In this document: positions 1 to 64,000 of the stretch, one piece after another
Layout of the letters: every line of letters begins with the position of its first letter
Position numbering within the stretch: position 1 is the first letter of the stretch
Source: Eubacteriales bacterium
Lineage (GTDB): Bacteria; Bacillota; Clostridia; Oscillospirales; JAAYXM01
Length of the DNA stretch: 64,000 bases
Reading direction: 5' to 3'
Assembly (NCBI GenBank): GCA_045539475.1
Contig: JAZQFJ010000097.1
Span: 343-64,342, forward strand
Made by a program: the position numbers and the translations under genes
Notes under the pieces: model-generated
What the model was told of the DNA's origin: nothing
Database searches by the model: none
Seen by the model: only the letters and a program-made list of their open reading frames with translations

Positions 1-43
1 TTTGTTATAATATATAGCATAAAGAATAAAGGAAAACAATGAT

Positions 44-2083
44 ATGAAAAATACCAAATGGATAACGGGAAAATATGACGAAGCCACGGTTGCGCTTCTT
101 GAAGAAGCTCTCGGCGTTTCGTCACTTACGGCAAAGCTTCTTTCCGTGAGAGGAGTAACTACACCTGATGCGGCTGTTGCTTTTACGAAAAAGGATATTG
201 AGGAATTATACGACCCCTTTCTTATGTGTGATATGCAAAAGGCGGTTGACAGGATAGGCTCGGCGATTGCCGGCAATGAAAAAATCGCCGTTTACGGTGA
301 TTATGACGCGGACGGCGTTACGTCTACATACATACTTGTACATTTTCTTCGGTCTCTCGGCGCAGATGTAACCTACCACATTCCGGACAGGTTTGAGGAG
401 GGCTACGGCGTATCGCGCGGCGCGCTTGAAATGCTTGCGGAAAAGGGGGTCACTCTCGTTATAACGGTCGACACCGGAATAACCGCAATTGAAGAGTCTG
501 CATATGCAGCAGAGCTTGGCCTTGACCTTGTTATAACAGATCATCACAAGTGCGCGGAAGAACTGCCGAAAGCGTGTGCAATTGTAAATCCCAATCGTGA
601 GGACTGCACATATCCGTTCAAAACTCTTGCCGGAGTGGGCGTTGCGTTCAAGCTTATTTCGGCGATGAGCGGCGGGGTGCGGGAAATCACTGAAAAATAC
701 CTTCCGTATGTATGTATAGGTACGGTTGCGGATGTTATGCCGATTATAGATGAAAACAGAATCATTGTTTCAAACGGTCTTAAGCTCATTGATGAGCGGC
801 GCGAAGCGGGAATTTCCGCGCTTCTGGATGAGGCAGGGACAAAAAAGGATGAGCCGCTTACAGCAGGCGCAATAGGATTTCTTGTTGGACCGAGAATGAA
901 TGCCGCCGGGCGTATGGGAAGCGCAGAGCTTGCGCTTGAGCTGCTGTTTGCAGAAGGTGAAGAGGCGATGTCTTTGGCGGCGCAGCTTGGAGAAAAGAAC
1001 CGCGAGCGGCAGAAGTGTGAAAGCGATATCGTAAAAGAAGCGCTTGCGGTAATGGAAAAGAATCCGGAGTATAACAGCGGAAGCGCCATTGTTCTCTCCG
1101 GAGAAAACTGGCACCACGGAGTTCTCGGAATTGTGGCATCAAGAATTTGTAATATGTTCGGCAAGCCGACAATTCTTATTTCGGAAGAGGATGGACAGTG
1201 CCGCGGCTCGGGGCGCAGTGTAGAGGGAGTAAGCCTTCATTCCGCTCTCGGAAGATGCTCGCATCTTCTTGAAAAATTCGGTGGGCATGACCTTGCCGCA
1301 GGAGTGGTGGTAAGGCGCGAGAATATAGAAGAATTTCGCCGGCTTTTAAACGAAGAGCTGCATGAAGAAATGCGCGAGTATGTTCCGGTGCTCAATATTG
1401 ATTTTGAAGCAAATGCAAAGGAGCTTACTCTTTCCCAGCTTCACGGGCTTCGGGTCATGGAACCGTATGGGAAAGATAATGAAGCACCGAAGCTGCGCCT
1501 GAATAAATGCAGAATAACCCGTATTGTGCCGATAGGGAATAACCGCCACACAAAGCTTACGGTTGAGTGTGCGGGAAAGTTCCAGTGCGTGTTTTTCGGA
1601 CGTCGTGCAGAGGAGCTTCCGGTTTCTGAGGGCGATATGGCAGATATCGTGTTCACGCCGGAGATAAACAATTTCATCGGTGAAAGCGTTCAGCTTCACG
1701 TAAAGGATTTAAGACCTGTCCAGGCGGATATTTCAGAGTTTGAGCTTGCGTTTGAATGTTTGAGAGCAGCAGAAGAGGGCAGAAAGAAAGCTGAGGGCGA
1801 GGTAAGCTATGAGGAGCTTGGCAAAATATGGAGAATGATAACCCGTGCGGACTTTGTTACCGATGCGCCTTTGCTTGCGGTAAAGCGCCACGCTTTTGCC
1901 GTAACGCGGACCATAACGCTTCCGAAGCTGCTTGTTGCCATGCAGATATTCTCAGAGGTTGACCTGATGAGCTATGAAATCAGCAATTACAGGGTACGTA
2001 TAAAAATAGCAGAGCATAATAATAAAGTAGACCTTAATGATTCAAAGACTTATAAACTATTTAAAAGTTGTGGGAGTAGATGA
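44..2083 (+). CDS. recJ: Single-stranded-DNA-specific exonuclease RecJ
   Basis: DHH-family motifs YGDYDADG, ITVDTG, TDHH, GTVAD, RMNAAGR, GGHDLAAG; upstream of relA. Confidence 0.95.
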   Translation: MKNTKWITGKYDEATVALLEEALGVSSLTAKLLSVRGVTTPDAAVAFTKKDIEELYDPFLMCDMQKAVDRIGSAIAGNEKIAVYGDYDADGVTSTYILVHFLRSLGADVTYHIPDRFEEGYGVSRGALEMLAEKGVTLVITVDTGITAIEESAYAAELGLDLVITDHHKCAEELPKACAIVNPNREDCTYPFKTLAGVGVAFKLISAMSGGVREITEKYLPYVCIGTVADVMPIIDENRIIVSNGLKLIDERREAGISALLDEAGTKKDEPLTAGAIGFLVGPRMNAAGRMGSAELALELLFAEGEEAMSLAAQLGEKNRERQKCESDIVKEALAVMEKNPEYNSGSAIVLSGENWHHGVLGIVASRICNMFGKPTILISEEDGQCRGSGRSVEGVSLHSALGRCSHLLEKFGGHDLAAGVVVRRENIEEFRRLLNEELHEEMREYVPVLNIDFEANAKELTLSQLHGLRVMEPYGKDNEAPKLRLNKCRITRIVPIGNNRHTKLTVECAGKFQCVFFGRRAEELPVSEGDMADIVFTPEINNFIGESVQLHVKDLRPVQADISEFELAFECLRAAEEGRKKAEGEVSYEELGKIWRMITRADFVTDAPLLAVKRHAFAVTRTITLPKLLVAMQIFSEVDLMSYEISNYRVRIKIAEHNNKVDLNDSKTYKLFKSCGSR

Positions 2084-2089
2084 TATCTT

Positions 2090-4267
2090 ATGATGCCCGA
2101 AGGAAAATATCATGAACTGATAAGTAAAATAAAGGGATATATGCCCCATGCGGATGAGCAGAGGATTCACGATGCATACGACCTTGCCACCGCGGCACAC
2201 GAGGGGCAGAAAAGACGCGACGGCAGTGATTATGTAACTCATCCGATTGCCGTGGCGGAAATCGTTGCGGATATGGAGCTTGACACCGATTCCGTTGTAT
2301 CTGCGCTTCTCCATGACTGTATTGAGGACACAGACTTCGGATATGACAAAATCAAATCGAAATTCGGCAAAGAGGTTGCGGATATCGTAGAGGGTGTATC
2401 AAAGCTTACCCGTATGCCATATACCAGTAAGGAAGAAGCCCAGATAGAGAACCTTCGCAAGATGTTTCTTTATATGGGTAAGGATATCCGCGTTATCCTT
2501 ATAAAAATTGCAGACCGACTTCACAATATGCGAACCATTGAGTTTCATAAGCCGGATAAACAGCGCGAAAAGGCTTTGGAAACGATGGAGGTATATGCTC
2601 CTCTCGCTCATCGTCTCGGTATGCAGAAGGTGAAGTGGGAGCTTGAAGACCGCTCTCTGCGCTGTCTTGACCCTGTGGGATACAGCGAGATTACGGAAGA
2701 GCTTGAGAAGCGAAGCGAGGAGCGCGACGAGTTTTTAAGCCACATAAAGGAGAGCCTTGTATCAAGGCTTGATGAAGCAGGAATATCCGCTACCCTGCAG
2801 AGCAGAGTTAAGCATATTTACAGCATTTACAGAAAAATGTACACCCAGCACAAAACGATTGATGAGGTTTACGATCTTTATGCGATGCGCGTAATCGTAG
2901 AGACCGTTGCTGACTGTTACAACGTGCTCGGGTTCATTCACGATATGTACCACCCTGTACCGGGACGCTTCAAGGATTATATAAGCACGCCGAAACCGAA
3001 TATGTATCAGTCGCTCCATACCACGGTTATCGGGCGCGAGGGTATTCCGTTTGAGGTGCAGATTCGCACGCGTGATATGCACCAGACGGCGGAGTACGGC
3101 ATCGCCGCGCACTGGAAATACAAATCCGGTGTCGGCAAGACAAATCTTGAGGAGAAGCTTGCGTGGGTGCGCCAGCTTCTTGAAAATCAGGAGGTTGAGG
3201 ATGAAGATTTTGTCTCATCGCTCAAAACCGATATGTTCAGCGATGAGGTATATGTCTTTACGCCGAACGGCGACGTTATAAGCCTCCCGGCCGGTTCAAC
3301 GCCGATAGATTTTGCGTATTCCATCCATTCCGCTGTCGGAAACAGAATGGTTGGTGCAAAGGTCAATAACCGTATGGTTCAGCTTGATTATAAGCTCCAG
3401 AACGGTGAAATTGTAGAGGTTCTTACATCAAATGCAGGCAAGGGACCAAGCCGCGACTGGATTAAAATTGTAAAAACAGGTGAAGCGCGTAATAAAATAA
3501 AGCAGTGGTTCAAGAAAGAGTGCCGTGAAGAAAACATTCTCCGCGGACGCACGGAGCTTGAACGGGAGCTTCGCCGCGAAGAAATTAATTTTGCGGACGA
3601 AGAGGTTGTCGCTGCAATTGCGACCGTTTCGGGCAGAATGTCATTCTCAAAGGTTGATGAGCTTTTTGCGAGCATCGGATACGGAGGAACGAAGATTTCC
3701 CGCGTTGTAAACCGTGTTAAGTCAGAGCTTGCGAGAAATGCGCCGCCACCGGAGAATGCGGATGAAGCGGTAAGAGAGAAGATTGCGGCATCTCCGAAGC
3801 CGAAAACTTCAAATTCCGGCGTTATTGTTCCGGGAGTTGAAAATTGCCTTGTAAAGTTTGCGCGCTGTTGTACGCCGATTCCGGGTGACAGCATTATCGG
3901 CTTTATAACGCGCGGATACGGTGTTTCCGTTCACCGTTCTGACTGTCAGAACGTTGTTAACGCAATGAGGGATGCAAACGACTTAACGCGCTGGATTGCG
4001 GTTTCGTGGGCAGATGATATCAAGGATAAGTTCCAGACCTCTCTGCAGATATCTGCAAAAGACCGCAACGGCCTTGTTATGGATATTGCGGCGGTTTTGA
4101 ACAACATAAAAATTCCTGTGCATCAGCTTGATGCACGCCGTCTTGGTGACGGATATGCAGTTATCAATATAGTAATGAACACCAACGGCAAAGAACAGCT
4201 TGAATTTGTGATGAACAAGCTTCATAGCGTAACAGGCGTGATAGATGTAAAGCGTTCGATAAGCTAA
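2090..4267 (+). CDS. relA: Bifunctional (p)ppGpp synthetase/hydrolase RelA/SpoT
   Basis: HD domain (LLHD, KIADRLHNMRT), synthetase (RVKHIYSIY, YQSLHT, EVQIRT), TGS and C-terminal ACT domains. Confidence 0.97.
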   Translation: MMPEGKYHELISKIKGYMPHADEQRIHDAYDLATAAHEGQKRRDGSDYVTHPIAVAEIVADMELDTDSVVSALLHDCIEDTDFGYDKIKSKFGKEVADIVEGVSKLTRMPYTSKEEAQIENLRKMFLYMGKDIRVILIKIADRLHNMRTIEFHKPDKQREKALETMEVYAPLAHRLGMQKVKWELEDRSLRCLDPVGYSEITEELEKRSEERDEFLSHIKESLVSRLDEAGISATLQSRVKHIYSIYRKMYTQHKTIDEVYDLYAMRVIVETVADCYNVLGFIHDMYHPVPGRFKDYISTPKPNMYQSLHTTVIGREGIPFEVQIRTRDMHQTAEYGIAAHWKYKSGVGKTNLEEKLAWVRQLLENQEVEDEDFVSSLKTDMFSDEVYVFTPNGDVISLPAGSTPIDFAYSIHSAVGNRMVGAKVNNRMVQLDYKLQNGEIVEVLTSNAGKGPSRDWIKIVKTGEARNKIKQWFKKECREENILRGRTELERELRREEINFADEEVVAAIATVSGRMSFSKVDELFASIGYGGTKISRVVNRVKSELARNAPPPENADEAVREKIAASPKPKTSNSGVIVPGVENCLVKFARCCTPIPGDSIIGFITRGYGVSVHRSDCQNVVNAMRDANDLTRWIAVSWADDIKDKFQTSLQISAKDRNGLVMDIAAVLNNIKIPVHQLDARRLGDGYAVINIVMNTNGKEQLEFVMNKLHSVTGVIDVKRSIS

Positions 4268-4303
4268 GTCGGGAAAAGACAAACTTTCGAGGAGGAAAAG
4301 AAA

Positions 4304-4771
4304 GTGAGAGCAGTAATTACACGCGTGAAATCGGCAGAGGTAAAGATAGACGGAAGAACTCATTCAAAAATAGCAAACGGGCTTCTTATTCTTCTCGGTG
4401 TATCAACCTCCGATTCTACGGCGGATGCAGAGTATCTTGCAAAAAAGATATCACAGATGCGTATATTTGAGGATTCCGAGGAAAAACTCAATCTCTCATG
4501 CTCGCAGGTAAACGGATCAATGATGGTCGTGTCAAACTTCACGTTGTATGCAAATACTCAGAAGGGAAACCGTCCGAGCTTTGTCAATGCAGCGCGTCCG
4601 GAGCTTGCGCGTCCGCTTTATGAGTATTTCGTTGCTCTGCTTCGCGATGCGGGGTATAAGACGGAAACAGGTGTGTTTGGTGCGTATATGGAGCTTGAAT
4701 CAGTGAATGACGGACCGGTTACCGTGGTAATGGATACAGAGGATGTGTTCGGAAAGGTTGAGAAGAAATGA
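4304..4771 (+). CDS. dtd: D-aminoacyl-tRNA deacylase
   Basis: MRAVITRV, SNFTL, GNRPSF, NDGPVT motifs; conserved relA-dtd order; GAGGAGG RBS. Confidence 0.95.
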   Translation: MRAVITRVKSAEVKIDGRTHSKIANGLLILLGVSTSDSTADAEYLAKKISQMRIFEDSEEKLNLSCSQVNGSMMVVSNFTLYANTQKGNRPSFVNAARPELARPLYEYFVALLRDAGYKTETGVFGAYMELESVNDGPVTVVMDTEDVFGKVEKK

Positions 4772-5397
4772 ACATAAAAACAATCCCTGTCGGATATCTC
4801 GGCACAAACTGTTATCTTGTGCACGACGGGCACGATGCGGTGGTTATTGACCCGGGAGAGGATGCGGAAAAAATTCTTGCCGCGGCAGATGAAGCCGGAG
4901 TAGAGATAAAATGTATTTTTCTTACCCACGCGCATTTTGACCACGTGCTTGCCGTTTCGGATATACAGAAGAAGACCGGGGCTGTGCTTGTGGCAAATAC
5001 CGGAGAAAAGCAAAGATTGTGTGACGCACGCCTTTCCGGCGGCGGAGCTTTTGGTGAGCAGAAGTTTATCCCGCTTTATGCGGATGTGGAAATAGATGAG
5101 CGCGGTGCACTTGATGTCGGGAAAATGCGTTTTGAATTTATCAGAACCCCGGGACACACTGAAGGCAGTATGTGCATAATATGTGATAATGTTATGTTCT
5201 CCGGTGACACGCTCTTTGCCGGAACCTGCGGAAGATGCGATCTTCCCGGAGGAGATTATGAAGAAATGCTCACTTCCCTGAAGCTGCTTTACGAGCTTCC
5301 GGGGGATATGCGTGTACTTCCCGGACATGAAAGAGAAACAATGCTCTCACACGAGCGTGTGTATAATCCCTATATGGCAGAGGCGATGAGACGTTGA
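4768..5397 (+). CDS. MBL-fold metallo-hydrolase (glyoxalase II-like)
   Basis: THAHFDH, PGHT, SGDTLF, LPGH motifs; typical relA-dtd-MBL-hemZ order. Confidence 0.9.
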   Translation: MNIKTIPVGYLGTNCYLVHDGHDAVVIDPGEDAEKILAAADEAGVEIKCIFLTHAHFDHVLAVSDIQKKTGAVLVANTGEKQRLCDARLSGGGAFGEQKFIPLYADVEIDERGALDVGKMRFEFIRTPGHTEGSMCIICDNVMFSGDTLFAGTCGRCDLPGGDYEEMLTSLKLLYELPGDMRVLPGHERETMLSHERVYNPYMAEAMRR

Positions 5398-6866
5398 AGG
5401 TATATTTAGACGGGCATGATTTTGAGTTTGCCGTGCAACAGATATATATGTGTATGTTTCCGAACTCCCATGCAGAATTTGCGGACGTGTGCCCGTGTTG
5501 CGGTGATTTCATTAAATCGTCGCTATCAATTCTTGAAAATACGGCATTTTCCGAAACACAGATACGCATCGGAGAAAAGAAGAGTGTAGGAAAAGCGGAG
5601 TTTTCTCTTGAAGAAGAGCATGATGCGGAAGAGATAAAGCGAATAAAGAAGCGCGCCATTAAGACCTCGTTTTACAGGGCGAGTCTTGCTTTCCTTCCAA
5701 AAGCGCCTGTGTGGGGTGCGCTTACGGGCGTACGCCCGTCAAAGGTTGCGGCAAAGTATATAAATCTCGGAAAATCCGTTCCGGAAACGGCAGAGCTTAT
5801 GCGGGAGGATTATTTTGTATCAAATGACCGTGCGCTTCTTGCGGCAAAGTGTGCCGCGCGTGCGGAACGGATGGCAGAAAACACCGGAAAGAGAGATATG
5901 TCGCTCTATGCGGGAATACCGTTTTGTGCATCACGGTGCAGATACTGTTCATTTGTAAGTCATTCCATAGAAAAAGCAAAGCATCTTGTGTTGCCGTATC
6001 TCGGAATGTTGAAAAAGGAACTGGATGGGATTTCCGGGGCTTGCAGAGAAGCAGAACTGAATCTCCGTTCAATATATATCGGCGGAGGAACGCCGACTGC
6101 ACTTTCAAATGAAGAGCTTTCTTTTGTTCTTGATTGTATATCCCAAAATTTTGATATAAGAAATATTGATGAATATACCGTAGAGGGCGGACGGCCGGAC
6201 ACACTCAGTATTGAAAAAATACGGACGATTGCGGCATCCGGTGCAACGCGAATAAGTGTGAATCCTCAGACGATGAATGACGGTATTCTCAGGCAAATGG
6301 ACAGACGGCATACAGCCGCAGATGTAGTGCGGGCAATTTCGGATGTCAGGCGCGTGGGCGGCCTTGCGATAAACACAGACCTTATTGCAGGACTTCCGAA
6401 TGACAGCTTTGAAAGCTTTAAACTTTCTGTTGACTCACTTATTGCACTCCGGCCGGAGAACATAACCGTTCATACGCTTGCGGTAAAAAAAGGCTCAGAG
6501 CTGCATCGTGAAAACTATATGTTGCCCGATGGTGACGAAACTGCGCGGATGGTGGAGTATGCAATGCAGGCGCTGGGAGATGCAGGTTACAATCCGTATT
6601 ATCTGTACCGTCAGAAATATATGTCCGGAAATCTCGAAAACGTCGGATATTCCTTGCCGGGATATGAGAGTGATTACAATAATTATATAATGGATGAGCT
6701 CCATACAATTATTTCTGCGGGAGCGGGCGGAGTGACAAAGCTTATCGACCGCGAAAACGCAAGGGTTGAGAGAATATTTAATCCCAAATACCCATATGAA
6801 TACAATAATGCAGACGAAAAAATTGCCGCAACAAGGCAAAGAATAATTGAATTCTTTAATGAATAG
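5394..6866 (+). CDS. hemZ: HemZ-family radical SAM protein (coproporphyrinogen dehydrogenase-like)
   Basis: CxxxCxxC (FCASRCRYC), GGGTP, WGALTGVRP, PYYLYRQK. Confidence 0.9.
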   Translation: MKVYLDGHDFEFAVQQIYMCMFPNSHAEFADVCPCCGDFIKSSLSILENTAFSETQIRIGEKKSVGKAEFSLEEEHDAEEIKRIKKRAIKTSFYRASLAFLPKAPVWGALTGVRPSKVAAKYINLGKSVPETAELMREDYFVSNDRALLAAKCAARAERMAENTGKRDMSLYAGIPFCASRCRYCSFVSHSIEKAKHLVLPYLGMLKKELDGISGACREAELNLRSIYIGGGTPTALSNEELSFVLDCISQNFDIRNIDEYTVEGGRPDTLSIEKIRTIAASGATRISVNPQTMNDGILRQMDRRHTAADVVRAISDVRRVGGLAINTDLIAGLPNDSFESFKLSVDSLIALRPENITVHTLAVKKGSELHRENYMLPDGDETARMVEYAMQALGDAGYNPYYLYRQKYMSGNLENVGYSLPGYESDYNNYIMDELHTIISAGAGGVTKLIDRENARVERIFNPKYPYEYNNADEKIAATRQRIIEFFNE

Positions 6867-6873
6867 GAGGTGC

Positions 6874-7815
6874 GTGAGGGTGGCACTTGATGTGAGAGAG
6901 ATAAACGCGAGAATAAAAAGCGATCCGGTAGCTTTCGTTTCGGAATGTGAGGAAAGCTACGGTAAAAACGTAAAAGCGGCGGCTAAAAAGATTGCCGATA
7001 AGGTTTCGGACAATTGCGTTGTTCTTCTTTCGGGGCCGTCAGGTTCAGGAAAGACCACTACCGCAATGAAGCTTGAGCGGGAACTTGAGTCACTTGGTGT
7101 AGGCACTGCGCTGATATCGCTGGATGATTATTTCAGGACGGTAAAGGCTGAGACGGCACCGCGGGATGAAAAAGGGGATATTGACTATGAATCGCCGCTG
7201 TGCCTTGATCTTCCTCTTCTGAATGACCACATAAAGAATATAATAGCGGGACACGAAATCCTTGTTCCGAAGTTTGATTTTGCAAATCAGTGCCGCGCGG
7301 AAGTGGCGGTACCGCTTAGCCTTAAAAAGAACGAGGTTGTAATTTTTGAGGGCATCCACGCGCTTAACGACGCCATAACCGGTGCGGCGGGAGAGCATGG
7401 GCTTAAGCTTTATATCTCTGCAAGAAGCAACTTTATGAAGGATGGAAGTGTTTTTTATAAAGGAACGTGGACTCGCTTAACCCGAAGAATTGTCCGGGAC
7501 GACCTTTTCCGCGGTGCAAACTCTGATTTCACGCTTTCTATATGGGACGGAATTCGCCGCGGTGAAAAAATGTATATCTCTCCGTTCAAGGACAGAGCAG
7601 ATGTCATCATTAATTCCACGCACGACTATGAAATAACGGTGCTAAAAAAACACTTGCAAAAAGCAGTAAAATCAGTACCTGCGGGTATTGCAAGATATGA
7701 TGAGGTAATGCGTATGCTTGATAATCTGAACGGATTTGATGATCTTGATGATAAGTTTGTGCCAGGAGACTCACTTCTGCGCGAATTTATCGGCGGAGGA
7801 AGCTTTGAGTATTGA
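6874..7815 (+). CDS. Uridine/nucleoside kinase-family P-loop protein
   Basis: GPSGSGKTT Walker A, SLDDYF, EGIHALN, LLREFIGG; GTG start chosen after AGGAGG. Confidence 0.8.
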   Translation: MRVALDVREINARIKSDPVAFVSECEESYGKNVKAAAKKIADKVSDNCVVLLSGPSGSGKTTTAMKLERELESLGVGTALISLDDYFRTVKAETAPRDEKGDIDYESPLCLDLPLLNDHIKNIIAGHEILVPKFDFANQCRAEVAVPLSLKKNEVVIFEGIHALNDAITGAAGEHGLKLYISARSNFMKDGSVFYKGTWTRLTRRIVRDDLFRGANSDFTLSIWDGIRRGEKMYISPFKDRADVIINSTHDYEITVLKKHLQKAVKSVPAGIARYDEVMRMLDNLNGFDDLDDKFVPGDSLLREFIGGGSFEY

Positions 7816-7873
7816 TTTTAGGCGCAAACGGTAGTATACTGAGAATATAAATAAATTTTGGGGAGGTTATCTT

Positions 7874-8269
7874 ATGAACGAGAAAATGAAAGCTATATGG
7901 GAGAAAATATGTGCAGGGGCATCTCGCGCCGGAGAGTTTGCAACAAAAACTGCGGAAAATGCCGGCGAAAAAGCGAAAGATGTTGTAAATTCTTCAAAAA
8001 TAAATCTCAAGATTTTTGATCTCACAACTGATATTGACATTCTTTACAAAGAAGTGGGCAAGCTCATCTATGCAGCGCATACAAATGAGGAGTCCTCGAC
8101 AGAAGAGCTTGAGGCGCGTCTGCTTGCGATTGATGAGAAAATGCGCGAGATTGAGGATCTTAAGGCTTGCCTTGAGAACCGCAAGAGCGAAAAAGAATGT
8201 GAAGCCTGCGGGAAAAAGAATGAGCCTGACAGCGTGTATTGCTCCAATTGCGGCGAAAAGCTTGATTAA
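7874..8269 (+). CDS. Coiled-coil protein with C-terminal zinc ribbon
   Basis: CxxC...CxxC (CEAC, CSNC) at C-terminus; GGGAGG RBS. Confidence 0.8.
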   Translation: MNEKMKAIWEKICAGASRAGEFATKTAENAGEKAKDVVNSSKINLKIFDLTTDIDILYKEVGKLIYAAHTNEESSTEELEARLLAIDEKMREIEDLKACLENRKSEKECEACGKKNEPDSVYCSNCGEKLD

Positions 8270-8278
8270 TCTTATGCG

Positions 8279-8300
8279 GCGGTGTGCAACAGCACACCGC
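8279..8300 (+). terminator. Hairpin after zinc-ribbon gene
   Basis: gcggtgtgc-aaca-gcacaccgc 9-bp stem, no clear U-tract. Confidence 0.4.
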
Positions 8301-8307
8301 TATGTGA

Positions 8308-9597
8308 ATGACAGAGGAAAATATTATGGATATTCTTTTTAAAAATGCAACGGTAATTACCATGGATGATGCCCGCCCCGTTCTTGAAGATGCGTTTGTT
8401 GGGATAAAAGGGAGAAAAATAGAGTATGTAGGAAATACAGAGCCTGAAGGTGAGATAAAGCGTGTGATTGATGCACGCGGAAAGGTACTCATGCCGGGAA
8501 TTATCAATACGCACACTCATGTTCCGATGACGCTGTTCCGCGGGCTCTCGGATGACTGTGAGCTTGACGTGTGGCTGCGTGAGCACATCTGGCCTGCTGA
8601 GGACAAGCTTACCTCGGAATCCGTGCGCGCAGGAACAGAGCTTGCCGTTGCCGAGATGATAGCTTCGGGAACAACCTCTTTTTCCGACAGCTATTTCTTT
8701 GTTGACGCCATTGCAGATGTTGCGCTTTCATCAGGGATTCGTGCAAATCTCTCGCGCTCAATTGTAGGTGACGGAGAAAATTTTGATGCCATGCCGTCAG
8801 TTTCGGAGGCAAAAGAGCTTTTTTCGCGCATTCATATGGCAGATGGAGGAAGGCTTCGTGCCGATGCATCCATCCACGCGGAATACACATCGGAAACAAA
8901 ATGCAGGCAAAGAGTTGCGGAAATGGCGCGTGAAAGAGGGCAAATTCTGCAGATTCACACCTCCGAAAGCAGATCCGAACACGAGAACTGCATCGCGAAA
9001 TACGGAAAGACGCCTACCGAACAATTCCTTGCAGAAGGGCTCTTTGAAGGCACACGTCCGCTTCTCGCCCACTGCTGTTATATAACGGAAAACGATATGG
9101 AAATAATAAAAAGTGCCGGCGGTAGTGTGGCGCATTGCCCTGTAAGCAACTTGAAGCTTGCTTCAGGAATTGCGCCGGTACCTGCGATGCTTGCAAAGGG
9201 CGTGAACATAGGTCTTGCAACAGACGGTGTTGCAAGCAATAACAACACTGATATGTTTGAAGAGATAAAGCTTGCGGCTATATTGCATAAGGGAATAAGT
9301 GAAAATCCAACAGCGGTAAATGCGTATACCGCATTGCAGATGGCAACAGTAAACGGGGCCATTGCACAGGGAAGAAATGATTGCGGAAGAATAAAGGAAG
9401 GCTTTGATGCCGATGTGATTATGCTCGACTTTGACCGTCCACATCTTATTCCGTGTCACAATGTGGTATCAAACGCCGTATATGCCGCGCGCGGAAGCGA
9501 TGTCGTGATGACGATGGTTGCGGGAAAGGTGCTCTATGAGAACGGAGTGTTCACAACTATAGACATAGAGCGCGCAAAAGCGTCTGTTAAGTCATAA
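8308..9597 (+). CDS. Amidohydrolase, MTA/SAH deaminase (MtaD)-like
   Basis: PGIINTHTH, HTSE, HCPVSNLKLASG, ATDG motifs; true start may be ATG 8326. Confidence 0.85.
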   Translation: MTEENIMDILFKNATVITMDDARPVLEDAFVGIKGRKIEYVGNTEPEGEIKRVIDARGKVLMPGIINTHTHVPMTLFRGLSDDCELDVWLREHIWPAEDKLTSESVRAGTELAVAEMIASGTTSFSDSYFFVDAIADVALSSGIRANLSRSIVGDGENFDAMPSVSEAKELFSRIHMADGGRLRADASIHAEYTSETKCRQRVAEMARERGQILQIHTSESRSEHENCIAKYGKTPTEQFLAEGLFEGTRPLLAHCCYITENDMEIIKSAGGSVAHCPVSNLKLASGIAPVPAMLAKGVNIGLATDGVASNNNTDMFEEIKLAAILHKGISENPTAVNAYTALQMATVNGAIAQGRNDCGRIKEGFDADVIMLDFDRPHLIPCHNVVSNAVYAARGSDVVMTMVAGKVLYENGVFTTIDIERAKASVKS

Positions 9598-9650
9598 AAA
9601 ATAAGAAATATACATAAATTCACATATAAGACAAAAAGGTGTGGATTTGT

Positions 9651-11240
9651 GTGAACAATGAAAAAAAGCAAGGCTTTGTAAAGGGCGCTGTCATTCTCGC
9701 CGGTGCCGGAATAGCAGTGAAAATAATCGGAGCGTTTTATAAGATTCCGCTCGGGATAATTCTTGGTCCTTGCGGGATGGCAAATTTTTCGCTTGCGTAT
9801 AATATCTACGCGCTTTTGTTTGTGCTGTCAACAGCGGGAGTACCTGCCGCAGTATCAAAAATGGTTTCGCAAGCACAGGCAAAAGGAAGAAGTGATGATG
9901 CACGGAGAGTATACCGTATAGCCTTTTTTGCGTTTGCCGGTGCGGGAGCTGTCGGCTCACTGTTTTTGTTTTTTTGTGCTGATAGGCTTGCGCTTTTAAT
10001 GGGAAGCGCAGATGCGGCAATGTCCGTGCGTACGATAGCACCGGCTGTGTTCTTCGTGTCGGTCTCCGCGGTGAGCCGTGGATATTTTCAGGGAAAGGCG
10101 AATATGTATCCAACTGCAATCTCTGAAGTGATTGAGGCGGCGGGGAAGCTTGTTTCCGGCATAGGTCTTGCATGGATAATAAAGAGCCTCGGAATGAACG
10201 AGGCATTTGTATCGGCAGGTGCTGTGGCGGGTGTCAGCGTAGGTGCATTTCTGTCGGCAGCATATTTTGTTTTCCGGCGTGATAAGAGACAAGAGCTGCC
10301 GCACGGCGGAAGGCTTCGGAGTAAGCGCGGTATTTTGCGCGAGCTTGCATCTCTTGCAATTCCGATTACTGCGGGTGCTGCGGTGATAAGCCTTACTAAT
10401 GTTATTGACAGTGCGCTTGTTATGAATCTGCTTGCGAAAAACGGTTTTGCCGGCGAGCGTGCGAAGTGGCTTTATGGAGCATATAACTATGCAGCAACGC
10501 TGTTCAATCTTCCGTCTGCGCTTGTGACCACCCTCGCGGTGTCGCTTATTCCGGCAATTGCATCTGCTTATGCGGAAAAGAATTATATTCTGGCAGACAG
10601 GACGGCAAACTCTGCGATGAGCATTGCAATGATGGTTGCCGTTCCTTCGGCATTCGGACTTGCGGCACTCGCTTATGGGATCGTTGATCTTCTTTACGGC
10701 GTGGGGATCACTGCAGAATGTATTGCCGTTTCTGCAAGGCTTCTGACGCAGCTTGCGTACGCAATTCCGCTTCTTGCAATAGTCACTGTAACCAATGCAA
10801 TTCATCAGGCTTTGGGACATCAGAATGTGCCGGTTGTGTCGATGGCAGCTGGTGCCACAGTAAAAGTGATTACAAATTTAATTCTTGTCGGACTCGCGGA
10901 TATAAACATATACGGCGCTGCGGTAAGCACTGTTTTTTGCTATGCTGCAATCGCGGTTTTGAATATCGTTGCTTTAAAAAAATATCCGTTTATTGAGATG
11001 AGTATCTCTAAGATTTTCATAAAACCGGCTCTTTGCGGCATAGCTGTTTTTGTAACTGCAAGCCGGGTGTATATCCGTTTGAGTTCTTTGATTGATGGTA
11101 GAATTTCGACAATTTTGTCTGTTTTTGCAGGAATTGCGGTGTATATATTCTGCGTTTTCTGTGTCGGGGCGGTAAGCAAAGAAGAGAAAAAACTCGTTTT
11201 TGGAGAGAAAAACATATCTAAATTTTTTAATAATGATTGA
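9651..11240 (+). CDS. SpoVB/YabM-family polysaccharide transporter (MOP superfamily)
   Basis: Many TM helices, RGYFQG motif; position before mazG/hup/yabO matches yabM. Confidence 0.85.
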   Translation: MNNEKKQGFVKGAVILAGAGIAVKIIGAFYKIPLGIILGPCGMANFSLAYNIYALLFVLSTAGVPAAVSKMVSQAQAKGRSDDARRVYRIAFFAFAGAGAVGSLFLFFCADRLALLMGSADAAMSVRTIAPAVFFVSVSAVSRGYFQGKANMYPTAISEVIEAAGKLVSGIGLAWIIKSLGMNEAFVSAGAVAGVSVGAFLSAAYFVFRRDKRQELPHGGRLRSKRGILRELASLAIPITAGAAVISLTNVIDSALVMNLLAKNGFAGERAKWLYGAYNYAATLFNLPSALVTTLAVSLIPAIASAYAEKNYILADRTANSAMSIAMMVAVPSAFGLAALAYGIVDLLYGVGITAECIAVSARLLTQLAYAIPLLAIVTVTNAIHQALGHQNVPVVSMAAGATVKVITNLILVGLADINIYGAAVSTVFCYAAIAVLNIVALKKYPFIEMSISKIFIKPALCGIAVFVTASRVYIRLSSLIDGRISTILSVFAGIAVYIFCVFCVGAVSKEEKKLVFGEKNISKFFNND

Positions 11241-11285
11241 AAAATTTAGGTATTTGAAAAAAATACTTGCAGGAGAGCGATAAAT

Positions 11286-12014
11286 ATGATAAATTTTTTA
11301 AGGAAAGAAAAATACGGCTTTGAGGATCTGGTGGAAATCACAAAGATTCTCCGCTCGGATGAAGGCTGCCCGTGGGACCGCGAGCAAGACCACAAAAGCA
11401 TCCGTATGAATTTCGTCGAGGAAACTTATGAGGCATGCGAGGCTATCGACAATGACGATCCCGTTCTGCTACTGGAGGAACTCGGCGATGTTCTCGCGCA
11501 AGTCGTTTTTCACGCAGAGCTTGAAACTGAGGCCGGGCGGTTTGATATATCAGATGTTGCTGACGGTGTTTGCAAAAAGTTTATTGAGCGCCATCCTCAC
11601 GTGTTCGGCGATATACAGGCAGATACTGCGGCGCAGGTGCTGAAAAACTGGGATGACATTAAGCGTCGGGAAAAAAAGCAGAAGACTCATTTCTCGGCAA
11701 TGGATTCCGTGGCGAGAAGCCTTCCGTCGCTTATGCGCGCGGAGAAGCTTCAGAGCAAGGCAAAAAAGGCAGGGCTTCCGCAAAAGAGCATTTCCGAGCT
11801 TTCGGAGAAAATCTCAAAAGAGCTTGCGCGTGGAGAAAGAATGGATATCGGAACCGTACTTATGGATGTTGTCCGGGTATCGCGCCTTCTCGGTGTAAAT
11901 CCGGAAGAAGCACTTGACCGCCGCAACGAACAGTTTCTTTCTGCTTTTAAAGCGCTTGAAAATGAAGATGGCGATATTGCCGTTCTTCTTGCGCAAAATG
12001 AGGACAGGCTTTGA
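11286..12014 (+). CDS. mazG: MazG nucleoside triphosphate pyrophosphohydrolase (YabN-like, without N-terminal methyltransferase)
   Basis: GCPWDREQ, EETYE, EELGD, RHPHVF. Confidence 0.9.
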   Translation: MINFLRKEKYGFEDLVEITKILRSDEGCPWDREQDHKSIRMNFVEETYEACEAIDNDDPVLLLEELGDVLAQVVFHAELETEAGRFDISDVADGVCKKFIERHPHVFGDIQADTAAQVLKNWDDIKRREKKQKTHFSAMDSVARSLPSLMRAEKLQSKAKKAGLPQKSISELSEKISKELARGERMDIGTVLMDVVRVSRLLGVNPEEALDRRNEQFLSAFKALENEDGDIAVLLAQNEDRL

Positions 12015-12089
12015 TTTTTATGTACGACTAAACGGTGGGGATGACAGTTCACGCCTTTTAGATATAAATTAAGATAGGAGGCAAAACAG

Positions 12090-12365
12090 ATGAACAAGAC
12101 AGAATTGGTAAATGCAGTTGCTGAGAAGGCAGGTCTTTCCAAGAAGGACGCAGAGAAGGTTATCAACGCTACAGTTGATTCCATCACAGCAGCACTCGTA
12201 GCTGGCGATAAGGTTCAGCTCGTAGGTTTCGGTGCATTTGAGGTTAAGACTCGTGCAGCTCGTCAGGGCCGCAATCCGCGCACAAAAGAAACCATTACCA
12301 TTCCGGCTTCCAAGAGCCCGGTATTCAAGGCAGGCAAGGCTCTTAAGGACGCTGTTTCGAAGTAA
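12090..12365 (+). CDS. hup: Histone-like DNA-binding protein HU
   Basis: MNKTEL...GFGAFEV...GRNPRT...FKAGKALK. Confidence 0.97.
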   Translation: MNKTELVNAVAEKAGLSKKDAEKVINATVDSITAALVAGDKVQLVGFGAFEVKTRAARQGRNPRTKETITIPASKSPVFKAGKALKDAVSK

Positions 12366-12384
12366 GAAACACTTCGGCGACTTT

Positions 12385-12414
12385 ATCGGGGCAGGAGAGC
12401 TCCTGCCCCGATTT
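12385..12414 (+). terminator. Rho-independent terminator after hup
   Basis: atcggggcagga-gagc-tcctgccccgat perfect 12-bp stem. Confidence 0.7.
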
Positions 12415-12466
12415 GGCAACCGCTAAATCTGATCATAGGCGAAATGAAGGTTGTAAGAATTACGCT

Positions 12467-12709
12467 ATGAGAATTGATAAGTATCTCAAGGTTTCACGAC
12501 TTATAAAAAGAAGAACAGTTGCAAATGAAGCATGCGACAACGGCAGAGTCTCGGTAAACGGAAAACCGGTTAAGGCGTCTTATGACGTTAAGGTTTCTGA
12601 TATTATTGAGATTTCTTTTGGTACACGCACACTTAAAATCCGTGTGCTTGCCATTTCTGAGCATATGAACAAGGACGAGGCGCACACTATGTATGAAGAA
12701 GTGCGCTGA
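12467..12709 (+). CDS. yabO: S4-domain RNA-binding protein YabO/RqcP
   Basis: MRIDKYLKVSRLIKRRTVANEAC; synteny hup-yabO-yabP. Confidence 0.92.
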   Translation: MRIDKYLKVSRLIKRRTVANEACDNGRVSVNGKPVKASYDVKVSDIIEISFGTRTLKIRVLAISEHMNKDEAHTMYEEVR

Positions 12710-12777
12710 TTTTTGATTTTGAGAATAAAACTGTGCATCGCCCAATATACTTTACTAAAAAGTATGGAGGTGCGCAT

Positions 12778-13062
12778 ATGCAGTTTGACGATAAAAATGC
12801 TTTACGCGATGTTCCGCAGAACATCATCATTGAAAACAGGTCGCGGATGAGTGTTTCCGGGGTTTCGGATGTTGAAAACTTTGATGAAAATTCCGTTGTG
12901 CTATACACAAACCGCGGATTGCTTACCGTAAAAGGTATGGGGTTACATATAGAACGGCTAAGCCTTGAAACAGGCGAGCTTGCTCTTGAAGGAACCATTG
13001 ACGGCGTTGAGTACAGCGAGGCTGAGCCGGGCGGTGGCTTTTGGTCGCGTCTTTTCAGGTAA
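12778..13062 (+). CDS. yabP: Sporulation protein YabP
   Basis: IENR...SGVSDVENFDE...GFWSRLF; GGAGG RBS. Confidence 0.9.
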   Translation: MQFDDKNALRDVPQNIIIENRSRMSVSGVSDVENFDENSVVLYTNRGLLTVKGMGLHIERLSLETGELALEGTIDGVEYSEAEPGGGFWSRLFR

Positions 13063-13068
13063 GCTGCC

Positions 13069-13572
13069 GTGATAAATTCAGTTTCTGCACAAACGGTAGA
13101 GTTTTTATTCTCTGCGCTTTTGGGGATTTACCTCGGTGTTTTGTTTGATGTTATACGTACTGTCCGTGCGTATATGCCGAAAAAACGCGTGATAACAGCG
13201 ATATTTGACGTATTGTTCTGGTTGATTGCAGTTATATCCCTTCTCGGATTTGTTATGACGGTTTCCGGAGGAAAAATGCGTTGGTATGTACTTGCGGGGG
13301 CATTTTGCGGCGGATTCGTATATATGGCGGCACTGAGCGAAATTATATATAAGATATTCGTTTCTGCCGTGGCTGTGTCAAAAAAGGTTCTCAGGCTTAC
13401 TACGCGGCCGATATATCTGCTTCTCGGTTATATCTGGAGAAGTGCGAAGAAAACGGAACGAAAAACAGAGGCGCGTTTGCGCGAAGAAATAAGAAAAAGA
13501 AGAATGGAAAAAAGAAAGGCGGTTTGTGATGGCAGCAAAAAAAAGAAAAAAAAGAACAGGGCTGTTTCCTAA
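13069..13572 (+). CDS. yabQ: Spore cortex biosynthesis protein YabQ
   Basis: TM protein with FDVIR, DVLFW, GKMRWY; follows yabP. Confidence 0.85.
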   Translation: MINSVSAQTVEFLFSALLGIYLGVLFDVIRTVRAYMPKKRVITAIFDVLFWLIAVISLLGFVMTVSGGKMRWYVLAGAFCGGFVYMAALSEIIYKIFVSAVAVSKKVLRLTTRPIYLLLGYIWRSAKKTERKTEARLREEIRKRRMEKRKAVCDGSKKKKKKNRAVS

Positions 13573-13819
13573 GCTGCTCCTTTTTGTGTTTGTGGTTTAC
13601 GCTGCTGGGATTCTTATATCCAATCAGATAAAGATAAACCGGCTTGAGAGTGATACAAGTGCTCTTGATGAGCTTATAGCTACGGAATCAATGAAAAAAG
13701 CTCAGCTCGAGCAGATTCTCAGCGCTGAAATAGATGACGATTATGTTACGAAAGAAGCGCAGAGCCAGGGCTACGCCGCGCCGAATGAGCGCGTTTTTGT
13801 AGATGTTTCGGGAAGCTGA
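13529..13819 (+). CDS. divIC: Septum formation initiator DivIC/FtsB family
   Basis: Basic N-terminus, one TM, coiled coil, GYAAPNERVF; synteny. Confidence 0.8.
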   Translation: MAAKKRKKRTGLFPKLLLFVFVVYAAGILISNQIKINRLESDTSALDELIATESMKKAQLEQILSAEIDDDYVTKEAQSQGYAAPNERVFVDVSGS

Positions 13820-13867
13820 TAAAAAGAAAGGCTTTCTAAAAATACAAAGGAGGACGCAGTACGGAGT

Positions 13868-14275
13868 ATGGGACTCGAAGTAGGTACTATTTGTAACGGA
13901 AAGGTCACATCTATCGCGAAATACGGAGCGTTTGTCTCGCTTGAAGAGGGAAAGAGCGGGATGGTACATATTTCCGAAATTTCGCACACTTATGTAAATG
14001 ACATAAGTGAACATCTGAAGGTTGGTCAGGAAGTAAAGGTAAAGGTAATCGGTATTGATGAGAACAAGCGCATAAGCTTGTCGATAAGAAAAGCCGAGCC
14101 GAAGCCTGAAAGACCTGCGCAAAGCTTCCAACCGAGGAGCAATCCTGCGCGTGAGCAGTCGGAAATGTCGTTTGAGGATAAGCTCAAGCAGTTTATGCAG
14201 GACAGCGACAGCAAGATTTCCGGGATTAAGCAGTATTCAGACAGAAAAGCGGCAAGCAGACGTCCGCGCAGATAA
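13868..14275 (+). CDS. yabR: S1 RNA-binding domain protein (YabR)
   Basis: YGAFV, GMVHISEI, SFEDKLKQF. Confidence 0.88.
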   Translation: MGLEVGTICNGKVTSIAKYGAFVSLEEGKSGMVHISEISHTYVNDISEHLKVGQEVKVKVIGIDENKRISLSIRKAEPKPERPAQSFQPRSNPAREQSEMSFEDKLKQFMQDSDSKISGIKQYSDRKAASRRPRR

Positions 14276-14290
14276 CCAATGCACTAAAGT

Positions 14291-14345
14291 CCGGGCAGGA
14301 CTGCAACAAAATGTAGATTGTTGCAGTCTTGCCCGGTATTTTTTC
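14291..14345 (+). terminator. Rho-independent terminator
   Basis: 19-bp stem ccgggcaggactgcaacaa/ttgttgcagtcttgcccgg (one G-U pair) followed by T-tract. Confidence 0.75.
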
Positions 14346-14395
14346 GCGAACTTTTTAATATAATTAAGTGTCAACAAAAAAGGAGATACTTAAAA

Positions 14396-15541
14396 ATGAG
14401 AAAGAGAAGAAAAAAACGAGGTTTATTGCTTCTTGCGACGGTGTTTATGCTCAGTGCCGCAGCGATACGCCTGCTGTCATCAAGCGGCGCGGAAAGATAT
14501 ATAAAAGAAAAGCTTGTTCACTTGCTGTCTGATGAAGAATTTGTAAGGTATGCAATGTCGGGGCAAACACCGCTTATCCACAGTGACGGAGAGAAAAAAG
14601 TTTTGCGTGCCTTTGCTTCTCAACTGCCGTATACGGATGATAAGGGGGAAAACGCGCCGGAGCCGGAGCTTGAGCAAGCGGAGGCAAGACAAGAAAAAAA
14701 GGAAAGCCTCACGGTGTGGGAATATACCCCGGGCGGTGAGAAAAAGGAGAAGACATATCCGATAGAAAATACAACCATAAGTCCGAAATCCGATAAAGGA
14801 TATGTGCATCACGAAAGCATATGGGTAAAGAATGACAGCACAAAGGGAATTGATCTTAAATGGTTGCTTTCTGCAAAGCTTCCGTTCAAGCTTACGGGAA
14901 GCGGCCCGCATGTGCTTATAGTGCACACTCACGGAAGCGAGAGCTATCTCCCGCAAGGCAGGGACACATATACCCTTACGGACGTGGAGCGCACATCGGA
15001 TAAAAAATACAATGTTATACGCGTCGGGGACGAGCTTGAAGCGGCATTAAAGGCAGAGGGGATATCTGTTGTGCATGACCGTAATATTTACGACAGTCCG
15101 TCGTATAACGGCTCATACACACGTACTCTTGAAAGCATAGGCGCACATTTAAAGAAAAATCCGTCAATCAAGGTTGTGATAGACGTTCACCGCGATGCAA
15201 TGACGGCAAACGACGGAACAAAATACAGAACGGTGGCCGAGGTGAACGGTCAGCGCGTAGCTCAGATGATGCTCGTTATGTCTACCGGCGAGAGCGGATT
15301 GCCGCATCCGGATTGGGCGGAGAATTTAAAGCTTGCGGTTAAGCTTCAGAATGCAATGGCAAGTAAATACCCGGATATAATGCGCCCGATAAATCTGCGC
15401 AAGGAGCGTTTTAATATGCACGCGACGAAGGGGTCTATGCTCGTTGAAGTGGGAACAAGCGCAAATTCGCTCTCAGAAGCGATTGCATCCGTAAAGCTTT
15501 TGGGAAAAGAACTTGCAGGAATACTGAAAACAGCAAAATAA
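14396..15541 (+). CDS. spoIIP: Stage II sporulation protein P (cell wall hydrolase)
   Basis: N-terminal TM; HTHGSESY, DVHRD, RFNMH, LVEVG motifs. Confidence 0.9.
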   Translation: MRKRRKKRGLLLLATVFMLSAAAIRLLSSSGAERYIKEKLVHLLSDEEFVRYAMSGQTPLIHSDGEKKVLRAFASQLPYTDDKGENAPEPELEQAEARQEKKESLTVWEYTPGGEKKEKTYPIENTTISPKSDKGYVHHESIWVKNDSTKGIDLKWLLSAKLPFKLTGSGPHVLIVHTHGSESYLPQGRDTYTLTDVERTSDKKYNVIRVGDELEAALKAEGISVVHDRNIYDSPSYNGSYTRTLESIGAHLKKNPSIKVVIDVHRDAMTANDGTKYRTVAEVNGQRVAQMMLVMSTGESGLPHPDWAENLKLAVKLQNAMASKYPDIMRPINLRKERFNMHATKGSMLVEVGTSANSLSEAIASVKLLGKELAGILKTAK

Positions 15542-15574
15542 GGTGTGGTGATTTTAGCTCACCACACCTTATTT
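15536..15574. terminator. Bidirectional terminator between spoIIP and mnmE
   Basis: aaataaggtgtggtga/tcaccacaccttattt 16-bp inverted repeat between convergent genes. Confidence 0.8.
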
Positions 15575-15581
15575 AAGTTAA

Positions 15582-16925
15582 TTACTTCCCGACGCAGAAG
15601 CGGCTGAAAATTTCGTTGATTATCGTATCCTGCGCAGAATTGCCGGTTATTTCGCCGAGAATGTTTATTGCAGCCTCAATATCGCTGACGGCAAGATCAG
15701 CGTAAATCCCGCCGGCAAATGCGTCTGCGGCGGCGCGTATGCGGTCTTCCGCACGGTTAAGCGTTGATGCGTGGCGGGGATTGGTAAGCGTTCTCCCGTC
15801 ACAGGGAATATCTGAAACGTTAAAAATTTCGCATATCTTGTCAACAACGGCGCGTGTTCCGGTGTTCAGCTTTGCGGATATTTCGATAACCGGAAGGTCA
15901 CCGAAAACGCTCTTGTCGATAACCGTGCCGAGATCGTTCTTGTTCATAACGCAAAGGCTTCTCGCGCCCTTTGCAAGGTCGAGTGTCTGCATATCATATT
16001 CATCAAGAGGTGAGCTTCCGTCAAATACCGCAACCACGATATCGGCATCGCGTGCCGCCGCTTCGCTTCGTTTGATACCAAGGCGTTCAGGTTCGGTGTC
16101 GGCGTTGCGGAGTCCCGCGGTGTCAATAAGATGAAGCGCAATGTTTCCTGCACGCAGGGATTCCTCAACCGTATCGCGCGTTGTTCCCTCTATATCGGTA
16201 ACAATGCTTCGCTCTGTGCCGAGCAGTGCATTCAGAAGTGAGGATTTTCCGACATTCGGCCGTCCGATAAGCGCAACGCGGATTCCCTCGCGGAAAATCC
16301 TGCCTGAGGAATATGTTCCGGCAAGAGCTTTTGCGCTGTCAGCGCAGGAGTATAGCTTTGCGGCAAGCTCATCGCGCTCTGTCTGTTCAATTTCGTCATC
16401 GGGATAATCCACAAACGCGTAAAACTCCGCAGCTATGGAAGTGAGAGAGGACGAAATTGCGGAAATTTCGCAGCCTAACCGTCCGTTCATCTGCTCGGCG
16501 GCATTCTTTGCGGCAAGCTCGGTTTCCGAGTCGATAAGGTCAATTACAGCCTCTGCCTGAGTTAAGTCCATTTTTCCGTTTAAGAATGCCCGGCGGGTAA
16601 ACTCACCTGCAGCTGCGGGGCGCGCACCGGCGTGAAAGAGGGAGGAGAGAACGGTTCTCAGAACGGCGGTTGAGCCGTGGCAGTAAAGCTCGGCAGAGTC
16701 CTCTCCGGTAAAGCTTGCGGGGGCTTTGAAAAATACGCCCATGCCGTAGTCGCAGACCTCGCCGCTTTCCGAAAGCATTTTCCCTGTTACCATTTTGCGC
16801 GGTTCGGAAATATCGCCGGAAAAGACTTTTTTTGTAATCTCAAAGGCGTTATCGCCTGAGATGCGTATTATGCCTATTGCACTTTTGGAAGGCGGGGTTG
16901 CAACCGCCGCAATTGTATCGCTCAT
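15582..16925 (-). CDS. mnmE: tRNA modification GTPase MnmE
   Basis: DTIAAVATP, GRPNVGKSSL, GTTRD, DTAG, NKND, FCVGK C-terminus. Confidence 0.96.
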   Translation of the reverse strand: MSDTIAAVATPPSKSAIGIIRISGDNAFEITKKVFSGDISEPRKMVTGKMLSESGEVCDYGMGVFFKAPASFTGEDSAELYCHGSTAVLRTVLSSLFHAGARPAAAGEFTRRAFLNGKMDLTQAEAVIDLIDSETELAAKNAAEQMNGRLGCEISAISSSLTSIAAEFYAFVDYPDDEIEQTERDELAAKLYSCADSAKALAGTYSSGRIFREGIRVALIGRPNVGKSSLLNALLGTERSIVTDIEGTTRDTVEESLRAGNIALHLIDTAGLRNADTEPERLGIKRSEAAARDADIVVAVFDGSSPLDEYDMQTLDLAKGARSLCVMNKNDLGTVIDKSVFGDLPVIEISAKLNTGTRAVVDKICEIFNVSDIPCDGRTLTNPRHASTLNRAEDRIRAAADAFAGGIYADLAVSDIEAAINILGEITGNSAQDTIINEIFSRFCVGK

Positions 16926-16983
16926 AAATAAGATAACCGCGCGCGTTATCAGCACGGTTTTCTCCTTTCAGATAAGTTTGATG

Positions 16984-17733
16984 TCAATTTCGTCTTGCAA
17001 CATAGAAAATGCGTTGCTCATCATCAGCGGGGGGATTTTCGGAAAGCTCTCCGAAAACAGCGAGAAGGGAAAATTCCGCATTTTCAAGCGCGTTTTTTAT
17101 CTCATCGTATGAATGGGCACGCTCTGTGTGTTCCTCTTGTTCTCTTGACCACAGCTCGCCGCAGTTTTTGAATATATCATAAAAAAACGTGCACAGCTGC
17201 GAGTCTTTATCATACTCCGCGCTCCATGTGCAGAAGAAATCCTCGCTTTCGCGAAGAAACACTGAGCCGTCAAGATTTCGGAATTTTTCATCGGTATTCA
17301 CATCGAATATAAAAAGCCCGCCGGGACGGATAAAAAACTTGAGTCGAGCAAAAGCTTGATTAAGAAGCTCATAGCTTGTGAGATAATTTATGCTGTCAAG
17401 GCAACACACCGCGGCATCAACGGTGCCGTAAAGGTCAAGCTCTTCCATGCTCTGGTGCAGAAACATTGGCGGAGTTCCGGAAACTGTCCACGCCTTTGCC
17501 TGAGCTTCAGCGAGCATATCCTCAGAGGCGTCCGTGCCGATGACCTCAAACCCACGCTCGACTAAAATTACCGAGAGAGAGCCTGTGCCGCAGGCAAGAT
17601 CAAGAACGTCGTGTACTCCGTCTTTGTCGGAATATTTATCAAAAAGACCGGTGAGATAGTCTGCCCATAGCGAATAGCGGACATCGCCGGTAAACTCATC
17701 GTAGCATTCTGCGAGTGAAGTGTAGCTGCTCAT
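16984..17733 (-). CDS. Class I SAM-dependent methyltransferase
   Basis: VLDLACGTG, DSINY, GGLFIFD. Confidence 0.9.
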   Translation of the reverse strand: MSSYTSLAECYDEFTGDVRYSLWADYLTGLFDKYSDKDGVHDVLDLACGTGSLSVILVERGFEVIGTDASEDMLAEAQAKAWTVSGTPPMFLHQSMEELDLYGTVDAAVCCLDSINYLTSYELLNQAFARLKFFIRPGGLFIFDVNTDEKFRNLDGSVFLRESEDFFCTWSAEYDKDSQLCTFFYDIFKNCGELWSREQEEHTERAHSYDEIKNALENAEFSLLAVFGELSENPPADDEQRIFYVARRN

Positions 17734-18473
17734 AACTTTTCCTCCGGTTGGGATGATTGTATATTTGTTTTTGCCATTTTACGCTGTTTATATTGCAGCT
17801 TGCTGAGCAATGTAAAGTATCCGATAAGGGTTACGGCAAAAGCACCTATGGCATCGATTATGATATCCTTCATAGTATCGCCGAGGGCGGCGTGACCGAT
17901 AAGCTCGGTTCCGTCAGAGAGACGGAATTTTTGCATATTCAGACCGAAAATTGCATCGCCGGTAAATTCGTATATTTCCCACAGCGCGCCTACAGCGAGT
18001 GCAAAGCAAAAAGCAAACAAGCATATAAAAAGCGGACTTAAGGTGACGTGTATTTTTTCGGAGTCATTCAGTATTCGCACAAGCGTAAAGCCGAGGGCAC
18101 CGAGCATGGAGCCTGAAAAAGCATGGAGAATGGTATCCCAGTGGGGGATGAGATAATAAAAGTTTCTTACTTCGCCGAGGTATATGGCACAGTACAGGAA
18201 GATAAAATAAAGAATACTCATATAGTTTGGAAGTTCAAACGACCATTTGCGCTCAATAAGCGCAGGAAGACCGATAACAAGAAGACCGAGACAGCATTGG
18301 ATAAGCATAAGAACATAGTCACTGCGCAGATGAGTTCCCACATCCGGAGCAGCAACATGTTCAGGGGTTATTGCAATTTTTATAACAGAATAGCCTATTG
18401 ACAGAAAAAGCGTGATAAAAACAAATATGCCGATACCGCGCTTCCAATTGATTTTATTTTTCATAGCAGTCAT
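17730..18473 (-). CDS. Conserved membrane protein (DUF2238/YjdF-like)
   Basis: Multiple TM segments; WDTILH, WEIYEF, DTMKD motifs. Confidence 0.75.
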   Translation of the reverse strand: MTAMKNKINWKRGIGIFVFITLFLSIGYSVIKIAITPEHVAAPDVGTHLRSDYVLMLIQCCLGLLVIGLPALIERKWSFELPNYMSILYFIFLYCAIYLGEVRNFYYLIPHWDTILHAFSGSMLGALGFTLVRILNDSEKIHVTLSPLFICLFAFCFALAVGALWEIYEFTGDAIFGLNMQKFRLSDGTELIGHAALGDTMKDIIIDAIGAFAVTLIGYFTLLSKLQYKQRKMAKTNIQSSQPEEKL

Positions 18474-18486
18474 CACCTTTATAAAA

Positions 18487-18515
18487 ATTATATATTATCA
18501 GGATAAAATTGTCAA
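18487..18515 (-). promoter_or_regulatory. Sigma-A promoter for membrane protein-methyltransferase-mnmE operon
   Basis: TTGACA-17 nt-TATAAT on minus strand. Confidence 0.75.
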
Positions 18516-18534
18516 TAAATCCCGAAATATATAC

Positions 18535-18563
18535 TTGCACAAATTGCGATATACATATATAAT
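18535..18563 (+). promoter_or_regulatory. Sigma-A promoter for exonuclease gene
   Basis: TTGCAC-17 nt-TATAAT, divergent from the previous promoter. Confidence 0.6.
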
Positions 18564-18568
18564 ATACA

Positions 18569-19579
18569 TTGGATGAAAATAAAGGACGTGGAATTGTATT
18601 GACCTATATAGTAATCGACCTTGAATGGAATCAAGCGAGAAGCAACCGCGATGTCGTTGAAGACAGCGCGGGCAATAAGCTTTACGGGGAGATAATTCAG
18701 ATAGGAGCTGTAAAGCTCGGAGCGGACTTGAGGATTGCGGATGAGCTGAAAATAAATGTGCGCCCGAGGTATTATAAGCTGATTCACAGAAAAGTGCGCC
18801 AGATAACAGGCATAAATCAGGATGATCTTGAAAAAGGAGAAGAGTTCCGGAATGCGATGCAGACTCTTCGTGCATGGTGCGGAGAAGATTTTGCATTCCT
18901 CACATGGGGACCCGATGATATAAGGATTCTCAGACGTAATATAGAAATGTATGGCGATGATTCCTCGTGGGCAGAAACGTGGTTTAATCTTCAGGCGATA
19001 TACAATATCCAGACTCAATCCGGAGATAATCAAAAATCCCTTGCAACTGCGATGGAGCATTTTAGTATCGTGCCCGAAGAACCTCTTCACGATGCTCTCA
19101 ATGACGCTTATTACACGGCGCTCGTTGCCGAGCGGCTTGATATCATACAGGGAATAGCAGATCTTCTTCAGGCAGAGCGCCGGCGCACCGTCCTTGATGA
19201 AACACAGCCGCTTCTTGCAGAAGTGTATTCCGGATATAAGCTGCGCCGTGAGATATTCCGCGACAAAGAGGCAACAAGTGTCCGGTGCCCGGAATGCGGA
19301 AAAGAGTGCTTGGATGTAAAGAAATGGGTGAGCGAAAAAAACGACAGTTATATTACGCTGGCTTCATGTCCGGAGCACGGAGAATATATTGCACGTATGA
19401 CCGTAACGAAGAGCGGAGCTATCAACAATGTGTCAAAGATTGTTTACGCGGCTGGCGGGGGTGCGGCGCTGTTTTATTCAAAGCGAGCAAAGAAGGAAGA
19501 AATGCGGAAAACCCGCAGAAAAAAGAAGGTTAAGAGTGTATCTCCGCGAAAAAAAGCAAATTCTGTTGAAAAAAGTTGA
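18569..19579 (+). CDS. DEDDh 3'-5' exonuclease with C-terminal Cys/His zinc-binding domain
   Basis: IDLEWN, EIIQIGAV, WGPDD, HDALNDA; CPEC...CPEH; start may be TTG 18599. Confidence 0.85.
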   Translation: MDENKGRGIVLTYIVIDLEWNQARSNRDVVEDSAGNKLYGEIIQIGAVKLGADLRIADELKINVRPRYYKLIHRKVRQITGINQDDLEKGEEFRNAMQTLRAWCGEDFAFLTWGPDDIRILRRNIEMYGDDSSWAETWFNLQAIYNIQTQSGDNQKSLATAMEHFSIVPEEPLHDALNDAYYTALVAERLDIIQGIADLLQAERRRTVLDETQPLLAEVYSGYKLRREIFRDKEATSVRCPECGKECLDVKKWVSEKNDSYITLASCPEHGEYIARMTVTKSGAINNVSKIVYAAGGGAALFYSKRAKKEEMRKTRRKKKVKSVSPRKKANSVEKS

Positions 19580-19594
19580 AAAATATGATATAAT
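19566..19594 (+). promoter_or_regulatory. Sigma-A promoter
   Basis: TTGAAA-17 nt-TATAAT with TG extension. Confidence 0.6.
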
Positions 19595-19658
19595 TGGAAG
19601 CGTATTTGTGGGATGAGTATATGCGGTGAAAATTGCAAATTAAGGGGATAAAGTATTT

Positions 19659-20552
19659 ATGGGAGAAAAAAATAAGCGCAGGCGCCGCTTTGGGGATCGT
19701 TATGACGGTTACAGGGTAAAAAACTTAGACCCTGTTTTTACTGTTATTCCTCATATTATGCGCACGCGGCTTGACAGTCAGATTTTTTTTGAAGAGCAGA
19801 TAGATATTTCAGGGCTTCGCAAGTTCATCGTCGAGAACCGAAAGGATATACCGGGGCTTTCGATGTATCACTTTTTTGTTGCGGCGCTTGTCAGAACCGT
19901 TGCACAGCGTCCTCGCGTAAACCGCTTTGTCAGCGGAAGAAAAATTTTTGCGAGGAACTACATAAGAGTATCGCTTACCGTGAAAAAATCTATGCATGAA
20001 GACGGTGAGGAGGGAAACCTCACGCCGGATTTTGAACCTACCGACACATTGCAAGATGTAACGGAAAAGTTTAATGCCGCGCTTGCAGAGGTGCGGGCTG
20101 AGGAGGAAGCAACAGCGAGCGGGAATGATACGGATGCCATAGTAAAGCTGTTGAATTACCTTCCCGGGTTTCTTATAAAATTTGTGGTGTGGTCAATCCG
20201 TTCTCTCGATTCCGTCGGACTTATGCCGAAGATAATAAATAAGGTGAGCCCGTTCCATTCGTCCGTGTTCGTAACGAATGTCGGTTCAATCGGGCTTAAT
20301 CCGGTGTATCATCATCTGTATGAGTTTGGTACAACGTCTATGTTTATGGCAATCGGAAAAAAAGAAATTGTGAATACGTTAAACCGTGACGGAACGCTTG
20401 AGCATAAGCATGTTATAAATATGCGCTTTGTTCTTGATGAGAGAATTTGTGACGGATATTATTTCGCATCTGCCATAAAGCTGTTTAAGCATTACGTTAA
20501 AAATCCGGAGCTTCTTCTCACACCGCCTGATTACATAGGCGAGGATGCTTGA
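19659..20552 (+). CDS. Stand-alone 2-oxoacid dehydrogenase E2-like acyltransferase domain protein
   Basis: TNVGSIG and DERICDG motifs; no lipoyl domain. Confidence 0.75.
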   Translation: MGEKNKRRRRFGDRYDGYRVKNLDPVFTVIPHIMRTRLDSQIFFEEQIDISGLRKFIVENRKDIPGLSMYHFFVAALVRTVAQRPRVNRFVSGRKIFARNYIRVSLTVKKSMHEDGEEGNLTPDFEPTDTLQDVTEKFNAALAEVRAEEEATASGNDTDAIVKLLNYLPGFLIKFVVWSIRSLDSVGLMPKIINKVSPFHSSVFVTNVGSIGLNPVYHHLYEFGTTSMFMAIGKKEIVNTLNRDGTLEHKHVINMRFVLDERICDGYYFASAIKLFKHYVKNPELLLTPPDYIGEDA

Positions 20553-20599
20553 TTCTTTCAAAGAACAGCCTCAGAACTCATAAAAAAGAAAAACAAATG

Positions 20600-20651
20600 C
20601 CCGCACAATCGGAAAATCTCCGACCGTGCGGGTTGATTATTTTTTTGTTTT
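20600..20651. terminator. Probable bidirectional terminator
   Basis: cccgcac..tcgga/tccga..gtgcggg hairpin flanked by A- and T-rich tracts between convergent genes. Confidence 0.6.
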
Positions 20652-21826
20652 TATCTTTTTTCAGAGATGTCGTTTACGGGAGAGTCGAGGAATGTTATGG
20701 TGTAGGTGCGGTAATTGTTGGTGTTAAGATATCGCAAAATGCGAGTCAACGCACCGGTATGAATATCCGAGTCGGAAAGCGTAAGCACCGGAACAGAGGC
20801 AGAGGTTGCTTCGAGGCGTGAAATTGCGGAGCTGTACACGCGTGATGAGGTATTTCCCTGCGGGGATATATGTCCGTCCCAGATTCGGTAACCGAGCGAT
20901 ATGATGTGGTCAACCGTGTTTTCGGAAAGCGACTTACTGCCACCGGGAACACGCAGAAGGCGTGTTTTTATTTTTACAGCTTCAAAAAGATTTTCATTTG
21001 CAAGGTCAAGCGCCGTTGAGAGCGTATCGCCTCCGGTGGAAAAGTCAGAGTCGCCGTTCTGAGAAAGAGTTCCTATAGCGTGCCCTGCCGAGAAAGCACG
21101 GCGCAGCTCATTATCATATTCGTGAATTACATTGCCCTGCACAAAAAAGGTTGCACGATATCCGTAACGTGAAAGCGAGTCGAGTATGCTTTTGAAGTTT
21201 TTACCATCAGTTATATTAAAAGAAAGCCTTATGTTTTTGCGTGTCACTTCCTCCTCGGGATCATCATCCGGTTGCGGTTGTGGTTGGGGAGCAGCGCTGC
21301 CGGCATTTTGCTGTTCCTTGCTCGCTTTGTATGCGGCGAGAAGATCCGGGATCTCGTTCTGTGCGATATATATAAACATATTGTTCGGGATATCGCCTGA
21401 GCGCTTTATACGTATCATGGGAAGCTCGGAAAGATACGTATATTCAAAACCGAGCATCTGAGCCGTGAACTGGACAGGAACATAAACCGTTCCGGATGCG
21501 GCAAAGGAAACAGCTTTGTACGGGATTTTTTCTGCGGCGGTATACGCAACTGTTTTGTTGAGGTCAAATATAAGCGTTGTGTCCCATGTGTACAAAACGA
21601 GCATTCGTTCTGCCGCGTTATAAGAGCTGTTTACATTGAGGTTTCCTTTTGTGAAGCACTGATAATCTATGTACCACACGCCGCTGGAACGTATCGGCAT
21701 CGCATCGGTAAGCGGAAGCACCGTGTTTCCTGCGGCAACAAAAACCTCACCGTCAGCACCTGCCGGCAACGCAAACAGCAAAGTGAAAATACACACTATA
21801 AGGATTAAAGTCACTGTTTTTTTCAA
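20651..21826 (-). CDS. Secreted protein with NodB polysaccharide-deacetylase-like domain (catalytically degenerate)
   Basis: Signal peptide, N-terminal copper-amine-oxidase-N-like region, PQPQPQP linker, ATFFV and RVPGGS motifs. Confidence 0.75.
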   Translation of the reverse strand: MKKTVTLILIVCIFTLLFALPAGADGEVFVAAGNTVLPLTDAMPIRSSGVWYIDYQCFTKGNLNVNSSYNAAERMLVLYTWDTTLIFDLNKTVAYTAAEKIPYKAVSFAASGTVYVPVQFTAQMLGFEYTYLSELPMIRIKRSGDIPNNMFIYIAQNEIPDLLAAYKASKEQQNAGSAAPQPQPQPDDDPEEEVTRKNIRLSFNITDGKNFKSILDSLSRYGYRATFFVQGNVIHEYDNELRRAFSAGHAIGTLSQNGDSDFSTGGDTLSTALDLANENLFEAVKIKTRLLRVPGGSKSLSENTVDHIISLGYRIWDGHISPQGNTSSRVYSSAISRLEATSASVPVLTLSDSDIHTGALTRILRYLNTNNYRTYTITFLDSPVNDISEKR

Positions 21827-21958
21827 AGCAAGTCACCCCTTTACACCTTATATTATACAGTTTCAGCACGTATTTTGCAATATACAAATTTTTTGAAGCT
21901 AAGAAAGGTAATACTTTGCGGGGAAATTTCATATTCTCACATAGAACGGAGTGAGGAT

Positions 21959-23308
21959 ATGAAAACAGGTTCGCAAATTATACAGGCGATAAACAGTGCT
22001 CTGTGGGGAGTGCCGATGCTCGTGTTGCTTATGGGATGCGGGGTGTATCTTACGTTTGCTTTGCACGCTTTTCAGCTTACGCGTGCACGTATGTGGATGC
22101 GAGAAACCTTCGGCTCGTTGTTTAGGAAAAAGAACGGGCAGGGGAACGGGATTTCGCCGTATCGCGCTGTCAGCTCTGCGCTTGCATCCTCGATAGGTAC
22201 AGGGAATATAGTGGGTGTTGCAACGGCAATTGCTGCGGGCGGTGCGGGTGCCGTTTTCTGGATGTGGGTGTCGGCAACCTTTGGAATGGCAATAAAATAT
22301 GCAGAAATACTCCTTGCCGTAAAATTCCGGCGCAAGGATAAATGCGGATATCACGGCGGACCTATGTACTACATTGAAGAAGGTCTCGGAAAGGGATACA
22401 AATGGCTTGCCGTGATGTTTGCTTTTTCGGGAATGCTTGCCTGCCTCGGTATGGGGGCTATGAATCAGTCAAGTTCAATTGCAGCCGTGATACAACCGTA
22501 TACTCATATATCAAAGCCTGTGTGCGGTGCAATTCTCGCAATAATTGCAATTCTTGCAGTAAGCGGGGGAATTGCACGCATATCAAGCGTGACATCGGCG
22601 CTTGTTCCGATAATGGCAGGAATGTACATACTTGCTGGAATAGTCATTATATGTATTTCACCGAGGGATATATACGGAGCTTTTTGCGAGATAATATCTT
22701 CGGCTATTGCACCGTGTGCAATATACGGCGGAGCAGCGGGAACGGCGGTACGAAGCGCCGTGCGCTATGGCGTTGCAAGAGGTGTTTTTTCAAATGAGGC
22801 GGGACTTGGCACTTCTCCGATAGTACACGCTGCGGCAGATGCAAAAGGTCCGGTGCAGCAGGGCTTGTGGGGCGTATTTGAGGTGTTCGTCGATACAATT
22901 GTTGTATGCACGGTGACGGCGGTTGTTATCATCGGCTCCGGGACGCATCTCGGAGAAGCTTCCGGTGCGGGGATGGTGACGCTTGCGTTTGAAAAATATT
23001 TCGGGCACTTCGGCGGTGTATTTGTGGCAACTGCAACGGTAATGTTTGCCGTTTCAACCATTCTCGGCTGGTCGTATTACGGCGAGAGTTGTATCGGCTA
23101 TCTCTGCGGAAACAGACAGAGCATCGCAAAAGCGTACAGAGCTCTGTTTGCGGCGGCAGTTTTTCTGGGCGCGGTTATGCACGGTGATACAGTGTGGGAA
23201 CTTGCAGATATGTTCAATGGAATGATGATGGTGCCGAACCTGATCGCCGTAATATCCCTTTCGGGAATTGTCGTAAAAGAAACGAAAAACGCTATCAAAA
23301 TGAAATAA
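21959..23308 (+). CDS. Sodium:alanine/glycine symporter (AgcS family)
   Basis: IGTGNIVGVA, GGPMYYI, RGVFSNEAGLG, FVDTIVVC, GWSYYGE. Confidence 0.93.
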   Translation: MKTGSQIIQAINSALWGVPMLVLLMGCGVYLTFALHAFQLTRARMWMRETFGSLFRKKNGQGNGISPYRAVSSALASSIGTGNIVGVATAIAAGGAGAVFWMWVSATFGMAIKYAEILLAVKFRRKDKCGYHGGPMYYIEEGLGKGYKWLAVMFAFSGMLACLGMGAMNQSSSIAAVIQPYTHISKPVCGAILAIIAILAVSGGIARISSVTSALVPIMAGMYILAGIVIICISPRDIYGAFCEIISSAIAPCAIYGGAAGTAVRSAVRYGVARGVFSNEAGLGTSPIVHAAADAKGPVQQGLWGVFEVFVDTIVVCTVTAVVIIGSGTHLGEASGAGMVTLAFEKYFGHFGGVFVATATVMFAVSTILGWSYYGESCIGYLCGNRQSIAKAYRALFAAAVFLGAVMHGDTVWELADMFNGMMMVPNLIAVISLSGIVVKETKNAIKMK

Positions 23309-23321
23309 ACATTCTGATAGC
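23291..23321 (-). terminator. Terminator hairpin abutting the last CRISPR repeat
   Basis: gctatcaaaatg/cattctgatagc inverted repeat; minus strand followed by gttttt; overlaps symporter stop codon. Confidence 0.65.
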
Positions 23322-23687
23322 GTTTGACTGTTATATGAAATTACACTACTCTCAAACAAAGATAGACGAAAACGAGCCGTTTTGTTGGTTTGACTGCTAT
23401 ATGAAATTACACTACTCTCAAACCCGTCTCGCTTGCGTTGTCGTCGTCGCATAGTTTGACTGCTATATGGAATTACACTACTCTCAAACCACCTACAAGC
23501 AGAGCGGAACAAGCGACCTGTTTGACTGCTATATGAAATTACACTACTCTCAAACCAGACGGAGTATGACAGGTTTTGGGATGATGTTTGACTGCTATAT
23601 GAAATTACACTACTCTCAAACGCTATTCACCTTAAAAATGCGCTTAACACTGTTTGACTGCTATATGAAATTACACTACTCTCAAAC
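23322..23687 (-). CRISPR. Type II-A CRISPR array: 6 repeats (36 bp, GTTTGAGAGTAGTGTAATTTCATATAGCAGTCAAAC on minus strand), 5 spacers of 30 bp
   Basis: Repeats at 23322, 23388, 23454, 23520, 23586, 23652 (66-bp period); single variants in the 23322 and 23454 copies; orientation from leader end ATTTGAG and tracrRNA complementarity. Confidence 0.98.
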
Positions 23688-23754
23688 CTCAAATTCATGA
23701 TGGCGGAGTAATCTTGCCCTACAAAACAAGAGTAATTTCATATAGCAAGCAGTG
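23688..23754 (-). promoter_or_regulatory. CRISPR leader with ATTTGAG leader-anchoring end and internal anti-repeat
   Basis: Minus strand reads ...catgaATTTGAG|GTTTGAG; ATTTGAG is the known II-A group 1 leader end. Confidence 0.8.
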
Positions 23755-24423
23755 TTATATGACGCACAAATCATTATCTATAATAAGCTTGTGCTCATTT
23801 TTGGAATTATATTTCTAATACCCCTCAAAAAGAAGCAGATAGAGCTTTTCGTATCTGAAAAACTTATAAACGTCTTCTATGTCTTTTTCCGAAAGAAATT
23901 GCTTAAGATTAACAAAAGCAAAAACAGTTTTTCCGAAAAATTCGTTTTCTACCTTCGCATAATTGCAGATTTTTTCCGGCAAAGACGAATGGATATCCGA
24001 CACAGTTACAGGTGCAGCTTTGAGAAGCATCGCTATATCTATTGAATTTTCAAGGTGCACGGAAATATCAAAATCAGAAATAAGCTCAAGCATATACTGC
24101 TCAATCGAGGACATAAGCTCCGATGTTTTTGCGAAAAGTTCGCCATCAAATGCTTTTTCCGAAAGACGTGAGAGAAGCTTTGTTGCAAGTTTTCGCTCGT
24201 TTACCGAGAAACCGAACATATCTCCGACGAAGGTGATGTTCTTCTCTACAGGACGCTCGTTGTGTGAATCGGAAAGAATGAATTCTCCTTCATTGCCGTC
24301 GCATTGAAGAGATAACTCATTCATAAGTGAATAAAAAAGAGAACTGTTCTCTATTATTATAACATTTGCTTTCTCATCTTGCAAGGGGAAATGTTCACCA
24401 AAGACGGAATGGAAGAGCTTCAC
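23755..24423 (-). pseudogene. csn2: csn2 with premature in-frame TAG (23815-23817)
   Basis: 202-aa ORF with FVNLKQFLS motif; after the TAG the frame continues KYNSKNEHKLIIDNDLCVI* (typical Csn2 C-terminus) to TAA at 23755. Confidence 0.88.
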
Positions 24424-24683
24424 AAAACCACCAACCTTTCATCGGTATCAATAACAATGCTTTGCTTTTCTCCGAGAACATACGCCATCTTCGAATATTG
24501 CTTTTCCGTTATGGCAAGCATTTGTATAATTCCTTTTTCAGGTGAAGCTTCACGAACTTTTTTCATTATTGATTCCAATACAGTTATGTTAAGGGCAAGC
24601 TTGCTGTAAACAGAGTTTTGGACCATAATAAATCCGCTTTTAATTAGGAATTTGCGAAATCTTGAATATGCTCTGCGCTTGTC
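24420..24683 (-). pseudogene. cas2: cas2 lacking its N-terminus
   Basis: Frame reads DKRRAYSRFRKFLIKSGFIMVQNSVYSK...ITEKQY...DERLVVL; the N-terminal strand with the catalytic Asp and the start codon are absent. Confidence 0.9.
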
Positions 24684-24711
24684 GCGAGATTACAACCGTT
24701 CGCCAGCTCAT
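24682..24711 (-). pseudogene. cas1: cas1 remnant (first ~10 codons only)
   Basis: ATG overlapping cas9 stop (ATGA) encodes MSWRTVVISR, the typical type II Cas1 N-terminus, then runs out of frame into cas2 sequence and stops at 24640. Confidence 0.85.
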
Positions 24712-27700
24712 AATGTTTTGAGGTCAATGGGATTTTGTTTGAACAGACCAGTTGCAGATTGATTGATAATAGCGACGTTTTTTAGTGAAGTTATGTTTTT
24801 GGGTATAATTATTCTTCCTGCTGTTTTATTGCTGTTTACAGAGCTTAAATCTACAAACCGAGCATCGCAACTTAAGACAATAAGAATAAGTTTTAAAACA
24901 TCACATTGCTCGGATAACGACATTGTTTCAAATTTTGATTCGTTGATTTTCTTGCCTGCTTCTCCAAATTGGGGAGCGTAAGCAGTCTTCATTTTATCAA
25001 CAAGTGCATCAAAAAGGTGTAAGTTATTTTCTTTGTTGATTTCGGAATTATATTCTTCTGCAGATATAGTGGATTTTGTTGTTGCCACATAGTTGATATA
25101 TTTTAAGACAACTTTTACATAGGCGTAATTCTCTTTATCAAGAATAAGTTGCATTGCATTTTTAAAAACTAAAGAATCACCTGTTCTTCCGCTTATATGC
25201 ATATAGAATCCATCAATGCAGAAAAGAGTGTTCAGCTTGATTTTGGGAATGAGAACGCGGTGGTCGATGAGGTTTTGGTTATCTTTCAGGAATGTGTCAA
25301 GAACAGTTTTGTCCTTTGCTATCTGCTCGGAAAGATAAACGGGAACGTATTCAATTGTGCGAACACATTTCCCCTTTTTTGTGTGTTCAACAAGACAGAA
25401 ATACGCAGACGAAACTTTGTTATAGCCGCCATATTTTTCGGTGTCTGCAAGCCTCGGGTCCGATTTGAGCGGCATAAGACCCTTCGCTTTTTTTACGGGC
25501 TGGATATTGAAAAGTGCGCCTGTTTCTTCATATGCATATCTTGTAAACAGAATGTTATTCTTTTCGTATGTTTTCTTAACCTTTTCAATCGTCCCGTGTT
25601 CGCCCGCGCTCCAGGCGGTAACGCCGTTTCTTGCGACATCATAATCGAAAATCTTATGCATACTGTACGGCTGACGGTCGCGGCTGCGTATGAAGTTTAT
25701 CGGATTTTTGGTGAATTTTGTATCAAACACGTTGCCGACAACGATGTTTACATATGCATCCTTTGCGTGGTGCAAATCGTTTATCTCGCGGCATTTAAGA
25801 AGGTCGTTTTCGTTCTTGAAATCTGAAACTACGCCCGCTTTGACATAAACAACGTCTGTATCGGGATAAAGTCTTTTCAGCGTTGCGGCAACAGCTTTGG
25901 TTGATTGCTGAGTCTCAACAAGCTGGCGTGCGATAAAGCCTGCAAGTTCTTCATCGGAGAAAGGGGTTACGCGCGTAAGACGGTCGAATTTTTTCTTTGA
26001 GATAAGGCCTTTTGCCAAAAGCAGGCGCCAGTGCGAGATGTTTTTTTCTCGCGTAATTGCATCCAGAGGATATGAGTCTGATTTTTGTATATTTTCCTTA
26101 CGGTTGACAAGAACGAGGTTATCAAGGCTGTCATCTTTTGTTTTTGAGCGGGGATATATGTGGTCTATGTCATAAATATTATTATTCATAAGATCCGAAA
26201 GCTGAATTGCTTTTCCGGTATACATACATTTACCCATTTGGGTATAGTAAAGATACAGCTTTTTTCCGCGGAGGGATGCCTCGTCTTGATTTGATAAGCT
26301 TTCAAAAAGCTCCGGAGCTTCTTTTTTGCAATTTTTATAAAGCTCCAAAAGCTGATTTTTGCGAGAAACGGTACGTTTTTTCTCTCCGCCGCCACGCGCT
26401 GTCTCGATGAATATTTTCTTGGCTGGATGCCCTGTTATTTTTTCTATTTCTTTTATAATGGTAAGTGTTTGCCAGATACCGCGTTTTATGTTCGGAGAAA
26501 CATAGAGATCCTTTACCAAAGAATCGTAAGAAAATGTCGGGATTCCGGAAAATTCTGCGTTCCTTGCTTCAATGTTTTTTGTGAAGAAGTGTGAACCCGA
26601 GAGAAGCTGCATAAGGTTTTCCTGAGTATTCCAAAGTGCATCTGTTATACTTAACCAAGTGCATTCTCCGGTTGAAGGATTAACCTCCGGAATTTCCTTC
26701 AGAAATGCATATGAGAAATTTCCCCAACCTGAGAATTTCATTCTTGAAATTTTGTTTATCTGATCGGTTGAGAAATATCCGTCGCCGATTTTAGAAAGGC
26801 GGGATTTCAGAATTTCGGTATCATCGTGGAAAAGAACAACTGCATTGATTGCTTCTTCGGCACAGGTAAGGTTAAAACCTTTTCCAAGGAGACTGGAAAA
26901 CTCAATATAAGAAGCCATACTTGATTTGAAGTCACCGTCAATTCCGCTTATTTCGTCTTTAGATTTATCGAAACCTGCATTGATTGTGAGAAAATGTTTG
27001 AGGTCATTCATTTTAACCTTTTTGCGAGTAAGGAAAAGCTCGTTGTATATTTTCTGCTTAAGAGGAACAGGCAAAGCTTCGCCGTTGATTTTTACATTGT
27101 TAAGATCGTTGAGAACCATATATTTACTGTAAAGAATTGAGTGCTTCGGTAAGACATCCTCGCCGATGAGATACGTGCATTTATTCGTCATACGTCGGAT
27201 AAAGTTTTCGGCACTTTGCTCGGTGTCGACAACGCTTTCAAAGTTCCAGGGAGTGATTTTTTCGCTTGAACGTTTAACGATCCAGCAATTACCGCTATCC
27301 TTGTGTGCATCGTTAAGCGGACCTATGTAATAAGGGATTTTGAAGGAAAGAAGCTTTATGATTTTTTCAGAAACCGTAAGTCCTTGCTCATCTTTTTCGG
27401 AAAGGAACGGGAAGCTTTTTTCTGCATTTTGGAGGATTGCACGAAGCTCCGCAAGGTTAAGCTGATAGGGAACAACACTGTTTTCGTTCGAACGTTGCTT
27501 TGGAAGCAACGTTCCGTTTTCGATGCCGTCAAGAATGTAGCAAAGCTCCTTATCATCGGGATTTGAAATGTTTTTGAACTGTTTTTTGAGAAAATCACAG
27601 AAGGCAGCCTGGGTGCAAGTTTTGAGAACTCTTTTATGTTTTATGCCATTCTGCAATGCGCTTTTCGTATAAGCAACATAGTTATCCGCTGTTTCAATAG

Positions 27701-28739
27701 AACGGAAAATGGAATAGTATGTAGATTTTATGTATTTTTTAACAACTCTCTTAAGTGTAGCCAGATCTTTTTTGTGTTGCTCAAAAGAATTCACCTTTGC
27801 TTCGGATATGTATGTGTTTCCTTTGAGCATATCGGCAAGAATGGACCAATCATAAATAGCTTTCGCGGATTCGATGACGACCATTTTGTCTTGAAGAACA
27901 TTTGAAAGCGAATCACAGATTGCGTCAAAATCTCCTGCAAGCGAAAAGCTTTTTATTTCCGCCGCTTTGAGGTCTTCTTCCAGCTTTTCTTCGTCAAAAA
28001 GAACGTGAAGTTTAGCGGCTCCGCCTGAAAGAAGGGCGCACAGCTCTGTCATCTGCTTGTTCTTACCGATGTCAAGAATGGCAGAAAGTTCTTTTTTCTT
28101 GGATGTGATTGATGCTTTTTTCTTAAGACACTCGGAAACTGCATCCGCATCGGCATCCGAGAAAGAAAAACCGAGTTCATCTTCAAGTGAATTGTTGAAT
28201 GCAGTGAAAACTGTACCAAAGTCAGATGCGGCACTCATATCCTCTCCGGGGAAGAGAAAATGACCACGGTTTTTGATGATATGCGCTACTGCAAGATACA
28301 GAAGACGAACGTCTTTTATATCAGAACCCTCAATGAAATTTTTCCTGAGATGAAAGATTGTCGGATATTGCTTGTGGTAATCGCGGTCTGAAAAATCTGC
28401 ATCGTTGAACAGGGCGTTTAACTGATGCGCTGTCTTATCTTCGGCGACGAATTTACTTTCTTTCAATCTGAGGAAGAAACCGGGATCATTCCCGGAAACT
28501 TCCTCGGCGAAAAGTTCCTGCAAAAGCATAAGCCGCTGATGTGTCCGTGCAGTGCGGCGTCGCGCGGTTCGGAATGCACGCCGCTCAACTGCTGTTGATC
28601 CTTCGTCAAAAAGCCGGATGCCCCACATTGCTTTTCCGTTGAACTTCAGAATATCATATTCAGGGCTCGTTACTGCCCAACCGACGGAATCCGTTCCGAT
28701 ATCCAATCCTAAATAATAATCGCCATATTGCTTTTTCAT
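24708..28739 (-). CDS. cas9: Type II-A CRISPR effector Cas9 (~1343 aa)
   Basis: RuvC-I LGLDIGTDSVGWA, Arg-rich bridge helix, PYYIGPL, RuvC-II IETAR, HNH DIDHIYP...DNLVLV...N, RuvC-III HHAKDAY; second ATG (28739) fits AAGGGG RBS spacing. Confidence 0.98.
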   Translation of the reverse strand: MKKQYGDYYLGLDIGTDSVGWAVTSPEYDILKFNGKAMWGIRLFDEGSTAVERRAFRTARRRTARTHQRLMLLQELFAEEVSGNDPGFFLRLKESKFVAEDKTAHQLNALFNDADFSDRDYHKQYPTIFHLRKNFIEGSDIKDVRLLYLAVAHIIKNRGHFLFPGEDMSAASDFGTVFTAFNNSLEDELGFSFSDADADAVSECLKKKASITSKKKELSAILDIGKNKQMTELCALLSGGAAKLHVLFDEEKLEEDLKAAEIKSFSLAGDFDAICDSLSNVLQDKMVVIESAKAIYDWSILADMLKGNTYISEAKVNSFEQHKKDLATLKRVVKKYIKSTYYSIFRSIETADNYVAYTKSALQNGIKHKRVLKTCTQAAFCDFLKKQFKNISNPDDKELCYILDGIENGTLLPKQRSNENSVVPYQLNLAELRAILQNAEKSFPFLSEKDEQGLTVSEKIIKLLSFKIPYYIGPLNDAHKDSGNCWIVKRSSEKITPWNFESVVDTEQSAENFIRRMTNKCTYLIGEDVLPKHSILYSKYMVLNDLNNVKINGEALPVPLKQKIYNELFLTRKKVKMNDLKHFLTINAGFDKSKDEISGIDGDFKSSMASYIEFSSLLGKGFNLTCAEEAINAVVLFHDDTEILKSRLSKIGDGYFSTDQINKISRMKFSGWGNFSYAFLKEIPEVNPSTGECTWLSITDALWNTQENLMQLLSGSHFFTKNIEARNAEFSGIPTFSYDSLVKDLYVSPNIKRGIWQTLTIIKEIEKITGHPAKKIFIETARGGGEKKRTVSRKNQLLELYKNCKKEAPELFESLSNQDEASLRGKKLYLYYTQMGKCMYTGKAIQLSDLMNNNIYDIDHIYPRSKTKDDSLDNLVLVNRKENIQKSDSYPLDAITREKNISHWRLLLAKGLISKKKFDRLTRVTPFSDEELAGFIARQLVETQQSTKAVAATLKRLYPDTDVVYVKAGVVSDFKNENDLLKCREINDLHHAKDAYVNIVVGNVFDTKFTKNPINFIRSRDRQPYSMHKIFDYDVARNGVTAWSAGEHGTIEKVKKTYEKNNILFTRYAYEETGALFNIQPVKKAKGLMPLKSDPRLADTEKYGGYNKVSSAYFCLVEHTKKGKCVRTIEYVPVYLSEQIAKDKTVLDTFLKDNQNLIDHRVLIPKIKLNTLFCIDGFYMHISGRTGDSLVFKNAMQLILDKENYAYVKVVLKYINYVATTKSTISAEEYNSEINKENNLHLFDALVDKMKTAYAPQFGEAGKKINESKFETMSLSEQCDVLKLILIVLSCDARFVDLSSVNSNKTAGRIIIPKNITSLKNVAIINQSATGLFKQNPIDLKTL

Positions 28740-28741
28740 AC

Positions 28742-28770
28742 TTGACATCCCCTTTTTAATGTGATATATT
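28742..28770 (+). promoter_or_regulatory. tracrRNA promoter overlapping the cas9 RBS/start region
   Basis: TTGACA-17 nt-TATATT just upstream of the anti-repeat. Confidence 0.7.
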
Positions 28771-28776
28771 ATAGTT

Positions 28777-28890
28777 AATCTCTGATTGCTATATGAGATT
28801 ACACTACGAGTTCAAATAAAATTTTTTCAAAACGTCGCTTTGCGACTTTCACTGATGTGAAGACAGACCTGCCACTACGGTGGGTTTTTT
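28777..28890 (+). ncRNA. tracrRNA
   Basis: Anti-repeat tgattgctatatgagattacactac-gag-ttcaaat (28783-28817) pairs with the repeat as upper stem, bulge and lower stem; then hairpins gtcgc/gcgac, ttcac/gtgaa and a terminal hairpin with T-tract; ends approximate. Confidence 0.9.
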
Positions 28891-28904
28891 GTTTTACTAT
28901 AAAC

Positions 28905-28933
28905 ATTATAAACATTTTGAGGTTCCTTGTCAA
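28905..28933 (-). promoter_or_regulatory. Putative cas9 promoter
   Basis: Perfect TTGACA-17 nt-TATAAT on minus strand, beyond the tracrRNA 3' end. Confidence 0.7.
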
Positions 28934-28952
28934 ATTTCCCTATGCCTTTTTA

Positions 28953-28981
28953 TTGACTGAAAACGACAAAAGGAGTATAAT
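28953..28981 (+). promoter_or_regulatory. Sigma-A promoter of MATE gene
   Basis: TTGACT-17 nt-TATAAT. Confidence 0.65.
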
Positions 28982-29016
28982 AAAATCAATAGACAAAAGA
29001 GAAAAGAGGAAGCCCG

Positions 29017-30384
29017 GTGCAAGACGAAAGAAGACAGGAAGCGCGGCGCACAATGATGCTGTCCGAGCCGATACATAAGATTATACCGAAGATGGCGATA
29101 CCAACGATTGTAGCATTTCTGATAAACTCGATTTATTCGCTTGCCGATACTTATTTTGTAAGCTCGCTCGGCACGAATGCCACGGCAGCGGTCAGCGTCA
29201 ATTCATCGCTCGATCAGCTTATAATGATGTGCGGCTCAATGCTTGCGCTTGGCGCTAACAGCTATATTGCGCGTCTTCTCGGAAAAGGCGACGACAAAAA
29301 GGCAAGCTGCGTTTTATCCACGTCTTTTTTTACGGCACTCGGAATAGGACTGCTCCTCGCAGTTTTCGGCAGTATCTTTATAACGCCGATGGTGCGGCTT
29401 TTAGGCGCGACGCCCACGTGTGAAAAGTATTCTGTGGAATATGCCGCATATGTTTTGCTTGCGGCTCCGTTTATGGCGTCAAGCTTTGTTATGAATCAAT
29501 GTCTGCGCTCTGAAGGCAGTGCAACGCTTTCGATGATAGGAATGGGCTTTGGCGGAATTCTCAACTGCATCCTTGATCCGATTTTTATTTTCGGGCTTGA
29601 TATGGGCGTTGCGGGTGCATCGCTTGCAACTGCAATTTCAAAGCTTGTGAGCTTTTCAATTCTGATTTTTCCGTACATCACCCGCCGCAGTATGCTGCAT
29701 TTATCGCTGCGCAATTTCAGCCCGACAAAGGATATTGTATATGAGGTTATAACTGTCGGATCGTCTTCTATGTCCAGGAGCGGGCTGGCTGTGGTTGCAA
29801 GCATTATGCTCAATGATCTTGCAGGAAACATTTCGGATTCCGTTCTTGCGGGAATCGGTGTCTGCACTAAGATAATGATGTTTCCGTTCAGCATCATTCT
29901 CGGCTTCGGAAGCGGGTTTCAGCCGGTTGCGGGATTCAACTGGGGCGCAAAGCGGTATGACAGGGTGCGTAAAAGCTATGGCTTTTCTTCCGCGGTTGCG
30001 CTTGCCGGCTCAATTACCATGGGGATTGTCCTTGCTGTATTTGCAGACTGGCTTATCGTGAAGTTTGCCGGAACTGATATGGAAATGCGCAGAATAGGCG
30101 CCTTGTGCATACGCCTGCAGTGTATTGCGCTTCCGATACACGCATGGGTGGCGGTTGTCAATATGCTGTGCAACAGCCTCGGGAACGCCGGCGGAGCTTT
30201 TTTGCTTGCAACCTCGCGGCAGGGAAGCTGCTTCATACCGATTTTATATCCTCTTGCACATATTTTCGGTGCAGTGGGAGTTGCCGCCGCACAGGCAGTG
30301 GCAGATGTTCTTACGCTTTTGCTCGCCGTGCCGATAATGATTTTCGTAACAAGGAAAATAAAACGCGCAGAAAAAGAAGGTTAA
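29017..30384 (+). CDS. MATE family efflux transporter
   Basis: ~12 TM; DTYFV, LRSEG, NCILDPIFIF, GFNWGAK motifs. Confidence 0.93.
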   Translation: MQDERRQEARRTMMLSEPIHKIIPKMAIPTIVAFLINSIYSLADTYFVSSLGTNATAAVSVNSSLDQLIMMCGSMLALGANSYIARLLGKGDDKKASCVLSTSFFTALGIGLLLAVFGSIFITPMVRLLGATPTCEKYSVEYAAYVLLAAPFMASSFVMNQCLRSEGSATLSMIGMGFGGILNCILDPIFIFGLDMGVAGASLATAISKLVSFSILIFPYITRRSMLHLSLRNFSPTKDIVYEVITVGSSSMSRSGLAVVASIMLNDLAGNISDSVLAGIGVCTKIMMFPFSIILGFGSGFQPVAGFNWGAKRYDRVRKSYGFSSAVALAGSITMGIVLAVFADWLIVKFAGTDMEMRRIGALCIRLQCIALPIHAWVAVVNMLCNSLGNAGGAFLLATSRQGSCFIPILYPLAHIFGAVGVAAAQAVADVLTLLLAVPIMIFVTRKIKRAEKEG

Positions 30385-30390
30385 AAAGCT

Positions 30391-30417
30391 CAAAAGCCGC
30401 CCATCAGGCGGCTTTTG
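30391..30417. terminator. Bidirectional terminator
   Basis: aaaagccgcc/ggcggctttt inverted repeat between convergent genes. Confidence 0.8.
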
Positions 30418-31281
30418 CTATACCGTTACTTTTTCAGAAACACTTGCGGAATACTCTTTTACACCGGTTACGGTCTCGCCGTCCACCTGCATAGCGCACG
30501 GCTTGTCGTAGATGATAGTTACTTCCTTTGCTGTATATTGCTTTATGTATTTTTTGAACTTTATATGCTCGCCTTTAAAAATAGTGGGAAGAATTGTCAA
30601 AAGGCGGAGCTTCCCGCATCCGTGAGCGACAAGGACGGTAAGCTCTTCGTCCTCACGCCGGCGCGTCGGCGCAACCATCATTCCGCCGCCAAAAAATCGT
30701 CCTTTCATTGTCGGGGTAAGCCAAACGCGCTCGAAGCGGTGCTCAATACCGTCGAGAATGACGGTTGCGTTTACCGGCTTGAATTTAAAGAGAATTGCCT
30801 CGACGGCAATGGCGGTATAATTTATCTTTTTACCGGTCTTTTTTCTGCGCTCATTTCCGAGCTGACACACAAATCCGTCAAGCCCGTAGCCGATGCCGTT
30901 GATGAATCTGCGCCTTTGTCCGTCCAGACACATATACGGAAGATCGCGTATGTATTCGTTTATGCAAAAAGGCTCAGAACCGTTTGGCTTGTCAAGATCG
31001 TGCAGAAAATCGTTTCCGCTGCCGATTGCATAATAGAGAATATTGTTTTTCACTTCAATTCCGTCGATAGAGTTTACAAATCGGCTGAGCGTTCCGTCAC
31101 CGCCGCAGATGATAACTTCATCTTCGAAATCAAGTGAAGCAAAAAAAACATCCCAGTCAGAAATCTTCGTAAGGTCTTGGTAAATAAGCTCGTGACCGAT
31201 ATACAGCGCATAGAGTTTCTTTGCATTTTCTGCACCGTGTTCATCTCCTGCGTGCGGATTGTATAAAATATATTTTCTCAT
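30418..31281 (-). CDS. Diacylglycerol kinase family lipid kinase (YegS/DgkB-like)
   Basis: NPHAG, GGDGT, GSGNDF, GYGLDG, QVDGE; start set at MRKYIL. Confidence 0.88.
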   Translation of the reverse strand: MRKYILYNPHAGDEHGAENAKKLYALYIGHELIYQDLTKISDWDVFFASLDFEDEVIICGGDGTLSRFVNSIDGIEVKNNILYYAIGSGNDFLHDLDKPNGSEPFCINEYIRDLPYMCLDGQRRRFINGIGYGLDGFVCQLGNERRKKTGKKINYTAIAVEAILFKFKPVNATVILDGIEHRFERVWLTPTMKGRFFGGGMMVAPTRRREDEELTVLVAHGCGKLRLLTILPTIFKGEHIKFKKYIKQYTAKEVTIIYDKPCAMQVDGETVTGVKEYSASVSEKVTV

Positions 31282-31360
31282 ATTCCCATCACCCTTATGT
31301 CGAACTATGTCTATTATACTTGAAATGTGCAAAAATTTCAAGTACAAGTGCTTCTGGATG

Positions 31361-31389
31361 TTGATTTTGTGCAAATTGTGTGCTATAAT
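31361..31389 (+). promoter_or_regulatory. Sigma-A promoter heading the DGC/polysaccharide cluster
   Basis: TTGATT-17 nt-TATAAT with TG extension. Confidence 0.55.
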
Positions 31390-31482
31390 TAAATAGCATA
31401 TATAATACAATGCCATAGTTATATATTGCGGGCGTGTATCACACAAAATTTTTTGTGTGATGTAATGATTAGAAGAAAGAAG

Positions 31483-33789
31483 ATGCAGATAAAAATGGCA
31501 ATAACTTATGAAAGAAAAAAGCAAAAGCACAGTAACATTTTATACACAATTATCACTGCGGTTTTAATATGTGCGGTTTTTTTGGCTATGGTTACGACTT
31601 TTTACATCAAGGCTGAGGACGATGCTTATGAAATGCTTCATATCCAGACAAAGCAGATAAAAGACGATTTAACCTTGCAGCTAAAATCGGACAGAGAAAA
31701 TCTTGTTACGATGGCAAGCTTTGCAGCAAAGCTTTACTCAGACGGTGAAAGCTATAACCTTATGTTTGAATCGTTTAAACCCATTGGCTTGCTTTCTAAT
31801 ATTGGTATATTAAATCCCGATAATACCTTTGTTACAAAAATGGGCTCGGTTAATCTGAACGGCAAAATTTCTTTTTCGGAGGAAGCTGCGCGCGGAGAAT
31901 ACATAAGCGGAAGAATCCCCGATCTTACGAGTGATGGAAAAGAACTTATAAGAAGCGCAGTTCCTATTAAAGTGAATGGAAAAACAGTTGGCATTTTATA
32001 CGGTGTAATTCCGCTTGACACGATAGGTGAAAAATATAACAATATGGCAAAAGAGCTTGATGCTCAGCTTTTTGTTTATGATAAAAAAACAGGAAAATTT
32101 GTTATAGACACACTGGGTAAAAACCCCGGCGAACTGTCGGATTTTAAGGACAGAGAATATAATAACGGATATTCTTATGAAGAGTTAGCTAACAATGATA
32201 AAGGCTATTCTTCGTTCAGGTCGATACTTACAGGGGAGGATTTGTACATTCATTATTCCACCCTTGAGGATTTTGGCTGGGGACTTATGCTTGCACGTTA
32301 TGAAAATCAGGTGTTTGCGGAAACGCATAAAATATCCCGCAATCTGTTTATTGTTTTTGCTTCAATCATTCTGATTGTATTAATTTACCTTGAGCTGATA
32401 TTAAACAGCGAAAAGAAAAGATCAAAATTAAATTCAGAAGCTTCAACCATCAGACATCTTCTTTTAGAAATAAACCAACAGCACGAAAACATAAATTCGG
32501 CTTTAAAGCGAATAAAAGAGTTTTCGAGTGCACGTTCCTGCTTTTTTGCGGATACCGACGGAGAAGATCATTACTATATCAGACCTTCTTTAAAAGAAAA
32601 ACGTTTGTTGGGAGACGAAAGAAAATATTTTATCGGTGAGCTTTTCAGGTATGCCGCGAAAATCCATACCGGCGATTCTTCTACAGGCTTTATGCGAATT
32701 ATTCCGAACGGACATCTTCTGAAAACGAATCCGGAATTATATCACTTTTTGTTAAATAACAGCATCAAAGATGTATCTTTTGCTATTATAACTGACAAAA
32801 ATAACCATGTCAGCATCCTGGGAACAATAAATCCCAAGAGAAGCTCCGATATCAGAAAGCTTATTGAAGATGTTGTAATTTGCTTTTCAATCGCTATATA
32901 CAACAAAAAACATCTTAACAGAACGGAGCTTGCCGCAACAACGGATGCACTTACCGGAGCTTTAAACCGTGTTGCATACAAAAAGGATATCCTGATGTTT
33001 GATAAAGAAAAACCGGAAGAATTTTCATGCATTTATATTGATGTTAATGAGCTTCACATCAGAAACAACAAGTACGGGCACGCCGCAGGCGATGAGATGC
33101 TTATCTATATTGCCAATTCGTTAAAAGAAGTGTTCTTCGGACATAGCATTTACCGTATGGGCGGCGATGAGTTCTTAGTATTCACAAAGAAAATCTCACA
33201 GAACGATGTCAAGCAGAATATAGAGACATTTATTGAGCAATTGAAGCCTATGGGTTACAATGTGGCTATCGGTATGTCTTACAGAATGAAAAACACAAAC
33301 TGCGAGGAAATGGTAAGAGAAGCTGAAGTAAGAATGTATGAAGCAAAGGCTCAGTATTATCAGAACAAAGAGCAGATAAGCATTTCTGAAGACAAAGACA
33401 AAAATTATGTTTACACGAAAACAGGAATAAGAGAAATTGATACTATGATATCCGTTATGAAAGAGCATTACAACGGCATATACAGAGTGTCGCTTGAAAG
33501 TGACAATGCTCACAGAATTCTTATGCCTGCTTATCTCGGTTACAAGGAGGATGAAGAAAACTTCTCAAAGTTGCTCTCAAAATACATTCACGATATTGTT
33601 CATCCTGATTTTAACAGAGCTGTTATGAGCTTCTTGAATTATGATGCAATAAAAAGGCAGATTTCGGAAGGTAAAACACCGTCAATTACATACAAAAAGA
33701 CACATGGCGAAACGGTTACGCTCAGCGTATACAACCTGACCAACGATAAAGATAATGTAAAAGATACTCTTTGGGTTTTTGCCAAATAA
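31483..33789 (+). CDS. Membrane sensor diguanylate cyclase (TM-Cache-like-TM-GAF-like-GGDEF-PAS-like)
   Basis: TDALTGALNR, DVNELHIRNNKYGHAAGD, intact RMGGDEF; two TMs flanking an extracellular domain; domain names other than GGDEF are tentative. Confidence 0.88.
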   Translation: MQIKMAITYERKKQKHSNILYTIITAVLICAVFLAMVTTFYIKAEDDAYEMLHIQTKQIKDDLTLQLKSDRENLVTMASFAAKLYSDGESYNLMFESFKPIGLLSNIGILNPDNTFVTKMGSVNLNGKISFSEEAARGEYISGRIPDLTSDGKELIRSAVPIKVNGKTVGILYGVIPLDTIGEKYNNMAKELDAQLFVYDKKTGKFVIDTLGKNPGELSDFKDREYNNGYSYEELANNDKGYSSFRSILTGEDLYIHYSTLEDFGWGLMLARYENQVFAETHKISRNLFIVFASIILIVLIYLELILNSEKKRSKLNSEASTIRHLLLEINQQHENINSALKRIKEFSSARSCFFADTDGEDHYYIRPSLKEKRLLGDERKYFIGELFRYAAKIHTGDSSTGFMRIIPNGHLLKTNPELYHFLLNNSIKDVSFAIITDKNNHVSILGTINPKRSSDIRKLIEDVVICFSIAIYNKKHLNRTELAATTDALTGALNRVAYKKDILMFDKEKPEEFSCIYIDVNELHIRNNKYGHAAGDEMLIYIANSLKEVFFGHSIYRMGGDEFLVFTKKISQNDVKQNIETFIEQLKPMGYNVAIGMSYRMKNTNCEEMVREAEVRMYEAKAQYYQNKEQISISEDKDKNYVYTKTGIREIDTMISVMKEHYNGIYRVSLESDNAHRILMPAYLGYKEDEENFSKLLSKYIHDIVHPDFNRAVMSFLNYDAIKRQISEGKTPSITYKKTHGETVTLSVYNLTNDKDNVKDTLWVFAK

Positions 33790-34201
33790 TAAAGTCGATA
33801 GCAAACGGAGGAATCATGAATTGACACTGCAAGTAATCAGGTTCGCAATTGTGGGAGCAATTTCCGCTTTTGTGGATGTGGGAGTTCTTGTTGCATTAAA
33901 AGAGCTTTTGTGCGTGGATGTCCTTATTTCTTCCGCAATCTCTTTTTGCGTTTCCGTCACGGTAAACTATTTTTTGAGTATGACCTTTGTTTTTAAAGGT
34001 AAAAATCAAAGTAAGCTTTATGAATTTATAATTTTTGTATTGCTTAGTCTTGGAGGACTGATGTTAAATCAGTTGATTTTGTGGATTGGTGTTAAATTTA
34101 CGTCCGTATATTACCTTGCAGTGAAATTTTTTGCTATGGTAATTGTGCCGTTTTATAACTTCATAACAAGAAAAATGTTTCTTGAGTCAAAGAGAAAATG
34201 A
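33779..34201 (+). CDS. GtrA-family small flippase
   Basis: RFAIVG, NYFLS..FVF, NFITRKMF; 4 TMs; start uncertain. Confidence 0.85.
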   Translation: MPNNKVDSKRRNHELTLQVIRFAIVGAISAFVDVGVLVALKELLCVDVLISSAISFCVSVTVNYFLSMTFVFKGKNQSKLYEFIIFVLLSLGGLMLNQLILWIGVKFTSVYYLAVKFFAMVIVPFYNFITRKMFLESKRK

Positions 34202-34213
34202 GTGTGAAACGTT

Positions 34214-34756
34214 ATGAACAATGTTTTCAAAAAAGATTTATACAGATATTACGGCGAAAACAGAGCTCCGCTTTTGAAAAAGATATTCGCGCCGCTTGAA
34301 TTAAAATACATATCTGTGTTCAGAAAAGCAAATATGTGCAAAGTTTTGCCTCTGAAGATTTTTTATATGTTAAGGCTTATGTATTTGTCGCATAGGACAC
34401 ATATTCAGATTCCGGCGCGAACGCGCATCGGAGAAGGCTTCTATATCGGACATCTCGGCCGTGTTGTAATTCACCCCGATGCAGTTTTAGGTAAAAATAT
34501 AAATGTTGGCACAGGTGTTACAATAGGTATGGAAAATCGCGGAAAAAGAAAAGGTGCGCCGCAAATCGGTGATAATTGCTGGATTGGAACAAATGCCGTT
34601 GTAGTTGGAAATGTTAAAATCGGCAGTGACGTTCTTATCGCGCCGCTATGCTATGTCAATTTCGATGTTCCGGACCACAGTGTTGTCATAGGAAACCCCG
34701 GAAAAATAATTTCCAAAGAAAATGCAACTGCAGATTACGTCTGTAACCGCGTATAA
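34214..34756 (+). CDS. Hexapeptide-repeat O-acetyltransferase (CysE/WcaB-like)
   Basis: IGEGFYIGH, GAPQIGDNCWIG, VVIGNPGKII. Confidence 0.88.
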   Translation: MNNVFKKDLYRYYGENRAPLLKKIFAPLELKYISVFRKANMCKVLPLKIFYMLRLMYLSHRTHIQIPARTRIGEGFYIGHLGRVVIHPDAVLGKNINVGTGVTIGMENRGKRKGAPQIGDNCWIGTNAVVVGNVKIGSDVLIAPLCYVNFDVPDHSVVIGNPGKIISKENATADYVCNRV

Positions 34757-34796
34757 AATCCGGATTGAGTTTGTTTCAGGGTAGGGAGGTGCCAAG

Positions 34797-36311
34797 GTGG
34801 AAGAAAAAGACTCCAGAATTAAAAACAATCTGGTATCGTCGCTTGTGTATCAGGTTGTGCTTATAACACTCAGCTTTCTTTTGCCGAGATTGTACCTTGA
34901 GAATTTTGGCTCAGAGGTCAATGGAGTTCTTTCTACGATCAAGCAGATTTTTACATATATGTGCCTTCTTGAGGCTGGCGTGGGGCTTGCCACAACTCAG
35001 GCATTGTATAAGAAAATCGGCGAAAAGGATTACGAGAGTGCAAGCTCGGTTCTTTCGGCGACCAACGTTTATTACATTAAAACCGGAATAGTATACCTCC
35101 TTATTGTTTTTGTCATTGCGGCAGTGTATTCTTGCGCAGTATCGACATCAATAAACAGTGCTGTGCTGTTTTTTATCATTATATTGAATGCAATTCCGAG
35201 CCTGTTCAGTTATTTTGTTCAGGCAAAATACAGAATCCTTATGGAGGTGGATGGCAGAAGGTATGTAATTAACAATGCTGAAACAGTGCTTCAACTTGCT
35301 TCAAACGCAGGGAAAATACTTGTTCTGCTCCTTACTGACAGCCTCGTTCTTATCCAATTGGTTTATTGCATAATTGCTCTTTTGCAGCTTGGCTTTTTGT
35401 ATATATACGCAAAGCGCAGATATATATGGCTTAATTTAAAGGCAAAGCCGGATTTTGATGCCATCTCTCAGAAAAATTCTGTTTTGGTGCATCAGCTTTC
35501 GGGAATGGTGTTCAACAACACCGATGTGATACTCATTTCTCTCCTTTGTGATTTTAAGGCAGTAAGTATCTATGCCATATACAATATCTTCTTTTCACAG
35601 GTGCAGAATTTCATAACGAATGTTGTTTCGTCCTTCACTTTTGCTTTGGGACAGATGTTTAATACAGACAGAGAAAAGTTTGACAAGCTGTTTAATGCAT
35701 ATGAAACCTTTTATATAATGATAACCTGCGTGATTTACACGCTCATGGCGGTGTTTTTGCTGCCTTTGATACAGATATATACAAGCGGAATAAATGATGC
35801 AGAGTATACAAATACATTTCTGTTGTTGCTGTTTGCAATAATGAATTTGCTTGCGTGCGGCAAGCTTCCTGCAACAGGTATCATTGAATATTCAGGAGCT
35901 TTTGAAAAAACCCGTTCTCATGCAATATTGGAAATGGTTATTAATATAACAGTTTCAGTTGTGGCAATTGCATATATGGGAATATGCGGAGCAATTCTCG
36001 GAACAATTGCAGCGCTTGTATATCGCGGGATAGTAACGATTTATTATTCAAATAGGAAAATTCTGAAAAGAAAACAAAGCTGTACATACAAAATCCTGAT
36101 TTCAAACTGGGCAGTTTTCGCTTTGGTTATGGCGGTGTTTTTTGTTGATACATTCAGCAATATGTCTTTTCTGCGGCTTTTGCTGAATGGAATAATCCAT
36201 TCAATATGGATTGCCGGGGTATACTTGCTTGTCAATTTTGCATTTAACAGGTCTGCGTTTAAAACGCTTTTTGAATTGTATAAGGGGAAAAGGGCATATG
36301 AGCATTCCTAA
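34797..36311 (+). CDS. Wzx-type polysaccharide flippase
   Basis: Multi-TM; FGSEVNG, LEAGVG, NTDVILIS motifs. Confidence 0.82.
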   Translation: MEEKDSRIKNNLVSSLVYQVVLITLSFLLPRLYLENFGSEVNGVLSTIKQIFTYMCLLEAGVGLATTQALYKKIGEKDYESASSVLSATNVYYIKTGIVYLLIVFVIAAVYSCAVSTSINSAVLFFIIILNAIPSLFSYFVQAKYRILMEVDGRRYVINNAETVLQLASNAGKILVLLLTDSLVLIQLVYCIIALLQLGFLYIYAKRRYIWLNLKAKPDFDAISQKNSVLVHQLSGMVFNNTDVILISLLCDFKAVSIYAIYNIFFSQVQNFITNVVSSFTFALGQMFNTDREKFDKLFNAYETFYIMITCVIYTLMAVFLLPLIQIYTSGINDAEYTNTFLLLLFAIMNLLACGKLPATGIIEYSGAFEKTRSHAILEMVINITVSVVAIAYMGICGAILGTIAALVYRGIVTIYYSNRKILKRKQSCTYKILISNWAVFALVMAVFFVDTFSNMSFLRLLLNGIIHSIWIAGVYLLVNFAFNRSAFKTLFELYKGKRAYEHS

Positions 36312-37032
36312 AGTGATTTATTATTGCTGGTTTGGAAAGGGAAAACTTCCGAAACTTGCACAAAAATGTATAAAAAGCTGGAAAAAATACTGTCCCGATT
36401 ACAGAATAGTCTGCATAAATGAAGAGAATTTTGATGTGAGTCAGAACAGATATGCCGCGGAGGCATATAAAGCCGGTAAGTGGGCGTTTGTCAGCGATTA
36501 TGCCCGGCTTTGTGTGATTTATGACAATGGCGGAATTTATCTGGATACAGACGTTGAGCTTATAAAGCCTCTTGATAAGCTTGTTGAAGAAAGCGGATAT
36601 ATGGGCTTTGACGATAACGGAATAATTTCAACAGGACTCGGCTTTGCATGCGAAAAGGGAAGTGAATTAATTGCCGCGTTGCTTGCGGATTATGAAGGAA
36701 TCCCTTTTATTCTTCCTGACGGCACATATGACATCACCCCCTGTCCTGAGAGAAACACAGAAACTTTGATAAAGCTCGGAATGGACATTGCCGATAAAGA
36801 TCAGGTGTTTATGGGAATGCGGATGCTGCCTGAAGATTATCTATGTCCGATGAAATATTACAGCGGAAGAAAAATAATAACCGAAAACACGTATTCAATA
36901 CATCATTTTTGTGCATCGTGGATATCTCCGACAGCAAAGAGAACGCTGTTTGTAAAACGGATTGTCGGTGTAAAGCTGTATGATAAGCTGTACGGAAAAT
37001 TTTTGCATAAATTCAAGTGGTTGGAGTGGTAA
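36298..37032 (+). CDS. GT32 (Och1-like) glycosyltransferase
   Basis: IPKVIYYCWFG, AFVSDYARL, GGIYLDTDV, IHHFCASW. Confidence 0.88.
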   Translation: MSIPKVIYYCWFGKGKLPKLAQKCIKSWKKYCPDYRIVCINEENFDVSQNRYAAEAYKAGKWAFVSDYARLCVIYDNGGIYLDTDVELIKPLDKLVEESGYMGFDDNGIISTGLGFACEKGSELIAALLADYEGIPFILPDGTYDITPCPERNTETLIKLGMDIADKDQVFMGMRMLPEDYLCPMKYYSGRKIITENTYSIHHFCASWISPTAKRTLFVKRIVGVKLYDKLYGKFLHKFKWLEW

Positions 37033-38585
37033 ACTTGCCTGAGAGAGCATTGAAAAAACTTAATGCATATATTTTGCCTGAGTGGAAGGTCTGTTTTTTT
37101 GCGGCTCTCGTGGTTGGCATACTTTCTCATCTGTATAAAATAACAAACTGGCTTCCTAATTGGGATTCGCTTGTGTTCAGATACGATTCGCAGAATATGA
37201 TTGGTCTCGGACGGTGGTTTTTGCCCGTTGTCTGTTCGTTCAGTTCGTTTTATGATTTACCATTTTTAAACGGTATTGTGGCAATTCTGTTTCATGCACT
37301 CGGCGCTGTTTGTATCTGCAGAATACTCAATGTCCGAAAAAAAATTACCGCATTTCTAATAGGAGCAGTAATTGTTTCGTTTCCTACGGTTACATCTGTT
37401 ATGATGTACAACTACGTGGCAGACGGCTACAGTATAGCGTTTTTTCTTTCAACGCTCGCGGCGCTGCATATGACTAAAGGAAAGAACGGATATATTATCT
37501 CAGCTGTGCTTATCGCGTTGTCAGTGGGTATTTATCAGGCGTATATTACCGTTACAATAATGCTTGTTTTATTTTGGCTGATTGATGAAATAATTTATAA
37601 TCACGAAGCTTTCGTGAATGTTCTGAAAAAAAGCGTGTGTATGATGCTGTCCGGAATATCCGGTATGGTACTGTATGGCATTATTCTAAAAGTGATTCTT
37701 GGTGTTTCTTCTGCAGAGTTGCTTGATTATCAGGGAATAAATTCAACGGTATCTTTGGCGAATATAGACCTGCCCGGCTCGCTTTATGCAGTAAAAGAAA
37801 CTTTTGTTAACTGCTTTTTTGATTTATCGGAAGGCGTAAATGTATATGTTGTTTTGAATGTTTTTATTTTGCTGTTCACACTTTCTCATTATGTTAAGTA
37901 TATAGTGAGAAATGAAATTTACAGGAAAACCATTAATGTTTTTGCTGTTGCACTCTTAGCAGTCGCGCTTATATTCGGAGCCGGTGCGCTGGCATTTGCA
38001 AATCCGGAAATTGATTATCACAATCTTATGCTTATGGGTTATTCCGTCTTTTATATATTTTTCATTATCCTTTATGAGAGGGGAAACGATACAAACGAAA
38101 GACATACCTGCATCAAGTGCTGGATTGTGCTGATAGCATCGGCGGCAATAATCACAAATCAGGTTGTTATATCAAATGTGAGTTATCATAAGGCGCAAAT
38201 CGCCTATGAAAAGTCATACGGTGTTCTTATGCGTATAGCAGACCGCATAGAAAAAACGCCCGGTGCGGAAAAATGCGATAGGCTTCTTGTTATCGGGGCA
38301 CTTAAAAACAGCGAAAGATACAGCGTTAACCTCTCGCCGGACATTACCGGAATAACGGATGGATATATAATCCGCGCAGATGATGAAACGGTAGGTCAGA
38401 GCGTGCTCAGCAGCGCACTCCGCGACTATTGTGAAATGGATTACGAGATTGTGAGCGGAGAAGAAAAAAAGATGCTGGCACAGAACGAAAAGATTGAAGC
38501 TATGGGCGAATGGCCGGCAAAGGACTGTGTGGTAGCAGTGGATGGCACGATAGTGATAAAGCTTGGAACAGAAGGTGAGTGTTAA
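37017..38585 (+). CDS. GtrII-family (GT-C) membrane glucosyltransferase
   Basis: GRWF and SVGIYQAY motifs, ~10 TMs plus C-terminal extracellular domain ending WP..D..IVIKL. Confidence 0.75.
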   Translation: MVGVVNLPERALKKLNAYILPEWKVCFFAALVVGILSHLYKITNWLPNWDSLVFRYDSQNMIGLGRWFLPVVCSFSSFYDLPFLNGIVAILFHALGAVCICRILNVRKKITAFLIGAVIVSFPTVTSVMMYNYVADGYSIAFFLSTLAALHMTKGKNGYIISAVLIALSVGIYQAYITVTIMLVLFWLIDEIIYNHEAFVNVLKKSVCMMLSGISGMVLYGIILKVILGVSSAELLDYQGINSTVSLANIDLPGSLYAVKETFVNCFFDLSEGVNVYVVLNVFILLFTLSHYVKYIVRNEIYRKTINVFAVALLAVALIFGAGALAFANPEIDYHNLMLMGYSVFYIFFIILYERGNDTNERHTCIKCWIVLIASAAIITNQVVISNVSYHKAQIAYEKSYGVLMRIADRIEKTPGAEKCDRLLVIGALKNSERYSVNLSPDITGITDGYIIRADDETVGQSVLSSALRDYCEMDYEIVSGEEKKMLAQNEKIEAMGEWPAKDCVVAVDGTIVIKLGTEGEC

Positions 38586-39452
38586 GTGGTATATCTTTGT
38601 GCCGATGATTACGGATTGTGCAAAGAAATCTCCGAACACATACAGCGGTGTATTGACGCGGGTGCGCTTAATAAGGTCAGCGTTTTCCCGAATTTTGACG
38701 CGGTGGATTTGCAGAAGATACGGAATAATAAAAACATCCGTATGTCCCTGCATCTCAACCTTGTCGAGGGAAAATGTATGTCAGAGGCTTATGAAATTCC
38801 CCTGCTTGCAGATGAGAAAGGGAATTTTAAGCAAACCTTTATCGGACTGCTGGTACATAGCTTAATCCATAGAAAAAAGTTTGAAGCGCAGGTGTGCAAG
38901 GAAATCAGGGCGCAGGTTTTATTTTGGAAAAAGGCGATAGGAGAAGATGTTCCTTTTTGCATAGACAGCCATCAGCATACGCATATGATTCCTGCCGTGT
39001 TCAGGGCGTTGCTTAAGGTTCTATGTGACGAAAAAATCAAACCGGAACACATAAGACTTCCCGCTGAACCGTTTTGGATATACATAAAAACACCGTCACT
39101 ATATTTCACATACAGTGTGGTTAATGTTATCAAACAATGGCTGCTGAGCTTCTTATGGCTGCTGAATAAAAATCAGGTAAAGAAACATAAAATACCGGTA
39201 TCGCATTTTTTCGGGATTCTTTTTTCGGGAAAGATGGATGAAAAAAGAGTAAGCAAAATTCTGCCGAAGTACGTTAAAATGGCAGAAAAAGACGGACAGG
39301 ATATAGAGGTTTTGTTCCATCCGGGATATATAGACAAAAACAAACTTGGTTTTAAAGAAAAAAATGTAGTGTTCGAAAAATTCTATATATCGGAAAACAG
39401 AAAAACAGAATTTGATTCTGTTATGAAAATATCAGAAAGAAGTGTGCTGTAA
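38586..39452 (+). CDS. ChbG/HpnK/YdjC-family deacetylase
   Basis: ADDYG, SLHLNLVEG, IDSHQHTH, FHPG. Confidence 0.85.
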   Translation: MVYLCADDYGLCKEISEHIQRCIDAGALNKVSVFPNFDAVDLQKIRNNKNIRMSLHLNLVEGKCMSEAYEIPLLADEKGNFKQTFIGLLVHSLIHRKKFEAQVCKEIRAQVLFWKKAIGEDVPFCIDSHQHTHMIPAVFRALLKVLCDEKIKPEHIRLPAEPFWIYIKTPSLYFTYSVVNVIKQWLLSFLWLLNKNQVKKHKIPVSHFFGILFSGKMDEKRVSKILPKYVKMAEKDGQDIEVLFHPGYIDKNKLGFKEKNVVFEKFYISENRKTEFDSVMKISERSVL

Positions 39453-40132
39453 TGCCCTACATCGAACAGGATAAGGTGGATGCAAAGACAAGAGAAAAAC
39501 TTGAGGCAATTATTGAAAAATCATATGCCTCTTACTGGAGGAAAAAAAGACTTTTCGACATCTTTTTTGCAACGCTGATTTTGTTGTTTTTTCTGCCGCT
39601 TATGATAGTTATTTCTTTGATAATCGTAATTGACGACCCAAGCGCAGGCCCTTTTTTCAGGCAGATAAGAGTTGGACGCCACGGGGAAGAGTTTTATATG
39701 TATAAGTTTCGGACTATGCGGGCTAATGCTGATGAGATGATTGAGGAGCTGGCTAAACGTAACGAAATGGACGGACCGGTTTTCAAAATGAGAGAGGATC
39801 CGCGAATAACGAGAGCGGGAAAGTTCCTGCGAAAAGTTTCTCTTGATGAGCTTATGCAGTTTTTCAATGTTCTTAAGGGTGATATGACGCTTGTGGGTCC
39901 GAGACCTCCTCTTCCGAGAGAGGTTGAGTTCTATACGGATTATCAGAAGCTGCGTCTTCTTGTTACGCCCGGCATAACCTGCACGTGGCAGATTTCAAAA
40001 AACAGAAATGATATTCCGTTTGAACAGTGGGTTGAAATGGATATCGAATACATACAGACAAGAACATATCTCAATGATTTGAAAATAATGCTGAAAACGC
40101 CGATAGTTATGCTTACAGCTACCGGCAGGTGA
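39452..40132 (+). CDS. Priming (undecaprenyl-phosphate) sugar transferase
   Basis: KRLFDI, YKFRTM, DPRITR, SLDEL, VGPRP, PGIT. Confidence 0.92.
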   Translation: MPYIEQDKVDAKTREKLEAIIEKSYASYWRKKRLFDIFFATLILLFFLPLMIVISLIIVIDDPSAGPFFRQIRVGRHGEEFYMYKFRTMRANADEMIEELAKRNEMDGPVFKMREDPRITRAGKFLRKVSLDELMQFFNVLKGDMTLVGPRPPLPREVEFYTDYQKLRLLVTPGITCTWQISKNRNDIPFEQWVEMDIEYIQTRTYLNDLKIMLKTPIVMLTATGR

Positions 40133-40153
40133 TTGGAATCCGGAGGGAAGAAA

Positions 40154-41278
40154 ATGAAAGTTGCTATGATTGGGCATAAGGTTGTTCCGTCGCGGCGCGG
40201 AGGTATAGAAAATGTGCTCACAACGCTGTGCCCGATATTGGTAGAGATGGGGCTTGATGTCACCTGTTATAACCGATCTTCAGATAAGGTTGAAAACGAA
40301 TATGTGGGAACAGTTAAGAACGGGATGTATAAGGGCGTAAAAATCAAGAATGCATGGACACTGAACGTGCGTGGCTTTGCCGCAATGATAGCATCCTTCA
40401 CTGCGGCGATAGCAGCTTCGTTTAAAAATTACGATGTTATCCATTTTCATGCAGAGGGACCGTGTGCCGCTTTGTGGATTCCTAAGCTTTTCGGCAAAAA
40501 ATGCGTGGCAACGGTTCACGGCCTTGATTGGCAGAGAGAAAAATGGGGAAAAGGTTTTGCGTCTAAGTACATAAAATTCGGGGAAAAAATTCTTGCAAAA
40601 TATGCAGATGAAGTTATTGTGTTAAGTCAGGCTGCGCGTGATTACTTCAAAGAAACGTATAACCGTGAAACCGTAATTGTTCACAATGGGATAAGCCGTC
40701 CGGAAAGACGCGACGCATGCATTATCACAGAAAAGTACGGACTATGCAAAGACGGATACATATGTCTTGTATCAAGGCTCACTGCAGAAAAAGGTGTTCA
40801 CTATCTCATTGATGCATACAGCAGAGTCAGAACGGACAAAAAGCTTGTTATTGCAGGAGATACAAGCGATACGGATGATTATGTAGGGATGCTGAAGGAA
40901 AAGGCTGCGGGGAACCCTGATATCATTTTTACAGGTTTTATATCGGGTGATGAGCTTTCTGAAATATATTCAAATGCGTATATAGCGGTGCTGCCCTCTG
41001 ACCTTGAAGGAATGTCGCTGTGCCTTTTGGAGTCTCTTGCATATAAGAACGCACTTTTGTGCTCGGATATTCCGGAGAACACGTCGGTCGCAGAGGATAA
41101 GGCGGTTTACTTTCAAAAAGGAAATGTTAAGGATTTGGCAGAAAAGCTTCAGGTTTTGTGTGACGATAGACATCTTGTGGAAAACTTAAGAGATGGTGCG
41201 GATGAGTTTATTTTAAACAAATACAGCTGGCAGGATGCTGCGAAGGCGACCTGCAGGCTTTATGAAAAATTAAAGTAA
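40154..41278 (+). CDS. GT4 glycosyltransferase
   Basis: GGIE, HFHAEGP, HGLDWQR, EGMSLCLLE. Confidence 0.9.
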   Translation: MKVAMIGHKVVPSRRGGIENVLTTLCPILVEMGLDVTCYNRSSDKVENEYVGTVKNGMYKGVKIKNAWTLNVRGFAAMIASFTAAIAASFKNYDVIHFHAEGPCAALWIPKLFGKKCVATVHGLDWQREKWGKGFASKYIKFGEKILAKYADEVIVLSQAARDYFKETYNRETVIVHNGISRPERRDACIITEKYGLCKDGYICLVSRLTAEKGVHYLIDAYSRVRTDKKLVIAGDTSDTDDYVGMLKEKAAGNPDIIFTGFISGDELSEIYSNAYIAVLPSDLEGMSLCLLESLAYKNALLCSDIPENTSVAEDKAVYFQKGNVKDLAEKLQVLCDDRHLVENLRDGADEFILNKYSWQDAAKATCRLYEKLK

Positions 41279-41291
41279 GGGTTTGTTAGAT

Positions 41292-42524
41292 ATGTATAAC
41301 AGAACAAATTTTGAAGAAATGGAAACGAGCAGGGAAAGAGTGAAAGAGTTTTTTCGGCAATTAGTACCGGCTGAGTTTTATGATACATGGGCAGAAACGT
41401 TTGAGATTGAGTATGCCGACGAAAAGCAGGTGTTGGTTACATATCACGGTGCTGAGAGTATCAAAAAATTCAAAAAAGAATGCAAAGAACCCCTGTCGCT
41501 CTGCATTTATTCGATAATGGGGTATAAAAAAAGAATAAAAATATCAAAAAAGAAAAGTCACAAAAGCTCAAACCACAAAGCAAAAAAGAAAATACGGGCT
41601 GCAAAATTCTTTGTTATAGGTATGATATTTGTCTTTTTTGCAACATCAATCATCGTTGTTATGTGCAATTATATCGGCAATCGGGATTTCAGAGAAACTT
41701 TTTACAACGTTAGTAGCCTTAAGGTTGACAGCTCGGTTCGCGTTATTCAGTTGTCTGATTTGCATGGCTCCTCCTACGGTGAAAAGAATGCAAAGCTGCT
41801 CTCTCGTGTTGAAGCTTTGAAGCCTGATATAATAATCTGCACCGGCGATATTGTTAATTCGGCGCGTGATGACGTTGATTACGCTGCGGATTTAGGTGAG
41901 AAGCTTGCAAAGATTGCACCTTCGTATTATATATACGGTAACAACGAGGTTGAAAGCATTTACGGCTTTCCGCTTAATGAAGCAGAGCTTGATCGAAAAT
42001 TCGGCTTTCGGAAGGATAATCGCGACGAAACAGCACTTTTGAAAATCGAAGATTCTTTTGAAAAAACACTTGAGAGTACCGGGATAAAGGTTCTGAAAAA
42101 CGAAAAGGACACAATAAAGGTAAAAACCATGACGATTGATGTGTATGGAGTTTTAACCTCGAATCCGTCCTCATTCTGGTCATATTCGGAAAAAGCCTTC
42201 GCGGATTATATCTATGAAAACACAGACAATCTTAAAATAACCGCAGTGCATGAGCCGTTTATTTTCCAGGAGTTCCAGCCTGAGTTTTGGGGAGATTTGA
42301 TGGTTTGCGGGCATACTCACGGCGGTGTGGTGCGCGTGCCGCTTCTCGGACCGATTTTCACGCACGAGGATGGCCTTTTCCCCGAAAGAGACGGAAACTT
42401 TGTTTACGGAAGATATGACGCTGCGGGAAAACCTCTCATCGTAAGTGGCGGACTTGAAAATTTGAATGTTTTCCGTATAAATAATCAGCCGGAGCTGGTC
42501 ATTATCGATATTAATAAATTTTAA
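41292..42524 (+). CDS. Membrane-anchored calcineurin-like metallophosphoesterase with extra N-terminal cytoplasmic domain
   Basis: SDLH, TGDIV, GNNE, HEP, GHTHGG; single TM preceded by a Lys-rich stretch. Confidence 0.85.
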   Translation: MYNRTNFEEMETSRERVKEFFRQLVPAEFYDTWAETFEIEYADEKQVLVTYHGAESIKKFKKECKEPLSLCIYSIMGYKKRIKISKKKSHKSSNHKAKKKIRAAKFFVIGMIFVFFATSIIVVMCNYIGNRDFRETFYNVSSLKVDSSVRVIQLSDLHGSSYGEKNAKLLSRVEALKPDIIICTGDIVNSARDDVDYAADLGEKLAKIAPSYYIYGNNEVESIYGFPLNEAELDRKFGFRKDNRDETALLKIEDSFEKTLESTGIKVLKNEKDTIKVKTMTIDVYGVLTSNPSSFWSYSEKAFADYIYENTDNLKITAVHEPFIFQEFQPEFWGDLMVCGHTHGGVVRVPLLGPIFTHEDGLFPERDGNFVYGRYDAAGKPLIVSGGLENLNVFRINNQPELVIIDINKF

Positions 42525-42544
42525 TTTTGTGAGGAATAGAGAGA

Positions 42545-43900
42545 ATGGTTACTGCACTATTTCAAAAATTAATCATTTTAATTGTCGGTGTATTGTTTCT
42601 GACATCGGCGGCTTTGATATATTTCCGTTCTAAAAATGTAAATCGCGCAGAGCGCACCCAGATTTTCAAAACGGCAGAATATCTTAATGCGTGGATAATT
42701 CTCATCTGCTTTATCACGACGATGGTGTATGGGATTTTCAATCACTATGAACTTAAAAAGTCTGTTCACGCAATTATCTCGCTGAACTATTCCGAGGCAT
42801 CGCAAGCGCTCAACTCCAACGGCACCCGATATAATATGGCAGAAATTATCAGCGATGAGGTTGTGGACAGAGCTATAAAAAAGGGCGCACTTGAGGATGT
42901 GACGGTAAAACAGCTTAAAAGCTGCCTTGTGGTTTATCCGTGTGTGCAGGGCGGTGTCGGAGATGAGTCTGAATATCATATTTCCACAGAGTTTGCGGTA
43001 GAGTATCACGCATCAAAGGATACAGACCATCTTGATTCGGAAAATGTTATTAAACTGATAACTGCGGCTTACAAGGAATACTATATAGAAAAATATACTG
43101 ATAATTTCAGCCTGTCTTCTGAGAAACCGGATTTTGCAAAAATGGAGTATATGGATATAGTATCGTATCTTGATAAGGAAACGGGCGCTGTTCTTAATTA
43201 TTTGTACGGTATGGCTGAAAAGAACCCGAGCTTCGTTACTGAAAACAACAGCACCTTCAATTCCATTGCAGGCAAGGTGTATCAATTTAAGGAGACCCAG
43301 ATAAATCAGAATTTAAGGTCTCTTATCCTGCAGAACGGAGTTGTAAGGGACAAGGGTGGATACATCGACCGATTGGCGTATCAAAATAAAAATGTTGATT
43401 TTGACCGCCGGAAAAACAATGCTTCCTATAATCTTTGCAACCAGGCAATTGAAATGTACAGCGAGGAAATGACCAGGGTGGTTCTCGTTCCGACATGGGA
43501 TCAATCCGGCAAATACTATATGGGAAGAACAAAGGTCGGCGTTGATGAGTTGTCCGTTATGGCAACAAATTTCAGCAATTATGTGGCATCTAACGAGAAG
43601 GAGATTATGGACAATAATCTTATAATCAATAAGATAGCTGAAAAGACTCCTAATGCCGGACTTTATGCGTCGGCGGATTCGTTGATAGAATCCATTTATA
43701 ACAGCATCAAGGGATTTGAAAAAGAAGCGATAAACGCGGGCAGAGAATATTCAAGCCACAAAATGAACCAGTGCATTGCAGTGACCATTTACGGCATCTC
43801 GCTTATGAATGAGCTGAAAACGCTTTTGCTTTTTGCAGCATTTGTGTATGTATCGCTTATTTTGCGTCATATTTCGAAGAAATTCCCTAAAAAGGCATAA
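42545..43900 (+). CDS. Polysaccharide co-polymerase-like membrane protein
   Basis: N-terminal TMs, large helical extracellular region, C-terminal TM; shares motifs with the downstream gene. Confidence 0.55.
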   Translation: MVTALFQKLIILIVGVLFLTSAALIYFRSKNVNRAERTQIFKTAEYLNAWIILICFITTMVYGIFNHYELKKSVHAIISLNYSEASQALNSNGTRYNMAEIISDEVVDRAIKKGALEDVTVKQLKSCLVVYPCVQGGVGDESEYHISTEFAVEYHASKDTDHLDSENVIKLITAAYKEYYIEKYTDNFSLSSEKPDFAKMEYMDIVSYLDKETGAVLNYLYGMAEKNPSFVTENNSTFNSIAGKVYQFKETQINQNLRSLILQNGVVRDKGGYIDRLAYQNKNVDFDRRKNNASYNLCNQAIEMYSEEMTRVVLVPTWDQSGKYYMGRTKVGVDELSVMATNFSNYVASNEKEIMDNNLIINKIAEKTPNAGLYASADSLIESIYNSIKGFEKEAINAGREYSSHKMNQCIAVTIYGISLMNELKTLLLFAAFVYVSLILRHISKKFPKKA

Positions 43901-43917
43901 AGGGCTGAGGGAGGATA

Positions 43918-45798
43918 ATGATGAAAAATTTTCAGATTTTAAGATATTTAAAAAAACTTTTGCCACTGATAATAGTTTTTTGCTTGGTGGCGACATATGC
44001 TGTTTATTTCAAGCTTTCAGGAGCTAATTCTTATATAGCTTCTGAGGTTATCCATTATAATGACGAGCAGGCAGAAAAAGGCCTTGCTCCCACCGGTGAT
44101 AAGCTGGATGTAAACGAAATTAAATCATCTGCGGTAATGTCAAAGGTTGTTGACAAGATGGGGCTTACGGGTATTTATTCGGTTGACAGCCTTATTTCAA
44201 GAATAAACATAACGCCTATTGAAGACGCAGACAAAGTTGCTCAGAAAGAGGCAAAGCTTGAAGAGGGTGAGGAATACATATATGAGCCAAGCACATTTAT
44301 TGTTTCCTTTGCGGCAACGAGCGGGGAAGGACCGGATTTTGCCCGAACAATACTTGATGAAACACTGGATGTTTATTTTGAACGCTTCAGCCAAAAGTAT
44401 GTAAATGTTGCTCCTGCAAACAATACCATTGAAAATCTTGATAAAAATGATTATGATTTTATTGAGATGATGGAGCTGATTGATACAAGTATTGACAACA
44501 CGCTCAGTACGTTGTATCAGAGAATGGAGCAGAACAATTATTACCGATCAACCGAAACCGGGGTCTCATTTGCAGAGCTTGCAGATGATTTTAATTATTT
44601 AAGACAGGTGAAGGTTTCGTCTCTGTTTTCCAAGATTTACAAGTACCAGATAACGAAGGACAAATCGGTGCTAATTTCAGACTATACAACAAGAATAGAT
44701 AACAACAACATTTCTAATGCAAAAGATGCGAGCATCGTAGAAGATGTTGTAACCGTAATTGATGCTTATGTCAAAAAAATGCGCGAGTCGGGGAATACCA
44801 ACATCACATATGAGTATATCCTTGATAATCTCCACGAGAGGAATCTGCAGGAGTATGTCGGTGATCAGACAGTAACATACGATGAGCTGATTTACAGCTG
44901 GCGCGATCATAATGAAAGCCGCGAACATGCAATTATTGATTCTGCATATTGCTCTTATGTAATAAACACGTTCTCGAATTGCACAGGAAATTGCGGAGAG
45001 CAGTGCAAAACTTCGGGAAAGACCTGCACAGAGCTTTGCAACACCCAATATGCCGCCATAAGAGAGAATGTTGAGAAGGAAATCAACACGCTTCTTGACG
45101 AGTTGACCGCTCTTTACGGTATAACCATGAAAACCAACGATGAATACAACAAATACCTCGGTGCAAGCTATATTTCAGTGCTGTCTTCGGCGTCTGTAAG
45201 AGAAAGCGTTAATGTTCCGTTGTATACGGCAATTGCATTTTTCTTCCTTGTGGTTCTCTGCTGCGGAGGTGCAATTGTTTTAGGCCGTGCGGGCGATATA
45301 ATAAACTACATCTTCTATACAGACCATCTTACCGGATATAACAACAGAGCATATCTTGATAAATACTTAAAATCAAAGGATAAAAAGCTTCTTGATGACG
45401 GCGTTGTGTACTGTTTGGTTGATATATCGAATCTGGTGCACATTAATACAGAGTACTCAAGGGATGTGGGCGATGAGATTATAAAGATGTTCGCAAGCTA
45501 CATAAAAGAAACTTTCGGCAAATCAAAGACTGAATATATTTATAACGGAAACGGCAGCTTTGTTATGTTGACGGAAGAGGCTGATTACATCACCGTTGAA
45601 GATATTATGCGGCTGTTCAGACTGCGTCTTGATGAAAGAGAAGAACACAGAAATGTCGTTATTGAGTACAAGATTGGTATTGCTGAAACCTTTAAAGAAA
45701 ACAAAACGGCAAGGAAATTGCTTTCCGAAGCAATTGAAAGCAAAAAAGGTTATGTTTCTTTCCTTGAGCAGAACAAAAACGAGCAACAGAAGGTATAA
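43918..45798 (+). CDS. Co-polymerase-like protein fused to a degenerate GGDEF domain
   Basis: TM-extracellular coiled coil-TM, then TDHLTGYNNR, DISNLVHINTEYSRDVGD and YNGNGSF in place of GGDEF. Confidence 0.75.
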   Translation: MMKNFQILRYLKKLLPLIIVFCLVATYAVYFKLSGANSYIASEVIHYNDEQAEKGLAPTGDKLDVNEIKSSAVMSKVVDKMGLTGIYSVDSLISRINITPIEDADKVAQKEAKLEEGEEYIYEPSTFIVSFAATSGEGPDFARTILDETLDVYFERFSQKYVNVAPANNTIENLDKNDYDFIEMMELIDTSIDNTLSTLYQRMEQNNYYRSTETGVSFAELADDFNYLRQVKVSSLFSKIYKYQITKDKSVLISDYTTRIDNNNISNAKDASIVEDVVTVIDAYVKKMRESGNTNITYEYILDNLHERNLQEYVGDQTVTYDELIYSWRDHNESREHAIIDSAYCSYVINTFSNCTGNCGEQCKTSGKTCTELCNTQYAAIRENVEKEINTLLDELTALYGITMKTNDEYNKYLGASYISVLSSASVRESVNVPLYTAIAFFFLVVLCCGGAIVLGRAGDIINYIFYTDHLTGYNNRAYLDKYLKSKDKKLLDDGVVYCLVDISNLVHINTEYSRDVGDEIIKMFASYIKETFGKSKTEYIYNGNGSFVMLTEEADYITVEDIMRLFRLRLDEREEHRNVVIEYKIGIAETFKENKTARKLLSEAIESKKGYVSFLEQNKNEQQKV

Positions 45799-45837
45799 AA
45801 GCGTAATTATCAGCTTTAAGAGAAGGGGGGCAGACGT

Positions 45838-47142
45838 TTGGAAAGTAAAATTCTTGAGAAAACCAAAGTTTTTTACTTTATGGTTGTGGCTGTGATGATG
45901 TATTATTTTCTCAATGAATACATTGATATAGGTCTGCACGTTACATACCGCCATGCATTCGCTCTTGTTCTCTTCTTTTCTGCAGCGCTGCTGTTTCTCT
46001 ATAAACCTAATATTGCAAGGGGCGTTACGGCTTTTGGCGATGCGTGCGTTTACAGCGTTCCGCTTGCCGTCACAACTGTGGTTTCTCTGTTCATATGGTT
46101 TATGGAAACTGTGGATGTGGGAGTTATTTCGAGAGGACTTTCAAGCTCATTTATATATGCGAATATGTTGTCCTTTGCTCTGGCAGCCGGCGCAATGCTC
46201 TATATCTTTGGCAGACGCGGCGTGTGGTATAATCTTGCGGCTATTCTGATTGCGAACATCCTTATGATTGTAACAGTTATTGCCGAGAACGGTCTTGGAA
46301 ATTATATTTCAGAATTCATAACCCTCATAACTACCTTTGCAGGTGTGACGGGAGATATTATAGTTCAGGCAGAAATTCATGAGCTTGCATTCTGTCTTGG
46401 AGCGTATCTGATTTATATGCTTTTCAAACCGAAAAAGGATATAATATACTTTATACTGCTTCTTTTAAGTCTTTTCTGCTTCTTATCGGCATTCAAGCGA
46501 ATTGCAATTATCGCAATTGCAATAGCGCTTGTGTTTGGGTATCTTTTAAAATTCATTGCGCGATACAATAAAAAAACAGCAAGCAGACTTGTTACATTCC
46601 TTACGCTTGTTGTGATAATACTTCTCATAAGCTATATTGCACTTATCAAGGCAGATGCCTTTGAACTTCTCGAAAAAGCGGGAATAAATACAAGCGGACG
46701 CGTTGAAATTTATAATGCGGTAGACGATTTTTACGAATTCAATCCCGGTTTTTTAGGTAATGGAATAGGATTTCTTACATATCAGCTCAACACGTTTATG
46801 AATGTCGGTGTTGCCTCTGTTCACAACGATTTTCTCCAGCATTTTATTGATCTTGGTTTCTGGGGATATATTATATGGCTTGTTTCAATGACGTTGGTCA
46901 GAGTGTGGTATTTCGGAAGGCGTGGCAACGTAGAGAATGCAATTGTTGCATTTATGCTTACCCTTTATCTTATAATCGTATCCACAACAGACAACACAAT
47001 GAACTATCCGCTTCTCACAGGGGTTCTTGCAATACTGATGATGGGAAACGGATTTGAAAAAAATGTACGCGATACCGAGCTTAAAATGTTTCATTATGTT
47101 TCAGAGGAAAACAGGGAAGAGGAAAGTGACTCATTGTTATGA
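45838..47142 (+). CDS. Wzy polymerase / O-antigen-ligase-family protein
   Basis: ~11 TMs; KR after TM, SGR, GNGIGF, VHNDFL...LG motifs. Confidence 0.75.
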   Translation: MESKILEKTKVFYFMVVAVMMYYFLNEYIDIGLHVTYRHAFALVLFFSAALLFLYKPNIARGVTAFGDACVYSVPLAVTTVVSLFIWFMETVDVGVISRGLSSSFIYANMLSFALAAGAMLYIFGRRGVWYNLAAILIANILMIVTVIAENGLGNYISEFITLITTFAGVTGDIIVQAEIHELAFCLGAYLIYMLFKPKKDIIYFILLLLSLFCFLSAFKRIAIIAIAIALVFGYLLKFIARYNKKTASRLVTFLTLVVIILLISYIALIKADAFELLEKAGINTSGRVEIYNAVDDFYEFNPGFLGNGIGFLTYQLNTFMNVGVASVHNDFLQHFIDLGFWGYIIWLVSMTLVRVWYFGRRGNVENAIVAFMLTLYLIIVSTTDNTMNYPLLTGVLAILMMGNGFEKNVRDTELKMFHYVSEENREEESDSLL

Positions 47143-48347
47143 AAATTCTGATGGTAAATAAGTTTCTGTATCCCCGCGGGGGAAGCGAAAGCTATATGCT
47201 GTCTCTCGGGGCACATCTTGAAAAGATGGGGCATGAGGTAGAGTATTTTGGGATGTATGATGAAAAGAATACAAAAGGAAACTCGGCGGAAAAGTATACA
47301 CAGAATATGGATTTTCACTCAAACGGAGCAGGGAGATTTCTCTATCCTTTCAAGATAATTTATTCCTTTGAAGCAAAGAAAAAAATAATGCAGGTGATAG
47401 AACGCTTCAAGCCGGATATAGTACATATGAACAATATAAATTTCCAGCTTACCCCCTCGATAATCTACGGCATTAAGAAAAAAAAGATTCCGCTTGTTCA
47501 GACCGTGCATGATTATCAGATGATTTGTCCGAATCACCTTCTTTACAATTTTGACAAAAACTGCCCTTGCGAAAAGTGTGTTAACGGTTCACTTATCAGT
47601 TGCATAAAGAATAAATGCATTCATGGATCTGCGGTCAAGAGCGTTTTGGGTGTCGTCGAGGCAAAGCTTTATTCGTGGCTTCGCACTTATAAAAAGGTTG
47701 ATTTATTTATTTGTCCGAGTAATTTTCTTGAAAAGAAGCTCCTTGTGGCAAAGAAGTATTACAAGGGAAAAACAAAAACAATACATAATTTTATAAACAA
47801 AGAAGCATTCGCACCATCTGACCGGAAGGAAGACGACTACATTGTATTTGCAGGCAGGCTTTCGAATGAAAAAGGCATTGGGCATCTTGCCGAAACGGCA
47901 CGTCTTTTGCCGGAATATACTTTCAGGGTGGCGGGAAGCGGTCCCGATGCGGATATTCTCAAAAGTATTCCCAATATCAGACTTGAGGGGTTTCTTGAGG
48001 GCGAAACGCTGACGGAGCTTATGAAAAGCGCAAAGGTTCTTCTTTTGCCGTCTGTATGCTATGAAAACTGCCCGCTTTCCATACTTGAAGCACACTCTAT
48101 GGGTGTTCCCGTTGTTACGATGAATAGCGGCGGAATGGCAGAGCTTGTAAAAGACGGAGTTACCGGTACGCTTGTAAATGAGCCTACACCTGAAAAAATT
48201 GCGCTGAAAATAAAAGAAACAGTGGAAAATGAGGATTATTACAAGAGCCTTCGGGAAAATTGCAGAAATGAAAAGGATAATATCCTGAGCGTTGAAACAT
48301 ACAGCGATATTTTAATCGGAGAATATGAAAAGCTGATTGTGAGGTGA
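47139..48347 (+). CDS. GT4 glycosyltransferase
   Basis: GGSE, TVHDY, GRLSNEKG, ENCPLSILEA. Confidence 0.9.
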   Translation: MKILMVNKFLYPRGGSESYMLSLGAHLEKMGHEVEYFGMYDEKNTKGNSAEKYTQNMDFHSNGAGRFLYPFKIIYSFEAKKKIMQVIERFKPDIVHMNNINFQLTPSIIYGIKKKKIPLVQTVHDYQMICPNHLLYNFDKNCPCEKCVNGSLISCIKNKCIHGSAVKSVLGVVEAKLYSWLRTYKKVDLFICPSNFLEKKLLVAKKYYKGKTKTIHNFINKEAFAPSDRKEDDYIVFAGRLSNEKGIGHLAETARLLPEYTFRVAGSGPDADILKSIPNIRLEGFLEGETLTELMKSAKVLLLPSVCYENCPLSILEAHSMGVPVVTMNSGGMAELVKDGVTGTLVNEPTPEKIALKIKETVENEDYYKSLRENCRNEKDNILSVETYSDILIGEYEKLIVR

Positions 48348-48351
48348 GACC

Positions 48352-49410
48352 GTGGCACAGCCGAAGGTAAGTATTATTATTCCGGTGTATAATGCAGAGA
48401 AATATCTTGAAAGATGCGTGGAGTCCGTAAGGCATCAATCTCTTGAGGATATTGAGATAATCCTTGTGGATGATTCCTCAAATGATGCATCACCGCAAAT
48501 GTGCGATAAGATGGCTGAAGAAGATGCGCGCATAAAGGTTATTCATAAGGAAAACGAAGGTGCAGGCAAGGCACGTAATGTCGGACTGCAGTTTGCCTCG
48601 GGGAAATATATCGGTTTTGTTGATTCCGACGATTTTGTTGAGCGCGATATGTTCAAAGTTCTCCATGAACGGGCGGAAACCTATAATTCAGATCTTGTGA
48701 TGTCCGGGGTTTTATTTGTGGACGGGAATATGTTCAGTGAAGCCGGTGGATGTGTCCGAAAAACATATTTTACCGAAGATACTCATTTTGAGACTGCAGA
48801 AGAGATTAAAAAACTGCGTTTCGGAATTATAGGAGCATTGCCCGGGGATGCTGATGACAGCAAATACGGAATGAGCATCTGGAAGAACCTGTTTAAAACA
48901 GAAATAATAAAGAAAAACAACATCTTTTTCCGGTCCGAGCGAGAGATCCTTTCAGAAGATGCGCTGTTTATGGTAGATTATATATCATGCATAACAAGAG
49001 CAACAGGAATTTCTGATGCGTTCTATAATTATTGCAGAAACGGCGAGTCTATTTCAAAGGGATATAAAAAGGACAGATTTGAAAAGAGTCTTGTTTTTGT
49101 AAAAGAGATAAAAAAAAGATTCGATAATGGAGCAACTCCCGAAGAATACCGCATCTACATTTATAGATTCTGGCAGGCAATGTGCAGGGTGCTGTGTTCT
49201 CAGGAGATAATGAACGCTGAGAATGAACATATAAAATATACCGATCTCCGGCGAAGACTTAAGGACGTTTGCACCCACAGCCTTACCGTCAGTGCTCTGA
49301 AGGCGTACCCCATAGGTAAATTGCCGCTTGGGCAAAGAGTGTTTGCATACGGAGTGAAGTACAGACTGTATTTTCTGTTAAAAATACTTGTCCGATTAAG
49401 AAGCAGATAG
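48352..49410 (+). CDS. GT2 glycosyltransferase
   Basis: SIIIPVYN, VDD, FVDSDD, SED. Confidence 0.9.
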   Translation: MAQPKVSIIIPVYNAEKYLERCVESVRHQSLEDIEIILVDDSSNDASPQMCDKMAEEDARIKVIHKENEGAGKARNVGLQFASGKYIGFVDSDDFVERDMFKVLHERAETYNSDLVMSGVLFVDGNMFSEAGGCVRKTYFTEDTHFETAEEIKKLRFGIIGALPGDADDSKYGMSIWKNLFKTEIIKKNNIFFRSEREILSEDALFMVDYISCITRATGISDAFYNYCRNGESISKGYKKDRFEKSLVFVKEIKKRFDNGATPEEYRIYIYRFWQAMCRVLCSQEIMNAENEHIKYTDLRRRLKDVCTHSLTVSALKAYPIGKLPLGQRVFAYGVKYRLYFLLKILVRLRSR

Positions 49411-49420
49411 GGGATAAAAT

Positions 49421-50440
49421 ATGTTTTTTTCCGTGATAGTGCCTGTTTATAATGTTGAGAAATATTTGCCTGATTGCATTGAGAGCGTTCTGGGGCAGAG
49501 CTTTTCCGATTTTGAACTCATTCTCGTTGATGATGGTTCAACGGATTCATGTTCCGGGATTTGCGATGATTACAAGAAAAAGAATCACCGAATAAAGGTT
49601 ATTCATAAAGAAAACGCAGGTCTTGCTGCTGCCAGAAGATCCGGAATAAAAATTGCCGAGGGTGATTACGTATTCAATCTGGATTCGGATGACCTTATCG
49701 AAAGTGATACTCTTGAATGTGCACATAGGATGATAAAAGAAACAGATTGCGAAATTGTGGCTTTTGCGTACAAATGGGTTAAAAACGGAAAAACAGTAAA
49801 CATTACAGACGACGGACTGGACGAAGGTTTTTACATAAAAGACGATATCGAAAAACATATTTATCCAAGGCTTCTGATGGATAAAAATATGAAGCATATT
49901 TCATATTATTTGTCGGGCAAGGCAATAAAGCGGGAGCTGCTCGCCCCTCACCAGCTTAATATGAATGAGAAAATTTCGCTGGGAGAAGACCTGTGCTGCG
50001 TTGTTCCGTGTTATCTTGATGCAAAAAGTGTGTATATAAGCAAAAAAACGGCGTATTTGTACACCGTGAGAGAAAACTCAATGTCAAAGGGGTTCAATGC
50101 AAAGCAAATCAATCTTGTTGAGAACATTATAAATGAAATATACAAAATAAATACAGAAAAAGTGGTTGATTTTGAAGAGCAGATGTGCCGTTATTCGTGC
50201 TTTATGTGTTTTGCGATACTTGCAGCGGCTGCCGAAGGGAGCCATTTTGAAAGTATAAACGAAATTCGCTCATATATCATGCGTTCTTTGCACAACGAAA
50301 AAATTAAAAATGCGGAATTTGAAAAAATATCGTTCAAAAGCCGGATAACCATATCCCTTATGAAATGGAATCGCTACAACTTAGCGTTTTTCTTCCTTAA
50401 TATGTGCAAAGTCATAAAAACTGTTTTGAGGAAAGGATGA
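49421..50440 (+). CDS. GT2 glycosyltransferase
   Basis: SVIVPVYN, DDGSTD, LDSDD, GED. Confidence 0.9.
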   Translation: MFFSVIVPVYNVEKYLPDCIESVLGQSFSDFELILVDDGSTDSCSGICDDYKKKNHRIKVIHKENAGLAAARRSGIKIAEGDYVFNLDSDDLIESDTLECAHRMIKETDCEIVAFAYKWVKNGKTVNITDDGLDEGFYIKDDIEKHIYPRLLMDKNMKHISYYLSGKAIKRELLAPHQLNMNEKISLGEDLCCVVPCYLDAKSVYISKKTAYLYTVRENSMSKGFNAKQINLVENIINEIYKINTEKVVDFEEQMCRYSCFMCFAILAAAAEGSHFESINEIRSYIMRSLHNEKIKNAEFEKISFKSRITISLMKWNRYNLAFFFLNMCKVIKTVLRKG

Positions 50441-51528
50441 AGAAGCACATGAAGCCGGATGTATCAATAATTATGAGTGTGTATAACGGTGAAACATACC
50501 TTAAGGAAGCGATAGAAAGTGTAAGGAATCAGAGCTTCCGGAATTGGGAGCTTATTGTCATCAACGATTGCTCAACCGATTCTACCGCTGAAATTCTCGC
50601 CGATTTTGCGTCAAAAGATGAACGTATAAAGGTTCATACAAACGAGATTAATCTGAAGCTGCCTGCCTCCCTTAATAAGGCCATTTCCCTGTGCGTAGGC
50701 AAGTACATAGCAAGAATGGATGCAGATGATATCTGTCTTCCGGAAAGATTTGAAAGGCAGTATAAATTCATGGAGGAGAATCCGGATGTGGCATTATCCT
50801 CCTGCAGATTTATGACGGTTAAAAACGGTGTGTATGCATCAGGCGGTGCGGGCGGCAGATGCGATTTTGAGGCACTGCGCGCAATGCTTCTTGTTGTTAA
50901 TCCAATATTACACCCCGGCGTTATTGCAAAGGCTGAGGTTATGAAAAAATTCAATTACGACATTACCCTTACCTGTACAGAAGACCTTGAGCTATGGACG
51001 AGGATGGCAATGGAAAATCAAAAAATGCAGATTCTTCCAGAGTGTCTTCTTATATATCGTCTCCACGACAAGCAGATCACAAGCACAACGCGAGAAAGAC
51101 AGCGCACAGAAGTGCTCAGAATACAGCGAAAATACTATGGAACGCTTCTTCGGGAAATGAATGAGGAAATGCAGACGTTTTATATAAGCGGCATTTACTT
51201 CAAAGAACAAGCGGACATACACAAATTTATTAAATATGCAAAATGGCTTAAGGGCATGGCAGGTAAAAACTTTGATAAGCGCGCAGTGAATTATGCACTT
51301 TTTGAGATTCTGGCAGAATACAAAAGATGCGGCGCGGCAAAGATGGATGTTTATAAGGCAATGCTTATCTTTAACCCTTTCTTTTTGGTAAAAGAAGTTA
51401 TCAGGCGAAAGAAAACAGCCCGCGGAGACATTGAAAAATGCAAGCAGGTTGCAAAAAATATAGGACTTAAACAAATATCAGGAACAAAAGAATTTCCAAT
51501 TTTTGAAAAACAAGCGGCAGGAGTTTGA
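50437..51528 (+). CDS. GT2 glycosyltransferase
   Basis: SIIMSVYN, NDCSTD, RMDADD, EDLELW. Confidence 0.9.
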   Translation: MKKHMKPDVSIIMSVYNGETYLKEAIESVRNQSFRNWELIVINDCSTDSTAEILADFASKDERIKVHTNEINLKLPASLNKAISLCVGKYIARMDADDICLPERFERQYKFMEENPDVALSSCRFMTVKNGVYASGGAGGRCDFEALRAMLLVVNPILHPGVIAKAEVMKKFNYDITLTCTEDLELWTRMAMENQKMQILPECLLIYRLHDKQITSTTRERQRTEVLRIQRKYYGTLLREMNEEMQTFYISGIYFKEQADIHKFIKYAKWLKGMAGKNFDKRAVNYALFEILAEYKRCGAAKMDVYKAMLIFNPFFLVKEVIRRKKTARGDIEKCKQVAKNIGLKQISGTKEFPIFEKQAAGV

Positions 51529-51531
51529 AAA

Positions 51532-52896
51532 ATGCACGTTTTAGAATATCCATATGCGATTATAACTATTCTTGCGATAGTTTTTCTCGTGATGTGCCTT
51601 ATAGGACTGTACTTCACTGTAAAATCCGTAAAAACGGCAAAAGAAACGCCGGAAAAGAGTTTTTGCGGCATGGGTAAAATAGAAAATGATTTTGAACGGA
51701 TGGGAAATGCACGCCAAAACCGCTGTGTTGTATATATCTCAATATCGCTTGACAACATGAAGCGTTTGTATCCGGAATCGAGAGCCGGCAGGATGCATGA
51801 ACAGCTCAGGAAACTTTTGCTTGAGTTTTTTTGCATTGCTGCAGGCGGAGAAATTTCGATTTACGGAAAAGATAATTTTATTGTGTTGAGCAGATTGGAA
51901 GCAGAGAAAACGGAAAAATATATTGACAAATGCTTTGGAGAGATTAATGCACTTTTCGTAAAGCACAGTGCGGTAAATGTTGTCCGTGCGAATTTCGGTT
52001 ATTATTGCACAAGTGCAACAGATGTGCCGTTTAAAACCGCGCTTGGAAGAGCTAAGCAAGCGTGCAGTATGGCTGAGGACAAAGGCGTTTTGTATTGCAG
52101 ATGGGACAATCTCAACGGAAAAGAATTTGAAAGAAAAATAAAAATAGAAAACAGCATACACAACGAAATTGACAACAACAGATTTTTCCTTGAGTATCAG
52201 CCGATTATGGATGCCGGAACACAAAAAATCATAGGTGCTGAGGTTTTGTCGCGTCTTAATTCTCCGACAGAGGGAGTTCTCACACCGAACTTTTTCCTTT
52301 CGGCGGTAAACAATGTGGGGCTAAATGAAAAATTTGATTACTACATATTTGAAAAAAACTGCAAGTGGATTTCAAGCGATAAAGAAACACGTATGAAATA
52401 TGTATATACAATCAATTTTTCACGAAGCACTCTTTGTGATGCAAATCTGGCAGACAATATAATAAGAATTGTAGAAGAGTACGGTATTAATTATTCGTGC
52501 ATAGCAGTTGAAATTCTTGAGGATAAAAGCCTTAATGGTGAAGAAAAAGGAGTAATGGTTAAAAACCTATCCCGTTTGAAAGAAAAAGGCGTTCTTATTC
52601 TTTTGGACGATTTTGGTAAGGGCTATACCGGTTTTGGGGATTTGTCAGACTTTGATATAAGCATTGTGAAAATTGATAAGGCAATTACGCAGAATGCAGT
52701 GAATCCAACGGGAGCTCTGATTCTTAAGAACATTATCAGGACAGCACATGATTTGGGGTATAAGGCGTTGTGTGAAGGTATAGAGACCGAGGAACACAGA
52801 GAAATGGCAATAGAGGCAGGCTGTGATATGCTTCAGGGATATTATTTTTACCGCCCGATGCCGGTTGCAAAATTTGAAACTCTATTTAAAAAATAG
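51532..52896 (+). CDS. TM-degenerate GGDEF-EAL c-di-GMP phosphodiesterase
   Basis: YGKDNF replaces GGDEF; EAL domain with YQP, EVL, EILE, DDFGKGY, KID, EGIE, QGY. Confidence 0.88.
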   Translation: MHVLEYPYAIITILAIVFLVMCLIGLYFTVKSVKTAKETPEKSFCGMGKIENDFERMGNARQNRCVVYISISLDNMKRLYPESRAGRMHEQLRKLLLEFFCIAAGGEISIYGKDNFIVLSRLEAEKTEKYIDKCFGEINALFVKHSAVNVVRANFGYYCTSATDVPFKTALGRAKQACSMAEDKGVLYCRWDNLNGKEFERKIKIENSIHNEIDNNRFFLEYQPIMDAGTQKIIGAEVLSRLNSPTEGVLTPNFFLSAVNNVGLNEKFDYYIFEKNCKWISSDKETRMKYVYTINFSRSTLCDANLADNIIRIVEEYGINYSCIAVEILEDKSLNGEEKGVMVKNLSRLKEKGVLILLDDFGKGYTGFGDLSDFDISIVKIDKAITQNAVNPTGALILKNIIRTAHDLGYKALCEGIETEEHREMAIEAGCDMLQGYYFYRPMPVAKFETLFKK

Positions 52897-52908
52897 CAAG
52901 GTGATTTT

Positions 52909-53832
52909 ATGTTATCCGTAATCGTTCCTGCATACAACGAAGAAAAATGCATTAAGCGCGCATATTCTGCAATACATTCCGTGCTTACGGAGAATAATAT
53001 TGACAGTGAGTTTATTTTTGTTGATGACGGCTCATCCGACCATACGTATGAAGAGATATGCGAGCTTTCTTCGAAAGAAGAAAATATATCCGGAATTCGG
53101 TTTTCAAGAAATTTTGGCAAGGAATCGGCAATATCGGCGGGACTTGCCGCTGTGAGCGGAAGCTGTGCCGTTGTAATCGACTGCGACCTTCAGCATCCAC
53201 CAGAGAAAATAGTCGAAATGTACCGTTTGTGGGAAAAAGGCTATGAGATTGTTGAAGGAATAAAAAGAGAGCGTGGGCAGGAAAAAAAGACGTATAGAGT
53301 AGGGGCAAAAATCTTCTATTCTGTTATCAGCCGTATGGCAGGTTTTGATATGGCAAACTCATCGGACTTTAAGCTTCTGGACAGAAAAGTGGTGGATGTT
53401 CTGAACCGTATGCCCGAAAAAGGATTTTTCAGAGCGATATCTTATTGGGTGGGATATAACAAAACAACGGTTGAATATGATGTGGCTGAGCGCGTAGATG
53501 GTCAGTCAAAGTGGACAAGCCGGGGGCTTATAAAATATGCGCTTTCAAATATTTCGTCATATTCTACCGCACCGATGCAGACCGTAACGGTTTTGGGGGT
53601 TGTAATGCTTATAATCTCGGTCATCTTCGGTATATGGGCGCTTATTGATAAGATAATCGGCAGAGCGCTTGAAGGTATGACAACGGTTATAATTATCACA
53701 ATTTTCATAGGAAGCATAATTATGATAAGCCTTGGTATCATAGGTTATTACATCGCGCGTATTTATGAGGAAATCAAAGGCAGACCGAAGTATATAATAT
53801 CTTCTTCGGTGAAGAGTGTGAGGGGAAAATAA
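52909..53832 (+). CDS. GtrB-like polyprenyl-phosphate glycosyltransferase (GT2)
   Basis: VPAYNEE, DDGSSD, RNFGKE, DCDLQHPPE, two C-terminal TMs, EIKGRPKY. Confidence 0.9.
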   Translation: MLSVIVPAYNEEKCIKRAYSAIHSVLTENNIDSEFIFVDDGSSDHTYEEICELSSKEENISGIRFSRNFGKESAISAGLAAVSGSCAVVIDCDLQHPPEKIVEMYRLWEKGYEIVEGIKRERGQEKKTYRVGAKIFYSVISRMAGFDMANSSDFKLLDRKVVDVLNRMPEKGFFRAISYWVGYNKTTVEYDVAERVDGQSKWTSRGLIKYALSNISSYSTAPMQTVTVLGVVMLIISVIFGIWALIDKIIGRALEGMTTVIIITIFIGSIIMISLGIIGYYIARIYEEIKGRPKYIISSSVKSVRGK

Positions 53833-53864
53833 AAAGGTTTCTGTAACATTTTTTATATAATAAA

Positions 53865-54815
53865 TTGTACAAGGAGGTAGTGCAGAAAATGGACAAACTG
53901 ATAGTAAATATGCTTCTGTTCGCGCTTTTTGCGCAATCTGCAATTGTTGTAGCGTTACTTCTTCGTGGCAGACGGATTAAAAAGGAAAATGAAGCAGATG
54001 CCGAAGAGCAAAGCACCTATTTGCGCATCAGGGAAGAGGAAAGGAAAATAGCGGAAAACATTTCGGAGGGCATCAAAAACAGTGAGTTTAAGATGTATCT
54101 GCAGTTTATTGTTGACGGCAAAACGAAAAAAATTGTTTCTGCTGAAGCGCTTTCAAGGTGGGATAATCCCAAGCAGGGAATTATAATGCCCGTAAAGTAT
54201 ATAGGAGATATGGAAACAACGGGGCTTATCAGCAAGCATGACTTTTATATGTTTGAGCTTGCTTGCCGTCAGCTTGAAAAATGGAACGGCACGGAGTTTA
54301 AAGATATTTCTGTTTCCTGCAATTTCACAAGAATAACCCTTTCCGAAGGAAATCTTGTGGAAACCTTAAAAAAGATTTCAGAGAAATACAATTTTGATAA
54401 ATCAAAGCTTATAATAGAGATAACAGAGGATGCCATTGAAAAAGATAGGGAGGCTGCAAAGAAAAATGTTCTTCTTTGCAAAGAACTTGGTTTCAGAATC
54501 CATCTTGACGATCTGGGAAGCGGCTATACGTCTTTAGCAAATCTCTGTGATTATCCGATTGATGTTGTTAAAATTGACCGTGATATTCTCCTCAAAACGG
54601 ATACCCAGAAGGGAAAAGCCCTGCTGTCAGGAATTGTTGCACTTGTGCACAGACTCGGCATTTCGGTTATATGTGAGGGAGTGGAAACCGAGGAACAGCA
54701 CACGCTTGTGTCGGATTCCGGATGTGATTATATTCAGGGATGGTATTACTCAAAGGCGATGCCTTTGGAAGAATGTGAGTCATTTATAAAAAAACACGAT
54801 CTGAAGTTTTTGTAG
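53865..54815 (+). CDS. TM-EAL c-di-GMP phosphodiesterase
   Basis: EALSRW, EITE, DDLGSGY, KID, EGVE, QGW; one N-terminal TM; start uncertain. Confidence 0.88.
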   Translation: MYKEVVQKMDKLIVNMLLFALFAQSAIVVALLLRGRRIKKENEADAEEQSTYLRIREEERKIAENISEGIKNSEFKMYLQFIVDGKTKKIVSAEALSRWDNPKQGIIMPVKYIGDMETTGLISKHDFYMFELACRQLEKWNGTEFKDISVSCNFTRITLSEGNLVETLKKISEKYNFDKSKLIIEITEDAIEKDREAAKKNVLLCKELGFRIHLDDLGSGYTSLANLCDYPIDVVKIDRDILLKTDTQKGKALLSGIVALVHRLGISVICEGVETEEQHTLVSDSGCDYIQGWYYSKAMPLEECESFIKKHDLKFL

Positions 54816-54854
54816 AGATTGCGGCAGTGTTCGGATTCTGAATAAAACTGTTAA

Positions 54855-54896
54855 AAAAATCGGGCAGAACGATGATTTTCGTTCTGCCCGATTTTT
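54855..54896 (+). terminator. Terminator ending the polysaccharide cluster
   Basis: aaaaatcgggcagaacga/tcgttctgcccgattttt. Confidence 0.85.
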
Positions 54897-54952
54897 GCGA
54901 TGATTCAGCTTTTTAGATTTTCAAAAATTCGTAAATAAGTGTGATTTGAGTG

Positions 54953-54981
54953 TTGCAATGCCGATGATTTAGTTGTATAAT
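54953..54981 (+). promoter_or_regulatory. Sigma-A promoter of amidohydrolase-metY operon
   Basis: TTGCAA-17 nt-TATAAT. Confidence 0.6.
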
Positions 54982-55025
54982 TATTGTAATTGAATACTTT
55001 TCTTATTTGAAAGGATGATGAGAAA

Positions 55026-55952
55026 ATGAAGTTTGACGTTCATTGCCATGCTTTTCCGAGTCATGGTTTTATCCCGAATGGCGGAAAGCTCGGAGACCCA
55101 TATTTTCTGTCAGTAGAGCAGCATCTTAAGATGTTTGAAGACCACGGTATTACAGCAGGGCTCTTGCTTCCGCTTATTCATTATGAAATAGTTCCGTATG
55201 TTCAGAAGGTGAAGGAAATAAAAGAGACGGTTGAGAAATATCCGGATAAGTTCCTTTATTTTATGAATCTTGACCCGCGTATGTTTTTCAATAACCCAAA
55301 GGCTGATTTTTCGCGCGTTATTGAATACCATCTTGAGCGCGGCGCACGCGGCGTCGGCGAGATGTGCGTGAACCTCCCGTGGGAGCATCCGCTTATGGAC
55401 AATATGCTCTTTTACGTAAACAAGTATAAGCTCCCGCTCACCATTCATATTTCTCCCATTCCGTACGGTACTTACGGAATTTATGACGACTATAACCTCT
55501 CCGGACTTGAGTGGGCGCTCAACAAATATCCGGATATCAAGTTCTTCGGGCACTCGGCAGAGTTCTGGAGCCGTATTTCGGGAGATGACCAGTACCGCGG
55601 TTATCCCAAGGGTCCTGTTGAGCCGAACGGTCCGGTTGTTCGCCTTCTTGAGACATATCCCCACCTTTACGGCGATGTTTCCGCAGGAAGCGGTCTTAAT
55701 GCTATGACCCGCGATATTGAGTTCACAAAGGGCTTTATGGAAAAGTTCCAGGATCAGCTTATGTTTGGTCTTGACCTTTGCAGACTTATCCCCGAAACAC
55801 AAGTAACTCTCTCGGAGTTTTTGGATAATCTTCTTGCAGACGGCTCGATTTCGCAGACGGTTTACGATAAGATATGCTGGGACAACGCGGCAAAGAACCT
55901 CGGCTTTAAGACTGTTGCCGAGCAGAAGAAGCAGGGAGGTATCACGTTATGA
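55026..55952 (+). CDS. Amidohydrolase_2 family protein (paralog 1)
   Basis: DVHCH, GARGVGE, FGH, DVSA, MFGLD. Confidence 0.82.
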   Translation: MKFDVHCHAFPSHGFIPNGGKLGDPYFLSVEQHLKMFEDHGITAGLLLPLIHYEIVPYVQKVKEIKETVEKYPDKFLYFMNLDPRMFFNNPKADFSRVIEYHLERGARGVGEMCVNLPWEHPLMDNMLFYVNKYKLPLTIHISPIPYGTYGIYDDYNLSGLEWALNKYPDIKFFGHSAEFWSRISGDDQYRGYPKGPVEPNGPVVRLLETYPHLYGDVSAGSGLNAMTRDIEFTKGFMEKFQDQLMFGLDLCRLIPETQVTLSEFLDNLLADGSISQTVYDKICWDNAAKNLGFKTVAEQKKQGGITL

Positions 55953-56860
55953 AAATGAAAAAGCTTGATATACATTGCCATGTATATAAGGAAAAGGGCT
56001 TCCCGAGACCTGACGGCTCGTTTTATCCATTGCCGGAGGATATGTTCAAAATCTTTGAAAAAAAGAACGTTGCACGCGGTCTAATCCTTCCAGAAGTGCA
56101 TTATGAGGCAAGTATGACCGGTGAGGTTCAGAACGTTGAAGAGGTTGCGGAAATCTGCGCAAAATATCCCGATAAGTTCTGCTTCTTTATGAACCTCTGC
56201 CCGCACAGCTTTTATAAAAGACCGGATGCCGACTACTCCGCGCTTATTGAATACTATCTTGCGATGGGCGCACGCGGTGTCGGTGAAATGTGCGAGAATA
56301 TGACGTTCTATGACCCGCTTATGGATAATATGCTTATGTATGTAAACAAATATAAGCTTCCGTTTATCTTCCATATGACTCATAAGGAGTTTGGCGATTA
56401 CGGAATCCGCGATGATGAGAATTTAAGCGGACTTGAAAATGCTCTCATCAAGTGGAAGGACATCACCTTCCTCGGCCATTCAGGTGATTTCTGGGTTGAG
56501 ATTTCCGGAGACGATATGCATACCGGATATCCCAAAGGTCAGCCGGTTGTTCCGGGCGGACGTGTGGTTGAGCTTATGAGAAAATACCCAAATCTCCATG
56601 GCGACCTTTCTGCCGGCAGCGGATTTATTGCAATTTCGCGTGACCGCAAATTTGGAATAGAGTTCCTTAACGAGTTTCAAGACAGACTTTATTTCGGTCA
56701 GGATATCTGCACACCGGATGGTGATATGAAGCATTCGGAGTATCTCGACGAGCTTTTGGAGAGCGGAGATATAAGCCAGGAGGTCTATAACAAGATTTGC
56801 TGGAAGAATGCAGTAAAGCTTTTGAAGCTTGATCTGACAGAAAAAGATTTTATGATTTAA
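55949..56860 (+). CDS. Amidohydrolase_2 family protein (paralog 2)
   Basis: DIHCH, GARGVGE, LGH, DLSA, YFGQD. Confidence 0.82.
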   Translation: MKMKKLDIHCHVYKEKGFPRPDGSFYPLPEDMFKIFEKKNVARGLILPEVHYEASMTGEVQNVEEVAEICAKYPDKFCFFMNLCPHSFYKRPDADYSALIEYYLAMGARGVGEMCENMTFYDPLMDNMLMYVNKYKLPFIFHMTHKEFGDYGIRDDENLSGLENALIKWKDITFLGHSGDFWVEISGDDMHTGYPKGQPVVPGGRVVELMRKYPNLHGDLSAGSGFIAISRDRKFGIEFLNEFQDRLYFGQDICTPDGDMKHSEYLDELLESGDISQEVYNKICWKNAVKLLKLDLTEKDFMI

Positions 56861-56874
56861 GGAGACAGAGACAA

Positions 56875-58140
56875 ATGAAAATAGAAACAAAGGCAATACA
56901 CGAAGGCTGGAAGCCGGGACGCGGCGAGGCGCGTCAGCTTCCGATTGTTCAGAGCACAACCTTTAAATATGACACCAGCGAAGAGATGGGAAAGCTTTTT
57001 GACCTTGAGGCTGAAGGCTATTTCTATACAAGACTTCAGAATCCGACAAACGATGCAGTTGCCGCAAAAATCTGCGCAATGGAGGGCGGCGTTGCAGCAA
57101 TGCTTACCTCTTCCGGTCAGGCGGCAAACTTCTATGCTATATTCAACATTTGCGAGTGTGGCGACCATTTCATAGCTTCCTCATCAATCTACGGCGGTAC
57201 ATATAACCTTTTCGGCACAACGATGAAGAAAATGGGGATTGAGTGTACCTTCGTTGACCAAACGCTTCCGGAAGAAGAGCTTGCAAAGTATTTCAAGCCG
57301 AACACAAAAGCTGTTTTTGGTGAGACGATAACAAACCCGACGGTTTCAATTCTTGATTTTGAGAAGTTTGCACGTCTTGCCCACAGCCACGGCGTTCCGT
57401 TTATCGTTGATAACACATTTGCAACTCCGATAAACTGCCGTCCGTTTGAATGGGGCGCGGATATCGTTACCCATTCCACAACGAAGTATATGGACGGTCA
57501 CGGCGTCGGCGTCGGCGGATGCATCGTAGACAGCGGAAACTTTGACTGGATGGCTCACGCCGATAAGTTCCCGGGGCTTACCACTCCGGATGAATCATAC
57601 CACGGCATAACATATGCAGAACGCTTCGGCAAAGGCGCGTACATAACAAAGGCAACATCTCAGCTTATGCGCGATTTCGGCTCAATTCAGTCGCCGCAGA
57701 ATGCGTTTTATCTCAATTTGGGGCTTGAGAGCCTGCATCTTCGTATGGAACGTCATTGCTCCAATGCACTTGCTGTTGCAAAGTATCTTAAAAACCACGA
57801 AAAGGTTGCATGGGTTCACTATGCAGGACTTGAGGGCGATGAATACTATGACCTTGCGCAGAAGTATATGAACGGAAACACCTGCGGTGTTCTCGCGTTC
57901 GGTATAAAGGGCGGAAGAGAAGCCTCCATTGCGTTTATGGATAAGCTGAAGCTTGCGTCTATCGTAACTCACGTTGCGGATGCAAAAACCTGCCTCCTTC
58001 ATCCGGCAAGCCACACGCACCGCCAGATGAGCGAAGAAGAGCTTCTTGCTGCAGGAGTAAATCCGGATCTTATTCGCCTTTCAGTCGGCATCGAAAACGT
58101 TGATGACCTCATTGCAGACCTTGAGCAGGCACTTGCATAA
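56875..58140 (+). CDS. metY: O-acetylhomoserine aminocarboxypropyltransferase / sulfhydrylase
   Basis: YTRLQNPT, SSGQAA, DNTF, HSTTKY (PLP Lys), HPASHTH, IRLSVGIE. Confidence 0.92.
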   Translation: MKIETKAIHEGWKPGRGEARQLPIVQSTTFKYDTSEEMGKLFDLEAEGYFYTRLQNPTNDAVAAKICAMEGGVAAMLTSSGQAANFYAIFNICECGDHFIASSSIYGGTYNLFGTTMKKMGIECTFVDQTLPEEELAKYFKPNTKAVFGETITNPTVSILDFEKFARLAHSHGVPFIVDNTFATPINCRPFEWGADIVTHSTTKYMDGHGVGVGGCIVDSGNFDWMAHADKFPGLTTPDESYHGITYAERFGKGAYITKATSQLMRDFGSIQSPQNAFYLNLGLESLHLRMERHCSNALAVAKYLKNHEKVAWVHYAGLEGDEYYDLAQKYMNGNTCGVLAFGIKGGREASIAFMDKLKLASIVTHVADAKTCLLHPASHTHRQMSEEELLAAGVNPDLIRLSVGIENVDDLIADLEQALA

Positions 58141-58151
58141 AATAGAATAAC

Positions 58152-58193
58152 AAAACACTCGCGTTGCGAAATTTTTGCAGCGCGGGTGTTTTT
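58152..58193 (+). terminator. Terminator after metY
   Basis: aaaacactcgcgttgc/gcagcgcgggtgtttt hairpin with T-tract. Confidence 0.75.
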
Positions 58194-58194
58194 G

Positions 58195-58302
58195 TCATTT
58201 CTTCGTAAGGTCCTTTACTACTTCAAGAATATGATCAGCTTGTGTAGGTGTAAGCTTTTCAAAAGAAATGGTATTAACTCTGTAGCAGATATAGAAGAAC
58301 AG
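58195..58302 (-). pseudogene. Fragment of an XRE-type regulator gene (C-terminal part)
   Basis: Minus frame reads LFFYIC...FEKLTPTQADHILEVVKDLTKK* with no start or HTH; resembles C-termini of clostridial XRE proteins. Confidence 0.45.
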
Positions 58303-58312
58303 ATGCTTGATA

Positions 58313-58561
58313 TTATATTTTAATATCAAGATCTTCAAAGAAATCATCGTATGAACAATTATATATTTTCTTTAATTCAATAAGCACACTGGCACGTATG
58401 TTGAGTTCTCCGGCTTCGTATTTTGCGTATGTGCTTCGCCCAATGTCGCATCCGCGACGTTGAAGTTCGGCGCAAAGTTTTTCTTGTGAAATATCATAAG
58501 CAAATCTTAACTTTCTTAAGTTATCACCCATATTACGGTCGCGTCTGATTTTTTGTTCCAT
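58313..58561 (-). CDS. XRE-family helix-turn-helix regulator
   Basis: LRKLR...SQEKL...STYAKYEAG; GGGGTG RBS. Confidence 0.88.
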   Translation of the reverse strand: MEQKIRRDRNMGDNLRKLRFAYDISQEKLCAELQRRGCDIGRSTYAKYEAGELNIRASVLIELKKIYNCSYDDFFEDLDIKI

Positions 58562-58597
58562 GAATTACACCCCATAAATAAAAATGACCAGTATTGG

Positions 58598-58626
58598 TTG
58601 CAATTATTTATATTCTATGATATAAT
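58598..58626 (+). promoter_or_regulatory. Sigma-A promoter flanked by inverted TGACCAGTAT boxes
   Basis: TTGCAA-17 nt-TATAAT with TG extension. Confidence 0.6.
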
Positions 58627-58673
58627 CAAAGAAAATATTGTCCGCTATACTGGTCAGAAACGGGGTGGTATCT

Positions 58674-59195
58674 ATGGAATCAAAACAACATGCCTGTTGC
58701 TTTTTTGGACACAGGAAGATTGAAAATGGGGAAGAGCTGGAAATCAGGTTGACCAGTATTATCGAAGATTTAATCATAAATAAAAAGGTTGATATTTTCC
58801 TTTTTGGCAGCAAGAGTGAGTTTGACTCTCTTTGCCGCGAAGTCGTGTCAAAGTTTCGCAAAAAATATCCTCACATAAAGCGGATTTATGTGAGGGCAGA
58901 ATATCCTGAGATTACAGAGCACTATAAAAAATATCTTCTTGAGGACTATGAGGACACGTATTATCCGGAACGAATTGCAGATGCAGGGCGGGCGGTATAT
59001 GTTGAGCGCAACTGCGAGATGATTGACAACAGTGCTTGGTGTGTTGTTTACTGCAACGAAAACTACATACCACCTGAAAGAAAAAACGGTAAAAACAGCT
59101 CTGTTCCGAGTTGCCGACCAAACAGCGGAACAAAGCGAGCCTATGATTATGCAAAGAGAAAGGGAAGACGGATTATAAATACATACCACGGCTGA
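58674..59195 (+). CDS. Hypothetical protein, SLOG/YspA (DUF1273)-like
   Basis: CCFFGHR, RNCEMID, SGTKRAYDYA pattern typical of SLOG/YspA-like folds. Confidence 0.65.
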   Translation: MESKQHACCFFGHRKIENGEELEIRLTSIIEDLIINKKVDIFLFGSKSEFDSLCREVVSKFRKKYPHIKRIYVRAEYPEITEHYKKYLLEDYEDTYYPERIADAGRAVYVERNCEMIDNSAWCVVYCNENYIPPERKNGKNSSVPSCRPNSGTKRAYDYAKRKGRRIINTYHG

Positions 59196-59229
59196 AATCG
59201 GACGTTTTCCGTTTTCAGCCGTGGTTTTT
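59185..59229 (+). terminator. Terminator of SLOG-like gene
   Basis: accacggctgaaa/tttcagccgtggt plus T-tract. Confidence 0.75.
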
Positions 59230-59236
59230 GTTTGCA

Positions 59237-59269
59237 AAAAATCTCCCGACGAATTTTTCGTCGGGAGAT
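59237..59269 (-). terminator. Terminator of PFOR gene
   Basis: atctcccgacgaa/ttcgtcgggagat with T-tract on minus strand. Confidence 0.8.
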
Positions 59270-59288
59270 CAGATTATTTAAAGCAATA

Positions 59289-62200
59289 TTACTTGCCTGC
59301 GCGCTTTGCGTACTTATCGTACTTAGCCTTTGCAGCAGCTTCTGCCTTTGCGAAGAGCTCTTCTGCTCTTTCTGGGAACTGCTGTGCAAGACGTGCATAA
59401 CGTGTTTCGCTCTTGATGAAGTCGACGTAGTTAGCAGTCGGCTCCTTGGAGTCAAGGGTGAATGCCTTGTCTGCTTCAAGAGTCGGGTTGTAGCGGAACA
59501 TCTGCCAGTAACCAGCTTCAACAGCCTTCTTCATTTCAACCTGGCAGTTGACCATGCCGCCCTTAACACCGTGCATTTCGCAAGGAGCGTAGCCGATGAT
59601 GAGTGACGGACCCGGATATGCCTCAGCCTCTGCAAGAGCCTTGAGTGTCTGGTTCATATCAGCACCCATAGCAACCTGTGCAACGTAAACATAACCGTAG
59701 GACATTGCAATCTCAGCGAGATTCTTCTTAACGATGTTCTTACCTGCAGCTGCGAACTGTGCAACCTGACCGATGTTGGAGGACTTGGAAGCCTGACCGC
59801 CGGTGTTGGAGTAAACTTCTGTGTCGAAGACCATAACGTTTACATCTTCGCCGGAAGCGAGAACGTGGTCAAGACCGCCGAAGCCGATGTCGTATGCCCA
59901 ACCGTCGCCACCGAAGATCCAGACGGACTTCTTGGAGAGGTAATCACGCTCTGCGAGGATGGAAGCACACTTCTCGCACTTATCAGCAACCTTTTCAAGC
60001 TCTGCAACGAGTGCCTTTGTAGCAGCCTCATTTGCTTCGCCGTTGTCCTTTGTATCAAGGTAGTTCTGTGCTACAGCCTTAAGCTCAGCGGATGCCTTGT
60101 CGCCTGCTACGATATCTTCGATAGAAGCGATGAGGCGCTCGCGGATTGCCTTCTGACCGAGGTACATACCAAGACCGTGCTCAGCGTTGTCCTCGAAGAG
60201 GGAGTTAGCCCATGCCGGACCCTTGCCGCTTTCACGGTTTACGGTGTACGGTGTAGCCGGAGCGGAACCACCCCAGATGGATGAACAGCCTGTTGCGTTG
60301 GAGATATACATTCTCTCACCGAAGAGCTGTGTGATAAGACGTGCGTAAGAGGTTTCAGCACAACCTGCGCAAGAGCCGGAGAACTCGAGGAGCGGCTGCT
60401 TGAACTGGCTGCCCTTGATTGTCTTGTTGATAAGCTCGGGCTTCTCGGAAACGTTTGCAACGCAGTAGTCGAATACCGGCTGCTGATCAAGCTGTGTAGC
60501 CTGCTTTGTCATTTCGATAGCCTTCTTCTCCGGATTGCCGTCCTTCTCAGCCTTAGCTGTTACCGGGCAAGCCTTTACGCAGAGAGTACATCCCATGCAG
60601 TCCATCGGGCTGATAGCCATTGTGAACTTATAGTCTGTCTTGAGAACCGGCTTCTCTGTGTACTTTGTAGCAGCCGGAGCATTTGCAGCTTCTTCAGCTG
60701 TAAGAGCGAACGGACGGATTGTTGCGTGCGGACAAACGAATGCACAGTTGTTACACTGGATGCAGTTTTCGGGATGCCATACCGGAACGTTAACAGCAAC
60801 GCCGCGCTTCTCGTAAGCAGCGGAACCCTGCGGGAATGTACCGTCTGCCATATCCTTGAATGCGGAAACCGGGAGAGAGTCACCCTGCATGCGGGAAACA
60901 GGCTCAACGATGTTGTTGACAAAGTCAACGAGATCCTTACGTGTGCCTGTTGCCGGTGCCTTCGGAGCATCTTCGCCTGCGTTCTTCCAGGAAGCCGGAA
61001 CATTAACTTCAACTGCTGCGTTTGCACCAGCATCAATAGCCTTGTAGTTAAGCTCAACGATAGCTTCGCCCTTCTTGATGTAGGACTTGTATGCCATCTT
61101 CTTCATATATTCAATTGCTTCGTCCTTCGGAAGGATGTTTGCAAGAGAGAAGAATGCAGACTGGAGAATTGTGTTCTTAACCTTTGCATTGCCGATGTCC
61201 TTGGAAGCGATTGTTGTAGCATCAATGATGTAGAACTTTACATCGTTGTTTGCAATGTAGGACTTAACGGATGCCGGAAGCATCTTATCAAGCTCTTCGA
61301 CAGACCAGCTGCAGTCGAGCATGAAGGTGCCGCCCGGAACAACGTCCTCAACAATCTTGTATCCCTTAAGGATGTAAGAAGAGTTGTGGCAGGCAACGAA
61401 GTTTGCCTTGTTGATATAGTAAGGTGACTTGATAGCCTTATCGCCGAAGCGGAGATGGGAAATCGTGATACCGCCTGTCTTCTTGGAGTCATACTGGAAG
61501 TATGCCTGAATGAACTTGTCGGTATGGTCACCGATAATCTTGATGGAGTTCTTGTTAGCACCGACAGTACCGTCGCCGCCGAGACCCCAGAACTTGCAGG
61601 AGATTGTGCCCTCTGCAGCAGTGTCCGGGCATTCCTTCTCTTCAAGAGAAAGACCTGTAACGTCGTCTACGATGCCGAGGGTAAAGCCGTTCTTCGGCTC
61701 CGGCATAGCAAGGTTTGCAAATGTTGCAAAGATGCTTGCAGGCGGAGTGTCCTTAGAACCGAGACCGTAGCGGCCGCCGACGATCTTAACGTCGTTCTTG
61801 CCGAGAGAAGCAAGAGCTGTAACAACGTCGAGGTAAAGCGGCTCACCGAGGGAACCGGGTTCTTTTGTTCTGTCAAGAACTGCAATCTTCTTAACGGAAG
61901 CCGGAATAGCCTCGAGAAGCTTTTCTGCAACGAACGGACGGTAAAGGCGAACCTTGATAAGACCGACCTTCTCGCCGTGTGCGTTCATATAGTCGATAAC
62001 TTCTTCTGCAACGTCGCAGATGGAGCCCATAGCGATAATTACGCGGTCTGCATCCGGAGCACCGTAGTAGTTAAAGAGCTTGTAGTTTGTGCCGAGCTTT
62101 GCATTGACCTTATCCATGTATTCTTCAACGATAGCCGGGAGAGCGTTGTAGTATTCATTACATGCTTCTCTGTGCTGGAAGAAGATATCACCGTTCTCAG

Positions 62201-62876
62201 CAGAGCCGCGGAGAACCGGATGCTCAGGATTAATAGCACGTGCACGGAATGCCTTGATCGCATCCATGTCTACCATTTCCTTGAGGTCTTCGTAGTCCCA
62301 AGCTTCGATCTTCTGGATTTCGTGGGATGTTCTGAAGCCGTCGAAGAAGTTGAGGAACGGAACGCGGCCCTTGATTGTTGCGAGGTGAGCAACAGCGCCG
62401 AGGTCCATGATTTCCTGCTGGTTTGTTTCAGCCATCATAGCATAACCTGTCTGGCGGCATGCGTAAACGTCTGAGTGGTCGCCGAAGATGTTAAGAGCGT
62501 GGGAAGCAACGCAACGAGCAGAAACGTGGATAACGCTCGGGAGAAGCTCACCTGCGATCTTGTACATGTTCGGAATCATAAGAAGAAGACCCTGGGAAGC
62601 AGTGTAGGTGGTGGTGAGAGCACCTGCTGCGAGGGAGCCGTGAACAGCACCTGCAGCACCGCCTTCAGACTGCATTTCAACCATCTTGACTCTGTCGCCA
62701 AAGATGTTTCTTGCGGGTTCTCCGAAAATGTTTTTGTCTGTTGCAGACCATGTGTCTGTAACTTCAGCCATCGGGCTGGAAGGTGTGATCGGGTAAATAG
62801 CGGCAACTTCCGTAAACGCATAGCTTACGTGAGCGGCAGCTGTATTACCGTCCATGGAAACTTTTCTTCTTGCCAT
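59289..62876 (-). CDS. nifJ: Pyruvate:ferredoxin (flavodoxin) oxidoreductase
   Basis: YPITPSS, MQSEGGAAG, two ferredoxin CxxCxxC motifs, GSCAGC, GGDGWAYDIG; AGGAGG RBS before ATG 62876. Confidence 0.96.
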   Translation of the reverse strand: MARRKVSMDGNTAAAHVSYAFTEVAAIYPITPSSPMAEVTDTWSATDKNIFGEPARNIFGDRVKMVEMQSEGGAAGAVHGSLAAGALTTTYTASQGLLLMIPNMYKIAGELLPSVIHVSARCVASHALNIFGDHSDVYACRQTGYAMMAETNQQEIMDLGAVAHLATIKGRVPFLNFFDGFRTSHEIQKIEAWDYEDLKEMVDMDAIKAFRARAINPEHPVLRGSAENGDIFFQHREACNEYYNALPAIVEEYMDKVNAKLGTNYKLFNYYGAPDADRVIIAMGSICDVAEEVIDYMNAHGEKVGLIKVRLYRPFVAEKLLEAIPASVKKIAVLDRTKEPGSLGEPLYLDVVTALASLGKNDVKIVGGRYGLGSKDTPPASIFATFANLAMPEPKNGFTLGIVDDVTGLSLEEKECPDTAAEGTISCKFWGLGGDGTVGANKNSIKIIGDHTDKFIQAYFQYDSKKTGGITISHLRFGDKAIKSPYYINKANFVACHNSSYILKGYKIVEDVVPGGTFMLDCSWSVEELDKMLPASVKSYIANNDVKFYIIDATTIASKDIGNAKVKNTILQSAFFSLANILPKDEAIEYMKKMAYKSYIKKGEAIVELNYKAIDAGANAAVEVNVPASWKNAGEDAPKAPATGTRKDLVDFVNNIVEPVSRMQGDSLPVSAFKDMADGTFPQGSAAYEKRGVAVNVPVWHPENCIQCNNCAFVCPHATIRPFALTAEEAANAPAATKYTEKPVLKTDYKFTMAISPMDCMGCTLCVKACPVTAKAEKDGNPEKKAIEMTKQATQLDQQPVFDYCVANVSEKPELINKTIKGSQFKQPLLEFSGSCAGCAETSYARLITQLFGERMYISNATGCSSIWGGSAPATPYTVNRESGKGPAWANSLFEDNAEHGLGMYLGQKAIRERLIASIEDIVAGDKASAELKAVAQNYLDTKDNGEANEAATKALVAELEKVADKCEKCASILAERDYLSKKSVWIFGGDGWAYDIGFGGLDHVLASGEDVNVMVFDTEVYSNTGGQASKSSNIGQVAQFAAAGKNIVKKNLAEIAMSYGYVYVAQVAMGADMNQTLKALAEAEAYPGPSLIIGYAPCEMHGVKGGMVNCQVEMKKAVEAGYWQMFRYNPTLEADKAFTLDSKEPTANYVDFIKSETRYARLAQQFPERAEELFAKAEAAAKAKYDKYAKRAGK

Positions 62877-62971
62877 GTTTATTTTCCTCCTTAGTTTTTT
62901 TCCAATATAATATTGTAGCACTTTTTCACTCAAAAGTAAACAGTTAAATACTACAAAACCATCATTTTTAA

Positions 62972-62989
62972 TAGTTAATTATGTAACAA
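62972..62989. promoter_or_regulatory. Possible Rex operator upstream of PFOR
   Basis: TAGTTAAttatGTAACAA, 2 mismatches to clostridial Rex box TTGTTAA-N4-TTAACAA. Confidence 0.4.
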
Positions 62990-63019
62990 TGTGCCATTTT
63001 TACATAATTCTGAGAAGTT

Positions 63020-63580
63020 TCAGATTATAAGCTCTGAAAGCGGACGCTTGGGAACATGATGAACGCGTTCTTCATCGCGCCAGTATTTTATTTCGCCGTC
63101 AACAGATTCTTCAATAACAACGGTCTCAACGGGCTTGCCGAGCGCGATTACAAGCATAATCTCGTGCTTGTCCGAAAGCCCGAGGATTTCAGACAGCTCT
63201 TTTCTCCTTATGCTGCCTAACATGCATCCGCCTAAGTTCATTTCCGCTGCACGGAGAAGAATCGTCTGTGCCATAATGCCGACGTCCATAACGTTGCCTT
63301 TTCCGAGCGTGTCATCATTGACGATTGTGATATACCCGCTCGGGCGTTCTCCGGGAATCGGTGTGCCGTCCTTTAAATATCCTGCCCACGCAAGCGTGGA
63401 AAAGACCTTTTCGCATTCCTCACCGGAGGGGGTGAGGCGGAATTTGAAGAACTGGCGGTTTGCACCGCTTGGCGTGATGCGCGCATATGAGCACAGCTCT
63501 CGCAAAACGTCCTCCGAAATCTCAAAGGACTCATCAAAACGGCGGTATGAACGGTTTTTCAAAACCAAATCATAAAGCAT
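63020..63580 (-). CDS. Nitroreductase family protein
   Basis: NRSYRRF, PSGANRQ, GGCMLGS, HVPKR. Confidence 0.9.
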   Translation of the reverse strand: MLYDLVLKNRSYRRFDESFEISEDVLRELCSYARITPSGANRQFFKFRLTPSGEECEKVFSTLAWAGYLKDGTPIPGERPSGYITIVNDDTLGKGNVMDVGIMAQTILLRAAEMNLGGCMLGSIRRKELSEILGLSDKHEIMLVIALGKPVETVVIEESVDGEIKYWRDEERVHHVPKRPLSELII

Positions 63581-63592
63581 AATTATATAATC

Positions 63593-64000
63593 CTACTTCT
63601 TGATAATTGTTCCGTAAACTTCGCCGGAGAGAGCAGCTGCGTTGGACTCGTCAGTGTCAACGTGCATTGCCGGAGCAAACTTCTCGCTTACGCGGACAAC
63701 AACATCATCGAATACGAGGGAACGTGCGCTGTCAATCTTAACGCAAACGATTTCTTTGTCAGCAACGTTAAACTCTGCTGCTTCCTTCGGAGTGAGGTGG
63801 ATGTGGCGCTGTGCAGCGATAACACCCTCTGTAAGCTCAACCTCGCCTGCAGGTCCTACGATTTTGCAAGCTGCGCTGCCTGCAACGTCGCCACTTTCAC
63901 GGATCGGAGCTGCAACGCCGAGTGTACGTGCGTCTGTGAGGGAAACCTCAACCTGAGTTGCAGGACGCTCCGGACCGAGGATGGAAACGTTTGCGATTTC
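63593..64000 (-). CDS. pduL: Phosphate propanoyl/acetyltransferase PduL, 3' part (runs off the window)
   Basis: Minus-strand frame read by hand (absent from the ORF track): ILGPERPATQVEVSLTDARTLG...QRHIHLTP...FDDVVVRVS...MHVDTDESNAA...IIKK*. Confidence 0.88.
   Translation of the reverse strand, partial: EIANVSILGPERPATQVEVSLTDARTLGVAAPIRESGDVAGSAACKIVGPAGEVELTEGVIAAQRHIHLTPKEAAEFNVADKEIVCVKIDSARSLVFDDVVVRVSEKFAPAMHVDTDESNAAALSGEVYGTIIKK

Follow-up and report, generated by a model that had tools for sequence, protein, structure and literature searches.

Degenerate GGDEF domains serve as I-site receptors of synthase-dependent polysaccharides in PelD (Pel), PssE (Listeria), and YdaK (B. subtilis), in which the RxxD I-site is retained and the target is a processive synthase. 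The NfrB/DgcJ system is likewise synthase-type, with a c-di-GMP-binding glycosyltransferase, and operates in a genome with many other diguanylate cyclases (DGCs) and phosphodiesterases (PDEs). In the Caulobacter holdfast, HfsJ is a c-di-GMP effector, and the effectors HfsK and HfsJ are an acyltransferase and a glycosyltransferase. Published accounts deal with Gram-positive Pel (PMC7112168) and the Listeria polysaccharide (PMC4125290), and describe HfsK as a c-di-GMP effector (PMC5362036), holdfast synthesis as a wzy-type pathway (PMC6372794), and E. coli NfrB/DgcJ as a local c-di-GMP module for one glycan, the N4-receptor glycan (PMC8669472). A literature search found no paper describing a PCP fused to a dead GGDEF domain, the arrangement encountered at the locus described here.

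The window, which is the whole 64,000-nucleotide stretch of DNA that was analysed, contains 20 co-oriented plus-strand ORFs (31426-54815) that form one tightly packed Wzx/Wzy polysaccharide operon, with neighbouring ORFs as listed spaced by -101 to +40 nt (Table 1). The gene row described in an earlier note on this DNA was recovered together with the promoter and terminator at its two ends. The promoter sits in a divergent intergenic region common to the operon and a minus-strand lipid-kinase gene. The terminator was read directly from the sequence, as the site scan had not listed 54855-54896, and its fold (-31.1 kcal/mol, z = -8.26) was equalled by 0 of 200 shuffles. Scans inside the cluster found internal promoter-like sites no more commonly than chance (47 seen vs 50.5 expected) and terminator-like sites at chance (19 seen vs 15.5 expected). 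The region is best read as a single operon for a Wzx/Wzy-dependent heteropolysaccharide, with co-transcription predicted from the tight packing. The starts tabulated for g1, g5, g17, and g20 are better ones inferred from ortholog alignments and tblastn coverage.

Table 1. Features of the operon and its immediate surroundings.
Feature	Description	Position	Strand	Basis
Lipid-kinase gene	Upstream of operon	30418-31284	-	DAGK_cat/YegS_C
Promoter	Sigma-70-like, extended -10	31361..31389	+	TTGATT-17-TATAAT, TG before -10, 10/12 matches
g1	Predicted membrane sensor diguanylate cyclase (writer)	31495..33789	+	GGDEF Pfam E 8e-18; ORF listed from 31426
g2	GtrA-family small membrane protein	33779..34201	+	Pfam GtrA_DPMS_TM, E 2.5e-22
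g3	Hexapeptide O-acetyltransferase (EpsC/WcaB-like)	34214..34756	+	Profile matches
g4	Multi-pass membrane protein, probable Wzx/MOP flippase	34797..36311	+	Atlas feature neighbours
g5	Glycosyltransferase with DXD sugar-binding region	36298..37032	+	Gly_transf_sug/Caps_synth; start inferred
g6	GtrII-type membrane glucosyltransferase	37017..38585	+	Pfam Glucos_trans_II, E 1.4e-45
g7	YdjC-like carbohydrate deacetylase	38586..39452	+	Profile match
g8	Small polyprenyl-phosphate sugar-phosphate (priming) transferase	39452..40132	+	Pfam Bac_transf, E 4.8e-64; NCBIfam EPS_sugtrans
g9	GT4 glycosyltransferase	40133..41278	+	Profile match
g10	Membrane-anchored calcineurin-like metallophosphoesterase (YaeI-like)	41283..42524	+	Profile matches
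g11	PCP-like protein, TM-ectodomain-TM, without cytoplasmic domain	42545..43900	+	Resembles g12 ectodomain
g12	Wzz/PCP-fold co-polymerase fused to degenerate GGDEF	43918..45798	+	Fold and family profiles
g13	Wzy-type polymerase	45838..47142	+	Pfam Wzy_C, E 2.3e-10
g14	GT4 glycosyltransferase	47139..48347	+	Profile match
g15	GT2 glycosyltransferase	48352-49410	+	Profile match
g16	GT2 glycosyltransferase	49421-50440	+	Profile match
g17	GT2 glycosyltransferase	50437-51528	+	Profile match; start inferred
g18	Single-TM degenerate-GGDEF-fold + EAL phosphodiesterase (predicted)	51532..52896	+	Full-length EAL, E 3e-55
g19	GT2 polyprenyl-phosphate glycosyltransferase (PgfS/ArnC/GtrB-like)	52909..53832	+	Pfam GT2
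g20	Single-TM EAL phosphodiesterase, second eraser (predicted)	53889..54815	+	Full-length EAL, E 3e-59; ORF listed from 53865
Terminator	Intrinsic; 18-bp stem including A/U extension, then U run	~54855-54896	+

The priming transferase and Wzy-type polymerase expected from the earlier note were found, and the glycosyltransferase-like genes besides the priming transferase number eight (g5, g6, g9, g14-g17, and g19) instead of the six it had counted. Among these, g19 matches NCBIfam PgfS at E 2.6e-73, under the family cut-off, and forms a Gtr-like side-chain glycosylation set with g2 and g6. The flippase is probable: g4 has no Pfam match even at E<=1, and its assignment comes from its feature neighbours in the Atlas, which lie in Polysacc_synt/MatE "flippase" clusters (scores 0.99-1.00) and are a lead, not proof.

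The proposed sensor DGC at the start of the operon and the two EAL proteins at its end were borne out. The g1 protein consists of a TM segment, a Cache-like ectodomain (dCache_1 match sub-threshold), a second TM segment, a linker of ~170 aa, the GGDEF domain, and a conserved C-terminal domain of ~125 aa that matches no Pfam family; its motif is RMGGDEF, invariant in 7/7 orthologs (55-76% identity), and FFGH occupies the position of the I-site, so there is no RxxD. Both g18 and g20 keep the ExLxR, N, ExxE, DD, K, EGxE, and QG positions, and in g18 the EAL catalytic residues do not vary across 7/7 orthologs (30-67% identity). The whole EAL domain of g20, an orthologue of g1's EAL partner in sibling genomes, aligns to solved phosphodiesterases. 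In g18 the GGDEF-fold portion is degenerate, reading GKDNF where the motif would be, and Pfam GGDEF was detected in the orthologue in genome G021, not in g18 itself. In Foldseek searches, the g18 model matched the tandem GGDEF-EAL protein MorA (4rnh; E 1.4e-27 over 445 columns) as well as LapD, a solved GGDEF-EAL receptor, and the regulated PDEs DosP and PA0861, and its modelled fold is that of a tandem dead-GGDEF/EAL protein. All three proteins look intact as enzymes, with activities predicted from their motifs; g18, which is part of the conserved core, would be an eraser or perhaps a trigger enzyme.

Every recognisable c-di-GMP signalling gene of the cell lies in the operon. In the genome of this gut Clostridia bacterium (97.4% complete), both GGDEF matches (g1 and g12) and both EAL matches (g18 and g20) fall within it, PilZ and HD_5 (HD-GYP) had 0 matches genome-wide, and a genome search for the c-di-GMP-II riboswitch found none; an Rfam search of the window had 0 matches, and the c-di-GMP-I riboswitch search gave a 0 that carries no weight, its controls having gone undetected too. 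Because all recognisable c-di-GMP genes lie within the operon, the circuit is self-contained. The self-contained character and cluster membership of the module posited earlier thus hold; its reader is a candidate.

That candidate is g12, in which the degenerate GGDEF domain noticed earlier is fused to a biosynthetic part with the fold of a PCP co-polymerase, a class of protein that bears a BY-kinase or associates with one. TM1 (15-35), an ectodomain, and TM2 (433-467) are followed by the GGDEF-fold domain (~469-614), where NGNGSF replaces GGDEF and the catalytic D/E residues are gone; this degeneracy is common to the whole family (consensus YNGxGxF). In the AF2 model (pLDDT 84.2), the two TM helices flank an alpha/beta base and long helices. 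The top non-GGDEF structural match of residues 3-460 was Wzc 9r62 (Z 13.3, 249 aligned, rmsd 12.5), followed here by KpsE 8tsh (Z 11.7), although the domain is mostly helical and the tool warns that scores in the range of these (Z 11-13) can stem from a common arrangement; Wzc 9r68 was also among the Foldseek matches (E 1.7e-5). Within the g12 family, Pfam Wzz matches 11/42 members and GGDEF 38/42; g12 itself has no Wzz match even at E<=1, and an hhalign comparison between the family and the CpsC of this genome was weak (probability 5%). The modelled fold and topology of g12 are those of a PCP, with the dead GGDEF domain in the place of the BY-kinase in Wzc. Its neighbour g11 has no Pfam match and is distantly paralogous to the ectodomain of g12 (BLASTP, 365 aa, E 4e-6). 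Where the canonical I-site would be, a position variable among 42 relatives, g12 has KSKT and no RxxD, and its role as reader is unproven for this reason. A juxtamembrane G-R-x-x-D is near-invariant in the same relatives (R457 in 41/42, D460 in 38/42), N476, D481, and R599 are also conserved in the cytoplasmic part, and together these residues point to a site for a particular ligand or partner, not a mere spacer. We know of no feature that predicts c-di-GMP binding by the degenerate domain. The protein is therefore put forward as a candidate c-di-GMP reader or scaffold, and direct binding of c-di-GMP by its dead GGDEF domain is suggested tentatively, with the balance somewhat against it.

The co-occurrence that the earlier note proposed to look for was seen among close relatives and was mostly missing from distant clusters. 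The g18 EAL gene was found inside the biosynthetic gene row in 66/66 close-relative loci with enough flank, and g11 in 73/73 with enough upstream flank. Full-length g12 has a patchy distribution (12/61 related genomes, which are not independent samples); in each of the 12 genomes that hold it, a g18 orthologue shares the contig, and nine of them have a g1-type DGC within ~13 kb; all 12 also encode one or more additional GGDEF proteins, compared with any GGDEF in 21/49 genomes without g12. In distant clusters (g12 27-51% identical), a DGC/EAL gene lay within ~9 kb in 1/6, which indicates that the built-in circuit is a feature of one clade and not of the g12 family; the genomes concerned (5/5) have 4-14 GGDEF matches each when that of g12 is included. 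The g10 gene was present in 20/20 diverse loci, with Pfam Metallophos in 6/6 distant clusters, and g10-g11-g12 is kept even where no DGC/EAL gene lies nearby, which shows that g12 does not need a c-di-GMP enzyme in the same cluster to function.

Transcription from the promoter to the terminator would yield the whole operon, and an outside signal would lead g1, which has no product-inhibition site, to make c-di-GMP, while the membrane-anchored g18 and g20 would hydrolyse it and keep the pool local and short-lived. Since no other GGDEF, EAL, PilZ, HD-GYP, or c-di-GMP-II riboswitch was recognised in the genome, the target of the signal is most likely encoded in the operon, and the co-polymerase module g11/g12 is the best candidate. 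Directly or via g18, c-di-GMP may change the oligomeric or conformational state of g11/g12, which could set the activity of the adjacent polymerase g13 in parallel with the tyrosine phosphorylation cycle of Wzc/CpsCD. Post-translational control of the polymer by c-di-GMP is likely; a self-contained circuit acting on g11/g12 is the best explanation overall and has about an even chance of being right. If true, it would point to an undescribed, and as yet unproven, way to switch a common sugar-polymer pathway.

An unlikely alternative within such control is that the dead GGDEF domain of g12 is not the receptor but a structural, oligomerisation, or docking module, for instance tethering g1 or g18 through a GGDEF-GGDEF contact, and that sensing is done by g18, in the role of trigger phosphodiesterase, or by a site not yet recognised on a transferase or on g10. 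The missing canonical I-site, the LapD-like and regulated-PDE-like fold of g18, its conservation as strict as that of g12, and the persistence of g10-g11-g12 away from DGC/EAL genes all agree with this, but the conserved cytoplasmic residues of g12 argue for a specific site there, and g18 retains every EAL catalytic residue, as expected of an enzyme. It is much less probable still that island assembly or horizontal transfer placed the DGC and EAL genes here as passengers, which regulate something unrelated to the polysaccharide. The GC content of the cluster (0.397) is below that of the genome (0.444), its distribution is patchy, and in a genome of another genus (G027) the cluster proteins are more alike (g12 85%, g8 89% identical) than the housekeeping PFOR (70%), which suggests transfer. 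In addition, g1/g20 orthologues in the sibling species G017 and G015 flank a different operon (VTC, DUF4956, CotH, GT2-synthase-like), and the linkage of g1/g20 to the polysaccharide cluster could reflect recombination history. Against the passenger reading, however, the genome has no other recognisable c-di-GMP target, g18 is fixed within the biosynthetic row, a GGDEF-fold domain is part of the co-polymerase itself, and the pair in G017/G015 also flanks a GT2 synthase-like operon, so a tie to glycan synthesis persists there.

The remaining alternative concerns the earlier suggestion that c-di-GMP acts in place of tyrosine phosphoregulation, which is only partly supported. Profile searches of the cluster ORFs found no BY-kinase, CpsB, or LCP gene, in agreement with that suggestion, and 0/80 related loci had a CpsC/D/B-like gene within +-10 kb. 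The earlier note named a cognate CpsD kinase encoded elsewhere as counting against its reading, and this holds in part: the genome has a CapD-CpsC-CpsD-CpsB module on a different contig (C93), linked to no glycosyltransferase cluster, with one BY-kinase above cut-off adjoining a Wzz/GNVR CpsC and CpsB. The other PGT/Wzy/Wzx clusters of the genome (C53 and C68) are likewise without adjacent CpsCD, and a BY-kinase is core to the genus, with or without the cluster (18/18 genomes; 29/31 of the family). This module might therefore serve all three Wzx/Wzy clusters, with c-di-GMP at most an extra layer, which appears doubtful though slightly more plausible than a non-receptor g12: the studied cluster, unlike C53 and C68, brings its own PCP-like pair g11/g12, the related loci lack nearby CpsC/D/B-like genes, and G021 (97% complete) and G029 (77% complete) hold the cluster with no BY-kinase found.

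Compared with Wzc of E. coli (PCP-2a with a C-terminal BY-kinase; 9r62/9r68), g12 likewise has two TM segments, an alpha/beta base, a long helical ectodomain, and a cytoplasmic nucleotide-binding-fold domain after TM2, and adjoins a Wzy polymerase in a Wzx/Wzy cluster, but that domain is a dead GGDEF fold instead of a P-loop BY-kinase with a tyrosine cluster. In contrast to the split CpsC/CpsD (PCP-2b) of Gram-positive capsule loci, g12 is accompanied by g11 and g10, not CpsB. The g18 model aligns over both domains with tandem GGDEF-EAL proteins (MorA 4rnh, PA0575 5m3c, RbdA/PA0861 5xgb, DosP, and LapD 3pjw), but g18 has a degenerate GGDEF, lacks a sensor domain, and is anchored by one N-terminal TM helix. 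With PelD, PssE, and YdaK the locus shares a membrane-anchored dead GGDEF within a polysaccharide operon alongside DGC/PDE genes, whereas in g12 the RxxD is missing from the I-site, the dead GGDEF is joined to a PCP, and the pathway is of the Wzx/Wzy type. The Caulobacter holdfast, a Wzy-type polysaccharide under post-translational c-di-GMP control, is a precedent for the principle, although its effectors are not the co-polymerase and its DGCs and PDEs are part of a global network and are encoded outside the cluster. As in NfrB/DgcJ, one polysaccharide machine has a cyclase of its own, but the operon studied here holds the only DGC/PDE genes recognised in its genome.

The polysaccharide cluster occupies 31.4-54.9 kb of the window and consists of 20 ORFs (g1 to g20), all on the + strand, with gaps of -101 to +40 nt between the ORFs as listed before revision and even shorter gaps once four starts (g1, g5, g17, and g20) are moved as ortholog alignments suggest (see the table). 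A promoter-like site precedes g1 in an intergenic region that g1 shares with a divergent minus-strand gene for a DAGK/YegS-type lipid kinase. Within the cluster, both promoter-like sites (47 observed vs 50.5 expected) and terminator-like sites (19 observed vs 15.5 expected) occur at about chance frequency. Downstream of g20, a hairpin with a U run on its 3' side has a folding energy of -31.1 kcal/mol (z -8.26, 0/200 shuffles as good); it is absent from the terminator-scan output and was read in the sequence and folded separately. We infer from this layout that the 20 genes are co-transcribed; a look-up of RNA runs covering 42000-51999 of the window returned none. The GC content of the cluster (0.397) is below that of the genome (0.444). 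About 3 kb upstream of the cluster is a type II-A CRISPR-Cas set, which includes Csn2 and a Cas9 of 1346 aa with REC, HNH, RuvC, and PI domains.

Features of the cluster and of related loci, with gene assignments from Pfam and NCBIfam searches (locations are window nucleotides unless a locus or contig is named)
Feature	Location	Assignment or remark
Type II-A CRISPR-Cas set	23815-28748, - strand	
Promoter-like site	31361-31389	extended -10, 10/12 matches
g1	revised start 31495	dCache_1 (sub-threshold) + GGDEF
g1, C-terminal domain	33406-33789	residues ~642-766, numbered from 31483
g2	33779-34201	GtrA
g3		hexapeptide acetyltransferase
g4		multi-pass membrane protein, no family match
g5	revised start 36298	DXD glycosyltransferase
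g6	37017-38585	GtrII
g7		YdjC
g8		small Bac_transf priming transferase (Pfam Bac_transf E 4.8e-64)
g9		GT4
g10	41283-45798 (spans g10-g12)	membrane-anchored, calcineurin-like metallophosphoesterase (Metallophos; YaeI-like)
g11		no family
g12		C-terminal GGDEF only (Pfam/NCBIfam)
g12, juxtamembrane G456-R457-x-x-D460	45283-45297	
g13		Wzy_C (Pfam, 40.9 bits vs cut-off 31.7)
g14		GT4
g15-g17	revised start of g17 50437	GT2
g18		EAL
g19	52909-53832	PgfS/ArnC-like GT2
g20	revised start 53889	EAL
Hairpin 3' of g20	~54855	
CpsBCD row (L010)	G000:C93:50000-69900, 5463-11876	
Operon between g1/g20 orthologues (L037)	G017:C10:110000-129900, 4194-16209	
Longer g12 relative in G335	L121 9044-11686	880-aa ORF
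Longer g12 relative in G451	G451:C31:94268-96136	1064-aa open frame, one TAA

The gene inventory of the earlier note was right apart from the number of glycosyltransferase-like genes besides the priming transferase, which is eight by Pfam, not six. The polyprenyl-phosphate priming phosphoglycosyltransferase and the Wzy-type polymerase of a Wzx/Wzy pathway are g8 and g13, respectively; g8 also matches NCBIfam EPS_sugtrans (E 1e-75), under the cut-off because it is a short form. No Pfam or NCBIfam family matches g4, and BLASTP shows only a weak similarity to the Wzx that the genome encodes elsewhere (E 0.002, 41 aa); in an Atlas feature search its closest neighbours are clusters that contain Polysacc_synt/MatE and bear the name flippase, and g4 is therefore read, as a lead only, as a candidate diverged Wzx (MOP) flippase. 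Together, g2, g6, and g19 resemble a set for side-chain glycosylation of the Gtr type (GtrA, GtrII, and GtrB/PgfS-like), which is missing in the clusters of three related genomes (G025, G021, and G035).

In the 2.98 Mb, 97.4% complete genome that holds the window (G000), profile searches found two GGDEF matches (g1 and g12) and two EAL matches (g18 and g20), all four in the cluster, and no match to PilZ or HD_5. No c-di-GMP-II riboswitch was found in the genome; a c-di-GMP-I riboswitch search was uninformative, giving none there and none in the control genomes, and an Rfam search of the window gave no matches. The circuit is thus self-contained as the earlier note had claimed, in that the makers and breakers of c-di-GMP and every recognisable candidate reader all fall within one operon, and this genome-wide exclusivity is the strongest new support for its proposal of c-di-GMP control. 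All GGDEF and EAL matches likewise sit on the cluster's contig in two related genomes (G008 and G029), as in G000. One Wzx/Wzy operon therefore holds a whole minimal network of one cyclase, two phosphodiesterases, and two dead GGDEF domains, and because the genome is without other c-di-GMP parts, it approximates a natural system with one input and one output, in which no large network would obscure the search for the messenger's target.

The catalytic motifs of the three predicted enzymes are intact. The sensor diguanylate cyclase g1 reads RMGGDEF, with FFGH at the position of the RxxD I-site, and among seven orthologs (55-76% identity) RMGGDEF is invariant in 7/7 and RxxD is present in none; columns D520, N528/N529, and D537, which we take to be among the metal- and GTP-binding positions of the domain, are also invariant in 7/7. 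By these motifs, g1 is predicted to be an active diguanylate cyclase. C-terminal to its GGDEF domain lies a strongly conserved domain of ~125 aa with no Pfam or NCBIfam match. The g18 protein carries a TM helix at its N terminus and a complete EAL domain (full-length Pfam match), and ExLxR, N, ExxE, DD, K, EGxE, and Q, which we take as the EAL catalytic set, are invariant in its seven orthologs (30-67% identity). Its AF2 model (pLDDT 82.6) has a GGDEF-like beta-alpha fold at residues 47-190 and matches tandem GGDEF-EAL structures across both domains, first MorA (4rnh, E 1.4e-27, 445 columns) and then PA0575, DosP, PA0861, and LapD; this fold match supersedes an hhalign comparison of g18 orthologs with the g12 family (probability 27%, E 6.9e-4, in the GGDEF-like part). 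The GGDEF-like domain is dead, because it reads GKDNF at the motif position. In g20, which has one TM helix and a full-length Pfam EAL match, the same catalytic positions are kept in comparison with the EAL domain of MorA (4rni), and the alignment to solved phosphodiesterases runs end to end. Both g18 and g20 are predicted from these residues to be active EAL phosphodiesterases.

The degenerate GGDEF domain that the earlier note had seen fused to a biosynthetic protein in the middle of the cluster was confirmed in g12, which reads NGNGSF at the GGDEF position. In the AF2 model of g12 (pLDDT 84.2), two TM helices (TM1 15-35 and TM2 433-467) flank an extracytoplasmic alpha/beta base with long helices to residue 418, an arrangement characteristic of PCP proteins, and a GGDEF fold follows at ~477-614. 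The C-terminal part retrieves solved GGDEF domains at Z ~18 in a structural search. Residues 3-460 retrieve Wzc (9r62, Z 13.3, rmsd 12.5 over 249 aligned) and KpsE (8tsh, Z 11.7) as best matches, although for helical proteins a Z under about 13 can reflect a common arrangement, and Foldseek matches the model to Wzc (9r68, E 1.7e-5). Neither g12 nor g11 matches Pfam Wzz (PF02706) even at E<=1, and hhalign of the g12 family with the genome's own CpsC gives a probability of 5%. A search of representatives showed a large family, with 1528 proteins at E<=1e-3, of which 130 reach E<=1e-30. Of the 42 full-length relatives taken into the family alignment (25-42% identity), Pfam GGDEF matches 38 and Pfam Wzz 11, the latter with a best E of 3.1e-5. 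Since such Z values are ambiguous on helical proteins, the assignment of g12 as a PCP co-polymerase draws on the sum of its predicted topology, the two PCP top matches, and the Wzz matches of its relatives, which together support it. The adjacent g11 shares the TM-ectodomain-TM layout, has no cytoplasmic domain, and is distantly paralogous to the ectodomain of g12 (E 4e-6 over 365 aa by BLASTP). Longer family members in G335 and G451 suggest extra C-terminal domains beyond the dead GGDEF.

The GGDEF motif is degenerate throughout the g12 family (consensus YNGxGxF). Receptors of the PelD/PssE/YdaK type carry RxxD upstream of a degenerate GGDEF; at the canonical place, five residues upstream of the GGDEF position, g12 instead reads KSKT in columns that are variable in the 42 relatives, and this missing I-site, as judged from the alignment, is real evidence against a PelD-type receptor. 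An RxxD motif does occur at a non-canonical place, the juxtamembrane G456-R457-x-x-D460 at the cytoplasmic end of TM2, whose three residues are kept in 41, 41, and 38 of the 42 relatives, respectively. Other near-invariant cytoplasmic residues are N476, D481, R599 (38/42), and L601, and GRxxD, with R599, could be a ligand or partner site. A complex prediction for g18 (35-454) and the cytoplasmic part of g12 (430-626) scored 0.00 against a mark of 0.32, which is evidence in neither direction.

Full-length g12 is present in 12 of 61 related genomes (G000 included) from three GTDB families, at 100-48% identity, with an in-frame TGA in that of G035. Searches with the window proteins (tblastn) found one syntenic cluster in six g12-holding genomes, in all of which g3-g5 and g8-g18 are present (save g3 in G027) and g18 lies directly 3' of g17. 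By contig position, a g18 orthologue is in the cluster in 12/12 g12-holding genomes, and a g1-type cyclase is within ~13 kb in 9/12, on another contig in G027, and not nearby in G021 and G035. A GGDEF protein besides g12 is encoded in 12/12 of these genomes and any GGDEF in 21/49 genomes without g12. A species-representative scan with one peptide pattern, built on an alignment of 8 close relatives, matched 225 genomes. The best 80 of these 225 loci, all at least 76% identical, come from ruminant and human gut MAGs titled Clostridia, Oscillospiraceae, Acutalibacteraceae, and similar, and among them g18 is present in 66/66 loci with at least 7.3 kb downstream and g11 in 73/73 with at least 1.5 kb upstream; the 80 loci are closely related and represent one cluster type, not independent cases, and 66/66 describes that type.

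Across the class, the g12 family profile (E<=1e-30) was matched in 81 of 400 evenly sampled genomes, with the full fused form in ~44 of those (G000 included; row count), the remaining matches being ectodomain-only proteins of ~450-490 aa, often in tandem pairs. Twenty fused loci from different families were compared (L121-L140), 14 of the same cluster type (g12 67-87% identical) and six distant (27-51%). In 20/20, g12 is accompanied by a g11-like gene and a Metallophos gene, along with Wzy and glycosyltransferases, but a DGC/EAL gene lies within ~9 kb in only one of the six distant clusters by Pfam (L124, with a dCache-GGDEF-EAL protein at the cluster head); the genomes of the other five have 4-14 GGDEF matches each, g12's own counted. 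The co-occurrence of the cluster with DGC/EAL genes thus holds among close relatives, where g18 accompanies g12 in every genome, but usually does not extend to the distant clusters. The universal core is therefore g10-g11-g12, and g18 and the g1/g20 pair are layers specific to the window's clade.

Orthologues of g1 (58-67% identical) and g20 are also present in four sibling species without the cluster (G017, G015, G001, and G003), and in three of the four a weak GGDEF match lies N-terminal to the EAL domain of the g20 orthologue. In G017, they bracket a different operon by Pfam, consisting of VTC, DUF4956, a CotH kinase-like protein, a 723-aa protein, a HEAT-repeat protein, and a synthase-like GT2 with Glyco_trans_2_3/Chitin_synth_2 matches; ORFs of matching sizes lie between the orthologues in G015 (L040), CotH, VTC, and DUF4956 instead adjoin the g1 orthologue in G001, and in G003 the two orthologues are adjacent and followed by a GtrA-like gene. 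The bracketed operon of G017 and G015 may represent a further glycan system of the genus with a link to c-di-GMP, this one of the synthase type. In G007 and G044 both genes of the pair, side by side, open the Wzy cluster; in the window one stands at each end. From this gene order, g1 and g20 behave as a movable writer/eraser cassette found beside glycan operons, and g12 and g18 belong to the Wzy cluster proper. Compared with the window genome, G027 is 85% identical in g12, 89% in g8, and 70% in PFOR, and G044 is 72%, 79%, and 71% identical, respectively; identity across genera at or above that of PFOR (one housekeeping gene), together with low GC and a patchy distribution, suggests horizontal spread of the cluster.

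The earlier note had further proposed that the c-di-GMP module acts in place of phosphoregulation. As it had stated, no BY-kinase, CpsB, or LCP gene is present in the cluster by Pfam and NCBIfam, and no CpsC/D/B-like gene lies within 10 kb in any of 80 related loci. The C-terminal domain of g12 has a GGDEF fold and not the P-loop kinase, with Walker motifs and a C-terminal tyrosine cluster, of a PCP-2a (Wzc)/BY-kinase protein. Two LCP genes are found elsewhere in the genome, and its only TIGR01007 (BY-kinase) match above cut-off is on contig C93, in a row of CapD-like, CpsC (Wzz+GNVR), CpsD, CpsB, and a 718-aa SLH-domain protein with no glycosyltransferase adjacent. Two further PGT/Wzy/Wzx clusters (on C53 and C68), each with LicD and Glyphos_transf, have no CpsCD beside them, and all three Wzx/Wzy clusters of the genome are without a CpsCD of their own. 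A BY-kinase is encoded in 18/18 genomes of the genus and 29/31 of the family, with or without the cluster; of the 12 g12-holding genomes, two gave no match to it, G021 at 97% and G029 at 77% completeness. The CpsBCD kinase module is a core feature, which may or may not act on this cluster; replacement of phosphoregulation is no more than plausible, at the level of the cluster's own PCP, given the unlinked CpsBCD on C93, a module kept throughout the genus. Readings of g10 as a CpsB analogue or a nucleotide phosphodiesterase were also considered and found support in none of the tests.

Beside the observed gene content, folds, motif integrity, genome exclusivity, and conservation, the reading with the most support is a dedicated c-di-GMP loop, local to the membrane, that would act post-translationally on the assembly machine, and in which g1 would sense and write c-di-GMP, g18 and g20 would erase it, and the PCP pair g11/g12, adjoining the Wzy polymerase g13, would be the likely control point. 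A bolder and rather doubtful reading is that g11/g12 is a second-messenger-gated co-polymerase, where c-di-GMP made and destroyed by the operon binds the dead GGDEF (perhaps at GRxxD/R599) and switches Wzy polymerisation or chain length, forming a third PCP regulatory class in a portable, horizontally moving cassette of this clade. If true, it would define a new regulatory class of co-polymerase and a signalling system that can travel together with its target, and the cassette would bring c-di-GMP signalling into genomes otherwise without it. The g12 family is common in gut and rumen Clostridia, by both pattern and profile, so that abundant commensals may owe features of their capsule or EPS production to it.

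Among known systems, a 2025 review assigns c-di-GMP control to synthase-dependent polymers and PCP-2 with tyrosine kinase/phosphatase control to Wzx/Wzy systems (PMC12220298). The Caulobacter holdfast pathway is wzy-type (PMC6372794), and HfsK is reported as a c-di-GMP effector in it (PMC5362036); the holdfast is a precedent for post-translational c-di-GMP control of a wzy-type polymer, though not via a co-polymerase. No description of a PCP/Wzz-GGDEF fusion or of c-di-GMP binding by a co-polymerase was found in PMC open-access and bioRxiv literature, subscription journals being outside this scope. What is new here is the operon-level circuit that is also the genome's whole c-di-GMP kit, the division into a g10-g11-g12 core and clade-specific g18 and g1/g20 layers, and the unlinked genus-wide CpsBCD module. 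The three-part layout of g10-g11-g12 recalls CpsB-CpsC-CpsD, with a GGDEF fold in g12 at the kinase position, and switching of a gated g11/g12 by c-di-GMP would resemble the switching of Wzc by tyrosine phosphorylation. The known principle is c-di-GMP control of exopolysaccharide, here applied to the co-polymerase of a Wzx/Wzy system.

Follow-up and report, generated by a model that had tools for sequence, protein, structure and literature searches.

The gene analysed here lies in a window of 64,000 nucleotides (the whole stretch of DNA that was examined) and encodes a co-polymerase-like membrane protein with a degenerate GGDEF tail, which we call PCPb. It stands in an island of genes of the Wzx/Wzy type that also contains a cyclase and two EAL proteins (Table 1). 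All the PCPb peptide strings cited in the earlier note were found in the translation of the open reading frame, and the topology put forward there (a TM helix, a large outer region, a second TM helix and a cytoplasmic domain) agreed both with a hydropathy scan, in which the two TM helices enclose an outer domain of about 405 aa, and with a full-length AF2 model (mean pLDDT 89.0). Homology searches returned 1170 proteins at E ≤ 0.001 (7999 candidates scored), the best 120 of these 1170, as listed, being 85–100% identical to PCPb, and a query with the N-terminal 467 aa returned 656 representatives of 50%-identity clusters at the same threshold. With so many homologues, PCPb is not a chance open reading frame.

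Table 1. Position of PCPb, its parts and the other island genes in the window.
Feature	Position	Strand	Description or basis
Cache-GGDEF diguanylate cyclase	31426..33789	+	Pfam; intact motif R-M-G-G-D-E-F
Multi-TM protein, probable Wzx-type flippase	34797..36311	+	At least 10 hydrophobic segments
Initiating phospho-sugar transferase	39452..40132	+	Pfam Bac_transf, E 4.8e-64
Membrane-anchored metallophosphoesterase	41283..42524	+	Pfam Metallophos, E 5.1e-12
PCPa, divergent PCP paralog	42545..43900	+	451 aa, P0273; three TM helices, no cytoplasmic domain
PCPb, co-polymerase-like protein with degenerate GGDEF tail	43918..45798	+	626 aa, P0001; ATG start
PCPb TM1, about residues 13–31	43954..44010	+	Hydropathy scan; model helix 15–35
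PCPb extracytoplasmic PCP-type domain, about residues 32–437	44011..45228	+	Alpha/beta base plus long helices
PCPb TM2, about residues 438–456	45229..45285	+	Hydropathy scan; model helix 433–467
PCPb juxtamembrane G-R-x-x-D, G456–D460	45283..45297	+	Nearly invariant in GGDEF-like clade
PCPb degenerate GGDEF-fold domain, residues 467–605	45316..45732	+	Pfam and NCBIfam GGDEF matches, VIA
PCPb Y-N-G-N-G-S-F at RxGGDEF position	45541..45561	+	Alignments, family conservation
Wzy-type polymerase	45838..47142	+	Pfam Wzy_C, E 2.3e-10
Membrane-anchored EAL protein, 454 aa	51532..52896	+	Pfam EAL, E 3.3e-55
Membrane-anchored EAL protein, 316 aa	53865..54815	+	Pfam EAL, E 2.6e-59

PCPb directly precedes a Wzy-like gene, as had been claimed, the Pfam match of the next gene identifying it as such. 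The probable flippase had no Pfam match; its nearest Atlas clusters carry Polysacc_synt in 21–56% of members, which we take as a lead only. By eye, the EAL motifs of the 454-aa EAL protein look intact; residues 45–200 of the same protein, also judged by eye to resemble a degenerate GGDEF domain, were unsupported as such by hhalign (4.1% probability). A Pfam scan detected no BY-kinase or P-loop kinase gene in the cluster or in the 64-kb window, and the genome's only classical pair, a Wzz+GNVR protein of 250 aa beside an AAA_31/CbiA protein of 253 aa, is encoded on another contig. The Rfam scan of the whole window gave 0 matches, and neither the promoter scan (55 vs 50.4 in shuffled sequence) nor the terminator scan (19 vs 16.4) showed an excess.

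Full-length Foldseek and VIA lists were filled by GGDEF matches, so the N-terminal part of PCPb was modelled (pLDDT 87.1) and searched alone. The first 18 chains listed by Foldseek were all polysaccharide co-polymerases (PCPs), the best being Wzc (9r68_I, E 7.7e-6, TM 0.23), and the TM-scores to PCPs were low throughout (0.23–0.29). With VIA-align, the only matches spanning PCPb residues 3–461 were Wzc (9r62_I, Z 13.7, 251 aligned, rmsd 13.6), KpsE (Z 11.2, 218 aligned, rmsd 11.0) and WzzE (Z 10.2, 280 aligned, rmsd 17.5), all with high rmsd values. At the sequence level no Pfam Wzz or GNVR match was detected on PCPb itself; a scan of its N-terminal 467 aa at E ≤ 10 produced noise only and no Wzz match, and when the PDB was searched with a profile of the N-terminal alignment, no PCP came up among the matches, which were coiled-coil noise only (PI3K regulatory subunit, E about 1e-3). 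Among 75 PCPb homologues scanned, Wzz (PF02706) was detected at E ≤ 0.001 in 10 and above the curated cut-off in four (P0198, P0215, P0263 and P0264), and these four are related to PCPb at E 1e-26 to 1e-42. A Pro/Gly-rich motif at TM2 is a feature of PCPs. In the PCPb family alignment that we used for all conservation counts (70 sequences at 25–50% identity), the TM2 glycines are conserved (G448 in 60/70, G456 in 66/70) and there is no conserved proline, P434 being the third commonest residue in its column (5/70). The earlier note had read the N-terminal part as a PCP-type domain and had proposed structure prediction with Foldseek as a check; the model is indeed PCP-like, and that reading is supported by the fold ranking of the model together with the transitive link to Pfam Wzz.

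The gene directly upstream of PCPb encodes a second, divergent PCP, PCPa, which hhalign aligned to the PCPb N-terminal profile with 98.9% probability (E 1.2e-17, 371 columns); this rules out that the 451-aa product is a flippase. Of the 28 tailed loci that could be assessed, 27 have the two genes side by side, as do 15 of the 20 tail-less loci. A model of the PCPa–PCPb complex scored 0.69 (runs 0.70, 0.69 and 0.69), the best control scoring 0.00, with contacts agreeing at 76% or more and a partner pLDDT of at least 76; of 157 solved complexes 116 reach the mark applied, against 2 of 215 mismatched pairs. The model supports binding of PCPa to PCPb, and its pass may reflect likeness to solved PCP homo-oligomers. 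The metallophosphoesterase gene is a near-constant neighbour as well (28 of 29 assessable tailed loci). Its product has one TM helix at residues 109–127, preceded by a Lys/Arg-rich stretch, and its catalytic domain is predicted to lie outside the cell. In one relative (P0214) the metallophosphoesterase is fused behind a PCPb-GGDEF-like protein, with an extra TM helix between them. The partner PCPa, the conserved metallophosphoesterase and the finding, described below, that the island carries the genome's only GGDEF and EAL matches are all new with respect to the earlier note.

Pfam GGDEF (PF00990) matched PCPb over residues 467–605 (E 6.8e-13; 49.1 bits, cut-off 23.8), and VIA aligned the tail with the GGDEF domains of GcbC (5euh_A, Z 18.4, rmsd 2.5, 149 aligned) and LapD (3pjx_A, Z 17.9, rmsd 2.5, 164 aligned). 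The C-terminal domain is of GGDEF fold only and sits where Wzc carries its kinase, as had been suggested. Aligned either to DgcR, a cyclase of solved structure, or to the cyclase of the cluster, PCPb has Y542-N-G-N-G-S-F548 at the RxGGDEF position and no I-site RxxD, this stretch reading G-K-S-K-T at a position that is unconserved across the family; the degenerate scaffold first noticed in the sequence is thereby confirmed. The conserved family motif at the signature position is Y-N-G-x-G-Q-F (Y542 in 60/70, N543 in 66/70 and F548 in 57/70), and among 76 long family representatives none has GG[DE]EF and 63 have Y-N-[GDNE]. Also unconserved in the family are positions that we take to be those of the first metal-binding Asp and of the C-terminal phosphate binders. 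Judged by these residues, the PCPb tail is a GGDEF fold that cannot be a cyclase, since both signature acidic residues are replaced and the metal Asp and phosphate positions are not kept. The Pfam match and the public annotation 'diguanylate cyclase' would fit an active enzyme with an unusual motif, but the lost acidic residues, the absence of GG[DE]EF from all the long representatives and the unconserved first metal Asp make this scarcely credible.

Other parts of the tail are well kept. The equivalents of the base-binding Asn and Asp are retained in most of the family (N510 in 52/70; D519 in 56/70, with N in a further 12), and several surface-type residues are near-invariant (R457 in 67/70, N476 in 69/70, D481 in 64/70 and R599 in 62/70, in addition to N543). 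The juxtamembrane G-R-x-x-D is likewise conserved in the family alignment (G 66/70, R 67/70, D 59/70 plus E 9/70) and P0252 and P0269, which are EAL-tailed, lack it. It persists as G-R-x-x-[DE] in four relatives without a tail (P0138, P0139, P0140 and P0182), so that the motif may be a membrane-boundary feature unrelated to nucleotides and is a candidate only for a relocated I-site. In a FastTree phylogeny of the N-terminal domains the EAL-tailed relatives and the GGDEF-like forms fall in separate clades, which implies two independent fusions of c-di-GMP-type domains to the same protein end.

These patterns bear on what, if anything, the tail binds. A remodelled pocket might sense GTP or (p)ppGpp rather than c-di-GMP, in which case polymer synthesis would follow nucleotide or energy status; conservation of Asn510 and Asp519, equivalents of guanine-binding residues, would suit this, as would the presence among the Foldseek matches of PDB 9g85 and 9g86, whose titles name PleD with c-di-GMP and ppGpp or pppGpp. 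We nevertheless think it very unlikely, the phosphate- and metal-binding positions being lost and the independent EAL fusion in relatives pointing to c-di-GMP specifically. Alternatively, the tail could bind no nucleotide at all and be a structural module for oligomerisation or docking, for example a platform for the island's cyclase and phosphodiesterases, the true c-di-GMP effector then lying elsewhere (a glycosyltransferase, for instance, or a receptor not recognised as such). Degenerate GGDEF domains that bind no ligand are known from LapD and FimX, both of which provide GGDEF domains among the best structural matches to the PCPb tail, and the missing I-site and unconserved phosphate and metal positions are as expected of such a module. 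The near-invariance of surface-type residues in a family of only 25–50% identity and the retention of the base-binding equivalents speak against it, and we consider it rather unlikely.

The c-di-GMP gene inventory bears on the same question. The genome has exactly two GGDEF matches, the Cache cyclase of the cluster and PCPb, and two EAL matches, both in the PCPb cluster, with 0 matches to PilZ and 0 to c-di-GMP-I or -II riboswitches; at 97.4% completeness in a 105-contig assembly, these absences are not proven. Five other island-carrying genomes show the same pattern (two GGDEF, two EAL and no PilZ matches). A c-di-GMP-I riboswitch was found at the operon head in two of five checked island carriers, where c-di-GMP has another effector. 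That the PilZ and riboswitch searches revealed no other candidate receptor in the genome of PCPb weighs against a purely structural tail, and, because all the genes for c-di-GMP enzymes detected in this genome lie in the island, PCPb may be where c-di-GMP acts on the sugar-polymer machine.

The cyclase, the two EAL proteins and PCPb, which make up the whole GGDEF/EAL set of the genome, are all membrane-anchored and encoded in one operon-like cluster. Such an arrangement could also serve signalling in the opposite direction, with the co-polymerase informing the c-di-GMP enzymes of how far polymer assembly has come. The dead GGDEF domain would then tune c-di-GMP by pairing either with the GGDEF domain of the cyclase, as a non-productive heterodimer, or with an EAL protein; the former suits the dimeric mode of action of GGDEF cyclases. 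This is improbable in our view, as 5 of the 7 divergent GGDEF-like loci have no cyclase or EAL gene nearby. Indeed, cyclase or EAL genes were not enriched beside GGDEF-like forms, 2 of the 7 divergent loci (L069 and L094) and 4 of the 20 tail-less loci having one at a distance of up to about 9 kb, on labels assigned by blastp with the window proteins at E ≤ 1e-4 or 1e-5, by which divergent genes may be missed. The same lack of enrichment counts in favour of a tail that is a structural module only.

On balance we lean slightly towards PCPb being one subunit of a two-subunit co-polymerase in a Wzx/Wzy exopolysaccharide island, with its tail coupled to c-di-GMP. PCPb and the upstream PCPa would form a mixed ring acting together with the neighbouring Wzy polymerase, and the dead GGDEF domains beneath this ring would take the regulatory place of the tyrosine-kinase ring of Wzc, coupling polymerisation or release to an island circuit in which one Cache-sensor cyclase is joined by two EAL phosphodiesterases. 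Coupling could come about through c-di-GMP bound by the tail at a non-canonical site, for which the candidates are the remodelled active-site hairpin, where the base-binding Asn510 and Asp519 are retained, and the invariant juxtamembrane G-R-x-x-D, or else through docking of the cyclase or the phosphodiesterases by the dead GGDEF domains. The signal may be passed outward to the conserved extracytoplasmic metallophosphoesterase. Gating of PCPb by c-di-GMP is something that we infer, since no known binding motif is present.

A bolder version of this c-di-GMP-coupled co-polymerase makes the PCPb tail the only protein that receives c-di-GMP in a self-contained circuit on a horizontally spreading island, with the mixed PCPa/PCPb ring switching Wzy polymerisation. 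The association of the cytoplasmic GGDEF-like domains, driven by c-di-GMP, would then replace the tyrosine phosphorylation cycle of Wzc, and an inside-out signal might reach the outer metallophosphoesterase, which would release the polymer. We put this forward tentatively, as possible though not the likelier course. Direct post-translational control by c-di-GMP is known mainly from synthase-dependent exopolysaccharide systems (cellulose, alginate, Pel, PNAG and Pss). If the sole-receptor version were true, PCPb would be the first case of direct second-messenger control of a Wzx/Wzy co-polymerase, and the Y-N-G-x-G-Q-F hairpin and/or the juxtamembrane G-R-x-x-D would constitute a new binding site. 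The island offers a simple test system, in that one cyclase, two EAL proteins and the one dead GGDEF domain found in the genome are encoded together, and the PCPa/PCPb pair and the conserved phosphoesterase outside the cell are additional candidate parts of the polymer machine.

PCPb is not the one-off that the phrase 'new co-polymerase class' in the earlier note implied. A profile of its N-terminal part found matches in 81 of 399 genomes sampled from the class Clostridia, making PCPb a member of a widespread uncharacterised family of which we found no description in the literature. The PCPb cluster is conserved across GTDB families far better than a housekeeping gene. The family is common in gut-type Clostridia and could matter for how these bacteria build surface polymers; it also bears on how Wzx/Wzy co-polymerases are regulated without a tyrosine kinase.

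Among characterised systems, Wzc (PCP-2a, Escherichia coli; PDB 7nhr, 9r62 and 9r68) is the best whole-domain structural match to the PCPb outer domain; it has the same order of TM helix, large outer helical domain, TM helix and cytoplasmic regulatory domain, and it likewise belongs to a Wzx/Wzy-type cluster. PCPb differs from Wzc in its Clostridia host, in its pairing with a second PCP paralog, in its tail (a dead GGDEF fold instead of a BY-kinase with a Tyr cluster) and in that no Wza-type partner appears among the Pfam matches of its cluster. The CpsC/CpsD-type PCP-2b systems of Gram-positive capsule loci are, like PCPb, Firmicutes membrane co-polymerases in Wzy-dependent loci, but the outer domain of PCPb is about three times larger, its regulatory module is fused and GGDEF-like, and its cluster encodes neither a kinase nor a PHP phosphatase as partner.

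The c-di-GMP receptors PssE (Listeria) and PelD belong to synthase-dependent pathways and are not known to have a PCP domain. They resemble PCPb as membrane-anchored inactive GGDEF proteins encoded inside an exopolysaccharide operon with c-di-GMP enzymes. LapD is an inside-out receptor that binds c-di-GMP via its EAL domain and controls a protease; like PCPb it has a degenerate GGDEF domain inside the cell, a large domain outside and a conserved enzyme there as partner, which for PCPb would be the metallophosphoesterase, and the outer folds of the two differ. PssE binds c-di-GMP through an RxxD five residues upstream of the motif, with a Kd of 0.79 uM (PMC4125290). This canonical I-site is absent from PCPb. 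The literature yielded no experimental work on Wzz+GGDEF proteins of Chloroflexota, which are known from automatic cluster names in the ESM Atlas and have the same Pfam domain pair as PCPb. They belong to another phylum and are much shorter (about 370 aa), with a score of only 0.94 and 163 shared features; Wzz is present in 83–98% and GGDEF in 99–100% of the members of these clusters.

The reading frame of PCPb, the co-polymerase-like protein with a degenerate GGDEF tail, proved real, and its translation contained all the peptide strings cited in the earlier note, which had proposed a polysaccharide co-polymerase (PCP) carrying a degenerate GGDEF domain where Wzc has a tyrosine kinase. Two membrane helices were located by a hydropathy scan (approximately residues 13-31 and 438-456) and, as claimed, the GGDEF scaffold was recognized by Pfam (residues 467-605, E 6.8e-13, 49.1 bits, cut-off 23.8) and the gene directly downstream is Wzy-like (see table). 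NCBIfam returned generic GGDEF matches only, and close homologues carry the public name 'diguanylate cyclase'.

Outside the GGDEF domain PCPb gave no Pfam match at a threshold relaxed to E <= 10, and a sequence-profile search of the PDB with its N-terminal part retrieved no PCP. Queried with residues 1-467, a full HMMER search collected 656 cluster representatives at E <= 0.001 (122 at E <= 1e-30); among the 75 of these scanned with Pfam, GGDEF was found in 32, EAL in two and Wzz (PF02706, E <= 0.001) in 10, four of them above the curated cut-off. AlphaFold2 models of the full-length protein (mean pLDDT 89.0, 70-row family alignment) and of the N-terminal part alone (pLDDT 87.1, 36 rows) displayed a small alpha/beta base with helices 25-42 residues long. 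The first 18 chains listed by Foldseek for the N-terminal model were all PCPs, in the order Wzc (best E 7.7e-6), WzzB/WzzE, KpsE and FepE, with TM-scores of just 0.23-0.29. Against 48,161 chains, VIA-align gave the top rank to Wzc (Z 13.7, 251 aligned, rmsd 13.6) and the next to KpsE (Z 11.2, 218 aligned, rmsd 11.0), with WzzE at Z 10.2 (280 aligned, rmsd 17.5), the remaining rows covering a helical hairpin only. A PCP fold of the outer domain is thus supported, with poor global superposition. The architecture read in the earlier note, a PCP-like N-terminus with a degenerate GGDEF tail, is likewise supported. The outer helical domain also holds a Cys-rich insert of seven cysteines (~residues 345-376), which was modelled with lower confidence and whose cysteines are absent from the family consensus.

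The tail itself was aligned by phmmer to the solved cyclase DgcR. Where DgcR has D-I-D in strand 1 the tail has D-I-S, L-V stands in for F-K, the N and G-D positions are retained, and I-Y-N-G-(N)-G-S-F takes the place of R-F-G-G-E-E-F. A second alignment, to the cyclase encoded in the cluster with its intact R-M-G-G-D-E-F, agreed, and in both comparisons the I-site position was without RxxD, so that both departures from the canonical domain described earlier held. GG[DE]EF occurred in none of 76 representatives of at least 580 amino acids, while Y-N-[GDNE] was present in 63 and G-R-x-x-[DE] in 66. The D502 position, which we take to be that of the first metal Asp, is unconserved in the family (mostly R, Q or N), and the C-terminal positions presumed to bind phosphate are lost. 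Judged from these sequences, the tail is not a cyclase, because these representatives have no GG[DE]EF and the family has lost the metal Asp and phosphate positions. Conservation across the 70-row alignment was high next to the membrane (R457, 67/70; D460, 59/70 plus nine E), in the tail (D469, 65/70; N476, 69/70; R477, 63/70; D481, 64/70; N510, 52/70; R515, 57/70; D519, 56/70 plus 12 N), in its motif (Y542, 60/70; N543, 66/70; F548, 57/70) and further on (R599, 62/70; L601, 68/70), a set that suggests a retained function other than catalysis. The G-R-x-x-D position lies immediately after the second membrane helix; it is missing in EAL-tailed forms and kept in four tail-less relatives (those lacking such a cytoplasmic domain). 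The degenerate-GGDEF receptor PssE (Kd 0.79 uM) binds by way of an RxxD located five residues before its motif (PMC4125290), a feature that PCPb lacks.

Features of the exopolysaccharide cluster, in gene order, and of its surroundings (window coordinates unless a genome is named)
Feature	Coordinates	Strand	Remarks
Cas9, type II	24708-28748	-	full-length, 1346 aa; REC, HNH, RuvC, PI
Whole cluster (island)	31426-54815		
Cyclase			Cache-GGDEF
GtrA-like	33779-34201		
Acyltransferase			hexapeptide
Membrane protein			at least 10 TM; no Pfam match; flippase-like Atlas neighbours (lead only)
Glycosyltransferase			Gly_transf_sug match
GtrII-like	37017-38585		
YdjC			
Bac_transf			
GT4			
Metallophosphoesterase	41283-42524		one TM helix
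PCPa	42545-43900	+	451 aa
PCPb	43918-45798	+	626 aa
Cys-rich insert of PCPb	44950-45045		
Wzy	45838-47142		Wzy_C, E 2.3e-10
GT4			
GT2 (three)			
EAL protein	51532-52896		454 aa
GT2	52909-53832		
Second EAL protein			
c-di-GMP-I riboswitch	G406:C17:19269-19352		62.1 bits
c-di-GMP-I riboswitch	G409:C6:26235-26317		61.0 bits

All genes of the cluster (31.4 to 54.8 kb) lie on one strand. No BY-kinase was found in the window, and the genome's one classical Wzz+GNVR gene beside a P-loop AAA_31/CbiA gene is on a different contig. The GtrA-like gene, the GtrII-like gene and the GT2 gene at 52909-53832 resemble, as a set, a three-part system that glucosylates polymer outside the cell. A ~200-aa N-terminal region following the membrane helix of the 454-aa EAL protein appeared GGDEF-like by eye, a likeness that hhalign did not support (4.1% probability).

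The gene directly upstream of PCPb, PCPa, was matched by the family alignment profile (E 3.9e-18) and by hhalign with the PCPb N-terminal profile (98.9% probability, 371 columns), and by these profiles is a PCPb paralogue, with an additional N-terminal membrane helix and a short cytoplasmic end. Of 28 assessable tailed loci (two more being cut by contig ends), 27 carry the two genes side by side and one lacks the pair; among 20 tail-less loci, 15 have them as neighbours. When PCPa was modelled in complex with the outer part of PCPb, the score was 0.69 (runs 0.70, 0.69 and 0.69; best control 0.00), a level that 116 of 157 solved complexes and two of 215 mismatched pairs attained, with at least 76% of contacts in common between runs and a partner pLDDT of at least 76. 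Since solved PCP homo-oligomers exist, this pass may partly reflect likeness to them.

The N-terminal profile (E <= 1e-20) found matches in 81 of the 399 genomes sampled from the class, spread over 55 of 217 genera and typically in two adjacent genes, and the full-length gene occurs in ~10 of the 32 genomes of the window's GTDB family. A tree of 111 N-terminal domains (FastTree, PCPa as root), built after removal of five N-terminally shifted or truncated rows and of rows below 430 aa, placed the GGDEF-like forms in a single clade (85 rows, 72 GGDEF-like, support 87) and the two EAL-tailed forms inside the other, mostly tail-less clade (support 98, locally 99-100). Because the two kinds fall in different clades, the tree means two separate fusions of c-di-GMP-type domains at the same protein end. 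Synteny over the entire ~23-kb cluster was seen in 13 loci, which between them carry 12 GTDB family codes, with protein identities to the window of 44-92% (68-86% for the outer part of PCPb) and nucleotide identities of 67-77%, while identity of the housekeeping protein MnmE was just 36-41% in the five syntenic genomes tested, a disparity that points to horizontal spread of what looks like an island. A full-length Cas9 gene lies just upstream.

The metallophosphoesterase has a Lys/Arg-rich stretch before its sole membrane helix, so its catalytic domain should face outward, and in the relative P0214, a PCPb-GGDEF-like-TM-Metallophos fusion, the topology matches. Of 29 assessable tailed loci 28 contain its gene, which in almost every tailed relative neighbours the two co-polymerase genes, versus four of 20 tail-less ones (three of the four adjacent); this is an observation rather than a test because the loci are not independent lineages. 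Speculatively, the enzyme could cleave the polymer off its lipid carrier.

The genome that holds the window (105 contigs, 97.4% complete) gave GGDEF matches only for the cluster cyclase and PCPb and EAL matches only for the two cluster proteins; neither PilZ nor a c-di-GMP-I or c-di-GMP-II riboswitch was matched, and an Rfam scan at gathering threshold found no RNA family in the whole 64 kb. The c-di-GMP-I search was silent in all 14 control genomes, yet gave matches in others. Among 37 carrier genomes searched, five (G409, G406, G383, G109 and G296) had two GGDEF matches, one being the tailed co-polymerase and the other a ~770-aa reading frame of cluster-cyclase size (same contig in four, another contig in G296). 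Each also had two EAL matches: in four genomes both lie on the island contig, and in G296 one neighbours the cyclase on its separate contig. PilZ and c-di-GMP-II riboswitches were found in none of the five; two (G406 and G409) contained a c-di-GMP-I riboswitch within the island, flanked by the cyclase on one side and the small EAL gene/operon head on the other, where the window has none. The island thus supplies its own c-di-GMP signal and, where a riboswitch is lacking as in the window, the dead GGDEF tail is the only recognizable candidate effector, a conclusion reached by elimination rather than demonstrated. Gating of PCPb by c-di-GMP, as the earlier note had proposed, is plausible but unproven.

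No description of a PCP-GGDEF fusion was found in the full-text literature covered, mostly from outside subscription journals. Among ESM Atlas clusters, ~370-aa proteins of Chloroflexota combine Pfam Wzz and GGDEF and, by these domain matches, show that co-polymerase and GGDEF domains are also joined in a shorter architecture outside the phylum of PCPb.
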